DNA of 60,181 nt. Origin: Chiloscyllium plagiosum. Its lineage: Eukaryota. Each line of letters begins with the position of its first letter. The first letter of the stretch is position 1. The position numbers and the translations under genes were made by a program. Below, in pieces: positions 1 through 60,181 of this stretch. The stretch spans positions 20,424,553 through 20,484,733 of the forward strand of contig NC_057725.1 in assembly GCF_004010195.1 (NCBI RefSeq). The letters are read 5' to 3'. The notes below the pieces were generated by a model. The model searched no databases and had not been told where the DNA came from. It was given only the letters and a program-made list of their open reading frames with translations.

Positions 1-247
1 GACAATGACATGGTCATGGGTATAATATTTAAAGTGGGCAGAATATTGAAACCCGGGCCTTTTTTTTGCAATTATTTTAAATGTGTCAATTTAGTTAAAA
101 GAGATTTTCATTCCAACATACAAAGTTGACTCAAGTGGCTTTTAGGAGGGGTAGGGTGCTGCCAAGGTGTTTTCTGAGTAGGAGCACAGAACGAGGAGGA
201 AAAAGAAAAAGCTTCATAGATGTACAGCTTTAAAAGATATTATTTTA

Positions 248-421
<174 letters not shown>

Positions 422-698
422 TTAAAATTTGATATTTCTAAGATTTACGTATAGTGCAAAATGTTACCTGTATTTTGTCTAAGACATTATAAAAGTGTGT
501 TAAATTTGAAACAAATTCTTAAAAATACAATTGAGCCAAGACAGAAATGTTAGACAACTTATAACATACTCAGTTACATTTTAACACCCTACTTTTCGTG
601 TGATTAGAGGCCATAAGCACAGCATAATAGTTTTAAATCACATTAGTTGCTCACCACATAATTAACTTTGGGAATTATAATACTGTAAACAATGATCA

Positions 699-795
699 GT
701 TCGAGATAAGCCCTTTATTCCTGATGAAGGGCTTATGCCCGAAACATCGACTCTCCTGCTCCTCAGATGCTGCCTGACCTACACTTTTCCACAAC
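699..795 (+). mobile_element. Penelope-like terminal fragment with minimal hammerhead motif
   Basis: CTGATGA-A-GGGC(TTAT)GCCC-GAAAC-ATC at 721-748, followed by the family tail GATGCTGCCTGACCT. Confidence 0.7.
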
Positions 796-1472
796 AATCG
801 GTGTTTGGCTATTCCATGAAAGTCCCATGTTCTTGATTTCAGCAAAGAAAAGATCATAAAGCATGAATGGAGAAAAGGTGATCTGGCTGATCAAACCTAC
901 TCCTTCCCCAAACAATATACATCGACTCAATCTTGAACTTCACCACAGTTATTCACAAACCAATCTAAATAACAAAACATTTAGTCATCTACACAATTCA
1001 ACAGTGGCCTGATAGAATCTATCGACTATTATTTGCCCACCCCCACAACAGTCATCCTAGTTGCTACATCCTATTTCTGATGCTCAACGAACTGTAAGTC
1101 AACATTCTGATTAGAACTCTACCAGAATTCCACGTGTAACATAGCACATAACTTCGTCTTTCAAATGTTTCCTGTCTCAACAGTTCTTTGCAGCTTTTAC
1201 TTCTACCTCAAATTCTGCTCACAACCAGACAATGCCTACTCTTAAAAATGTGTTAATTTACAGAAGATAAATGTCTTCTGCTAAGAATTTGTAAGTTGGT
1301 GTAATTTCTCACCCCATCTATTTTACTACCTGCACACTTGGCCTACAATGTTAAATAGTCTCTTGCCCGTGATTCAATTATTTTTGGTTCTCTGACTCAA
1401 TCTTGTTTTGCTTAGAAATTGGCTGGTAATAAACGTCTTCTCATAACATTTCATCCAATTTATTCAACTCAC

Positions 1473-1598
1473 CTCTCTCTCATACCAGTTTGCAACCTGG
1501 AACACAGGTACCAGGGAATCCAGTGGTGTCAACTCATCAGTGTAAGTCTTCACACGGATACGAGAGTTAAATTGCAGCGAAAGCAGGTTATATACAAT
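1473..1598 (-). CDS. NDUFS3: NDUFS3 coding exon 5
   Basis: 126 nt, cag/gtgagt; [42 protein letters not shown]. Confidence 0.96.
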
Positions 1599-1744
1599 CT
1601 GTTGGAAAGTGAGAACAGAAGAGATCTTAAAATTAAATCTCAACATCTGCATGGGGTAATCCAAACCCCAATCAAATTGAAGTTCTTCCACAATTTATCC
1701 AATTCCCAATACTATGTTTTAAGTCAATACCTACTTTATAGCAA

Positions 1745-1940
1745 GGAGAAAGTGAGGGTTGCAGATGCTGGAGATCAGAGCTGAAAATGTGTTGCTGGAA
1801 AAGCGCAGCAGGTCAGGCAGCATCCAAGGAACAGGAGAATCGACGTTTCGGGCATAAGGGCTTATGCCCGAAACGTCGATTCTCCTGTTCCTTGGATGCT
1901 GCCTGACCTGCTGCGCTTTTCCAGCAACACATTTTCAGCT
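1745..1940. mobile_element. Fold-back non-autonomous Penelope-like insertion (perfect palindrome) with TSD
   Basis: Arms 1779-1858 and 1861-1940 are exact reverse complements; direct repeat ACTTTATAGCAA at 1733-1744 and 1941-1952. Confidence 0.85.
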
Positions 1941-2559
1941 ACTTTATAGCAAACCCATCGTAACAAAGGGGATCTGACAAGCATTTTGGCATTTCTGCTA
2001 TTATTTTTAGGTTATTTTTAAATGACTAATCTTATACTTTTTTTTAAAAAGAGGTTTCTGAGACCAGTTATTATGAGAAAGGACTGGTTCACAGTTCAGT
2101 CTGACACTACTATAATGTGATAGAGTCACAATAAAATTTCAGCTTAGACAGTGATGTGGTCTAACTCAAGCTATATACTTCTCAATATTCAGAATGAGAA
2201 ACACTCAAAGACTTCTCATTTATAGGTTTTAGACTTCAATTGTCTCTACCTTGTCTCTTATTTTGTTTTCTCAAGACTAGATTTTTTCGCTGTACAAACC
2301 TGATTGGGAAGATTTTGTTCATCTTGAGTTGATAGAATTAACCTTTTCTTCTCTCCAATCATCTTCAGTCTATCGTTGAACATACTTTTCTTAACCAACA
2401 TGATATAATTTGCACAAGCTTCACAGTCCATAACACTTTTTACATCAATTTTTATTCAACTCCCTTATCTCAAGTTTTGGGTCTTATCTCTTGAATGGAT
2501 GCCAATTTTCCAATTTGTGCTTTTGCATGTACATTAAATTCTGTGTCTGTAAGGTCTCA

Positions 2560-4460
2560 GTAACAGGAGTAGGTCACTTAGAATATCAAGCCTGCTCTGC
2601 CATTTAGCAAGAAGATAGCTGCTTAAACATAGAACATAACAGTGTAGTACAGACCCTTCAACTCTCAATGTTGCGCCAACCTGAGAAACCAACCGGAAGC
2701 CCATCTAACCTACACTGTTCATTTTCATCCATATGTCTATCCAATAAATATGTCTAAACAATTCATGTCTTTTACCCTCACTGTTCTCATAACCCTTTAC
2801 ACCATTGATAATCAAAGATTCAACAATCTCGACTTTAACTGTACTCAAATATTGATCTTCCAGAAAAAATTGGGGTAAACAAAAATTCTGAACAGTCCTA
2901 AATAGTATCTACCTTATTTTTAAAATTGTACCCCCAGTTCCCAATTGCCCAACCAGGTGGAACATTTTATCTGCATCTACCCTCTTTTTCTCTTCAATTA
3001 GATCATCTCTCATTCTTCCGAATTTGAGACAAGGCCCATTTTGTTCAATCTCTCATCAACCAGTCTCACAATCCCAGAAACAAGTCTGGTGAATCTTCAC
3101 TTCACTCCCTCTATGGCAAGAGCATCTTTTCTGAGATAAGGAGATCAAAACTGGACACAGTTCTTCAAGTGCAGTCTAACCAAGCTGCTAAACAATTGAA
3201 GCACAACTTCAATACTCCTGTATTCAAATCCTCATATAATGAGGGCTACTGTTTCATTGCCCAATCACCTGCATTTTAGCCTTCAGTGACTTAATGCCAA
3301 GAACAACCTAGTCCCTTTGCACAACTACACTTTCCACTTTGCAATCTCACCATTTAAGAAATATTCTGCACATGTTTCTCCAACCAAAATGGATACCCTC
3401 ATACTTTTCCACATTATTTTCCATTTGTCTCACTCTTAATCAATCACTAAATTCTCATTTAAACAAACCGCTCAAAGAACTGTGAATGTGGAAATCAAAA
3501 ACTAAATCAGAAATTGCTGAAAAAACCTAAGGTAGTATCTGTGGAGAGAAAGCAGAGTTAAAGTTTCAGATTCAGTGACCCTTCTGACCCACAGAATAGT
3601 CACTGCACCCAAAACATTAACTCTGCTTTCTCTCCACAAATCCTTCTCAAAATGGTTTACATCTTCCTCACTTCTGCTTAGCTTTCTATCATCTGCAAAC
3701 CTGAAAATATTACATTTGGTTCCCACATTAAAATCATTACAACTGGGGCCTCAAGTATTGATTCTTGCACACTCCACTAGTCACACTCCACCTATGTGAG
3801 AATAACCTATTACTGATCTGCTTTGTATTTGTTAGTCAATCCTTAATCCATGCTTCTACTTTATCTCCAATCCCAACAGGTTTAATTTTATTAACCAATC
3901 TCCTGTGGGGAACCTTATCAAAATCCAAATTTACTACATCATCAACTCCCCTTCATCAATTTTGTTAGTTACATCCTCAAAAACTAGACTATCAGGTTCC
4001 AGGGACTTTTAACTTTCCACCCCACTAATTTCTCCAGAACTATCTTCTTACTAATTCTAATTTTCTACAGATCCTCATACTCCTTAGTCACTAGGATCTC
4101 TGACTCTAGGAGATTTCTTGTACCTTCTTCAGTGAAAATAGACATAAAGTACTAATTTAGTTTCTCTGCCATTTCTTTATTCCCCATTAAAATTCTCCTG
4201 ACTTTGATTTTAATGGACCCACATTGTCTTAATCAAATGTCTCTTTTTTATAAACTGTAGAGGTTTGTGTAGCTGATTTGTTATGTGGTTTGCTAGATTG
4301 TATTCCTATTTGATTCTTCCTTTGCCGATCAGACTTCTTGGTCCTTCTTTGCTGCATTGAAAAGACTTCTCAATCCTCAGATTTATTACTATCTGGCCAT
4401 TTATAAGCCTTATCTTTTAATCTTATACAATCTTTAACTTTGTCAGCCACTGGTCACTGA
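2560..4460 (-). mobile_element. Decayed CR1-clade LINE fragments
   Basis: RT remnant FRFADDRKL (YADD motif) in ORF 3502..3726; AFDKVP-like and MGNKEMAE-like segments. Confidence 0.7.
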
Positions 4461-4513
4461 CCTATTTTGAATCTTGAGCATAGAAAAGACATTAAGGGAT
4501 ATCTAGGATTGGA

Positions 4514-4705
4514 GGAGAAAGTGAGGACTGCAGATGCTGGAGATCAGAGCTGAAAATGTGTTGCTGGAAAAGCGCAGCAGGTCAGGCAGCATCCAAGGAA
4601 CAGGCGAATCGACGTTTCCTGAAGAAGGGCTTATGCCCGAAACGTCGATTCTCCTGTTCCTTGGATGCTGCCTGACCTGCTGCGCTTTTCCAGCAACACA
4701 TTTTC
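4514..4705. mobile_element. Fold-back Penelope-like insertion with hammerhead core in the loop and 15-bp TSD
   Basis: ATATCTAGGATTGGA at 4499-4513 and 4706-4720; inverted arms about 4551-4618 / 4639-4706 with one mismatch; CTGAAGA-A-GGGCTTATGCCC-GAAAC-GTC at 4619-4646. Confidence 0.85.
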
Positions 4706-4720
4706 ATATCTAGGATTGGA

Positions 4721-5602
4721 TAAAGTGAAAAAGGGAAGCTCATGGTAGATACCAAGAGCACAAATCTGCAGACTCTCACCAGAAGTACAGAATGTGCAAG
4801 GGGAAATTTAAAAAGGGAATTAGGAGAACAAATGGAAGCATGAAAGAATAGTGGCAGGTAAAACAAAGGACAGTCCTAAATTATTTTACAGGTACATTAT
4901 GGGTAAAAGAAGTACTAGGGAAAGAATAGAGTCCATTAAGGACTACAGTGCTAATCTGCACGGAGCTGGAGGATCTAGATAGTAAACTAAATCAATACTG
5001 AGTCAGTGTTCACAAGTGAGTAGGACGACGTGGGTACAGAATACAGGTTTATAAAAACAGTCTGTGATATATTTATAGTAATCAGCCAAAGACAGTGAAA
5101 TTCTCAGAGTTCTGGCAGATTTAAAATTGGATAAATCTCTAAGGCTGGGTGAGACAAATCCCAGGCTGTTGAGTGAGGCACATCAATAGCAGGAACACTG
5201 TGCCTCCGGACACAGGAAAGATGCCAAAGGACTGGAAGACAGCTAATGTGGTACTAGCTTAATCAAGAAGGGAGCAAGAGATGGAATATGATTGAGGGAC
5301 ATAGACAGGGTAGACAGAAAGGTGGTTTCCACTTGGTGGAAGGATCAATGACAAGGATGCAAAGATTTGATGTAAAGAGCAGCAGATTTAAAGGGGATAA
5401 GAGGAAATTGTTTTTGAGAAGGTGGTGGGAATCTGGAACTCACCACCAGAAAGGGTGGTAGAAGCAGGAACCCTCAATATTTAAAAAATATTTAGATGCA
5501 CACTTATGATGCCAAGGCATCCAAGGTTATTGGCCAAGGAGGACTTGATAGGGCAAATGGCTTTTTTCTGTGTTATAATAGTATAAAATCTCTATGACTC
5601 TA
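4721..5602 (+). mobile_element. Decayed CR1 LINE fragment with 3' tail
   Basis: DWKTANVV-like segment; ends CTCTATGACTCTAT. Confidence 0.7.
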
Positions 5603-6264
5603 TATTTTAACAATTCATCTTCCAGCTGGTAACCTTATTGTCTCTGCTGGAATTCAAAACATGAGATTCTGTGTGGAGCAATCATCCCACCAAGTAATAT
5701 GAGTATTAATCCTCTTTTGACAGATAGGAGTGAAAGAGCTTAAAACATAGACGGAGTGCTGGACCTACAGTAATGTCATTGACTCCTAACTGCCGTCTAG
5801 ACAACTCGCGATGGGCATTAATTACTTGTCTGGCGAGTGACACCCACATCTAGAGATTGAACAAAAAAAAGCACAGCAGGTCCGTCACCATCTGTATAGG
5901 GGAAAGAGAATTCTGACGGAGGATCACTTGACTCGCAATGTCAATTGTTTTCTTTCTACAGATGCTGCCAGACCTGCTGTGCTTCTCAAAAACTCTTTTT
6001 GCTTCTGAGTTACAGCATCAGTAGTTTTTGTATTTATTTCAGAACTTAAGATTAGGATGCTTGACATGTTTGTCATCAGAATCTTTCAATATATACATTA
6101 TTGTTGAGTAAAGTTGTTCTCCAAAACAATAAAGAAAGCTTCCTTGTAACATCTTACATTTAATATTTGCAAACAAGCAAAATTATAAAGCTACAATAAA
6201 TGTACTATTTCATAGCACAATTGTAGTCACTTGTTTCACCCTCCCCAACCACTCCTTCAATTAC

Positions 6265-6414
6265 CTCAAATCTAAATTGACGAGAAGGGATATCAACTGC
6301 AGTTTCATCTACAAGAGATTTAAACTGAGCATTGGTATGATCTCGGAGGAACGTCATCACTGGTATTAAGCCATCTGGATGGATAAAAACCTCCAACTCG
6401 TTGAAACATGTCAC
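6265..6414 (-). CDS. NDUFS3: NDUFS3 coding exon 4
   Basis: 150 nt, tag/gtaatt; [50 protein letters not shown] (part of ORF 6205..6414). Confidence 0.95.
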
Positions 6415-6859
6415 CTATTTAAGAAAGACAAAGCAAACAGATATCACATTCACATACAGGCTTCATAAAATCATAACAGCATAACTTAAAACAGTATATA
6501 ATAACAAACAAATGAAACAAATTAATGGCAAAAAATTATTTTCCCTTTCAGTTTATCACCATTACTTTGGCCATTGGATGTATTTAGGGGTTAAATAAGA
6601 CAAATTGAAGGAATTAGGAAAGGATTTTTTTTTTTAAACAGCTCTCCACATCTAACACTTGCACAATAATGACAGTGAGACATCTTCAAAACATTGCTTG
6701 GATGAAAAACCCTGCTTGTTATTTTAAATGACGATTGCCTCCTATCAATCCAATCACTTCTGTGGTGGGATAGTACTAAATGCCAATATCAGATATTTGA
6801 TTGGATTTATTAAACTCAACAACGCGATTTATGTTTCGGTATCATTCTGACACACTTAC

Positions 6860-6957
6860 CTGCACCTGTTGGACATATTTGGGAAGAATTTCAGCAACAT
6901 ATTCACCAAATGCAGAGAGCTGGCTGTGCTGTAGTTCATTCTTTGGTCGGACAGTAG
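6860..6957 (-). CDS. NDUFS3: NDUFS3 coding exon 3
   Basis: 98 nt, cag/gtaagt; [32 protein letters not shown], near-identical to vertebrate NDUFS3. Confidence 0.95.
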
Positions 6958-8019
6958 CTGCGAGGCAAAGTGTAGCACTGCTACATTAAATTTCACTGAT
7001 GCATTCCCTATGATATTGTCTACCAATAAGAAAGCTCACATTTCTTGGTTCATTTGGAAGGATATAATAATATAAACAGATTGTAAAGTTTTATAAGTGA
7101 CCTAAGTAGCAATAAATAACAGCTGCTCAAACAAGTCATATGCAGAGTATTCTGTTGTGAGTGTCCCACCTCCTGATCCCCAAAGCTATTCCATTAACAA
7201 TTAGACATAGGTAAGGAGATTGAAGGAATATTCTCCACATCAGAACAGTTGCAGCACTAACACTATTCAAATGTTACCAGACCACCTGGATCAAAACACT
7301 TCTCTTGTTTGGCACCCTCTGCAGTCAAACATCCACTTTCTCCATCACAGTAGCCCACCTACAGTATGTTCTATCTAAGGATACAAAGCACAAATTAAAT
7401 AAGTATTAAATCTGCAGGACACATCAAATTTATGATCCACATCGAAGAACAAGGGAACACCATCATTGTTAGGTTCTGCTCCATGGCACACAGCACCCTG
7501 ACCTGGACACACAACTTAATCTTTATTGTCACTGAGTCAAAATATTGGAACTCTGTCTCAGAAAGGATAGCATCGATACCTAGAACATTGACTGCAGAGT
7601 TCAAGGTGGTATTGTCTCAAAGGCAACTAAGGAAATAAAGGTAGCCTTGCCAGCAATGCACTCATGCTAAACAATGATGGAGGAAATACCCCAAGTTAAG
7701 CATTCAAATGTCAAAAAGTTATGATCAAATCTGTACTAAAAACTATCAGTTCAAAAAGTGTGACTTCTCTGACCCTGAACACTTGGTTATATGGTGTTTT
7801 TCTGAGCCCTTGGTAGTTGTTCTTCATGATGATTTATATTTTACTGTAAGGTGTGCGCACAGTGGAAGTTAATTATTCCTCCTAAGCATAAGCCTGAGCA
7901 AAATTAACAAAGGCCCACAGCTCACTGAACGTCCTAACTCCCACCTCTACCTCCACCTTCTTATTTGGGTCCAAAACAATCCAGAGCATTGACTTGCTTG
8001 TCAGAGTTGCCAGAACAGT

Positions 8020-8684
8020 TGTGACAATGCTGCTCCTTTAACAAGGTTATGTTGTCCTTGGTTTTTGTTTCAGAGAGGTCACAAAGACACAGACTTTAAA
8101 AACTCTGTGTTTGGATGGGCTTTAGAGCCAATTTGATTAAAGGTAACAGATTCTGCAGCAGGCAAAAGGCTTTCAAGTTTTTTTTTAAAAGCATTTGCAC
8201 AATAAAAAGGAAGTGACCAGTTCTCCCAGCTCAGCTTTTCTCTGGTTTGATTTGGTTTTGGCAGTCTAATGTTTCTCTGAAAGCAATCAAGCAGTTGAAA
8301 AAGCTGCTGGACCTAAAGAAGCAGGTCCAGGCTAATCCTCCTCTCTCTCTGACAACTCTCCTGTAAGACCCTATGTTTGATTTTACCTTTTGTGCCAAAG
8401 GGTGTTTATGGGGATTGTTGCAAGTATGTGGAACAACATGATCCAAGTCGGGATAATTCATTGGGTTTTCCGATAGGTTAAGATATTCTGTATTCTACCC
8501 TCTTTTGTTTGTGTTTCATTCAGTAATCTTGTAAATAAATTCTGTTTTATTTAAAACTATGCAGTGTGACCAGCAGCATCTCTTCTTGAATATCCACTTT
8601 ACACCTGCTTAAAACAACTAACAAAGTTAGGGTCTGGACTAATTTCTTGAAATGTTTTGAGGGAGTCTGGCCTGGTCCATAACA
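8020..8684 (+). mobile_element. Possible solo LTR
   Basis: TGT...ACA termini, about 665 bp, AATAAA near 8534; no convincing TSD. Confidence 0.35.
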
Positions 8685-9247
8685 AATTGACAAGAATTAG
8701 ACATCAGTAATCTTTGGGCCCCACTCCAAGCATTTAATCAGGACTTGTTCCCATATGCTTCAACTGTCTCTCTTTGTGAGGTATCCATAAGGGAGTGAAT
8801 CTATCTGTCCATAGGTGGAAGATGGCTTCACAAGTGTCAGGTGTGACCATGTTCGCAGGCTTTCATACTGTATGTCTTGGGCCAAATTCATTCCAGGTTT
8901 CTCTGATGTTTTAGCCTGGGACCAGGAGGGACCCAGTTTCCATATAGCGCTATGAGGAGGCACAGCCGAGAACAAGCTGAAGGACAGACTGTGTACGGAC
9001 ACAGGAAAAGCTTACATATTTGGCCCTTGTTTTGATTTTTACACCAGTGGTGTAGCCTGAAAATGAGAAGCAAGGTAACTCTCTTCCACACAGTGGACAC
9101 ATTACTTGCAGTTTTGGTCTCTTTCAAATACAGAAGAGTAATATTTATATTCACTTTAAAATTGCATACATAGTAGGAAACTCACGTCATAAATAGGTTC
9201 ATTATGCAATTCACATACAACTGAAATGTAGCTTGGCCTTTACTTAC

Positions 9248-9310
9248 GCCGAGACTCAGAAATGGATCCCTCAAACCTGACCTGAGAGGCCACAGCACCA
9301 CCACCAGGAC
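9248..9310 (-). CDS. NDUFS3: NDUFS3 coding exon 2
   Basis: ttcattatag acceptor and gtaagt donor; 63 nt, phase 1-1; (G)PGGGAVASQVRFEGSISESR(P) resembles the human VRRESAGADTRP region as recalled. Confidence 0.8.
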
Positions 9311-9796
9311 CTATAATGAAAGCACAATGACAAGAATTTTACACCACAAATGTACAATAAAACAAAACAGTTTCAAGATAACGAGCCATTATCTCCATAC
9401 CCCTAAATACAATAGCTACGTATATTAAAGATTAAAAAGTTAATGGAATCTGAATTGCATAATGAAAACCTATAGAAATAACAGCAACATTTTGAGGAAG
9501 CAACCTTTGCAAGTGAAATAATAAAAAGAATAACATTTCAATAAGATAGTTAGCATTGGCACAGAGTCATGAAATTATATGTTGAAGCTACATTATAAAA
9601 ATATTGTGTCCACTTTATGCTGAGGGGAGTGCTGCATCAGAGGTTTTCCTGACAGACGTTAAAGCAAGGCCTTGTTTGCCTGCATACTTCGATGTTCAAA
9701 AATTCCACAGCATTGTATCAGGAACAGAGTTGCCCCAGTATCTATAGAATCAAAGAATGATGACATGAACAGTAGGAGTTTCAAGACTGCTTTTTT

Positions 9797-10108
9797 GGAT
9801 TAGATCCCCTACAGTGTGGAAACAGGCCATTCGGCCCAACAAGCCCACACTGACCCTCTGTAGAGCAACCCACCCAGACCCATTCACCCTGAATGATGCC
9901 CCTAACACTACGGGCAATTTAGCATGGCCAATTCACCTGACCTGCACATCTTTGGACTTTGGGAGGAAACCGGAGCACCCGGAAGAAACCCACGTAGACA
10001 CAAGGAGAATGTGCAAACTCCACACAGACAGCTGCCCGATGCAGGGATTGAACTCGGGTCCCTGGTGCTGTGAGGTAGCAGTGCTAATCACTGAGCCACC
10101 ATGCCACA
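9797..10108 (-). mobile_element. tRNA-derived V-SINE (shark HE1-like)
   Basis: Reverse complement of the A/B-box head, V-domain core TGTGTGGAGTTTGCACATTCTCC, and CCTGTTTCCACACTG tail. Confidence 0.85.
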
Positions 10109-10303
10109 TTATAAAATGTGCACTGTAATATAATGTAATCAGAACATTCTGAAAGGCTGATGAAATCTTAACACTTAATAGCCCATGTATTCAGGTTGTC
10201 CTTTTTTTGGGGGGGGGTCTCAAACAGAAACCTACTGAAATATCAAGTTACATTCTGAACTTCTTTACATGGTATCCCATGGAAAAAGGATAGCTGCTTT
10301 ATA

Positions 10304-10394
10304 CAACCACCTGATGAAGGAGCAGTGCTCCGAAAGCTAGTGCTTCCAAATAAACCTGCTGATCTATAATGTGGTCTTGTGTGATTTTTAACTT
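10304..10394 (+). mobile_element. 91-bp Penelope-like mini-insertion (second family) with hammerhead motif and TSD
   Basis: TGCTTTATA at 10295-10303 and 10395-10403; CAC-CTGATGA-A-GGAGC(AGT)GCTCC-GAAAG-CTA-GTG; the same tail is seen near 47930 and 55040. Confidence 0.75.
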
Positions 10395-10743
10395 TGCTTT
10401 ATAACAAGCAGTGAAACAACAGACCTTCTTCTGTTCACAATCAAGCAGGATGCTAGCATGAGATTATTTTCTGTTTAGGAAACAAGGAACAGAATAGACA
10501 GGACTCTTGGATGTTGAAAACACAAGGAGTAATTGAGGTGAATCCAGAACATAGCAACCTAATGTGTTAGGGGAAAAGTGAGGAGATCCAGGTGATAGTT
10601 TGGACCAGTGACCAAAATGCCAAATTTCTGCCAGATGTGTGGTGCACATCAAAAGGGCTCATAAAATATATTGCAATTACATTAGTTCATGTGAAAGTGT
10701 AATTTTAGTTTAGATTGATGTATTAGCTAACTACTAAGTAACG

Positions 10744-11055
10744 TTTGATTTAGATTAGATTAGATTAGACTCCCCAGTGTGGAAACAGGCCCTTCGGCCT
10801 AACCAGTCCACACAGACCCTCCGAAGAGTAACCCACCCAGACCCATTTCCCTTTGACTAATGCACCTAACACTATGAGCAATTTTGCATAGAAAATTCAA
10901 CTGACCTACACATCTTTGGATTATGGGAAGAAACCCACGCAGACACGGGGAGAATGTGCAAACTCCACACAGACAGTTGCCCGAGGCTGGAATCGAACCT
11001 AGGTCCCTGGTGCTGTGAGGCAGCAATGCTGACCACTGAGCCACCATGCTGCCCC
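10744..11055 (-). mobile_element. V-SINE (HE1-like)
   Basis: Same consensus, with (AATCT)n tail and a short internal deletion. Confidence 0.85.
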
Positions 11056-11109
11056 TATGTTGAGTTTTGTTTGCTACTGTAAAAGTCTCAAGATCTAAAC
11101 CAAGTCCTA

Positions 11110-12455
11110 GAGATTTACAGCACGGAAACATACCCTTTGAAGCCTCTACCACTTCCTCTGGCAGCTCATTCCATACATTCACCATCCTGTGTGAAAACAT
11201 TGTCCCTTTGGTCCCTTTTATATCTTTCCCCGTCACCCTAAATCTATGCCCTCGTGTTCTGGACTCCCCAAACCCAGGGAAAAGTTCTTGTCTATTTACC
11301 CTATCCATGCCCTTCATGACTTTATAAACATCAAAATCATTTATATAAATAATGAAAAGCAATGGACCCAGCACAGATCCTTGTGGCACACCACTGGTAC
11401 ATGCATCCAGTCTGAAAAGCAACCCTCCACGACCACCCTCTGTCTTTGACCTTCAAGCCAGTTCTGTATCCAAATGGCTAGTTCTCCCTGTATTCCATTT
11501 TGTTCTAACCTTGCAAACCAGTGTCCCATGAGGAACTTTGTCAAATGCCTTACTGAAGTCCACACAGATCATGTCTACCACTCTGCCCTCATCAATCCTC
11601 TTTGTTACTTCAAAACATTCAGTCAGGTTCGTGAGACATGATTCCCCATGCACAAAGCCATGCTGACAACCTTTCCTGAAGAAGGGCTTATGCCTGAAAC
11701 GTCGATTCTCCTGCTCCTTGGATGCTGCCTGACCTGCTGCGCTTTTCCAGCAACACATTTTTAAGCTCTGATCTCCAGCATCTGCAGTCCTCACTTTCTC
11801 CTCCTTTACAAATACATGTAAATCCTGTGCCTCAGGAATCCCTCTGACAACTTGCCCACTACCAATGGCAGGCTCACCAGTCTATAGTTCCCTGGCTTGT
11901 CCTTACCACCTTAAATAGTGGTACCATGTTAGCTAACCTCCAGTCTTCTGGCACCTCACCTGTGACTATCAATGATACAAATATCTCAGCAAAGGGTCCA
12001 GCAATCACTTCCTTAACTTCCCATAGAGTTCTAGGCTATACCTGATCAGGTCCTGGGGATTTATCCACTTTTATGCGATTCAAGACATCCAGCACCACCT
12101 CCTCTGTAATATGGACAATTTTCGAGATGTCATCACCTATTTCCCCACATTCTATATCTTCCATGTCCTTCTCCACAGTAAACACTGATGCAAAATACTT
12201 GTTTAGTATCTCCTCTATCTCCTGCAGCTCCACACATAGGCTGCCTGGCTGATCTTTGAGGGGCCCAATTCTCTCCAGAGTTACTCTTTTTTCCTTAATG
12301 TACTTATAAAATCCCTTTGGATTCTCCTTAACCCTATTTGCCAAAGCTCTCTCATGTCCCCTTTATGCCCTCTTTATTTCCCTCTTAAGTATACTCCTAC
12401 TGCCTTTATACTCTAAGGATTCATTCAATCTCTCCTGTCTATACCTGACATATGC
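11110..12455 (-). mobile_element. CR1 LINE ORF2 fragment (HER1-like)
   Basis: ENPKGFYKYIK..LNKYFASVFT..DKSPGPD; QHGFVHGESCLTNL..DFSKAFDKVPH; SGVPQGSVLGPLLFIIYIND. Confidence 0.9.
11671..11803 (+). mobile_element. Penelope-like terminal fragment with hammerhead motif, nested in a CR1
   Basis: CTGAAGAAGGGCTTATGCCTGAAACGTC at 11676-11703, plus a tail ending CCTCACTTTCTCCT. Confidence 0.75.
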
Positions 12456-13239
12456 TTTGTCATTTAGACATTTCCATTTGTTGCCTGGAAATTAATTTAT
12501 TTTAAAGGAGTTAGTAGTCTATTTGGGGGTCATATAGATAGGTGACAACATATGGCACAGGCGACATTCAGCCAGTTGTGTCTGTGCAAGACCTCTACAA
12601 CCAGACCCAAAGCTCCAATCTATCCTTATAGTCCTTCATTTTATTTTCTCTTCATATACTTATCCAATGCTCTTTTGATAGCCATGATTGGACACAGGCT
12701 GTCCATTACAGAACTTAATCAGTCACCAAGTAGAAATGTTTTCCTTCATGTCTACATGTCACTTTAAATTGGTGTCTTCTCCTTCTCAATTCTAGCATCA
12801 AGGGAACATTTTCTCTATCTATTCTGTCTAGACCTGGCATAACTATATCAAATATATTAAACCTTGACTCAATCTTCTGTAAAGAGAATATGCCCAGTTT
12901 CTCCAGCCTTTATAATTGAAATTTCTTACCCCTGAATCAATTGAGTAAATTTTCTGCATCTTCAAAGTTTGTCTTTCCTAAAGTGAACATTTCCAGCACT
13001 TTTGATTTTTATTTAAGATTTCCAATCTCTGCATTAATTTGCTTTTATTAACTTGGTATTCATGCCAGCATTTTCCTTTTACTCTGTGGGCTACAATGTT
13101 TCTGGCAGGTCTAATATATGGTTCGCTATCAAATCTCTTTTAGAACTCAGACTGATATTTCCATTTCCCTCAGAAACTGTTAGCTCATCAAGAAACAATT
13201 AATTCACAGTTACCCTAGGGGAAAAAAATGAGAATAGAA

Positions 13240-14085
13240 TAGAATAACATGAAAGGGATCTTGATCAAATGGGTCAATGGCTGAAAAATGGCAGATGGAG
13301 TTAAATCTAAATAAATGTAAGGTGTTGCATTTTGGTACAACACACAAGGGTAGGGCTTATACAATTAATGATAGGGCCTTGGGTAGCATTATAGAACAGA
13401 GGGACATAGGGTACAGGGACAGAATTCTTTGAAGTTTGAGTCACATGTCGACAGGCTGGTTAAAAAGGCATTTGGCACATGTGCCTTTGTTGCTCAGTCC
13501 TTTTTGAGTATAAGAGTTGAGAAGTCATGTTGTGGTTCTACAGGACATTGGTGAGGCCTCTTCTGCAATACTGTGTTCAATATTGGTCACCCAGTTACAG
13601 CAAGGATATTATTAAGCTGGAGAGGGTTCAGAAAAGATTTACCAGGATGTTGCTGGGTATGGAAGGTTCGAGCTACAAAGAAAGGTTGGATAGGCTGGGA
13701 CTTTTTTTCACTGATATGTAGGAGTTTTGAGGTAATCTCAGAAATTTATAAAATAATGAGAGGTATAGGTAGAGTTAATGGTAATTGTCTTTAATGGTAA
13801 TAGTCTAGAATCAGGGATTTCAAGACTAGGGCACATTTTTATGTTGAGAAGAGGGGTTTAAAAAAGACATGAGCGACATTTTTTTAACACAGAGTCGTTC
13901 GTGTGTGGAATGAACTTTCTTGAGAAAGTGGTAGATGTGGGTTCACCTACAATGTTTAAAAGACATTTGGATAGATACATGAATGGGGAGAGTTTGGAGG
14001 GATATGAGCCAGGAGCAGGCAGGTGGGATTACGTTCGGCATGGATTGGTTGAAATGAAGGGTTTGTTTCCGTGCTGCATGACTAT
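13240..14085 (+). mobile_element. CR1 LINE 3' fragment
   Basis: YRTLVRPLLQYCVQYWSP..LERVQKRFTRM..YKERLDRLGLF. Confidence 0.88.
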
Positions 14086-14934
14086 GAAAAGGACTTAAAT
14101 AGTTAGGGTGCAAGACTTGAGAATTCACCTGGAAACAAAAAGGGTATTAATATGCTTATAGTGGAGGGTAAGATTAGAATACTTGATAATATTTTGTATC
14201 AGTGTGTACTGAGAAAGAGGATGCTGACAAAATATAGGTAGAAGCACAGTGTGAAAATTGAAACGGAGGTGATAACGTAAAGGTTACCTGTACTTCGGTC
14301 ATGTAAGTCACTTGGTTCTTGTGGTTTGCATCCAAAATTTTAAAAGAAATGGGTAAATAGCCAATGGGCTTGCCACAATCTTTCACTCTTCTCTAGATTA
14401 AGGGGTGGAGATGCCAGAAGACTGAAGAGGGCAAATGTGACAAGAAAGAGTGAAAGGACATTCCTAATTGATACAACAGGCCAAGACATTAGTCTAGGAT
14501 AAAGTTTTTAAAATCAAAAAAATTAGCAATCTTTGAACAGGCATGACTTAATTAAGGAGAGGCATTACAGGTTATAGTAGTGCTCGTCTAATCTATTTGA
14601 ATTATTTGATGATGCAAAGCAGAAGCTCAAAGAGAATATGGTGCTGTTTATATGGATTTCAAGAATATGTTTGACAAACTAACACAAAGACTGGTTAACA
14701 AAAATCAGGCTCAGGCATACGAAGGTCAGTGTCAGCTTAGATTAAAAGAAATAAAATTACTTAACAGAAAACAGTGAGTCATAGTAAACAGTTATGTTTC
14801 AGACTGGAGGGTGAATAATAGTATTGCCTAAAGTTCTTTATTAAGGATTTTTATATATTTATTAATTTTCCCAATGATGTATTCAGAAGAGAGGCAACAA
14901 AGATAGGCTCGCAGAATGGACAAAGCCTATAATT

Positions 14935-15066
14935 AGGACAAAATGAGGACTGCAGATGCTGGAGAGTCAGAGTTGATAAAGCGTGGCACTGGAAAAAGCA
15001 GAGCAGGTCCAGCAGCATCCGAGGAGCAAGAGAATCAATGTTTCGAGCATAGCCTTTCTGCAGGAA
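14935..15066 (-). mobile_element. Penelope-like terminal fragment with decayed hammerhead core
   Basis: Same family tail in reverse; the core reads CTGCAGA instead of CTGANGA. Confidence 0.65.
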
Positions 15067-15102
15067 TTGAATAGAGGTGCCGCCAGTTTTTCAGGATATT
15101 TG

Positions 15103-15415
15103 AGCGGCACAGTGGTTAGCCACTGCTGCCTCACAGTGCCAGAGACAGGGGTTCAATTCCCGCCTCAGGCGACTCTCTGCGTGGAGTTTGCACATTCTCC
15201 CAGTGTCTGCGTGGGTTTCCTCCGGGTGCTCCGGTTTCCTCCCACAGTCCAAAAATGTGCAGGTTAGGTGAATTGGTCATGCTAAATTGCCCGTAGTGTT
15301 AGGTGATGGGGTAAATGCAGAGGAATGGGTCTGGGTGGGTTGCTCTCCAGAGGGTCAGTGCTGACTTGTTGGCCGAAGGGCCTGTTTCCACACTGTAAGT
15401 AATCTAATCTAATCT
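15103..15415 (+). mobile_element. V-SINE (HE1-like)
   Basis: GTGGTTAGC / GGTTCAATTCC pol III boxes, V core, AATCTAATCTAATC tail. Confidence 0.88.
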
Positions 15416-16539
15416 TTATCAGTGATTTAAGTTGAATCAGGCATTCAAAATCTAAGTTTGATGATTATGTTAGGTGGCACAGTAATTACTGGAGACAGCA
15501 GTGAAACATTGCAAAGGGACTTTGATAGTTTGCCCAAACCGTGACAAACAGTTCTATGCGGAAAAAGTGACAGTTCACCCAGAAGAATTACAATGGAGGA
15601 ATCGCTATTTTCCAAGTGAGTAGTGGCAGAGCATGGAGATTCATGTTCTCATGAATGGAAATTGCAAACTGCTGGAGGGGGTCAAAAACTCATTTCAGAG
15701 TATAATGGAATATTAACCTTTACTTAAGGAAATATGGAATGGAAAGGTATGATGATTACATTAATATTACACAACGCTCTTTACAAAGAACATCTTAGAA
15801 TGGATGTATATTCATTGGAGGAGGTGCAGAATAGATTTCTCAGGATAATACAGAGGTTAAATCGAGGGGACTGGTTGAGTAGTCCAAGCTTTCATTTCCA
15901 TGAGTACAGAACATCCACAGAGGATTGAAATGAAACATTTAAAATGATCAAGGTTTTAATAAAGGGGAAGGTTCACCCAAAGGTGGAATAATTGGAGCTT
16001 AAAGGAGTGTGGAAATCTAAAACTCACTGAAGTAAACATTAAGACAAGGTAAAGTAAAATCACAATAAACAATAGGTATATCAGATATAGAGCAGCAGAG
16101 AAATAGCAGAACTATACTTCATATTTTTTGCACAGCAATGAGACGGGTATCATCACAGGCTCCAACGGTCTTAGCAAATCAGATGAAGTTAAACACAGGA
16201 TTCATTTTACTCAACTTTGTCAGGCAGACAGAGCTGAAGATAACTCTAAAGTCATAAATTGCCATAAACTATAATTACCATCTACTGGATAGTTCTAACA
16301 TGATAGTAATGCATCATTACATAAAACAAAGTACAATATTTAGCAACATGACATTCTAAATTACTTCACAATTAAATACTGCAGAAGCATTGTAAAATAG
16401 ATGAAGACGGACAGCAATTTCATAACAGTCTCACAACCAGCAAGTTTATTAACTCAAACATTCCACTTTAGCGAAGATGATTGAATGAGAAACAATTCAG
16501 CCATTTGAACTTCACTTAACCACATTACACAGACATATT

Positions 16540-17085
16540 AATACTTTGGCGACTATAGCAGGTCAGAGATTGGGAATTCTACAACAAATAAATCACCTCC
16601 CAACTCTCTCAAGCTTGTTCATAATCTACAAGGCACAAGTTAAGAGTATGATGGAATACTTTACTCTCCATTGCCTGGATGAGTGCAGCTCCAACAAGGT
16701 CAACACCACCCTATTCTACCATCTTCAACAGTTACACCCTAATTACAGATGCACAGTGGCAGCATTGTAAGATTCACTGCTACACCTCACCAAGTGTCCT
16801 TCATCTGCACTTTCCAAACCCAGAAACCTATACTTAGAAATACATGCGATCCTCACTACCTAAAAGTTCCTCTTGCCCCACACCATCCTAACTTGGAATT
16901 ATATCACCATTCCTTCTCTTTGCTGGATCATAATCTGGAAATTCGCTTCCTAACATCATTGTTTATGTACCCATAACCACATAACTGGAACAGTCCAAGA
17001 CAGCTCACAATCACGTTTTCAAGAGCAATTAAGGAATGGGCACAGGTGCTGGTCTAACCAGTGATGCCCCACATTTCATGCACAA
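16540..17085 (+). mobile_element. Old CR1-like LINE 3' end; related copies at about 7170-7670 (+), 21205-21810 (-) and 53530-53955 (+)
   Basis: AGQRLGIL..IYKAQVKSMMEY; the same motif occurs in ORF 53477..53677; tail shared with the Meta-SINE-like family. Confidence 0.65.
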
Positions 17086-17217
17086 ATTTTAAGAATTCCT
17101 GCAAACATTCGGAACAGCTGAATCATGAAAATAATAAGGTTTGCAACAAGAGCCCATCAGTTTAATCATGTCTGGTATACACTTCTATACCACTTTCCTA
17201 CCTATGCTGCATGCTCG

Positions 17218-17728
17218 TGTGGTGAAACGGTTAAAAATTATGTCCCAATACATGTGTGAATCTAACCGGAATGGAGGTGTTGCTTAGTCCCGTGTGAATC
17301 TTATTACACACCTCCCCGTGTGAATCTTCTTATCTGTATGTAACCAGAATGGAATGTGTTTTTTAGCCTTGCTCTGCTGTTCACATGAATGTTTATATCT
17401 GGAAAAGAGTATATCAGCTGGAAAAGTCTCCAGTTCGGTGAGTCTGCTCCGGGGTTGCGTTTAACCGCCGAGCGTGGGTTGTTGGCAACCGCTCTACGAG
17501 AACTGACGGCTCCCAGTTCCGGTAACATGTAGAGTGAGTATAAGCCAGACCCGTTGTAAGTATGAGACCTGGTTGTGGCGACGCTGCGGGGAATAAAATG
17601 CTCATATTCTAGCAGACTCGCCTCTTGGTCGTTTGTTCTGTGTCAGACTACTCTCCTACGAACCTGACCTTGAGAATTTTTTAAAACAGCTCGTTACTCT
17701 GAAAGATTTAATCACTCCAGGATTCACA
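17218..17728 (+). mobile_element. Possible solo LTR
   Basis: TG...CA ends; three GTGTGAATCT repeats; TATAA near 17539; AATAAA near 17592; CpG-richer than flanks; no clear TSD. Confidence 0.4.
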
Positions 17729-18263
17729 TCTCTTTGGGAAGATGCAGAAACAATAACTGTTTCCAGTGGCTCCCACTTATTTTAGGTCAGTTTAATCTAA
17801 CAAAGTATTTTGTCCCACATCAACGTTCCCTTTTTATCCTGAAGTTATTACAATCCTACAAATTGAGTCCCTGTTATTTTTTAGGCCTTGAATGGACAAA
17901 CCCTCATCACCAACCCTGATGTTTCTCACTGCAGTGATCCAACAGAGAAAACTCCAGGTTCCTCATCTCCCCACCCCACCTCATACCCACACCTCCCAAA
18001 AGAAGCAACCCCATCCCAGCAGCAAAGTCCACAATCCAGCACTACCGACAAGCCTCCCAGCAGTGCCATAAATAGCTGCAGCACCCTCATCACATCCCTT
18101 CCCTCAGCTGCAGCATACTTTCCTCACTCGTGCCTAATCCCTCCACCGGCTGCAGCACCTTCCTCTCTCTCTCTCTCACACCCCACTAGCTGTAGCATTG
18201 CTCTCCATTCTCTCCCCCATAGTAACTGTAGCACTCTCCTTTCCCCTGCCTCCCTACCCACTA

Positions 18264-19022
18264 CAGGGGAACCTCGATTATCTGAACGAGATGGGCAGGT
18301 GGTATTTCATTCAGATAATCGATTATTCAGTTAATCGATTAAATGCCTTTCCTCTGGAGCTCAGAGTTTTTAAAGTCTGCTCCCACTCAGGATACTGCAG
18401 CAGCACATCGCGCAAGCCCCCACCCAACACTGTCCCCTGCCCCCAGCACAAAACGCGTGAGCCCCCCTGCCCCCAATGCCATCCAACACCACCCACCGCC
18501 CCCGAACCCTGTCCANNNNNNNNNNNNNNNNCCTGCCCCCCAACACCGTCCAATACCTTTCCAGCCTCCGACATAATCCCGTGCCGGCCTGTCCAACACC
18601 GCCCCCGAACCCTGTCCAATACAGCCCCCACCCACCCATCCCCGCTCCCTCTCCAGGGCAGCCGGACTGTACACCAATAACAAGACTGCTGCTGCTGCTG
18701 CCGCCTTTGTGGGGTAAGTCTCCAAATAGCGCGCACGCGCACACAAACGTTTTGACAGGTTCAACTTTTGCCCTGTACAGGACATTGTTGGTCAGATTAT
18801 CGGGGGGGTTTAGGGTTCACTCCAGGGAAAGTGTGGGGAGAGAGAGAGAGCGGGAGGTCAGTCATTTGGAGACGGTGCCTGCTTAATCACTATAAACAAA
18901 AGGTGCAATCACTGTTGGAAACATGTCTTTGATGTAATGTTTCTACATATCGGGACCTCGAGATCTCTTTTGGATAATCCGATTTTCGGATAATTGGCAT
19001 TCGGATAATCAAGGTTCCTCTG
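18264..19022. mobile_element. Tc1/mariner-pogo (Tigger-like) non-autonomous element
   Basis: TA|CAGGGGAACCTCGATTATC ... GATAATCAAGGTTCCTCTG|TA; TA TSD; subterminal GGATAAT repeats; GC-rich interior. Confidence 0.8.
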
Positions 19023-19545
19023 TAGTTGCAACACCCTCCCCTCTCTCTCCACCCCCATCACCTGCAACCCTTTTTTTAACCCCAGCAATAGCTGCAACAT
19101 CCTCTCTCAACCCCACCATCCCCTCTTTCGCCCTCCCTGCGAGCTCAAGCAGCCTCTTAACACTAACACCATTCGTTGCCATGATATGGAGGTGCTGGTG
19201 TTGGACTGGGGTGGACAAAGTTAAAAATCGCACACCACCAGGTTATAATCCAAAAGACTTACTGATGAAGCAGTACTTCCAAATAAACTTGTAAACTATA
19301 ACTTGGTGTTGTGATTCTTAACTTTGACCACCAGTTGCAACACCTTCTCCCGTCACCATCTCACTCCCCCAACTAGATGCTGTATTCTCTCTGTTCCCAC
19401 CAACATCTGCAGCAGACTCTCCTGTTCGACCTTCCTTACTAGTTGTAGCACCCTCTTCCTGTACCACCACCCACACGTAGCAGCTTGTCATACGGAAACA
19501 GACACTTTGGTCCAATTTGTCCATGTCGACCAGATATCTCAATCT

Positions 19546-19714
19546 GCACAGTGGCTCAGTGGTTAGCACTGCTGCCCCACAGCCCCAGGGTTCCAGGTTC
19601 AATTCAAGCCTTGGGCAACTGTCTGTGTGGAGTTTGCACATTCTCCCTGTGTTTGCATGGGTTTCCTCCCACATTCCAAAAAGGGTTGTTTCCACGCTGT
19701 AGGGAATTTAATCT
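19546..19714 (+). mobile_element. Internally deleted V-SINE
   Basis: Head and V core joined directly to the TGTTTCCAC tail. Confidence 0.7.
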
Positions 19715-20145
19715 AGTCCCACCTGCCAGCACCCAGCCCATATGTCCATCCAGATGCCTTTTAAATGTTGTAATTGTTCCAGCCTCCACCACTTCCTCTG
19801 GCAGCTCCCTCTATACACGCACCACCCTCTGAATGAAAACGTTGCCCCTTAGGTCCCTTTTATATCTTTCCCCTCTCAACCTAAACCCACGCCCTCTAGT
19901 TCTGGACTCCCCGACCCCAGGGAAAAGACTTTGTCTATTTATCCTATCCATGTCCCTCATAATTTTGTAAACCTCTATAAGGTCACCCCTCAGCCTCCGA
20001 CGCTCCAGGGAAAACAGCCCCAGCCTGTTCAGCCTCTCCCTGTAGCTCAGATCCTCCAACAGTGGCCTAACCAATGTCCTGTGCAGCCGCAACGTGACCT
20101 CCCAACTCCTGTACTCAATACTCTGACCAATAAAGGAAAGCATAC
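19715..20145 (-). mobile_element. CR1 LINE 3' fragment
   Basis: RLNRLGLFSLERRRLRGDLIEVYKIM..SRTRG. Confidence 0.88.
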
Positions 20146-20452
20146 CTCGTCTCCTCTTCCCTCCCCGCCCCCACCATCTTGTCTCTACCACTCCCCACGC
20201 CCACAACCCAGTCTCTACCACCCCCCAGGTCTCTCAGACCGGCTGCCCCGAGTCTGTTCCCCCTGGTCTCTCGGCCCGCTCCCGGTTCTCTCCAGTGACA
20301 CCCTCCAGGTGCCGGCTCCGCGCGAAGGTCAAACGGCGGGGACACACATTCCCCTCTCTCCCTCTCCCCTCTCTCCCTCACTCACTCTCTCCCGCGGCCG
20401 GAGACCCCGCTGTCTCTCCCCTCTCCCCTGGCCCTCAGGCGCCGTCACTCAC

Positions 20453-20513
20453 CCAGATTCCGGAAGGTTCTCTGCAATCCCGCTCGAGCCAGACCCACCA
20501 GCCTGGCCGCCAT
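20453..20513 (-). CDS. NDUFS3: NDUFS3 coding exon 1 (complex I 30-kDa core subunit, mitochondrial presequence)
   Basis: ACCATGG Kozak start at 20513; encodes MAARLVGLARAGLQRTFRNL(G), Arg-rich and acid-free like a transit peptide; G|GTGAGT donor; 61 nt, phase 1 matches exon 2; lies in a CpG-rich island. Confidence 0.85.
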
Positions 20514-20579
20514 GGTAACGGAACCGGAACCTACCGGCTCCGCACTGTCGGTCCGCCCCCTAATCCCTTCCCTCCTCCC

Positions 20580-20656
20580 CCCATGTCGCGGTGTCCACCT
20601 TCATTCTTCCCCCTTCCCCTCTCGGACGTTGTGGCCGCAGCTCCTGGCAATCAAAG
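20580..20656 (+). other. KBTBD4: Probable KBTBD4 first (5' UTR) exon; start uncertain
   Basis: Donor AAG|GTAAAA at the island edge; next acceptor attcccatag|g at 22861/22862, 23 nt before the KBTBD4 ATG. Confidence 0.5.
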
Positions 20657-20904
20657 GTAAAACAAAACAAAAGAGAGATTTGGATGGGTTTGGAAAAGCG
20701 ATTCCACTCGGTTAATAAATACAGAGGTAAATTCGAGGGAGTTTCTTGTTCCTGGGTCCCCGGTTATTGAGTTTCTCTCTCCCTGAGCCACAGGGGCCTG
20801 AATAAGGTACTTCCAACACCACACTCTCACCTCCAGCATCTGCAGTCCTCACTTTCGTCAAAGGAACTTTCCTGTTGAATACATTCACCCTTTTCAAGAC
20901 AAGT

Positions 20905-21205
20905 TTATTAATTTAATAATTTCATTTTCTTGTTAAAAATACACTTTCCTGCTTAATAACTTCCATTTTCTGTTTAATAATGCACTTTTCTGCCTAATTT
21001 CCACTTTAATAGTTTCTCCCTTTGTTTAATATTTTTACTCATTTAATCATTTCTTTTTTCTGTTTAATTGTTCACTTTTCTTAATAAGTTAATCTTTCTA
21101 TTAAATAAGCCGAACTTCTGTTTAATGATTTGCATTTCATTTAATATTTAACATTTCTGTTTATAATTGCATCCTTACTTTTTATAATCTTTTGTTTAAT
21201 TTGTT
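20905..21205. repeat. Degenerate T-rich minisatellite-like tract (about 21-22 bp period)
   Basis: Recurrent TTTCTGTTTAAT(A/G)A-like units; similar units resume at about 21810-21880 after a LINE insert. Confidence 0.5.
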
Positions 21206-22884
21206 CATAGGCCAGCATTTATTGCTCATCACTAATTTACTTGAAAATGCAGTGGTGAGTCACCTTTTTGAATCACTGCAGTCTATGTGTTCTAGGGATA
21301 TCCATAGTGCTGTTAGGAAGAGAGTTCTAGGAATTTAACCCAGTAAAGGGAAGGAATTTAGTTCCAAGTTAGGATTGCATACAGCTTGGAAAGAGAAATT
21401 GCAAATGTTTTTGTCTTCCCAGGTGTGTGTGTGGGTTGGGGGTGTGTGCAGCAGAGGGTGCTGTTGAATGTATTTTCATGAGTTACTGCAGTGCATCTCG
21501 TAGATGGTACCTATTGCTGTCACTGTGAGGGTAGTGAGCATTAATGTGGTGGATAGGGTAGTCAGTCAGCTACTTTGCCTTGGATGGTGTTTCGTTTGTT
21601 GAGTGGAATTGCACCCATCCAGATAAATCAATATTATTCCATCACACTCGTGACTGTACTTAATTGAGTATGAACAGACATGTTGGAGTGAGGACAGGAG
21701 GTGCTCACTGCTGAACGCATCGCCTTTGACCTGTTCTTGTAGCCACAGTTTATATGGCTGGGCCAGTTCAGTTTTTGATCAATTTTAACTTCCAGAACGT
21801 TAATAATGCAGGTTACCATATTTCTGCTTAATGTCCCTTTTTATGCTAAATAATCCATCTTTCTGTTCAATCATTTCAGCTTTGGTGTTGCTAAAAAAAA
21901 ACACTTGGCTAAGCTTTTCATCTTGCACTTGCCAGGATTGCAGTTAACAATTTAAAGCGAAATAATATTTTTAAACCGTATGGGAAAAGCATGCTGATTT
22001 ACTGGCAAATAGACTCTGGTGGAGGCATTGAGAATGCACCTGTTAAATGATGACTGACAGTTAACTGCCAAGCTTTGTGTAGATTTAAAACAGGTAGGTG
22101 CGTGATTTGCTCTGAGTAATAAACCAGAGAATGTCTGTCTCCTATTTTGTTATGATCAAATAGGTGTGATGTGTGAACAATTTCTCGCTATCTGCAAAGA
22201 AAAGGACCCTATCTATTATTATATGCAGCTATCAGTATATGTAAACGCCCTTTGCTGTCAGCCTGGCTTACAATCTGTCAGTCATCTAATTGGTACATAG
22301 TTAAATAGTATTTCCTTGCGTTATTGCGTTATGTCTTGTTAAAAATAGAACTACATATTGCACTACAATTTTTGCCATAACTTTTCCTAAAGATACTGCC
22401 TCAAGAAATATTGATCATTGTTAAAAGGTATTTAATATCTCTCCTGGCATTAGATAGGGTTCCTACACAATCTATTAAAATCCGTTTCAGCGGTTCTTCA
22501 GAACCTTAAATCAGGTTCTGGGTTGGGGTTTGCCCACTGTCTGACATGTTGTGGTTAATATCTGATCAGCCATGATCTTATTGAATGGCAGAGCTGCTCA
22601 AAGGGCTGAATGGCTTATTCTTGTTCCTTGTTTGTTTGTTCGTATATTCAAGTAAGACATTGCTGCTTTATATTACTGGTGATACACAATATTCACGATT
22701 GTGTATTTTAATATGTAGATTAGCAAAACATATTACTGGCTTTATCTTTCTATTTTCATAATAAAATAGTGAAGTTTCATAATACAAAAGTACAAAAGAA
22801 AATTAATTTTTAAATAATTTAGTTTCTAAAACTATATTTTTTAATGAAATTATTCCCATAGGTCCTGCTTTATCCGTTGCAAAA

Positions 22885-23488
22885 ATGGAGCCAACTAGTG
22901 ATGCAGGAGGTGCAGCCATCGCAGGAACGACAGATGAAAGTTATTTTATGAGCTATACCTTCACAGATAGATTCCATTCTGTACGGGTTGCCCAGAGTAT
23001 TATGGATCTGTGCCTTGAAGACCGGCTGTTTGCAGATGTTACCATCTCTGTAGAAGGCAAAGAATTCCAGCTCCATCGACTCGTGCTTTCTGCTCAGAGC
23101 TGCTTCTTCCGTTCCATGTTCACCTCTAACTTAAAAGAAGCTCATAATGATGTTATAGAACTCAAAGATGTGAATGCAAGTGTTTTCCAGCTTCTTGTGG
23201 ACTATATTTACCGGGGCACTGTAAAACTGAGAGTGGAGGACCTCCAGGAGACATACGAGGTGGCAGATATGTATCAGTTAACATCACTTTTTGAAGAGTG
23301 CTCTCGGTTTCTGGCTCGGACTGTTGACATCAGGAATTGTTTACAGGTCATGTGGTTAGCGGATCAGCACAGTGACCAGAAACTGTACACAGCAGCAAAA
23401 CAATGTGCAAAAACACATCTGTCACAGCTTCACAAGACAGAAGATTTTGTGAAACTACCTGTAAGATTGTTTACAGATATCATTAAAG
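22885..23488 (+). CDS. KBTBD4: KBTBD4 first coding exon (BTB/BACK domain)
   Basis: MEPTSDAGG...LFADVTISVEGKEFQLHRLVLSAQSCFFRSMFTSNLKEAHN matches KBTBD4; 604 nt ending AAA G|GTATGT (phase 1). Confidence 0.96.
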
Positions 23489-24193
23489 GTATGTGTTTTC
23501 CTGTCTTCATTTTTCTATTGAGTCTTCTGAAGTTTTTCTTGCATCCAGAAGGCTGTAAAATATCTAATCAGAAGTTCAGGTGCTCTTCTCCCAAGTTTGC
23601 ATGACTTCACTGTAACACTGCAGTGGGACGAAGACAGAAGTGTGAGCATGCAAACAAGGTGGTGAATTAAGTTGAAAGTGTTGGATGCTCGAAATTGTGC
23701 TTGTGGACTGAGTGGAGGTGTTCAGCTTAGTGGTCACTGTGTCTGCAGCATTCTGCTTTTCACTTGTAATTAACAGTCTTTCCAGGAGTTCCCTCTTTGG
23801 AAAGAATTGGACATGTTTTTGCTCTGCTCGAGAAAAATTATCATTTAAAAGGGAAGATTTAGGAGGTTGCAGTAGAATCTGATTGATTTGAGAATTACAT
23901 TGAAGTCTGAACTGAAATCTAAATTGTAGTATACATATATATATATATTGGAATGGATGGATTGCCATCGAACGTTGTTGGGATTTTTTACACATAAAAC
24001 ACAACAGTGTGGTTGGCAATGTCACTGCTTCTGAACCAGAGGTTCCGAGTACGTATTCTATATCGTGACTTGATGGCCAATGAATGTCCACTTATAATAT
24101 GGCCAAAAATCTTGATTATCAATTTCCCAACAAAAGCCAATGGCACGTGGTAAGAAGGTGTAAAATTCTTGTCAGCCATGTGATGAAAAGAAT

Positions 24194-24507
24194 GATTAGA
24201 TTAGATTCCCTACAGTGTGGAAACAGGCCCTTCCACCCAACCAGTCCACACCGACCCTTCGAAGAGTAACCCACCTAGAACCATTTCCTTCCAACTAATA
24301 CACCTAACACTACGGGCAATTTAGCATGGCCAATTCACCTGGCCTGCACATCTTTGGACTGTGGGAGGAAACCGGAGCACCCGGAGGAAACCCACGCAGA
24401 CACTGGGAGAATGTGCAAACCCTTTCACAGACAGTCTCCCAAGGCTGGAATCGAACCTGGGACCCTCGTGTTGTGAGGCAGCAGTGCTAACCACTGAGCC
24501 ACCGTGC
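24194..24507 (-). mobile_element. V-SINE (HE1-like), left member of an inverted pair
   Basis: Full-length reverse copy in the KBTBD4 intron. Confidence 0.88.
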
Positions 24508-24553
24508 AGCTCCCATATTGGAGACTCTACCATATCTCCAGGCTAAAATATGT

Positions 24554-24864
24554 AGGGCGGCACAGTGGCTCAGTGATTAGCACTGTTGCCTCACAGTGCC
24601 AGGGACCCGTGTTCAATTCCCGCCTCTGGCAACTGACTGTGTGTAGCTTGCATGTTCTCTGGGCTCTAGTTTCCTCCCACAGTCCAAAGATGTGCAGGTT
24701 TGGTGAATTGGCTGTGCTAAATTGCCCATAGTGTTAGGTGCATTAGTCAGGGGTAAATGTAGGGGAATGGGTCTGGGTGGGTTGCTTTTCAGAGGGTCGG
24801 TGAAGACTTGTTGGGCCGAGGGCATGTTTCCACACGGTAGGGAATCTATCTATCTATCTATCTA
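24554..24864 (+). mobile_element. V-SINE (HE1-like), right member of an inverted pair
   Basis: GGGCGGCACAGTGGCTCAGTG head; (ATCT)n tail. Confidence 0.88.
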
Positions 24865-24894
24865 AAATTGCAAGTTGCCAAACTAAGATAAGGT

Positions 24895-25212
24895 AGGGGT
24901 GAGCATTAATGCCACTGAGTTAATAATCCAGAATCCAAGGCTAGTGTTCTAAGGACATGAGTTCATATCCCGCCTTGGCAGATGATTAAATTTAAATTCA
25001 ATAAAAATCCAGAATAAAATGCTGGCCTAATGACAACAATTGTTGTAAATATCCATCTCAGTTACTCATGTCCTTTAGGAATGGAAATCTGCCATTTTAC
25101 TGGGTCTGGCCTTCATGTATAGCAATGTGGCTGACTCTTAACTGCCCTTTGAGCAATTAAGCATGACTAATAAATGCTGGCTTAGTCAGTGATGCCTACA
25201 TCCCATAAATAG
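24895..25212 (+). mobile_element. Second SINE family (Meta-SINE-like core); related copy at about 53330-53530
   Basis: B-box GTTCATATCCC; core ATGTCCTTTAGG..GGAAATCTGCC..GTCTGGCC..GCAATGTGG.TGACTCTTAACTGCCC; tail AATAAATGCTGGC shared with old CR1-like fragments. Family name recalled, not searched. Confidence 0.6.
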
Positions 25213-25336
25213 ATTTTAAAAATTCATATTCTGAGTAAACTGTAACACACCACCATCAAACTAGGTTGGTAGCCAGCTCAAAAACAGTCCAGAAAGGATT
25301 GTATCAAAAAAATGTTTTTCTTTCTCGATCCTGTAG

Positions 25337-25443
25337 ATGGTGTTCCCAGTTCCCAGAAACCTGCAAAAGCAATAGAAACATGGATAGATCACAATAAGGA
25401 AGAGCGAGCACAATATTCTGAGAACCTGACATCCAGTTTAAAG
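25337..25443 (+). CDS. KBTBD4: KBTBD4 second coding exon
   Basis: ctgtag acceptor and AAG|GTATGT donor; 107 nt; (D)GVPSSQKPAKAIETWIDHNKEERAQYSENLTSSLK. Confidence 0.95.
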
Positions 25444-27320
25444 GTATGTTACCTCAAAACTACACCATGTAAGTACCTCCCTCCCCATTACAGATTGAAA
25501 CTAATGTTACCTGTAAGTGTGAAACAGAAGAATTCCTGCAGAATAATGCTAATTGAAGAGTTTGGGGCTTTGCTTTTTACCTTTTCTGGAAATGTATTAT
25601 TCCAAACTTTTCCAAATAGTGAGAAGGATTGATCAGATGATTTGGGTTATAAGGGACAAATGTTGGCTTTGTAGTTTTGCAGAGTTCTAAATAATGCAAC
25701 ATTCCTACAAGCTACTTTTGAGTTCTAGGACATCATGGCAGGAGTTTTCAGGGAAGCATCCTTAGCACAACCATCTGTAACCACTTTCATCAGTGACCTT
25801 CCCGCCATCATAAGGATGGAGACTGTCTGCTAACAATTTCAGTGGCATCCTCAGTAATGGAACTGTCCATGTTAGATTCCAGTAAGGGTCTGGATAATAT
25901 TCAAGTTTGAGCAGCCAAGTGACAAGTTACATGGATGACAAGTAAATGTAGTTCATGACTAACTTGAACAAGAGTGCCCAATCATCTACCCTTGACTTTC
26001 AAGCAATATTGTAAGAAAACCTCCAAATTTCCCTGCATGCTATAGACCAGCTTGATTTGACATTTATTTGCTGTCCCTGTTGTTTCTGATTGGGTATCCT
26101 AGAATTCTCCATCTGGAACTATTTTAGGCGCTCCATCATCACAGTGGAATGGGCTAGAATTTAAACCTTGCCAATGTCAGCCATATCTTGAATACAAATT
26201 TTAAAAATCAATAGTTTAACATTTGCAAGCAAAGTCATTGAATACCATTTTCCCACTCTGCATATGTCTATTTTAATGAAGTTCGGAAAGAAAGTTAAGG
26301 ATCATGATCTGAGTAACTTTAGACCACTGAAGCAGGACATAACATATTTACAGTAAAACCTAAACAGGAAGAGCCCTAATCATCTATTACAGTACACCTT
26401 CATTGTTTGGGGTATATTGTTTGGTGATACCAGTATAAGCTGCCAGTTTGGGAGTTTAGCTGATATTCTTCTAAAAGTTACAGTGTAATCAGAATCCACT
26501 GTAATTTGAAACTTGACAACAATGATTTAATGAGAGGCTACTTTTCTTTTGCATTACTGCAATAACCACCAAACGTATTGGTCTGATAGATCTAAGCTTA
26601 ACATCTAATCTTCTGTTATTTTTCTGGCAAGACCAAACACGATAATCTTGCCACAGTTTGAAAATACAAAGAAATTTACCCTATATTCATCCTTTCTAGA
26701 GTTAAATTTAATTTTGTAGTACATTTTAATTATTAGCCAAAACTGGTCTTATCAAAAATTGTAGATAATTCACATAGATTTTCGAACAACACATCATAAT
26801 TTAAAGTCGATTATACAGTTGTCTTGCTGTAAGGGTTACACAATGCAACATAATTCAGCTGGATCAGGTCCTTCAGCCCACCAAATTACTGGTTTGCCAG
26901 TATGTATTCTCCACAGAAACTGACCAAAAGAATACCTTTTTTGATTTACACTGAACTCATAATAAAAGTACTTTTTGAGATAACAAGGAAATGGTTCAAT
27001 AAGTCAGTGTCATCCTGTTTCCCCCCCCCCCCTCAGTTGAAGCAAAACACTCAAAGTCACAGTATAGTTTTAGCTCCTCCATTTTGTTAACTGACGTTAC
27101 ATACTGAATGTTTCCAGTATTGTTAAATAGCTCTACATAATGATTGCTTTTCCGCCTTGCCTTCAGCAACCCATTGTTAACCGTAAGTGCTTATCTGATC
27201 TGAGTTATGCTTAGCTGAACCTCTTGTTTCACAAAACTTCGAACTTAACTCTTTCCCTGCCTGCTGACACCCTATACAAATCCTCAATAGTAAGCACTAA
27301 TTCATCCTATCAAAAGAAAA

Positions 27321-27636
27321 GGCTCAGTGATTAGCACTGCTGCCTCACAGCGCCAGGGACCTGGGTTCAATTCCCACCTCGGGCGACTGTCTTTGTGGAG
27401 TTTACGCATTCTCCCTGTGTCTGTGTGGATTTCCTCCAGGTGCTCCAGTTTCCTCCCACAACCCAAAGATGTGCAGGTCAGCTGAATTGGCCATGCTAAA
27501 TTGTCCATAGTGTTAGGTACATTAGTCAGGGGTACATATAGGGTAGGGGAATGGATGGGTTAATGGGTTAATCTTCAGAGGGTTGGTGTGTACTTGTTGG
27601 GCCAAAGGTCTTGTTTCCATACTGTAGGGAATCTAA
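27321..27636 (+). mobile_element. V-SINE (HE1-like)
   Basis: Slightly 5'-truncated head, V core and tail. Confidence 0.85.
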
Positions 27637-27772
27637 ACTTATCAAAGATAATCTTTTAGAATCCTCCCATTAATTAAATATGTGTGCAGCTTGTATTAAT
27701 TTAAGATTATTATCTAAAGATTAAACACTGCCATTGTTGTTTATCAGGTTTGGAATTTTTTATTTCATACAG

Positions 27773-28630
27773 GAAATTGGCGAAATTGTTCATATTTATC
27801 TGATCGGAAAAGAAGACACTCGGACTCACTCACTGGCAGTTTCTTTACATTGTGATGATGATGCCATCAGTGTCAGTGGACAAAATAGATTGCGTCAGCA
27901 AATTACAGCTGCGTGCAAGCATGGCAGTGACTTGTATGTTGTGGGTGGCCCCATTCCACGCCGAATGTGGAAGTGTAATATGGAGACAATGGACTGGGAA
28001 CAGTGTGCATCACTGCCAAGAGATCGCCTTCAGCACACACTGGTATCTGTGCCAAGTGAGGATGCCATTTACTCACTCGGTGGAAAAACTCTACAGGATA
28101 CACTATCCAGTGCTGTCATTTATTATGTGGTCTGTGATAATGTGTGGGTTGAAACCAATCAGTTGGACACTGCAGTATCTTGCGCTGCCGGTGTTAACCT
28201 GAATGGAACTATTTATCTTCTAGGTGGAGAAGAGAATGACTTGGATTTCTTCACCAAACCATCACGTCTAATCCAATGTTTTGACACACATTCCAGAACG
28301 TGCCAATTAAAATCATACCTTCTCCCCTTTGCAGGCCGTATGCATGCTGCTATTCACAAGGACCTGATTTTTATTGTAGCTGAGGGGGATTCTTTGGTTT
28401 GTTACAATCCTCTGCTCGACAGCTTCACCAGACTGCGTTTCCCAGAGGTATGGAGTCGTGTACCTTCCCTCTGGAAGATTGCTAGTTGTAATGGGTGTAT
28501 CTATGTTTTCAGAGATAAGTGTAAAAAGGGTGATGCCAATACATTAAAATTGAACCCAGCCACATCTGTGGTGTCAGTAATTAGTGGAATTGAGATACTG
28601 ATGACGAATTGGCAATTTGTTTTGGCATGA
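27773..28630 (+). CDS. KBTBD4: KBTBD4 last coding exon (Kelch repeats); spliced CDS 1569 nt = 522 aa
   Basis: catacag acceptor; EIGEIVHIYLIGKE...LYVVGGPIPRRMWKC...IYSLGGKTLQDTLS...IYLLGGEENDLDFFTKPSRLIQCFD...WQFVLA*; GG-containing Kelch blades. Confidence 0.97.
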   Translation, partial: EIGEIVHIYLIGKEDTRTHSLAVSLHCDDDAISVSGQNRLRQQITAACKHGSDLYVVGGPIPRRMWKCNMETMDWEQCASLPRDRLQHTLVSVPSEDAIYSLGGKTLQDTLSSAVIYYVVCDNVWVETNQLDTAVSCAAGVNLNGTIYLLGGEENDLDFFTKPSRLIQCFDTHSRTCQLKSYLLPFAGRMHAAIHKDLIFIVAEGDSLVCYNPLLDSFTRLRFPEVWSRVPSLWKIASCNGCIYVFRDKCKKGDANTLKLNPATSVVSVISGIEILMTNWQFVLA

Positions 28631-29150
28631 TTGCAAGTCAAAACTGCAATTCACCCTTGCAGGACTGTTTTGCATTGTGAAGGTTTGTCAAGGTTCGGTG
28701 TTACAATTTAATTCAGTATCAATCCATGATTGGACATTGGTTTTTTTCCCCATAGCTGACAGTGATCAGATATTTGTTGCATTTAACTGCAGCTTTTAGC
28801 TCTTTAGTACATTGGCCACAACACTTTTTTTTGTTTCGAAGTACTGCAGTTGAGAACAAAATTTGATTTTTAACATGTATTGCCTCACAAACTTTATTGG
28901 TCCCATTTGAAATTAAAACAATAGTGTAAAGGTAAAAGAGAAGCTTCATAATTCTACATAAATGTTATGTCCAAAAATATTTTCAGTAAAGCAAACAGGC
29001 AACATTATTTTCAACATTAATCTTAAAATTATGCTATCAGTTACTTTTATAAAATAAATAATGTAGTTCTGCAATAGGTGCTTTAACAAATGTATATTGA
29101 TGTTTTAAATCTGATCAGGGAAGGTTTTCTCTATGTCCTTACATATGTGA

Positions 29151-29156
29151 AATAAA
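29151..29156 (+). terminator. Candidate KBTBD4 polyadenylation signal
   Basis: AATAAA about 520 nt after the stop, followed by U/GU-rich sequence; a second AATAAA lies near 29053. Confidence 0.45.
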
Positions 29157-29233
29157 CTTGCTCTTTGTAAATAGGCTTGCTGTTTTATTGTATATGGTAT
29201 ACAGAGGAATAGTTGACAATATTCTGTTAAAGT

Positions 29234-29449
29234 ACAGTTCATTCTGCTGTAGCGCACGTTTCAATAATGTGAATTTGCTGTAACACAATTGAGGAGTTGG
29301 GCACACTGTTTCTAAAGTGTCAATTTTTAAAGTGTGTATTGGTTATAACGCGATTCTGGCCCCATTATTTAAATGGTGCTGCTATGATGCGATTTTCTTA
29401 ACACTGGGTTGCACAAGATAGAACTACCATGTTATAGCAGAACCAATTG
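29234..29449. mobile_element. MITE (pogo/Tigger-like) just after the KBTBD4 poly(A) region
   Basis: TA|CAGTTCATTCTGCTGTAGC ... GTTATAGCAGAACCAATTG imperfect TIRs; internal TATAAC/TGTAAC repeats. Confidence 0.55.
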
Positions 29450-30527
29450 CATGTCGCACTGTAGAGGAGTGGAGTGCTGTATGAGTACATTATAGCACTA
29501 AATAATCATCTCTGCTCTGCGTCTGGAAGACCCACACTCCCAGGTCTTGAATTCAACAGGCAACGTAATCCCCAACCTTCAACTGAAAATTCAGAATGTT
29601 GGGGTCTACCCAGCAGAAGAACAGTTGCCCTGATTGGCTAGAGGCAAGATATTCAGTACTTGGGGAACTGGAGGAAGGATGCAGCAATGAACTGAAATGG
29701 GAGTGTTTGGGATCTTAGCAAGGCAATGTTGTCAGTCCCTAGCTAAGACTAGGAGAGGTCAATATGGGTAGACAGCTAGGGGAGATGGTAAAATCTTGGG
29801 TCCTCTGATTGACTCAAAAGCCTGATAAGGAGGGACCAAGTAGGAAATTTTGCCTAGGTGCTTGGCATAGGCCTTTCAAACAAATGAAGCCTTCAAATGG
29901 ATATAATTGTTTACTTGAGGGTTTCAATTAGTCCACTGGCAAGCTGGTCAGATTTTCCACCTGATCAAATGTGCTCTCCACCCCTACCTTCAAACCAGCC
30001 TTTGGGCGATGCTAAATCCAAACCATAATTTCCATTTAATAAGGACTCCTCAAAAAAGAAAAAAAAATCTGAGGACTGCATCACAGTTGACCTGGTGAGC
30101 AGACCTAAAGGCAGGTAACCTTCTGACCAACAGGAGCAGACAGGAAGATGAAGACGACAAGTCGCTAAAACAATTTGGATGGATATAGAGATGCTAAACT
30201 AATCACCAACTCAATATCACCATAATTTTGATAAGTAGGACAGTGAGCCCAACAATCAACATCACAGAAACAGATTATTAGGTTATTATTGTTTCTGAGA
30301 ACTTCTTTACAAATTGGCTGCTGAATTCCTACAACAGTGACAACACTCCAAAATTACACCAATGTCTGTAAAATACTTCCGGATTTCATGAGGCCATGGA
30401 AAATGCAATATAACTCCTTTTAAAAAAAAACTCCCCTCAAGTCCAGTTAGTCTGTCAGAATTAGGGATTCTATGAAAAATGATCAAAGTCTGTCTTGATA
30501 CTGTTGCTAGGTAGTACAGTACTTAAA

Positions 30528-31167
30528 GCTGAAAATGTGTTGCTGGAAAAGCGCAGCAGGTCAGGCAGCATCCAAGGAACAGGAGAATCGACGTTTCGGG
30601 CATAAGCCCTTCTTCAGGAATGAGGAAAGTTTGTCCAGCAGGCTAAGATAAAAGGTAGGGAGGAGGGACTTGGGGGAGGGGCGTCAGAAATGTGATAGGT
30701 GGAAAGAGGTCAAGGTGAGCGTGATAGGTCAGACTGGGGTGGGGGCGGAGAGGTCGGGAAGAAGATTGCAGGTTAGGAAGGCGGTGCTGAATTCGATGGA
30801 TTTGACTGAGACAAGGTGGGGGGAGGGGAAATGAGGAAACTGGTGAAACCCGAGTTCATCCCTTGTGGTTGGAGGATTCCTAGGCGGAAGATGAGGCGAT
30901 TGTGTGGAGGTGCAGGTGAATCTGTGGCGGGTATGGAAGTTTCCTTTGGGGCCTTGGAGGGAGGTGAGGGGGGAGGTGTGGGCGCAAGTCTTGCACCTCC
31001 TGCGGTTGCAGGGGAAGGTGCCGGGAGTGGAGGTTGGGTTGGTGGGGGGTGTGGATCTGACGAGGGAGTCATGGAGGGAGTGGTCTTTACGGAATGCTGA
31101 TAGGGGAGGGGAGGGGAGGGAAATATATCCTTGGTGGTGGGGTCCGTTTGGAGGTGGCGGAAATGAC
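30528..31167 (-). mobile_element. 5'-truncated, internally deleted Penelope-like element with TSD
   Basis: CAGTACTTAAA at 30517-30527 and 31168-31178; ORF remnants HFRHLQTDPTTKDIFPSPP and RLIFRLGILQPQGMNSGFTSF; intact hammerhead motif at 30590-30617 (-). Confidence 0.85.
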
Positions 31168-31194
31168 CAGTACTTAAATGTTGCTTTTTAAAAA

Positions 31195-31895
31195 AATATT
31201 TGTCAAAGATTTTCACTTTGCACTTCATGGCAATTTTCAAGGAATACTAATTTACGAGAAAACATTTATACTGTATGAGAGGTTGATTAGTGGCAAATGG
31301 TTTCTGGTTGGTAGAGACATTATCACAGAGAATCTATTATTTAATGAGGATTGACAGTTAACCTCCAAACTGTTTAAATTTAAAACTGGACAGGTTAACT
31401 TTGTAAGGCAATTCTCTACAAAATGAATTGGAGAATAGCTGTCATCTATTTTATTGAGTCGAAATTGTTACTTTGTATTCTTTCTGCATGTTTAATAATG
31501 TGGCCCTGTGTATTAATACACATAACTTCAAATATGCCACATCGTGAACCTGACTGGTAATTTGCTGTCAGTGTAATTCTTTGCGGATTTTGGATAATTT
31601 AGCAAATGTTGTTCAAGCATAGAAGTACATCTATATTGATCAATGTTTTGTCAGTTTTGCAAGTGCAGGCTGTTTAGATGAAGTTTCTTGCTTGTTGTGA
31701 ACAGCTGAAACAATGTTGTCTGATACAATCTGCTGGTCTTTGGCTACATTACATTAGTTGGCAAGCGAAATTCAGCACTCTCCTCTCATGCAGTATAAGT
31801 ATTGTTTTCCTGTATTGTTTTCCTTAATTGTTTTTGAGAATTGTTCTGATGTGTGCAAGATGAAAAGCTTCGACAGAATGCATCTTTATCTAGCA
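31195..31895. mobile_element. Old repeat with inverted ends; related copy at about 21890-22340
   Basis: TTTTCACTTTGCAC near 31211 versus GTGCAAGATGAAAAG near 31853; internal blocks (TGACAGTTAAC, TTTAAAAC) shared with 21890-22340; decayed CTGATG..GAAAAGCTT motif suggests a Penelope derivative. Confidence 0.5.
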
Positions 31896-32685
31896 ATCTT
31901 CAGACTCGATAGTGTGGCATTACTGCCATGCTAAATGGATAAATTCAGACCAGATCTTTCATTCAAAACTTAATCTTCATAAGGCGCCTTAGACTATCAA
32001 CACCAGCAGAATTGTATTCAACCATTACCTGTAACCTCATGGTTCGGAATATTACCCAATCTACCATTTCCATCAAGCTAGAAGATCAACCTCAGTTCAA
32101 TGAAAAGTGCAGAACATCAAGCCAAGTTCAGCATCCAACCTAAACTGGCAGGACCTACAGTAAAGCTCTTCCAGTACTGCTACAAGGTTGGAATCCACCT
32201 GCCAAATATTGCATTAATTTTCCAGGTTGTAAACTGAATCCATAAATTATTACACCATCAATTTACTCTTGATTATCAGCATGCCGTGGAAAGTGTTGTC
32301 AGTGGTTCAGTAGGGTTATCAAAAGAGCAGTAACAACATCAATAATTGTTCATTGATGTTCAAATTGGATTATGTTTAGACAACATTAATCACAACTTTA
32401 ATGCCATCTTTGTTCAAACTTGGCAAAAAAGCTGAATTCCAGAGGAAGAGTGACTGTCCTTGACATCAAAGGGTCTGAGTATAAGTTAATAGGAGTCAGA
32501 AGAAAAATTCTCCAATAGTTGGAGTCGTATCTAGCTGAAAGAAAAAAATGGTTGTGGTTGTTTGATGTCAATTATCTCTGTCCCAGAACATCACTGTTGT
32601 AACTTATGAGGACAGTGTCCTAAGTTCAACCATCTTCAGTTCTTTAATGATCTTCCCTCTATCAATAAGGTCAAAAGTGTAATTA

Positions 32686-33580
32686 TAGAGTCATAGAGAT
32701 GTACAGCATGGAAATAGACCCTTAGTCCAACTTGTCCATGCTGACCAGATATAACAACCTAATCTAGTCCAATCTGCCAGCACTTGGCCTGTATCCCTCT
32801 AAACCCTTCCTATTCATTTACCCATCCAGATGCCTTTAAATGCTGCAATTGTATCAGTCTCCACTACTTCCTCTGGCAGCTCATTCCATACACACACTAC
32901 CCTCTGTGTGAAAAAGTTGCCCGTTAGGTCCCCTTTATATCTTTCCCCTCTCATCCAAAACCTATGCCGTTTAGTTCTGGACTCTCTCAACCCAGGGAAA
33001 AGACTTTTGTCTATTTATAAAATCATGAGGGGCATGGATAGGATAAACCTCTATAAAGTTACTGCTCAGCCTCCAACGCTCCAGGGAAAACAGCTCCAGT
33101 CTGTACAGCTTCTCCCCGTAGCTCAAATCCTCCAACCCTGGCAACATCCTTGTAAATCATTTTTGAACCCTTTCAAGTTTCATAACATCCTTCTGATAGG
33201 AAGACCAGAATTGCACGCAATATTCCAAACATGGCCTAACCAACATCCTGTACAGCTGCAACATGACCTCCCAACTCCTATACTCAATATTCTGATCAAT
33301 AAAGAAAACCATACCAAATGCCTTCTTCACTATCCTATCAAATCTGTGACTCCACTTTCAAGGAACTATGAACCTGCACTCCAAGGTCTCTTTGTTCAGC
33401 AACACTCTCAGACTTTACCATTAAGTGTATAAGCCCTGCCCTGATTTGATTTCCAAAATGCAACATCTCACAATTTACTAAATTAAACTCCATCTGCCAC
33501 TCCTCAGCCCATTGGCCCATTTGATCAAGATCGCATTGTACTCTGAGGTCACCTTCTTCACTGTCCACTACACCTCCACT
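32686..33580 (-). mobile_element. CR1 LINE 3' fragment with tail
   Basis: WAEEWQMEFN..C..LHFG..EQRDLGVQVH; tail ATAGAGTCATAGAG. Confidence 0.88.
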
Positions 33581-36295
33581 TGCTTTCTCACACATCGCTA
33601 AACTTTTCAGGCTTGAGGAGCCTACGGAAAAAGGTTACTGTTTTGATTTGAATGGCTCCTTCAGTTCCAAGATTTGTAACATATTTAGAAATATATTGTA
33701 TTTTACATGAAGGAAATGTTCACTATTTGTGGAACTAGTTCTGCTGTTTTGTCACCTACATATTGCCTAATTTGTAAGTGCTCTGCCTGAAGGCAGATCC
33801 TTGATTTATTACCTGTTGATGTTTCATGTTGAACAATTTTCTTGGCAGATTTTGACAGTAATGCTTTTCAATTGCAGCAGGAAGAGGCAGGTCTACCTCA
33901 GCTGAAAATTCAATTGAACCTGTACTATCAACACTACTATGAACTGCCAATTAGCCAACGTTAACAGGTCCCTCACTTCTACATGTCGGTTTAAAGCTTT
34001 GCGAAAAACAATTTTTTTTCCCCCAAAAGACTTCTGCCGAACATTTATCCCTCAACTAATTACATTCAAAAAGATTAAGCATTCATTATCCCACTGTCAT
34101 CAGGCCTAATTTTTTAAAAAATCTGGATAAGTTTATTCAGGTGTTCCGATGAAGTTTTCATGAACATAGCACTATACATAGCACAGGAAATCATTGCAAA
34201 AACCTTTGAAAATTAATTCCACTTCCCTGTGGCCATCTGTATCTGCTTCAAAATTTTTGTTAAGCCATGTAATGATCTCTGCTTGAATTAATTCCATACT
34301 ACTTAAATAAACTTGTCAAATCTCCTTGATTATTTTAAATTGTTATACCTCTTATTTGCAAATAATTTAGTTGATGAGGTACAAATAATACAAAATTATG
34401 AGAGGCACACAGAGGACAGATCGCAGGCACGTCTAAGACCAAATAACACAAGTTTAAGAGGAGGAGAAAGAGATTTAAAGAAGTATGAAAAAAAAGTGTT
34501 TCACCAACAGGGTGGTAGAAATATGGAATATGCTGCCTAAGAGAGTGGTACGGTGCCACATCTGCCAAGCATCTGGAACAGCACATAAAACGCCAGGACA
34601 TAAAAGATCATGGACCAAGTGTAGATAAGTGGTAACAGTGTAGATTGGTGTTTATTGGTCAGCATAGATATGATGAGCCAAAGAGCCTGTTTCAACATTG
34701 TATGACTCTATGATTATGCTGCAAGATGCTATATGTGCAGCTTGTTTACTTTTTTGTTTCAGGTGGATCTTGTTTACATATTCATTAAAACATTTACTAC
34801 AAGATATTACCAAATTCTGAAAACGGCAGGTACGGCTAATGTATGTTTGGGATTCTCATTATGAACTCGTTTCATTTTGGCTTCACAACATTTCATTTGT
34901 ATTATTACTTGTCAATTAGATTAACATGACCATAACATTTGTGTAATCTGATAAATTGGGTACTTCACAACTCCATGTATTAAAGTAATACATTTGAATT
35001 TTTAAAAAACTATAACATCTAAAGCTTTTAGGTATAAACACAATTCAGACTGATGCAATGAAAGACTCCCATGGTTGTCGGCAAGGGCTCTATATAAAAT
35101 GTAATTGGAATGTGATCCAAGACACAAAACTAAGCCTAAACTGTGGCATGGAGGTGATAGAATAAAAAAAAACATGGTATTGCTAGAAGATTACTAAAGT
35201 ATTGAAGACATCATTGGTCAGAGTACAGGGCTCCCATTTCTCTACCAGGCCACCACAACTTCACCCAACCGATAACTAAACGCAGTAGGTGGACTTTAAA
35301 TTTAGCACTGAAATTAAGTGGCTATTGATCCAAAATTGTCAACTGGGATAGAGTTTCAGAATATCTGATCAGTTTAATGCCACGTGATCATTCACACATT
35401 TGTATAATTTCTCCTTGATTGAGTAATAACATAAATTTAGTTATTTTCCAAGTAATTTAAACATTACAAAGCATTCTCCCCTATGGCCTGTAGCAGGTAA
35501 CAAGAAAAATCAAAATTAGTATTCCCCAAATGTACAAGAAATAGCTAATTTCACTGAATTGAATGAAATGTACAAAACATAAAAGGATTTTAATTGCATC
35601 TCAGTGAAATACATTTTTACATATTACAGGTCATAACTAGATTTTGCTTTGGGTACTTTTTCCAGAGTAATACTTCAATCTCATACCTTTAGCAGGATCA
35701 GGTCAAAGCTTTTTGCAAGACTAAAAGCTCCTTACTGACAGCATGGAATTATGGTGTTAACAAAGTTCAGTCAACACTTAAACCTCATTAATGACAAATG
35801 CTGTTATTTTACTGTTCTTTTCCAATGGACAGATGGCAAGTTAGTTCCATACAACAAAATCTTTTTTAAAAAGAAAAACGAAAGATCTTTACTGACCCAA
35901 GCTATCTCCTCAAACACTGCAATACAACATTTAAATGTACAATTGACACCTCGCTCAATAAATTGATGTTAATTAGTTTCCAGTGAAAGTTAAAATCAAG
36001 TTCCCAGTGTGTCTGAATTTTTCTTCAAAAGAAAGAACTTTCCAGCTTCGTCTATAAGTTACATTGACACTGTCTATAAATAGCAAATATCTCAACAAAA
36101 ATTCAAAGCTGATTGATATTTACATTAGTACAACTATACAACACTCTTTCATGCTACACAAACAAAAACAAACCAACTGGTGTCTGCTGATCGCAGAAAC
36201 TTTAACCATATTCTTGCCAGTTATCATTCTCGATTCTAAACCTTTCAGTCACTTGAGGATATTAGCATTTGAATGTCCACAAATGTTGTGCCGCA

Positions 36296-36463
36296 CTACT
36301 TGAAAGCTGCGGAGCGTTTTGCTTCGAACAGTATGTCTGGTTCTCCTGGGAACAGATCTTCATAATAGCTCTTCAAAATTTTAAACTGTCCACTACGAAT
36401 AATAATATGAGGTCTGATTGAAGCAATATAATCACAGGCCTTCTTTGGAGTCCAGTGATGTAG
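36296..36463 (-). CDS. PTPMT1: PTPMT1 last coding exon; spliced CDS 588 nt = 195 aa
   Basis: tcttttcttcag acceptor; LHHWTPKKACDYIASIRPHIIIRSGQFKILKSYY...AAFK*. Confidence 0.93.
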   Translation of the reverse strand, partial: LHHWTPKKACDYIASIRPHIIIRSGQFKILKSYYEDLFPGEPDILFEAKRSAAFK

Positions 36464-37839
36464 CTGAAGAAAAGATTTAGAGGTAAACTGTTCAGATATT
36501 TGATTCAGAACATGATTAGATATGCATAAAGTAACTTGCAATATTTTATAGCTCAGTTGATTCAGTCACACAACTAGAGACAATAAAACAAATTAATTAT
36601 CAGCAAACAATGAGCAGAAGTATGAACAAACAAGACATGCTGTTCCTATCAGAAGAATTTAGGACGTTCAATTAACTAGATTTTGCTATGTCAGCATTCA
36701 GAGGAAGATTAGACAGCACAGGACAATTTTAAAACTGTACTGAAATCTATTTTGAGTTGAAGGACCGACTTTTCGACAATCGGCAGCTGTAGAGATAAGC
36801 CAATTGAGAAGTGTTGAAAGTTCAATTCGTGGTGGTGGGCGGGGGGGAAAAAAAAAAAAAGAGGTGTGGGGGGAGAAAAACAGATGTTTTCAGATTAAAA
36901 GGCATAAGCATTTTGAGTTCAACAGATATACTTCAATGCAAATATGGGGTTAATAAAAGACAGCAAATGAAATACAAAAGATAGTTGGTAAAATCAGCCA
37001 CATAAGAACCACAAAAAAGATATTAGAAATAAAATGATGTGAATCTGAAAGTGCTCAGCTATATCCATAATGGAAACATAGCTGAAGACAGCATAGAAAT
37101 CTAAATATTTCTTGTTGTAACAGTCTCAGGATAAGAGTAGTTTAATTAATTGGGACCTTTAACAGTGCAAAAGGTTGTTTTTTTTAAATATTTAATCATC
37201 AGGATTGCACACGGAGACAAGATCAAGGTCAATATTCAGATCAAGTTGGATTGTTGGAGTGGGAGGAGGATTGGCAGCTGAATAGCAGCAGGCAGATAAG
37301 TTAAAATCAGGAAAGCAAATGAAATTACTATGAGATTATCACAAAAACACTGAATTAAAAAAGGGGAAGGAGGAATAGGGTAAAAATCAATCCATAAATG
37401 TTCTTTTGAATTCACTGTAAACTTAACATATACTGTAAACCAGTTATATATAACACATACATGTTAGTATAGTTTTATCTTCCAATTTTAAAGGAATATT
37501 TAACAACAAAAATCTGAAACAATCTTTTCCCTCCATTGTGAAATATGCAGTTTTGGGAAACAAAGTTTCAGATAATTTAGGAAGGGACAAATAAGTTGCT
37601 CCATTTTATAGGTTCACACATTCCACATTCTGCCTTTATCTAAAGTTATTTAAATCAGGATTGGACAACTGAATTTCTCAATATTACATATATCAAAGGG
37701 TACTTATTACATAGTGTCTGTTACTGACTTTTTATTCAAAAGTATATTAAATCACAGTAAATGCTTGAAATATACAAGAGGTCAGGCAGCATCTGAAGAG
37801 AATGACTTAACATTCTGATGAAAGAGTCAGAATTTTTAC

Positions 37840-38370
37840 AGTATGGAAAGCAGCTCTTCAGTCCATCATGCTCGTGCCGGTCTTTCAAACATCCATTTGT
37901 TCTAATCCCATTTTCCAGCACTTGTTTCTCATCCTAATGTTTCAAATGTTCATCTAAAAAGTTCTTCAAGTTTTAAAAGGTTTCAGCCTCTACTACCTTT
38001 TTAGGCAGTGAGTTCCAAATGCCTACAACCCTCTCAAGGAGTAGATGTTCCCTCACACCCTCTCTAAACCTCCAACAGCTTACTTTAAAACTGTGCTCCC
38101 TGCTTATTGACCAATCTTCCAGTGGAAAGGCCCCTCCCTATCTACACTATAGATATCCTTTCGACAGTTGTATACCTCAAATCAAATACCCCCTCAAGCC
38201 TTCTGTGTTCTAAGGAAAATAAACCTAGTCTCTCAAACTATCACAGTTGAAATCACTCCAGCCCAAGCAACATTCCTTGCTCCCTTAAATACAATCACAA
38301 TTTTCCCATAGAGTTAGGACAAAAACTGTACACATTACTCCAGCTGTGGCCTAGTGTTATATACAGCTCC
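37840..38370 (-). mobile_element. Decayed CR1 3' fragment
   Basis: Similar to the other CR1 3' ends in the window. Confidence 0.6.
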
Positions 38371-38933
38371 ATCATGATCTGAAACAGTAATTCTATTTCT
38401 CTCTTCACAGATACCACTGGACCCGCTAATTATTTCCAAACTTTTATGTTTTCACTTCACAGTTCCAGCATCTGTTTTGGCACTGAACAACAGGGTCCCA
38501 CATACAGTTTTTAATAAATTTTATTGGTTTATTTCTGAAACACGACTGGGGCCACTACTATTGCTTTCTTTCCCCAATACCTGCCTTCAAAATCACAATC
38601 CCTTCTCACAAGATGCAGTGAAGAGAATAATGAAGGATGCTGAAATTGAAGGTATATTTCCACTTGTCATCTTGCAATTGGAATGAAGATTTTATGACAG
38701 TAAAGTCTTGTGGTAAAAATTAACTTACCTTTCTATAACTTATGCAAAGGTTACTCAAATTCAGTATTTTATGTATAAAATTACACAGATACATAATCCT
38801 ACAATACAAATGATTGTGTAATTTGAAGTTTCTTAAAATTTTCAAAAACAAGATACCTACTCAACATTTACGCAGAGCAACCTCATTATAATAATTAATG
38901 CTTATTTCACTAAAAAAGACTTGGTCAACATAC

Positions 38934-39125
38934 ATTAATTAAATAAGCTGCCACCATAGTGGCACTGCGTGATCGCCCAGCCTTACAGTGTACATAGACA
39001 CTGGTTCCATTTTTACGATGTTTAGTAAGAAAATCAACGCCTTTTCTCAGGTCTTCTAATTTTGGTACTCCGAGTATATCAACTGTGCTGAGACGCAACT
39101 GCTCCACGCCAAAGGATTCCCATTC
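38934..39125 (-). CDS. PTPMT1: PTPMT1 coding exon 3 (catalytic P-loop)
   Basis: 192 nt, tttcag/gtatgt; EWESFGVEQLRLSTVD...VYVHCKAGRSRSATMVAAYLIN with the CX5R motif HCKAGRSRS. Confidence 0.97.
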
Positions 39126-39183
39126 CTGAAACACAACTTTGATTAGCAATTTAACTTAAAGTATTCAATTGGAATGTAACACT

Positions 39184-40616
39184 GTATGTAAGTTTGTTCG
39201 CCAAGCTGGAAGATTCATTTTCAGACGGATTGTCACCATACAAAGTAACACCCGTGAGCCTCCGGTGAAGCACTGGTGTCAGTGACCCACTTTCTATTTA
39301 GGTGTTCAGGTTTCCTTGGGTTGGTGACAATTTCCTGTGGTGATGTCATTTCCTGTTTTTTTTTCCCCAGGAATAAACCCTTTCAAAGGTGGTAAATGGG
39401 ATCCCAAGTCAATGTGTCTGTTGATGGCATTCCAACTGGAACTCTATGTTTCTAGGCATTCTCATGCATGTCTCTGTTTGGCTTGTCCTAGGATGTGTTG
39501 TCCCAAATGAAGTGAAGTGGTGTCCTTCCTAATCTGTATGCAAGGATACTTGTGAGAGTGGGTCATGTCTTTGTGGCTAGTTGGTGTTCATGTATCCTGG
39601 TAGCTAGTTTTCTGCCTGTCTGTCCAATAGTGTTTGTTACGATCCTTGCACAGTATTTTGTAAACGACATTGGTTTTGCTTGTTGTCCATATTGGGTCCT
39701 TCAAGTTCATTAGCTGCTATTTTAGTGTGTTGGTGGGTTTGTGGGCTACCATGATACCAAGAGGTCTGAGTAGTCTGGCAGTCATTTCCAAGATGTCTTT
39801 GAAGTAGGGGAGAGTGGCTAAAGTTTCTGGATGTGTTTTATCTGCTTGTTTAGGTTTGTTACTGAGAAATTGGCAGACTGTGTTCATTGGGTACCCATCC
39901 TGTTTGAATACACAGTATATTGACTTTCCTCTACACTGCAGTGTGTGGTGGCTTGTTGAAATAATGTTCTAATGCAGCTTCATTTGTGGGTGGTGTTGGG
40001 ATGATTCCTTCTCATCCAATCAAATCAGTCATCTCAACACCATTAGAACATTATTTCAACGAGCCACCACACACTGCAGCACAGGGGAACTATGCAGAGC
40101 TAATGAACTTGAACCCTATATAGACAAGCAAAACTAACGTCATTTACAAAATACCTTGCAAGAACTGTAACACAAACCACATTGGACAAACAGGCAGAAA
40201 ACTAGCCACCAGAGTATACTAACATCAACTAGCCACAAAAAGACATGACCCACTCTCACTAGTATCCTTACATACTAGATGAGGAAGGACACCATTTCAA
40301 TTGGGACAACACATCCATGCTAGGAGATGCCAAACAGACATGCACAAGAATACCTAGAAGCATTGCATTCCAACTGGAACGCGTTCAACAAACATTTTGA
40401 TTTAGACCCCATTGACCACCCTCTAAAAGGATTTATTCCTAAAAAACAACAGGAAATGACATCACCACAGGAAATGACATCAACCCAAAGAAACAAACAA
40501 ATACAAAGCGGGTCACGAACACCAGTGCTTCACCAGAGGCTCACTGATGTTTCCGAGTTTGGTGACCGAAATGTCTGATAACGAACCTTCCAGCTCAGCA
40601 AACAAACTTACATCTA
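39184..40616. mobile_element. Large inverted (fold-back) Penelope-like insertion with GIY-YIG remnants, in PTPMT1 intron 2
   Basis: Left arm (-) about 39186-40013 and right arm (+) about 40030-40613 are homologous; NVIYKIPCKNC..IGQTGRKLATR..HQLATKRHDPLSLVSLH; TSD GAATG(T/C)AACACT at 39172-39183 and 40617-40628. Confidence 0.85.
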
Positions 40617-41971
40617 GAATGCAACACTACAAACGATGTTTTATTTCTCAATATAAAAAAAAAAGAGTCACTTCTTATGTATAGTCTCAGTATAGAATCA
40701 ATGTGTCAAATAATTTGGCTTCTGGTCACAAAGCATAGCCAAGCAACAGCACTGCCAAAGACAGGCATGAACATACCTGGTAAAATCTGAATGATAATGC
40801 TCATCACTGGCTGACAACCTACATTTAGAAAAGAACTGGTTTCCAATGATAGCGTGTGAGAATAAATCTTGAAAGGACTCATCACTTAATATTAACTAAA
40901 TCAAGAAAGTGTAGAAAATAAGTGGTGTAAATTCAATGCAAGTATAAAAAGTGAAGAAATAAAAAAAATTCAATTGTAAAGAAACATTCCATACTTTTAT
41001 TGGGGTTTCTCTGCATCTATTTTGCCAAAATATGAGAATCACATGAATATAGAAATCTTTATAAGGCTACAATTGAGAGACTGCATGCAAATGGAAACTT
41101 CCAATTGCAACACATTTTCATCCTGAGTAACAATACTAATGAGCTCCCTCAGTAAAAATCCTATTTTGATAACAAACCCAATAACACAAAACCTATATGC
41201 TTTCAGATTCTGCATCAAGTATTTTTGTAATTACTTTCCTTTTTGTCAGTTTGCAGGTTACAAAAAGCATCAAAGCAGCTGCTAAGGAAGTTCGAATCAT
41301 AATAACATGAAACCAATGCATAGTACCCAACTGAAAGGTAGATAGATAAAGAGCAACATTCAGATGGATGATGCTATAGAGTGACTCATGATGAAAATGT
41401 GAATGTTTGAGTATCATGCAAGGAAATGGTTGGCTTGTGTCTGATATCCATTGTATTGAAATAGCCTTCAAGACACATGGTTTAGAATAAAATATGTAGC
41501 ATGCTCACTGGGACAAAATACCAGACACCAGAGTGGAACTGTTTCCCAGCAAACATCAGTACTTTCCAGAGGAGAGAAAATAGAGAAAGCAGCAACCATG
41601 GCTCCTGGTCACATGAAACAGCTGAACTGCAATGCTTGAAGAGGTTTTTTTGCTTAAAATAAAAATCAATAACGTGCAATTCTTCTCTTTCATTTGATAC
41701 AATGTTGTTCTGACAATTCTTAGTGATACATGAAATGACGATGTAGGAGTGAAATATGAAAATGATTAGTGACATTTGATGGTAATTACAAATTACAATG
41801 CTATTAAAAGGTTACTGTCTCATCTCAAAACTCCAAGTTATTTTGCATTATTCACCTGCTATCAATCCTTTCTGCAAAGGGATCCTACACTAAAAAAATC
41901 TGTTCCACTTCAATCCAAGTAGCACGTGAACTATTGAATACCTCCCCATTAAGTTTTGTTTTTCTACCTAC

Positions 41972-42052
41972 CTTTGTTGTATTCACAAAAAATTTGGTTT
42001 CATAGTCTTCAGTCATGGTTATCACTCCTCGAACATTCTCTTTATTTACTAA
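41972..42052 (-). CDS. PTPMT1: PTPMT1 coding exon 2
   Basis: 81 nt, ttacag/gtaggt; LVNKENVRGVITMTEDYETKFFVNTTK. Confidence 0.95.
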
Positions 42053-42639
42053 CTGTAAATCAAGTAAAAGAATCATCGAAGGAGATGTAGCAGACAGAAA
42101 TGTGAACCTCAGGCAAACAGAGACAACGTAGACTTTTGCACAGAACGATCAAAATTTTTCAATAATACAAATTGAAGAATATCAGCAAATACAGAAGGTC
42201 AGATATGGGTTAAGGAACTGTCAATTATACTTGCTATATTACTGCAAAGAGATAAATATGCAATACAAATAAAAATTAAAATCAAAAACTGAAGTCTGAA
42301 ATTGAGTAGAGAAACATAGAAATCTACTAAAGTGCATGTTACTTAAAGCAAGACTGGAGGTTGTAAAATCTAAAAGGCAAGTGGGATGCTGTATTTCATA
42401 TAATCATTGCTCGTTGATACACAATTAGAGACTGGTGAAAACTCAGGTCACAAGTTTCTACCATAGATCTGTGACTGAACAGACTCATTTTTGAACATCA
42501 GATCTTCAGGCACATGGGACAACGTGTCCCACACGTTAGTGGGATCTACAGTGCTGGATTTGCTTCCTTTTCTTTCCTTCTGTGTCAGCACTCTGCCTCA
42601 TTAAGATGTCTGGACTCAAAAGCCTGACGCCATTTAATG

Positions 42640-43110
42640 GACAGGTCAGAGTGCAGAAGACGCCCTTCAGCCTATCAAGTCTGCACCAATAACTACTACT
42701 AAAATGCGCAGTAATCTCAATTTCCTGTACTTGTCCCATGCTCTTAATGTTAATGATATTTCAAGTGTGCATCCAAATATTTTTTAAAGATTGTAAGTTT
42801 CCGTCCTCCACTACCTTCTCAGGCATAACATTCCAGATTCCCACCATTCGGAGTGAAAATGTTTTTCTCAAATCTCCTCTGAATCTCCTGACCCTTATCA
42901 TAAAGCTGCACCCCTCATAACCGAGGCCCAAGGGGAGCAGCTGCTTCCTATTCACCTTAGGTATATCCCTCAATCTTATACACTTCAATCACATCCCTCC
43001 TCAGCCTTGTCTGCTCCAAAGGAAACAATCCAAGCCCATCTAATCTCTTCTTGTAGGTCAACTGTTCCATCTCAGGCAACATCCTGGTGAAGCTCTCTGC
43101 ACCCTCTCCA
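42640..43110 (-). mobile_element. CR1 3' fragment
   Basis: FTRMLPEM..YKKRLDGLGLFPLEQTRLRRDVIEVYKI. Confidence 0.8.
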
Positions 43111-44049
43111 GTTTGAGTCACTAAGTAGCAAGCTCCCTCCAACCATTAATGTCAATGTTTCAAGGATGATGCATTACAATAAAATAGAAGAAAGCATTAA
43201 CTTGGAGTGTTAATAATGACAGTGTTGAATGTGATTGAGAACTCCATTGTAGAAAGGACATTGGAGTCATGAAATGAGTAAAATGCAAATTAGATTGACA
43301 CCAGGATACTTCAATGACAGGATACTATTATAACGACTTCATCATGTGAAATGTGGACAATCAGCGTAACTTTAAAAACAAAACTTACATTAACATTTTA
43401 AAATTATTACAGGATAACTTCTTCAATCACAAGGGATTGAAAATTTCCTAGAAGTGACTGTGACAAAGACTGTCTTACTACTTTGAAATTATTTTGGAAG
43501 AAAAGGTCAGTAATAATTTTTAAAAATAAGGTGAATCACAAAGAAAAATATTTTAAAAAAGGTACTGGGATAATATTACAGACTCGAGATTTCCAATGCA
43601 CAGCTAACAGTAGCCTACCCTTGGGAAGCCAGTATGTGATTCTTCATCATCCTAAGCACATTTTGACAAAACCTTCACAACAAGAATTTGTTGAACCAAG
43701 CAATAAATGGTGCAAGTCCTTTCTGATGGTTAAAGACTGTACACAGATGATCCGTGTAAAGCAGGAGCTTTGACATTGGTTCTGCTGGATCTTGGGGCAA
43801 ATGCAGCCCAAAATCAGCACAAATGCAAAAAAAAAATGTAGACTTTAAAACCCCAACTACATTTGGTACAACTTTAGCTTCTCTCACCTTTGCATCAGTT
43901 TAATTTAATTTAAAATATTTGTCTAATCAGCTTGGTCAGAGACAGCATCACACACCACTCTGGAGAAAGTAGGATGTGAACTCAGGCCTCCAGATGTAGA
44001 AGTGGGGACACTGACACTGCACCACAAGAGGAGCTTAATAAACATCCAG

Positions 44050-44505
44050 CTCAAAACAAAGCAAAGAGCCACCCACAGTTATGGTCCATTGGCATCATCG
44101 GAAACATCAGTCAACATCTTCACACACAACAAATCAGTCTGCAAGTTGGAAGAACGACACCTTATCTTCTGCCTGGGCAGACTACAGCCCAAAGGCCTTA
44201 ACACTAAGCTCCCTAATTTCATATAACCTTCCCACCCATCCCATGGCCCCTTCCCAACCCCACTTCCTCCCTTCTATTCCAACTACTGAACCTTTCTTCC
44301 AGCTACCAATCAGATTGACCCATCCCATCAACCAACCAGGTCTTACCCACTACTTTTATCCACCTATCACTACCTCACCATCCTAATACTCTCCTCTGCA
44401 GCTCCCGTTACCCTCACATCTAGTCCTGACGAAGGGTTAATACCCAAAACATTGACTTCTCCACCTCCTGATGCTGCCTGATTTGCTGTTCTTCCATCTG
44501 CGTTG
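44050..44505 (+). mobile_element. Old Penelope-like 3' fragment
   Basis: CKLEERHLIFCLGRLQPKGLN (endonuclease C-terminus); decayed motif CTGACGAAGGGTTAATACCCAAAAC near 44426. Confidence 0.7.
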
Positions 44506-44561
44506 GCCAACTTCATGCAACCCCGCCTCGCCCCTTCATACAGACTCCGCCCAGTCACGTG

Positions 44562-44663
44562 AGGCCCCGCCCCCACGCTTGAATGCGGGCTGACTCCAGG
44601 CCCCGCCCCCACGCTTGAATGCGGGCTGACTCCAGGCCCCGCCCCCACGCTTGAATGCGGGCT
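44562..44663. repeat. 36-bp tandem repeat, about 2.8 copies
   Basis: AGGCCCCGCCCCCACGCTTGAATGCGGGCTGACTCC starting at 44562, 44598 and 44634 (last copy partial). Confidence 0.95.
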
Positions 44664-44832
44664 CTCTCCCCCCACCCCCCCGTACCTCATGGGTGAGTGA
44701 GCGGAAAGGTAGCGCCCCGATGATGACAGTCTGACCCCGCCCCCAGGCTCCATTCGCCTCTCTCTCCCCCCACCCCCCCGTACCTCATGGGTGAGTGAGC
44801 GGAAAGGTAGCGCCCCGATGATGACAGTCTGA
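44662..44832. repeat. Exact 73-bp direct duplication spanning the PTPMT1 exon 1 / intron 1 junction
   Basis: 44662-44734 is identical to 44760-44832 (offset 98). Confidence 0.95.
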
Positions 44833-44930
44833 TCGATGCGGTCATACCAATGCCGGCCCCACACCTTCGACATGAAGATGTTATAACCCAGACTCGGCAA
44901 GAAAACGGCGCGCGCGAACAACGCCTCCAT
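44784..44930 (-). CDS. PTPMT1: PTPMT1 coding exon 1 (mitochondrial phosphatidylglycerophosphatase)
   Basis: MEALFARAVFLPSLGYNIFMSKVWGRHWYDRIDQTVIIGALPFRSLTHE; 147 nt; GAG|GTACGG donor; CpG-rich context. An in-frame ATG at 44966 is an alternative start. Confidence 0.92.
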
Positions 44931-45282
44931 TACTAACGGCCACTTCCTATCCTTCACGTCCCCCATAAGCACCCTCCCCGACTTCCGGTCCGTCCTCCGA
45001 GCCGCTTCCCCCCCTCCCTTCCCCGGCACCTCACTGGTTCCTCCTGGCGGCAGGAATGTCCTTTTTTATTTCTCCAGGGTCAGGGATTGTAGATACTGAT
45101 CACCTGAAAAAGAAAGCACAAACGACTGCTGATGTCAAATAAAAAAACGTCTCTTAACGAAACTGTTAAGTTGCAGAAGGAAGCCATTTGGCCCATCGTG
45201 GCTGCACTAGCTCTATTATTCAGTCTAACTCTTACTACCTTGTGCCAGCCTCTGCTTTTCCCCCATTTCCCTGAAAATCATT

Positions 45283-46479
45283 CCTCGTCCATTTCCCGCA
45301 CCTCCGCCCTCAGACCCCATCCCTCCAACCGTAACAAGTACAGAACGCCCCTGGTGCTCACCTTCCACCCTACCAACCTTTGCATAAACCAAATCATCCG
45401 CCGACATTTCCACCACCTCCAAGCAGACCCCACCACCAGGGATATATTTCCCTCCCCACCCCTTTCCGCCTTCCGCAAAGACCGTTCCCTCCGTGACTAC
45501 CTGGTCAGGTCCACGCCCCCCTACGACCCACCCTCCCATCCTGGCACTTGACCCTGCCACCGCAGGAACTGTAAAACCTGTGCCCACACCTCCTCCCTCA
45601 CCTCCATCCAAGGCCCTAAAGGAGCCTTCCACATCCATCAAAGTTTTACCTGCAAATCCACTAATATCATCTATTGTATCTGTTGCTCCCGATGCGGTCT
45701 CCTCTACAATGGGGAGACTGGGCNNNNNNNNNNNNNNNNNNNNNNNNNNNNNNNNNNNNNNNNNNNNNNNNNNNNNNNNNNNNNNNNNNNNNNNNNNNNN
45801 NNNNNNNNNNNNNNNNNNNNNNNNNNNNNNNNNNNNNNNNNNNNNNNNNNNNNNNNNNNNNNNNNNNNNNNNNNNNNNNNNNNNNNNNNNNNNNNNNNNN
45901 NNNNNNNNNNNNNNNNNNNNNNNNNNNNNNNNNNNNNNNNNNNNNNNNNNNNNNNNNNNNNNNNNNNNNNNNGCTATGCTACTTTCTCCCCACCCCCACC
46001 CTCTTCTAGTTATCTCTCCACGCTTCAGGCTCACTGCCTTTATTCCTGATGAAGGGCTTTTGCCCGAAACGTTGATTTTGGAGCTCCTTGGAGGCTGCCT
46101 AAGCTGCTGTGCTCTTCCAGCACCACTGGTCCAGAATCTGGTTTCCAGCATCTGCAGTCATTGTTTTTACCTCTTGAACTGTCCTGCCTATCCATCTTTC
46201 TTCTCACCTATCCACTCCACCCACTTCTCTGGCCTATGACCTTCACCCCCACCTTCATCTACCTATTGCATTCCCAACTACTTTCCCCAGCTCCACCTCT
46301 ACCCCCTCCCATTTATCTCAGCCCAGCCCTCTTGGGCCACGAGCCTCATTCCCGATGAAGGGCTTATGCATGAAAAGTCGATTCTCCTGCTCCTTGGAGG
46401 CTGCCTGACCAGCTGTGCTTTTCCAACACCACACTTTTTGACTCTGAACCCCAGCATTTGCAGTCCTCACTTTCTCCTC
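45283..46479 (+). mobile_element. Penelope-like element (Cys-rich linker + GIY-YIG start) plus a second terminal fragment; contains an N gap
   Basis: PLVLTFHPTNL...FPSPPLSAFRKDRSLRDYLVRS, then PCHRRNCKTCAH and NIIYCICCSRCGLLYNGETG; hammerhead motif at 46046-46073; decayed second motif near 46352. Confidence 0.85.
45724..45972. other. Assembly gap (N run); smaller gaps at 18516-18531 and 59292-59328
   Basis: Runs of n, all inside repeats. Confidence 1.
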
Positions 46480-46499
46480 AACTCATCGATCTCCAGTTC

Positions 46500-48040
46500 T
46501 AACGTGCCATGGTGAGAAACCGTAATGGCCTCCTCAGGAGACTGACATGTGATGCTTATGGGATAGGATACCCTTCATTGTCCAGTACATCCCGGGAGCG
46601 GAGAAACTATGCCATGTTCTTTGCAGCCTGTGACACATTATCAATGAGGATGAGCACCTCACCAAGGCCTTCTCTACGCTTCCACTCCTTGCCTTTAAAC
46701 AACCACCAAACCTTAAATGGACCATTGTTAGCCACCTTCAGGACAACATCGACCACAACTCCATACAACCCTGTCATAGCAACCACTGCAAGACGTGTCA
46801 GAGTGTCGACATGGATACCACCATTACACGTAGGCACACCACCCACCATGTACACAGCAGGTATTCCTGTGCCTTGGCCAATATTGTCTACCCTTGCAGG
46901 CAAGGATGCCTCGAGGCATGCTACATTAGTGAGACCAGGCAGACGCTATGACAACGGATGAATGGATACCATGCAACAATCTGTGGGCGGCACGGTGGCA
47001 CAGTGGTTAGCACTGCTGCCTCACAGCGCCTGAGACCCGGGTTCAATTCCCGCCTCAGGCGACTGACTGTGTGGAGTTTGCACGTTCTCCCCGTGTCTGC
47101 GTGGGTTTCCTCCGGGTGCTCCGGTTTCCTCCCACAGTCCAAATATGTGCAGGTAAGGTGAATTGGCCATATTAAATTGCCCATAGTGTTAGGTAAGGGG
47201 TAAATGTAGGGGCATGGGTGGGTTGCGCTTCGGCGGGTCGGTGTGGACTTGTTGGGCCGAAGGGCCTGTTTCCACACTGTAATGTAATCTAATCTAATCT
47301 AATCGCTAGACAGGGATGTTCCCTTCCACTTGAGGAACACTTCAGCGGTCAGAGACATTCGACCTCAGACTTTCGGGTGTCCATCCTCCAAGACAAACTT
47401 CGAGATACGCAATAACGCAGAGTGACTGAGCAGAAGCTGATAGCCAAGTTCGGAATCCTGAGAACGACCTCAACTAGGCCCTTGGGTTCATGTCCCCACT
47501 ACTCTCTCTCTCTCACACATAGTCGCACACTCATGCAAACCCTCTTTATATTTGCAAGTACATACTATTTTGCTCAAAAAACGCACAATTTGCAGACAGT
47601 CAATACAGGCTGTCAATCCATATAACATTTTATATATTCCCACTTTGGAAATTGAACCAGTCTGACTCAAGATTGGGATACCGATAGACTCTAACCTCAC
47701 AGCTTTAATACATTTATGAGCTGAGATGTCACCTCTTTTTATAAAACCTTAAGTTAGCTCGAAAATGTGACTTAAAAGAAGTCCTGCAATTTACATATTA
47801 ATGAACTGAAACCTGCAACCCATTCTAAATGACGAAAGACTTAACAGCAATCTAGGTTTGTTCAACATATCTTTTCAGCTGTAATCTTTCGCTATAAATT
47901 TTGTGTCTTATGATCTTGCTCCACAACCACCTGATGAAGGAGCAGCAGTCTGAAAAGCTAGTGCTTCCAAATAAACCTGTTGGACTATAACCTGGTGCTT
48001 TACCTTTGTCCACCCCAGTCCAAAACCGGCACCTCCACTT
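46500..48040 (+). mobile_element. Penelope-like element (second family), interrupted by a SINE
   Basis: Decayed ORF LAFKQPPNL..PCHSNHCKTCQ..YISETRQTL*QRMNG, resuming after the SINE with EQKLIAKFG; 3' region ends in the CTGATGAAGGAGC tail near 47931. Confidence 0.8.
46985..47303 (+). mobile_element. Young full-length V-SINE nested in a Penelope-like ORF
   Basis: CpG-rich, near-consensus copy with (AATCT)n tail; the host ORF resumes after it. Confidence 0.9.
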
Positions 48041-48060
48041 CATGCATCCCTATCGTGTAG

Positions 48061-48350
48061 AAAAAGGCCATTTAGCCCATCAAATCTGCACTGACCCTCC
48101 CCATAACCCTGCATGTACCACGGCTAATTCACCTAACCTGCACAACCCAGGACACTACAATTGAATTTAGCATGGTCTGTCTGCATAACCTGCACATGTT
48201 CAGACTGTGGTTCCTCCAGAGCACCTGGAGGAAAGCTATGCAGACATGGGGAGAACATGCAAGTACCATAGAGACAGTCACCCAAAGCTGGAATTAAACT
48301 CAAGTCCTTGGCGCTGCGAGACAACAGTGCTAACCTATATGCCACTGTGT
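48061..48350 (-). mobile_element. Decayed V-SINE
   Basis: Reverse V core and head are recognisable with many substitutions. Confidence 0.65.
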
Positions 48351-48429
48351 CACTCAATTTGCTGTGTGAAAAGGTCGGTGAGCACACCACCCTTGCTTCA
48401 TTTACAAATCACTCGTCCTTGTTTCTTGT

Positions 48430-49080
48430 ACAAGCGGAAACAGCTTCACCCTATCAATTCTTGCCCACTTTGCACATGAATGAAAAACTCAATCAGATCT
48501 CCTTTCAGACTTCTTTCTGGAAAAAAGAGAAAGAAGAAAAGCCCCACCTTCCTCAATCTATCCTCATAGCTGGAACCATTGTAATTAATCACTTCTGCAC
48601 TCTCTCCAATGCCTTTGCATCTTTCCTGTAATATAGCAGCAACAACTGTACACAATACTCCAACTGAGATCTTAACAACTGTCCTGTACATGTTCAACAT
48701 CACCTCCCTGCCCTTGGATTCTATTAATAAAGCTAAGAACGTCACGTTTTATTTATTGCTCTCTTTCAGTGATCTATGCATGTGTATACCTAGAACCCTC
48801 TGCTCCTGCACACCATTTAAAATTGAATCCCCTATGTTATATTGTCTTTTAGTCTTCTTTTGAACAAAATGCATCATCTCACAATTCTCTGCATTGAATC
48901 TCATCTGCTACCTATCAGACTATTCCACCAACTTGTTATGTAAACTTGAAAATTGTCCCCTGATCCAGGACATTAATATTAATCAGGAAAAGCAAGGGTC
49001 CCAAATAACAACCACTGGGGATCTCCATGACAAACCTTCCTCCAACCTGAAAGACAGTCGTTTATCATTTCCATTGCTCC
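48430..49080 (-). mobile_element. Decayed CR1 fragment
   Basis: IESKGREVMLNMYRTVV; RSLKGDLIE. Confidence 0.65.
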
Positions 49081-49978
49081 TGATTCCTGCATTGGTAATG
49101 CAACTCACTGCGCTAATATGAGCTGCTGCTTATGATGAATGTTACTGTCGCCATAAGAAGTTCTGAAAAAAGGTCACTCAACCCAAAACATTAACCTGGA
49201 TTTTCTCTCCAAAGATGCTGCCAGACTTGCTGAGCTTTTCCAGCAATTTCTATTTTTGTCTCCAATTCTCCACTTTGCTGCGTAGGTGCCACTGTTGTAG
49301 CTGAATTGGATCAGCTTGTCTGGGGGCGCGGCTAATTCTGGAACACAAATCTTCAGTATCATTGCCAGAGCATTGTCAGGGTTTATAGTCTTTGCTGGAT
49401 CCAGCGCCTTCAGTTGTTTCTTGATATTACTTAAAAGCGGAGGAAATTGGATGAAGTCTGGCAAATGTGATCCTGTGGATCACCGGAGGAGATCAGGTTG
49501 GATCACCCATTTGACAGTTCTGGCTGAAGATAGACGGGTGCAAATGCTTCAACCTTGCCTTTTGCAATGATGGGTTGGGTTCCCCCATCATTGAGGACAG
49601 GGATACTCGTGGAGCCTCCTCCGGTGAATTGTTTAACTATGTGCCATCATTCATGACTGGAAGTGGCAAGACTGCAGAGCTTAGATCTGATCTTTTGATT
49701 GTGGCATCAATTATTTTCTTTAAATCTGTGTTTCCTGTATCCTGTATATCCTGTATTCTGACAAGCTCAGGCTTGTCATGATCAAGATCCTGACTACAAG
49801 ACTGCTGTTTTGAAGTTAAAAATTCAGACAAACTAACTACTGAAACGTCAACGCTTCTGCTCCTCTGATGCTGCTTGACCTGCTGTGCGTTTCCAGCTCC
49901 ACATTTTATTGACTCTTGAAATGCCCATTTAAAATTACCTATGCTTCTTTTTGCTAAGATCTTGCACATTTCACTGAT

Positions 49979-50567
49979 TAGAACAACCTTGGTTATCCAA
50001 ATATCAATTATCCGAATTTCGGATTATCCAAACAAGATCTTAAGGTCCCCGTACATGCATTTTCAATTGAAGTAGGAAAATTCTAGTCCTCATCCATTTA
50101 ATGCATCATTTTGTAAATTTGAACAGGAATATAGATGCAAGTATGCTTTAATAAATAATTAACTTCAAATATATACTCGAGACGTGACCTTGGAGTTAAG
50201 TCTGACACTTTTTATAAAAAAAAATTCGATACTTATTCTCCCTGAGGACAAACATTTGTGACTGTGAACACACAAGAACAACGTAAGTGCAAGCCCGAAC
50301 TGTCAGTGAAATATTTCACAGAATTCAGTCAAACTCTAGCCAAAAAGTGCTTTTATTTGTAAAATATCATGAATTTTTAAGCAATATCCAGCGTTTGTAC
50401 ATATTTTATCGATTAAATGAAATAAAAACTCTGTAAAAATGCTTGTTTGCATAATCATGTTCAGTATGGCTTCCTTTGTTTACGATCAGATCAGTTATCC
50501 AAATAATCAGTTATCCAAACAAGATACTCCCCGCCCATCTCATTCGGATAATTGAGGTTGTTCTGTA
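49979..50567. mobile_element. Tigger-like non-autonomous element, related TIRs
   Basis: AGAACAACCTTGGTTATCC ... GGATAATTGAGGTTGTTCTG|TA; repeated TTATCC units; AT-rich interior. Confidence 0.75.
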
Positions 50568-52750
50568 TTTGTATATACAAGGATACCTAAATAATGGTAT
50601 GTTTTAAGAAGATGAGAGAACACTGTATATCAGTTTTCATATAAGACCCGCACATTGTTTAGTGAAAGGTTGCAGCTCAATCTAATAAGACAGTGGAATT
50701 CCAATTCATTTAATCTTTGCCTCTTCCACTTTGTTTAGCTTTACTGTCCTATAAACTTTCCTTTCAGTCCAACTCCATTCACTTTGTGTTTTGCAAAATT
50801 GCTGCACTAATTTCTGATAGCAAGTGCACTGAAAACCACAAGAAAAAATGGAAATTCTTCAGTAATGAAGAAACATTTTGCTTGCAATCAAGTTATTTAT
50901 CATTTTTCCATGCAACAAAGATTTCTCTGTAGGGCACAGACTGCCTCAAATGCAGATATCTAACTCTTCACAAATAAAAATGCAAAAGATTGCAGCTGCT
51001 GAAAATCTGAAATCAAATTTGGACATGCAAATTCAAAACCCTTCACATCAGGCAAAGTGGATATAATTTTGAAATTACATTGGTAAAGTGATTCCATATT
51101 TTTTAGCTTCTGTTACCGTCACATGAATGCTGCATAACTCTTACACAATACAAACATACACACTTTTTCTTAAAACTAAGCATTAATTGATATTAACTTT
51201 TGTGTCTTTATACTCTTTTAAACATTACGGGTGGAAAATATGTGATTCTGAGAATGAAACAAGTAGCAGACAAAAGTGATCACCAGAGTTAATTAAGAAA
51301 TAGTCTGAACTTACCCATAATTTCAAGTGTTGTGCTTGCTAAGACTAACAAGTGTTTGTGTTCCATTCAGGTTATGCAAAATAAACTGACAGAATTGAGC
51401 ATTCCCATGTTTTTATGATGTTAAATTATGACATCGAGACTAATTTAAAATTAAGAATTCCAAGAGTGATTATATTTAATTTTATTACAGATACTGGAAA
51501 AGTATATACATAAACTGTACAATGTTACATCATAACCTTAAAAACTGACCCCAACTAAGTTTACTCCTTCAATTAAAATTTCTGTGGTATCTTGGATAAT
51601 GCTCAAATTAGATTGATTTCCGGTTGCAGATTCTAACTTCACTTAAATCCTTCCATTCCAGTGCTTGAAACCTTTAATATTACTTTGAACTTAGTATTTC
51701 AATGTATCGCATTGCCCTCCAGAGATGGTTGTTAAATACTAATTAGTTGTTAGACTGACAATGCAAATTGTAAACTTCTCAGTTTTCTTTGTTTTGTTTT
51801 GACTTGAAAACATCACCACACTCAGGTCCATTCATCATAATTTATCATGTCGGCCCTGAATTTCTAGTCAGCTGAAAAGTGATAGCACTCGTTGACCTGG
51901 AATTTATACACAAAGATCGAACAATCAGTGTCAATTTGAAGAGTTCTTCAGGCATCCAGCAACGCTGATGTCAGCAGGCAGCGTAAGCAGTCAATCACAC
52001 TGAAGAATTCTTACCAATAACCAAGTTGAAAGTGATGAGCTCTGATTATCCTATTCTTTTAATAAAATTTACAGCAAGTGAAATAAAGATAGGGATGTAC
52101 ACATTAGAAGCTGAAATGTCGAACAAAAGTTTTTAAAATATTATATCAGAAAGCAATGGAATTTTTATCATAATGAACCATTTGACATTATGCCATTATA
52201 AAATTTATTTTCCTAGGCCAGAGAGGTTGTTCAATGATTAGTTATGACTTATGATGCCATTAAAAAAATTAAGTAAAATTTCCTTTCTAAGATATAACTT
52301 GGTGGGGAGTTAATAATATCATAGCATGAAAGAGGAAGTCCTTATCAGTTTCAGTGATTTTGAATGATTGCTGTCTGCCAGGACTTCAAAGACACATTCT
52401 GTGGAAGAGCAATAAATCACTTACAGCTTTTAATAGTGTGTGTGCAGACACCAGGAATTGCTACCTCAGGTTAATGAATGTAAACACCAGCGATATTGCT
52501 ATTAATACAACAGCAACATCTGCTTTGCATCTTCTTTTTACACAAAGACACTCTCCAAATCCAAACACAAGTACGAAGAAAAATATCTTGATTTTTTTTT
52601 TAAAATGTGTATTGGTCAATTCCACAATTGTTGAGGCAATACATAATTTTGTTTCCTGATTCAGAAATATTCAGATCCATGGAAAACATTAAATAGTCTT
52701 CTTGAAATTATTTTCAATCTTCCCAAAATGATTACATCCCACTTCAGTGA

Positions 52751-52951
52751 TTACTTTAAAAGTTCTTTAAGTTGTCCTCTGATGTAGGCAGGGAGAGGCA
52801 GTGTGTCAATGTGAACTTTATCTATTAGATGCTGGATGACTGTGTATAGACACTGCTCCTGTAGTGACATGAACCGACAGCTTCTCATCCCAAGCTGAAG
52901 TTCTGTTTCTGCAGTTGTGGAAGTGACAATGGGATACAGGGGTGCCCCAAC
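52751..52951 (-). CDS. SPSB3-like last coding exon (SPRY end + SOCS box); absent from the ORF track
   Basis: ctgacag acceptor, phase 0, 201 nt; VGAPLYPIVTSTTAETELQLGMRSCRFMSLQEQCLYTVIQHLIDKVHIDTLPLPAYIRGQLKELLK*, with BC-box SLQxxC and Cul5-box LPLP. Confidence 0.88.
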   Translation of the reverse strand, partial: VGAPLYPIVTSTTAETELQLGMRSCRFMSLQEQCLYTVIQHLIDKVHIDTLPLPAYIRGQLKELLK

Positions 52952-54239
52952 CTGTCAGGTTCAAACAGAACTTAAATCAGTGGCATATAATGGTCTAGAA
53001 ATTAAATAAATTTCAGCATTACAATGTAGTCTTTTGAATCAAACAAAAGGAATAAAATTGCACCTCTGTACTTCAACTGTAATAAGGGTTTTAATCACCA
53101 TTTTATGTTAAACAGAAATAAGACATTTTTGCTCATCTGAAACCGGAGTGGTTTATTCTATTAGATTGTTATCTCCAGCTTGATAGATGTACTTGACATG
53201 CATTTTATCTTCAGCAAGCTATCTTTCCCTCATGTGGTAATGCTCATGTTATCCCTTAGAATAAAGAATATGGTTTTAAAGTGTCCAACAGAACCTTTAT
53301 TGCAGCTCACTGTTTATATGTAAATGTTGGGGAGATGATGACGTAATGATATTGTCGCTGGACTAGTAATCCATGAGAACCAGGTTGACCTGCATTCAAA
53401 TCCCATCAAGGTGAAATTTAATTTAAAGGACTGTCCGGAATTAAAAGTTTAATGATGACCATGAAACCTTTGTTGATTGTCCTACAAATCTATATGGATT
53501 ATAAATGCCCTTCAGGGAAAGAAATCTGCTCCCCAAAGACTATCCGCCATCTACAAGGCACAAGTCAAGAGTTTGTTGGAATACTCCGTACTTAAGTGGA
53601 TAGCAGTGTGTCCCAGTTACAAAGTGTACTGCAAAATTTTATCAAGGCTCCTCAGACTTTGCCTTCTAAACTCATGATATTACCATCTAGGTGGACAAGG
53701 TAAATATGTGGGACCATCGTCACATTCCAAAACCTCTTTACCCACTCATCATCTTGACTTCAAAATGTCTTCCTGTTCCTTTAGTGCCACTGGGTCAACA
53801 TCCTAGAAACTCTATCCCTGACAGCATTGTGAGGGTCGCTGCACAAATTAGACTGCAGCTATTTGAGAAGGTAGGTCATCACACCGTCTCAAGGGGATTA
53901 GGGTGGGACGTAAAGACTGACACAACCAGCAAAGCTTATATCCTCTGAATGAATAAAAGAAAGTTAGATTCACAGATATAGAAATATCTGGACTATTATT
54001 AGGTCATTTGGCTACAAAAAAAATTGATTTTCATCAGAACATCATGCTTCAAGTGATCCAAGTTTGTGTCTAAGACTTTTATACCCTCAGGTTACAAGCT
54101 ATGATACAGTAATGATACAGTAGATTTCTCAAAATTGTGCTGACATACCGACTGAAAGACAACAAATAATCTCAGATATACGGTTGTACATTGCCATGTT
54201 TTGCCAATTTGATAATTATGCAAACAGGAAAAAACAGGC

Positions 54240-55160
54240 AGCAGCGAAAAGTGGCCGAGCAGAGGCTGATAGCTAAGTTCCGTACCCATAGGGAGGGCCT
54301 CAACCGGGACCTTGGGTTCATGTCACATTACAGGTGGCCACCATTGCAGTATACACACACACAGATACTCCTACACACACACACTCTCTCTCACACACAC
54401 AGGCACTCCTATACACACATACACACAGACACACATATACACAGACACGCACACAGACACCCACACACACCCTTACAGACACACACACTCCCACACTCAC
54501 ACATGCACCCCCACACAGACTTAAGACACTCTACATTCACTACACACACGCATACACTTTCTCACACTCACAACCTCCAACCCAGACAGACACATACACA
54601 CAGACAGACAAAGACCCACATACACACATATATTTTGTGGGGTGAATTTGTACTTGCAGGGTTACATTGTACTTTGCTCAAAAACTGCATGCATTCATGT
54701 AGAACTCTGAGCTCAAAAACTGCATGAATTCATGTAAAACTCCATTATCTCACTTTTTAGATTAGAATCAATCTAAACATCATGGCATAGACAGAGAACA
54801 CAGGGGACTAACACCTTCAACATATTGTCTAGTTATCACCATTGTTAACAGCTAACCTGAGAATGCAACTTTTTAAAAAAAGGTTTTGTGATTTACAAAT
54901 TAAAGAAGTGAAACTATCATGGTATTCTAACAGATGAAAGGCTTAACAGACAATCAATTTTTCAATGTATAATTTCAGTTACATCACACTGTAAATTTTT
55001 TGCTATAAATTCTGTGTTACGATCGAGCCCTCCACTATCACCTGATGAAGGAGCGATGCTCCGAAAGCTAGTGCTTCCAATTAAACCTGTTGGAATATAA
55101 CCTGGTGTTGTGTGATTTTTAACTTTGTATACCCCAGTCCAACACAAGCAACTCCAAATC
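54240..55160 (+). mobile_element. Penelope-like 3' fragment with CA-rich tract and intact hammerhead motif
   Basis: QRKVAEQRLIAKFRTHREGLNRDLGFMSHY; degenerate (CA)n at 54350-54630; CAC-CTGATGA-A-GGAGC(GAT)GCTCC-GAAAG-CTA-GTG at 55039-55073. Confidence 0.8.
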
Positions 55161-55199
55161 AGCAAAAACTGAGTTTACAAGATTAATAATTCAAACTTC

Positions 55200-56420
55200 C
55201 AAGTAATACTTTGAAGGTTTGACAGCTCATCTTGATCTGGAGATCGTACATTTGTCTGGATACAATATAAAAATCTCAATTTGTTTCTCGACACATGATC
55301 ATCATTGGTCTGACATTTGTACCATGTGTTCTCTTAGACTGTTCGATCATGGATAGTGGAATGATGATGTTATGTGGGCCTCTTCCCATTTAACACATTT
55401 GCCTTTAAATAGTCCACCAGTGAGTTGCAGTCTGATGTTCTGGAATACCAAATAAGTTGGAAAAAGCAGTCATTGGTTGCAATCTTTGTGTTAACTTGTC
55501 AAACAATGGGAAATTGGAGATGTTTTCTTAGATTACTTACAGTGTGGAAGCAGGCCCTTCAGCCCAACAAGCCCACACTGACCCACCCAGACCCATTCTC
55601 CTATATTTACCCCTTCACCCAACACTACGGGCAATTTAGCATGGCCAATTCACCTAACCTGCACATTTTTGGATTGTGGGAGGAAACCAGAGCACCCGGA
55701 AGAAACTCACGCAGACATGGGGAGAATGTGCAAACTCCACACAGAGAATCGCCTGAGGTGGGAATTGAACCCAGGTCTCTGGCACTGTGAGGCAGCACTA
55801 ACTAAATCCATCCAAAAGTTGTAATCTTGCGTCATGCTTCATATAGGTCTGTTGCTCATTTCATCAATGGTGTGGATGTAGAAGCTCCTTTTGCTGCTGG
55901 ATTTGGTGTGTTTGGAACTTTTGCATTCTTGAGTCCTTGAATTTCCTGATTCATCCCTGGCCAGTACATAGACTGAGATGCTAGCTGTGTGTCCTTGATG
56001 TAACATGGACATCATATTCTGGCATAAAAATCAAAAGAATTTCAGATGCTGTAAATCAGAAACAAAAACAGAATTTGCTGGAAAAGCCCAGCAGGTCTAG
56101 CAGCATATGTGAAGCAAAATCAGTGTTAATGCTTTGGGTCCAGTGACCCTTCCTCAGAACTGTTCTGAGAACTCAGTTCTGAGGAAGCGTCACTGATCAC
56201 GTTCTGGCATTGTGGTTTCGGTATTAGGATTTGATTGTTTTTGAAAAAGACCTGTCATGATCTCCCAAGTTTGTAAAACCAAAATGAAGGAACTTCCTCA
56301 TTTCTCATGCTGGATTTTCAGGGCTGTTTCCTTTGGATCATTTATTGCTTGGTCTGTAACATAGAGCTGTGACCGAATTAGGATATCTGTAATTCCACAA
56401 AGTCTGCTTTAAAATTGATC
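55200..56420 (-). mobile_element. Decayed Gypsy-type internal (integrase) remnant, interrupted by later inserts
   Basis: Reverse strand near 55930-56000 reads QLASQSMYWPGMNQEI, typical of the region beside the integrase zinc finger. Confidence 0.5.
55528..55798 (-). mobile_element. V-SINE (HE1-like), 5'-truncated
   Basis: Reverse copy of core and tail. Confidence 0.82.
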
Positions 56421-57640
56421 GGCGATCCAAAAGCTAGTGCTTTTAAATAAGCCTGTCAGACTATAACCTGGTGTTGTGTAATTTTTAACTTTCCAATTGA
56501 AGATCTTTGCTTTTTAAAAGAGGTTTAATGCAGTGGGTGTTTGTTTATTTCTTTTATTGATTTTGCGTTTCTCTTCTTTTACTTTTCCCTTTTCTCACTC
56601 AGTTTCCCTTTACTTTTCCCCATTGTTGGTTCCTTTACCAATTTTGGGTTGAGCTATTGCCTTGTAGTTGCAGGTTTCAGTCACTAGATGGTCTCCACAA
56701 CAAATAAGGAAGGGTAACCAAAACAGAGGTTGCTGAAAAAGCTCAGCAAATCTGGCAGAAACTGTGAAGAGAAATCAAAGTTAATGTTTCAGCACTGGCG
56801 ACCCTTCTTCAGAAGTTCTGCCAGATCTGCTGAGCTTTTCCAGCAATTTCTGTTTGTGTTTCGATTTATAGTATCCAGAATTCTTTTGGTTTTGGAACAG
56901 GGAATGGAAACATCCCATAAGCCTCCCTCTACATTCAGGCCAATTTGAAGAAACAAAATAGAAAAACTACTATACCTTTGGTCACAGGCAAACCTTCTAA
57001 GTTTAGACAACAGTTTTAAGTGTTTTTCAGCTGTATTTTTTTTTTGGAATACTTTATAGCTATACCATGAGGATCATTTGACCACAGTTTCTATTAAATA
57101 GGAATTGTAGGCACGAGTGTTTTTCTCCAGCTTGAACAAGCTTAGATTTTAATAAATAAATTAACTTTGTCTTCTTGCTTTGCCTATTGACACATCTCAA
57201 CATCATCTGTAGTCTCAGAAATTGATGCTGATGAATGTCCAAATTCTTTATTTCAATTAGGTTTTCAAATACCTGCAACTGAGATCTTAGAATCTGTTCT
57301 TTACAGATACCCTCTGCTGCTAACCATGATGTGCATTGTGCATCCTGGGCCTCAGGTATCTTTCCCTGATGCATCAGTGCATCAGAGGTGGATAATGTAG
57401 TTTGGAATGATCCCACAGAATATTTATTCCAGCTCAGTGTTATATATAAATAATAGATTCTCAGACATATATGTGGCTGTGCTAGAATTATACTATCCAG
57501 TCACAGACAGTAATAAGCTTTCATTTACATGTCATGCTTCAAGAAATCCAACTTAAGATGGAGTCTGAGAACTTTATATGCTCAGGTCACATGTTACATG
57601 ATAGACTGATGATATCATGAGCATGTCTGTTAAAGGTATC

Positions 57641-57814
57641 CAGAGGAACCTCGATTATCCAGCATTTGATTATCCAAATTTTGGATTATCCGGCAAGATT
57701 GCAAGACCCCAGTGCTTGGCTAAACTATGTTATCCGACATTTGATTATCCAGCATTCGATTAACCGAACGAAATACACCACACCCATGTCCTTCGGATAA
57801 TCGAGTATCCTCTG
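57641..57814. mobile_element. Tigger-like MITE, related TIRs
   Basis: CAGAGGAACCTCGATTATCC ... GGATAATCGAGTATCCTCTG|TA; made almost wholly of TTATCC units. Confidence 0.8.
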
Positions 57815-58380
57815 TACTGACATTTTGTCACTTAATGGCATACTCATATATTGACTGAGAGAAGTAACACAGAAGTACTGTCTTGTTAGTTTTATGGCGA
57901 TCTTTTACATTCATTCCTGAGAAACAGAACCTTACATCCAGCCAACATGAAGTATCTACATTTGACTTTGATTTGGGACTTTAAAAACTCGACAATGCTT
58001 TCTGAAAAACTAACTCCTCGCAATTCCATTCTGGAAATTTCAATTTCTCATTTTGTTATTGCTCTGAGGCTATTGTTTTATTGTCAATAAAGTATCAATT
58101 ATAAACTGATTCAGTTGCTCATTATTTTTCACTCTTACTAAAGCAGAAAGAGGAGAATTTCATATTGTTCATCTCGACTGGAATTGACTTCCATGTCTCA
58201 AAGCAGAATGTGACACCCAGTTCCCTATGAAACTCAGTTTAGCATCAACATAGTAAAACAAGACAATCTAAATGAATTCACTGTTTAAATATTATTTCAC
58301 TAAAAGCAATTATAAAATTTCTACTACTTTTTCTCACACAATAACAAATTTCAAATATCCAACACCTGATTATTAGTTAC

Positions 58381-58571
58381 CTTATTGAGGCCTGTGAATG
58401 CAACTCCCAAATTGCATCCATTCTTATAAAAGGTCATAGTACCATCATACAGATTTAAGTCAACTCCTATGATTGTGGCTTTCTCATAAAATGGTTCCGT
58501 ATACTGTCTGCTGTGGCCATCATGCCAGGTTATACCTTTGTGGGATAAGCCCCAGCTTTCAGAATCCATCC
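58381..58571 (-). CDS. SPRY domain-containing SOCS box protein (SPSB3-like), penultimate coding exon
   Basis: ttctcacag acceptor and AAG|GTAACT donor; 191 nt; (G)MDSESWGLSHKGITWHDG...IIGVDLNLYDGTMTFYKNGCNLGVAFTGLNK is the C-terminal half of a SPRY domain; upstream exons lie right of the window. Confidence 0.88.
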
Positions 58572-58659
58572 CTGTGAGAAGGAAGTACGATCAGGTTAGA
58601 AAAGCTGTTTAATCTGATTGGATTTCCTTGAAAATGAAAAATAACATTCAGCAGTAACA

Positions 58660-59655
58660 TTCAGAGATTGTAATGGCATGATATCCTAGGAGATACTCAT
58701 AAGAAGGCTTACACTTTCATGGGTTTGTAAATAGAGGCATAGGGTATAAAAGCAAGGAAGTGATTCTACACCTCAACAAATCGTTGGTTAGACTACTTTT
58801 GGAATACTGGGTTCAGTTCTGAGCACCTTATTTGAGGAAGGATGTTAAAGCCCTGGACAAAGTGCAAAGGAAATTTACTAGAATGATACCAAGAATGAGG
58901 GGTTTTAGATACAAGGAAAAATTAGAGAGACTGGGCTTCTTGTCCTTAGAGCAGAGAAGACTAAGAGGTGACCTTATTGAGGTGTTCTAAATTCTGAACA
59001 TTTTTGACAGGGTAAAGAAGGACATTCTGTTTTCATTAGTTGGCATGTCAGTAACTAGGGGTCACAATGTCAAGATTGTCAGCAAAAAAGTGAGGAGTGA
59101 GATGAGGAGAAACGTCTTCACTCAGAGTTTTGTTAGGATTTGGAAGGTCGGCACCACTCTCTTGAACTGTCCCACCTGTCTGTCTTCCTTCCTAACTATC
59201 CGCTCCACTCTCCTCTCTCCTATCACCTTCACCCCTATCTTCATCTATCTATCACATTCCCAGCTACCATCCCCCCCAGCCCCACCCCCCTNNNNNNNNN
59301 NNNNNNNNNNNNNNNNNNNNNNNNNNNNCCCACCCCCCACCCCACCATTCCTCATGTAGGTCTTATGCCTAAAACATAAACTCTCCTACTCCTCAGATGC
59401 TGCTTGATCGGCTGTGCATTTCCAGCGCCACACACTTTGACTCTGATCTCCAGCATTTGCAGTCCTCACTTTCTCCTAGAGTGGTGGCGATGGATTCTGT
59501 AAGAGGTTTCAAAAGAGAGCTGGATATATATTTGGAAGTGGGCTACGGAGGTACAGCTAGGGAATAAGACCCGCTGGGTAGCTTTTTAGGGAGCCGGTAG
59601 AGGCATACTGGGTCAAATTACCTTCTTCTATACTATAATACTCCATGATTCTATA
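58660..59655 (+). mobile_element. CR1 3' fragment split by a Penelope-like insert
   Basis: LVRLLLEY..LEQRRLRGDLIEV..TRGH; tail ACTCCATGATTCTAT. Confidence 0.82.
59146..59478 (+). mobile_element. Penelope-like terminal fragment nested in a CR1
   Basis: Homologous to 46153-46479; ends CCTCACTTTCTCCT; decayed core; spans an N gap. Confidence 0.7.
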
Positions 59656-59873
59656 TTTATATGAAATATATGTTGCGGGCTTGGCTGCACAGAAACTCCA
59701 AATTTGTATGGAGGCACTAAACAGATAACATGTCACCGTTGACTTAGTTCTATACAGAACCATTTTGAACAGAAATGCATTCATTTTGGAAAATCCTAAC
59801 TCAAGGAGAAACAGTTCAGCATGAAACTGATAAGGAAAATAACGCAAGTTCAAGTTAGAAATGAGAAATGTTC

Positions 59874-60181
59874 AAGGGGAGTAATTAGCCAGTTAAAAGG
59901 AAGAAAATATTATCAAATCTTAAGAAAGAAAGAGTTGATATAGCTCTCCTACAGGAGACACACCTGTTGGATAAAGAACACTTGAAATTACGACAGGGTG
60001 GATTTGATCAGGCCTTTTTTTCTTCTTTTAGCTCAAAAAGCAGGGGAGTTGTTATTCTTGTTCGGAAGAATTTCCCTTTCAAAATCCTAAACCAGATAAA
60101 AGACGAATCTGGACGATATATCTTGATTAAAGCTCTCATAAATGGAGAGGAATATGGGATTTTAAATTTGTACTACCCCCC
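59874..60181 (+). mobile_element. L1-clade ORF2 APE endonuclease N-terminus, running off the right edge
   Basis: KGSN*PVKRKKILSNLKKERVDIALLQETHL...SKSRGVVILVRK...DESGRYILIKALINGEEYGILNLY; QETH, GVxIL and GRY motifs; one in-frame stop at 59886. Confidence 0.85.

Follow-up and report, generated by a model that had tools for sequence, protein, structure and literature searches.

The window, by which we mean the whole 60,181-nucleotide stretch of DNA analysed here, carries three host genes, and the identity of host exons to a Chiloscyllium protein bears out the earlier supposition that the ribozyme motifs in it are shark examples.

233..6955 (-): NDUFS3, four mapped exons (394-233, 1667-1470, 6414-6259, 6955-6851)
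22807..28630 (+): BTB-BACK-Kelch gene, by synteny probably KBTBD4; poly(A) signals at 29053 and 29151
36299..44966 (-): PTPMT1, with four exons, three of which occur in the Chiloscyllium protein isoform P0022 and match it identically

A sequence-only reading of this DNA had listed seven minimal hammerhead ribozyme (min-HHR) motifs in two families, with helix II GGGC/GCCC in family A and GGAGC/GCUCC in family B. All seven were recovered where it had placed them, with these helices (at 11676 with a G10.1-U11.1 pair).

719..750 (+): family A, C3 at 721, predicted cut after 748, with a broken palindrome (ACAU)
4617..4648 (+): family A, C3 at 4619, predicted cut after 4646, right arm of an inverted pair
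11674..11705 (+): family A, C3 at 11676, G10.1-U11.1 wobble
30588..30619 (-): family A, C3 at 30617, predicted cut after 30590, the best preserved of the A copies, at the end of a 5'-truncated Penelope-like element (PLE)
46044..46075 (+): family A, C3 at 46046, N17 a U, end of a 5'-truncated PLE
10308..10342 (+): family B, C3 at 10311, predicted cut after 10339, satisfies the published descriptor
55039..55073 (+): family B, C3 at 55042, predicted cut after 55070, satisfies the published descriptor, at the end of a 5'-truncated PLE

Each of the seven has a perfect CUGANGA-A-[helix II]-GAAA-N-NUH core, including the conserved extra nucleotide between CUGANGA and helix II and the NUH, and a helix II of 3-7 bp, closed by G10.1-C11.1 in all except the wobble copy (6/7). 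When we re-implemented the published min-HHR descriptor with its helix I limit relaxed and scanned both strands of the window, exactly these seven motifs were returned, while 400 dinucleotide shuffles gave a mean of 0.085 per window (maximum 2) without a helix I requirement, 0.0125 with a helix I of at least 2 bp and 0.0025 with at least 3 bp. The motifs go back to only two independent origins, families A and B, and amount to 117 intact motifs per Mb (95% CI 47-241; single window). The short palindrome at 15.1-16.1, which had been said to replace helix III and would permit a helix III between the partners of a dimer, is perfect in six of the seven and broken at 721. The RNAMotif-type descriptor check that had been proposed divided the families: both B motifs pass the strict limit (helix I of at least 3 bp), but none of the five A motifs does, as helix I in all five consists of 2 bp followed by a U.U or U.C mismatch. 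Family A is filed here as a 2-bp helix I variant of the PLE min-HHR, not as a descriptor match. The traits of canonical type I hammerheads (a helix I of ~6 bp with loop contacts, and an Rfam match) are absent, helix I being 2-3 bp, and the 22 matches at E<=5 in an Rfam scan of the window included no hammerhead family and none at the gathering score, the top ones being microRNA models that fall on inverted repeats.

PLE open reading frame (ORF) remnants lie upstream and on the same strand for three of the seven intact motifs (30617, 46046 and 55042) and also for two decayed ones (44426 and 47931); the remaining four intact motifs belong to the same repeat families as the ORF-linked ones.

45285..45722 (+): family A ORF remnant with RT C-terminus, CxxxxCxxC linker and GIY-YIG start; 90% identical to P0001 across 146 aa (E=5e-80); contains one stop and continues into an assembly gap
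30527..31165 (-): family A 5'-truncated PLE insertion with 11-bp TSD; linker/EN remnant with internal deletion, 3' UTR, HHR
46562..47502 (+): family B ORF remnant (linker and GIY-YIG), 60% and 58% identity to P0014 (E=8e-44 and 7e-16), split by a SINE-like insertion at ~46985-47302 and leading to the decayed HHR at 47931
54215..54331 (+): C-terminal piece of a family B ORF, upstream of HHR 55042, matching P0014 at 67.5% over 40 aa (E=1e-12)

The close homologues P0001-P0003 and P0014 have an RT followed by a C-terminal GIY-YIG, with RVT_1 above the Pfam cut-off in P0002 and GIY-YIG in P0003, whereas the window keeps only the linker/EN part and holds no full-length PLE; Pfam searches with five PLE fragments of the window gave no GIY-YIG match and two unrelated sub-threshold ones. 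The CxxxxCxxC linker is seen at 45552ff and 46730ff and in the homologues, and it is this motif, rather than a tree, that points to Neptune-type PLEs as the probable carriers of families A and B; the CX2-5CxxC form is a Neptune mark common also to Nematis and Naiad (Craig et al. 2021, PMC8557442). The proteins of families A and B are only 31-35% identical, with the hammerhead core common to both. Pattern scans for the termini of families A, C and D had 0 matches in metagenome contigs and viral contigs.

Three further families, C, D and E, are represented, all decayed. The earlier figure of about ten decayed copies was a fair one: nine span the whole core region, two more lie in the Poseidon-like family E, and in ~16 other arms the core is partly or wholly gone.

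46171..46478 (+): 308-nt pLTR-like unit, decayed A HHR (C3 at 46352, 306 nt downstream of the 46046 motif), partial tandem behind the 46046 copy
59159-59478: unit resembling 46171-46478, decayed A HHR (C3 at 59351)
14935..15067 (-): decayed family A terminus (C3 at 15063)
47772..48046 (+): family B 3' UTR and decayed HHR (C3 at 47931)
19176..19343: family B inverted pair, plus arm without helix II
56713..56893: family C inverted pair, decayed HHR (C3 at 56812, minus)
56027..56200: family C inverted pair, decayed HHR (C3 at 56157, minus), helix II GGGUC/GACCC, helix I GUU/AAC
49156..49262 (+): family C terminus, decayed HHR (C3 at 49163)
5867..6044: family C inverted pair (C3 at 5913, plus), minus arm beginning close to the cut site and in register with helix I
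3474..3650: family C inverted pair, junction within the core
43999..44488 (+): family D, EN C-terminal remnant (protein match E=6e-5) and decayed HHR (C3 at 44426), helix II GGGU/ACCC, helix I GUC/GAC
39186..40613: family E, Poseidon-like PLEs as an inverted pair, with a GIY-YIG remnant (E=2e-4) and two decayed HHRs (~40544 plus, ~39256 minus)

The claim that the core is kept while helix II covaries holds between families, where the helices of the five families compared covary around a constant core, but not within a family, where the signal was not significant (8 A+D copies aligned, 1 compensatory pair, 59/500 shuffles as high).

TSDs of 9-15 bp were found in 4 of 16 units checked, matches of 7 nt or less (12/16) being counted as none, and the insertion sites are AT-rich. 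Two young family A pairs have a TSD, inverted arms and a tail.

1744..1940: head-to-head inverted pair, 14-bp TSD, joined inside helix II with a 3-nt overlap, tail on a single arm, CUGANGA lost in both arms
4511..4706: inverted pair, 15-bp TSD, joined at UUC/GAAA with a 3-nt overlap, tail on a single arm

The one-sided tail is ~35-39 nt (~37) in both pairs. Solo termini also occur: one of ~130 nt (11673-11803), nested in a LINE-type RT fragment, is headed by the 11676 motif, and one of ~94 nt (10303-10396), with a 9-bp TSD, by the 10311 motif. In five of the six young A arms the first position lies between -7 and +20 of C3, which is upstream of the cut (+28). One family C arm, 5912 on the minus strand, starts at about the cut site of that family. 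Since long copies stop resembling one another at -2 to -12, the apparent 5' boundary is partly one of subfamily divergence, and automated 5'-end mapping could not be relied on where a pair is inverted or where a family has no upstream reference from its own subfamily. The window contains no tandem array of HHR units, only the 46046/46352 pair, whose second motif is decayed. Together with the same-strand protein homology upstream, these TSDs, inverted arms and tails uphold the earlier identification of minimal type I motifs on Penelope-like termini.

It had also been suggested that some copies may still self-cleave. That suggestion gains no support here, as predicted folding, orientation, missing cis partners, neutral decay and RNA reads lean against it. 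By nearest-neighbour folding, which ignores tertiary contacts and protein help, the predicted helix I pairing probability is at most 0.06 in all seven monomers, and a dimer fold is predicted to cost 3-30 kcal/mol above two monomer folds. The core at 719..750 is sequestered by a short upstream fold-back arm (predicted hairpin z=-4.0), and that at 4617..4648 is predicted to be locked in a long hairpin (-82.3 kcal/mol, z=-15.8). None of the seven has an intact cis partner, and in the 46046/46352 hybrid helix III contains a G.A mismatch, the predicted cost being 11.7 kcal/mol. In a tiny sample (two motifs surely intronic, two probably), the mapped host genes contain no intact motif in sense orientation; a motif-based look for another plus-strand host gene beyond 45 kb found nothing, and a sense transcript could still run over 46046 and 55042. 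The core has decayed at 12/143 positions (8.4%) and the neighbouring shared conserved block at 33/361 (9.1%; p=0.86), whereas an earlier, cruder comparison, exaggerated by differences between subfamilies and by overrun into flanking sequence, had the cores better kept (11/165 vs 145/925 downstream, p=0.002); as the copies were partly ascertained by their core, neither comparison is clean. RNA reads showed no pile-up at the family A cut site, a weak test on ~2% of one informative run of unknown chemistry and strand, a second run (X20) having yielded no reads, and both read directions drop alike across this site (0.69 and 0.75, with 0.66 in DNA-like contigs). The dispersed copies are most likely inert leftovers, predicted not to self-cleave. 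The conserved core is a product of selection on the active source elements rather than on the dispersed copies, and there is no sign of a host function for the copies in the window.

Our preferred interpretation, to which we would assign a probability of roughly 85%, is that the motifs are minimal type I hammerheads at the pLTR ends of bamboo-shark Neptune-type PLEs, left in short, 5'-truncated, likely inert and neutrally decaying insertions. The motifs, protein linkage, TSDs, tails, junction overlaps and equal decay rates are seen directly; we infer that the parents would be dimer-active and that uncut RNA would be copied by tail priming into copies that are now inert. In an active parent the motif would work as a dimer, formed by two copies within one tandem transcript, where the ACGU or AGCU palindromes of the two copies would pair to form helix III and the RNA would be cut after NUH. 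Such cleavage would be slow and probably aided by the element's own protein, as may be supposed from PMC4209133 and PMC11167929. Because selection would act on the parent lineages, the core could stay constant in five families with differing helices. Reverse transcription would begin at internal 'tail' sites ~90-130 nt downstream of the motif, on a template RNA uncut at the motif, so that the cDNA would end within or just 5' of it, and this cDNA may often fold back on 3-nt overlaps, generating the inverted pairs.

Several other readings have to be weighed against this one. It is hardly conceivable that the motifs are chance matches amplified by repeat copy number: their two origins, the lack of an Rfam hammerhead and the non-significant covariation within families would be in keeping with it, but the shuffle expectation is just 0.085 per window, and in five families with different helices one and the same core is found at an equivalent position with respect to a PLE ORF or terminus, so that shuffle test and position together exclude it. 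That the dispersed copies are live ribozymes, cutting host or intergenic transcripts as trans-dimers among very many copies or through the 46046/46352 cis pair, with selection retaining or purging them, is very improbable. The B motifs 10311 and 55042 and the A motif 30617 are sequence-intact with a predicted dimer cost of only 3-6 kcal/mol, family A sequence is found in RNA reads (2429 of 12.96 million records), purging could explain the absence of motifs sense to mapped genes, and strong in vitro cleavage was seen for one frog retrozyme dimer out of nine; yet decay is neutral, read ends do not pile up, min-HHR monomers were inactive and dimers slow in PMC4209133, the cis pair is burdened by its mismatch and folding cost, and the orientation sample is tiny.

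We consider it quite improbable, too, that the short HHR-headed units form a self-propagating non-autonomous family, retrozyme- or SINE-like and copied from its own transcripts rather than by one-off PLE truncations. Termini do exceed upstream sequence ~4-fold in contigs and 5-fold in RNA reads, two ~310-nt units share a start point (46171, 59159), and non-LTR retrozymes (mean 363 bp) are reported in one chondrichthyan genome. Nevertheless, this depth step owes partly to subfamily divergence, tandem HHR arrays are missing from the window, as is the long helix I of canonical retrozyme HHRs, and the young pairs have differing junctions with near-identical arms, which fits a new fold-back at each insertion. 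Unlikely, though deserving of consideration, is the possibility that the motif is kept in the parents as a structural, promoter or RT-binding signal, cleavage being incidental. In the anole, HHR mutants had no effect on insertion in vitro and no RNA ends lay at the cut site (PMC11167929), the shark copies probably derive from RNA uncut at the motif, and conservation between families extends beyond the cut site; however, the catalytic residues, NUH and palindrome are all retained despite the low protein identity (31-35%), and the anole HHR does cleave once protein is added (PMC11167929). For the dispersed copies, this reading is compatible with our preferred interpretation. A broader joint reading strikes us as distinctly unlikely. 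Under it, bamboo sharks would hold several hundred thousand core-intact min-HHRs, above vertebrate counts in the literature examined; most would be run-off cDNA of a Penelope RNA leader, starting at a transcription start on the helix I 5' strand (Initiator-like) and folding back via the ribozyme helices; the 2-bp helix I of the dominant family would have been missed by published searches; and, given such a density, trans-dimers between pre-mRNAs would cut often enough for counter-selection in sense introns.

The arrangement is not surprising, its kind having been described in 2014, when min-HHRs were reported in metazoan PLE pLTRs of fishes, lamprey, coelacanth, frog and reptiles (Cervera and De la Peña 2014, PMC4209133); dimer cleavage of PLE min-HHRs is also attributed to Lunse et al., as cited in PMC6765202. 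The shark motifs share with those of PMC4209133 the core, the extra nucleotide after A9, G10.1-C11.1, the palindromic 15.1-16.1 and a short helix I, as well as the presence of several families per genome, mostly as single dispersed motifs from truncated PLEs and some as opposite-strand pairs. They differ in that cartilaginous fish are absent from the species of its Table S1 and Fig. S3, that family A, with a helix I of 2 bp and an adjoining pyrimidine mismatch, falls outside its descriptor, and that 117 per Mb, from one window, points far above its genome counts of ~4,000 motifs in coelacanth and ~9,000 in Xenopus. Variants with a 2-bp helix I, found by hand, were accepted there, in an alignment that includes Drosophila and Culex cases. 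Our literature searches found no paper on shark PLE hammerheads; Lunse et al. may list shark examples.

With Neptune-clade EN+ PLEs (PMC8557442) the shark elements share the RT, CX2-5CxxC linker and C-terminal GIY-YIG, 5' truncation, partial tandems, an inverted 5'-truncated copy, an HHR in the pLTR and a one-sided tail, 30-40 bp there; unlike them, the window holds fragments only, and the shark sites are AT-rich with 9-15-bp TSDs rather than microsatellites. The tail of PAc, the Poseidon of Anolis carolinensis, is set by two internal start sites for RT (Frangieh et al. 2024, PMC11167929); its main template is uncut RNA, with no RNA reads ending at the HHR cut site. The picture here is similar, although PAc belongs to another clade and has an ORF that begins within helix II. 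A type I HHR and small non-coding pLTR-related units are likewise combined in animal non-LTR retrozymes (Cervera and De la Pena 2020, PMC7229834), which a preprint reports in one chondrichthyan genome (Li et al. 2026, 10.64898/2026.07.22.740005), but the window lacks their tandem arrays of intact HHR units and their canonical helix I.

Our findings extend the known pairing of retroelement and ribozyme to sharks and supply natural variants from five families, including the 2-bp helix I form outside the published descriptor. What stands out is the very high density, and that copies start at the 5' edge of the ribozyme instead of at the cut site. Young insertions beginning upstream of the cut are consistent with uncut RNA serving as template, as was found in vitro, and for this reason the shark genome offers a very large sample for mapping PLE RNA starts and the formation of inverted ends. 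Among the motifs of PMC4209133 Fig. S3, that of an Acropora Neptune has nearly the family A helix II, and a turtle motif has the G-C-U-H tail of family B.

All seven motifs described by the sequence-only reading are present where it placed them, at 721, 4619, 11676, 30617 and 46046 (family A) and at 10311 and 55042 (family B), and each has a perfect hammerhead core (7/7). We re-implemented the minimal-hammerhead descriptor of PMC4209133 (Fig. S7) and searched both strands, relaxing the helix I limit in one setting; so relaxed, the descriptor search suggested by that reading returned exactly the same seven motifs, while 400 dinucleotide shuffles gave a mean of 0.085 per window and a maximum of 2. 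The published limit of 3 bp was passed only by the two family B motifs (shuffle mean 0.0025), and by this test family B is a member of the Penelope-like element (PLE) minimal-hammerhead class. In family A, helix I has a C-G and a U-A pair and then a mismatch (U.U or U.C), a 2-bp variant of a sort accepted in PMC4209133. Two independent origins, not seven, lie behind the seven matches. Canonical hammerheads and tandem retrozymes were considered and rejected as descriptions of these motifs, and there was no hammerhead among 22 Rfam matches at E<=5. Cartilaginous fish are absent from the 2014 tables (PMC4209133 supplement), our literature searches found no paper on shark PLE hammerheads, and a 2026 preprint describes hammerhead-bearing tandem repeats in one chondrichthyan genome. 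What we describe is a known kind of motif in a host group without PLE motifs in the 2014 tables.

Over 146 aa, the segment at 45285-45722 matches the homologous PLE protein P0001 with 90% identity, and P0001-related remnants lie upstream of motifs 30617 and 44426. Segments 46562-47502 and 54215-54331, 58-68% identical to the Heptranchias protein P0014, precede motifs 47931 and 55042, respectively. The best element matches come from Chiloscyllium punctatum. The homologues carry RT and GIY-YIG domains and a CxxxxCxxC linker; since such a linker is given for Neptune and Nematis (PMC8557442) and the 2026 preprint 10.64898/2026.07.22.740005 reports Neptune and Poseidon for vertebrates, families A and B may be called Neptune-type, an assignment made from the linker and not from a tree. 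Proteins of the two families share 31-35% identity. Families A-D comprise 31 terminus arms found by profile search and one found by eye, of which 16 span the core (7 intact, 9 decayed). A fifth family, E, has helix I UCA/UGA, and its inverted pair ends ~60 nt from the acceptor of PTPMT1 exon 3:

39186-40613, inverted Poseidon-like PLE pair (family E) in a PTPMT1 intron, with a GIY-YIG remnant and two decayed hammerheads

In the predicted Stegostoma protein P0004, the last 14 residues correspond to a family A-like hammerhead translated by read-through, which suggests that the same motif occurs in another carpet shark and that the gene model runs into the pseudo-LTR. Two pseudo-LTR-like units of ~310 nt (46171-46478 and 59159-59478) open with a common sequence, which suggests that the unit has a fixed boundary some 180-190 nt before the motif. 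Families A, C and D, whose helices differ, have in common a ~30-nt block ~20-55 nt downstream of the cut (e.g., 4665-4696), a candidate RT-binding or downstream promoter element.

The helix covariation claimed from sequence alone stands between families, where the helices change in pairs, but within families A and D it does not rise above shuffles. Pair 4 of helix II is C-G in A, U-A in C and D and G-C in B, and pair 3 is A-U in B and otherwise G-C; in helix I, pair 1 is U-A in C and otherwise C-G, and pair 2 is A-U in B and otherwise U-A. The A and D alignment, with 8 of 9 copies (15063 was left out because of its deletion), holds one compensatory pair, equalled in 59/500 shuffles, and the other changes weaken or break pairs. 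Our first comparison, in which 6.7% of core versus 15.7% of downstream positions were changed (p=0.002), was biased because it mixes in subfamily differences and flanks. Set against the shared A/C/D block, 12/143 core and 33/361 block positions differ (p=0.86; 13 core-spanning copies), and leaving out the three youngest copies gives 10.9% and 12.2%. These figures fit selection in the parent lineages and neutral decay after insertion.

The copies in the window are likely inert. No monomer has a predicted helix I pairing above 0.06 at any of three flank lengths. The dimer fold is predicted to cost 3.1 and 5.3 kcal/mol in family B. In family A the predicted cost is 4.7 kcal/mol for 11676, 6.1 for 30617 and 13.5 for 46046, and reaches 25-30 kcal/mol for 721 and 4619, both locked in fold-back hairpins. 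The sole near cis pair, 46046 with the decayed 46352, would form a hybrid helix III with a G.A mismatch at a cost of 11.7 kcal/mol. Reads were placed on 30300-31250 at 88% likeness, which covers family A only. In the single-cell RNA run X19, 2429 of 12.96 million records match, 95% of them continuing into unlike sequence, as expected for copies within host transcripts; run X20 had zero reads on this segment. No pile-up of read starts or ends was seen on 30300-31250 (one family, library chemistry unrecorded, ribozyme ends poorly captured), and depth drops across the cut site, to 0.69 in one read direction, 0.75 in the other and 0.66 for contigs of X15, a run of unrecorded kind. We regard this RNA profile as a weak negative for cleavage of the copies. 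It agrees with the element of PMC11167929, for which no reads ended at the cut, insertion was unaffected by hammerhead mutations and cleavage depended on protein. In PMC4209133, one minimal monomer was inactive and dimers were slow.

The positions at which copies begin are counted here from core residue C3. Across 68 positions, six young family A arms show 0-2 differences. Five of these arms begin at +11, +6, +20, -3 and -3 to -7, the sixth extends ~550 nt upstream, and the predicted cut is at +28. The family B copy 10311, defined by its target-site duplication (TSD), starts at -8. Contig depth drops 4.3-fold at 30620 and, among the matches listed, loose ends that carry mixed flanks are concentrated at 30621 and 30612; the depth step is partly divergence, since long copies of different subfamilies likewise lose alignment at -2 to -12. 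Arm 5912, on the minus strand, starts approximately at the family C cut site, and its junction coincides with the helix I register. YYANWYY, with the A at -4, occurs in every one of the five long A/D copies (5/5), a match partly forced by helix I; we take this to be the Initiator consensus. Drosophila Penelope is described in PMC2377424 as having an internal promoter with an Initiator. Given these starts, the YYANWYY at -4 and the Drosophila promoter, it is reasonable but unproven that the copies are run-off from an RNA start.

Inspection by eye covered eight short head-to-head pairs. In the two young pairs the TSDs measure 14 and 15 bp, the arms overlap by 3 nt at a junction within the ribozyme, and only one arm carries the tail of 35-39 nt; this layout of one-sided tail, TSD and inverted arms matches published descriptions of PLEs. 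Of the units checked, 4/16 have a TSD of 9-15 bp. Positions 703-718, flanking motif 721, repeat the helix II region of that motif as a short inverted stretch, a fold-back arm in miniature. A family B arm at 19263-19280 has kept CUGAUGA and lost helix II, as if the polymerase had skipped the hairpin. Among the 12 of 60 contig joints listed, some link the helix I 5' strand to the cut-site region (30621 to 30587-30590) and another joins the base just past the cut to the end that lacks a tail (30589 to 30530); these joints are fold-backs in helix I register or else tandem duplications, which would yield cis dimers or units headed by the cut site.

With seven intact motifs over 59.9 kb, the density is 117 per Mb (95% CI 47-241); for the two that pass the published descriptor it is 33 per Mb (4-121). 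On the motif, contig depth sums to ~5-7 x 10^5 times that of unique flank, which is not a copy number. With a genome that we take to be 3-4 Gb, window density and contig depth point to 10^5-10^6 copies genome-wide. Published counts are ~4,000 for coelacanth and ~9,000 for Xenopus (PMC4209133), and up to 120,000 retrozyme copies are given for axolotl.

Three host genes were mapped:

233-6955, minus strand, NDUFS3, four exons mapped
22807-28630, plus strand, BTB-Kelch gene, presumably KBTBD4
44966-36299, minus strand, PTPMT1

Three PTPMT1 exons are identical to a Chiloscyllium-named protein and the fourth matches a whale-shark protein. Motifs 721 and 4619 lie antisense in NDUFS3 introns; 10311 and 11676 probably have an antisense intronic position too, the 5' exons of the host gene being unmapped. 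Motif 30617 lies between two gene ends, and the remaining two, 46046 and 55042, are upstream of PTPMT1 and on the strand opposite to it. None of the seven (0/7) is placed in sense inside a mapped host gene of the window; a plus-strand transcript beyond 45 kb, outside the mapped genes, may run in sense over the motifs there. A tandem duplication (44637-44832 and 44562-44681; ~98 nt, 91% identical) covers the last part of PTPMT1 exon 1 with the first part of intron 1 and lies beside a 36-nt GC-rich tandem repeat; it either supplies the splice-donor region twice or is an assembly slip.

Motif 11676 is inserted into the first of these LINE-type RT fragments, two of which give weak RVT_1 matches:

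10799-12362
19746-20146
32803-33532

The window also has about eight copies of a SINE-like repeat (~310 nt, tRNA-like head), which we take to resemble the elasmobranch HE1 SINE:

9795-10105
10746-11054
15103-15421
24194-24520
24555-24866
27321-27646
46985-47302
55528-55805

Two stand back to back at 24194-24866, and the copy at 46985-47302 splits a family B ORF remnant.
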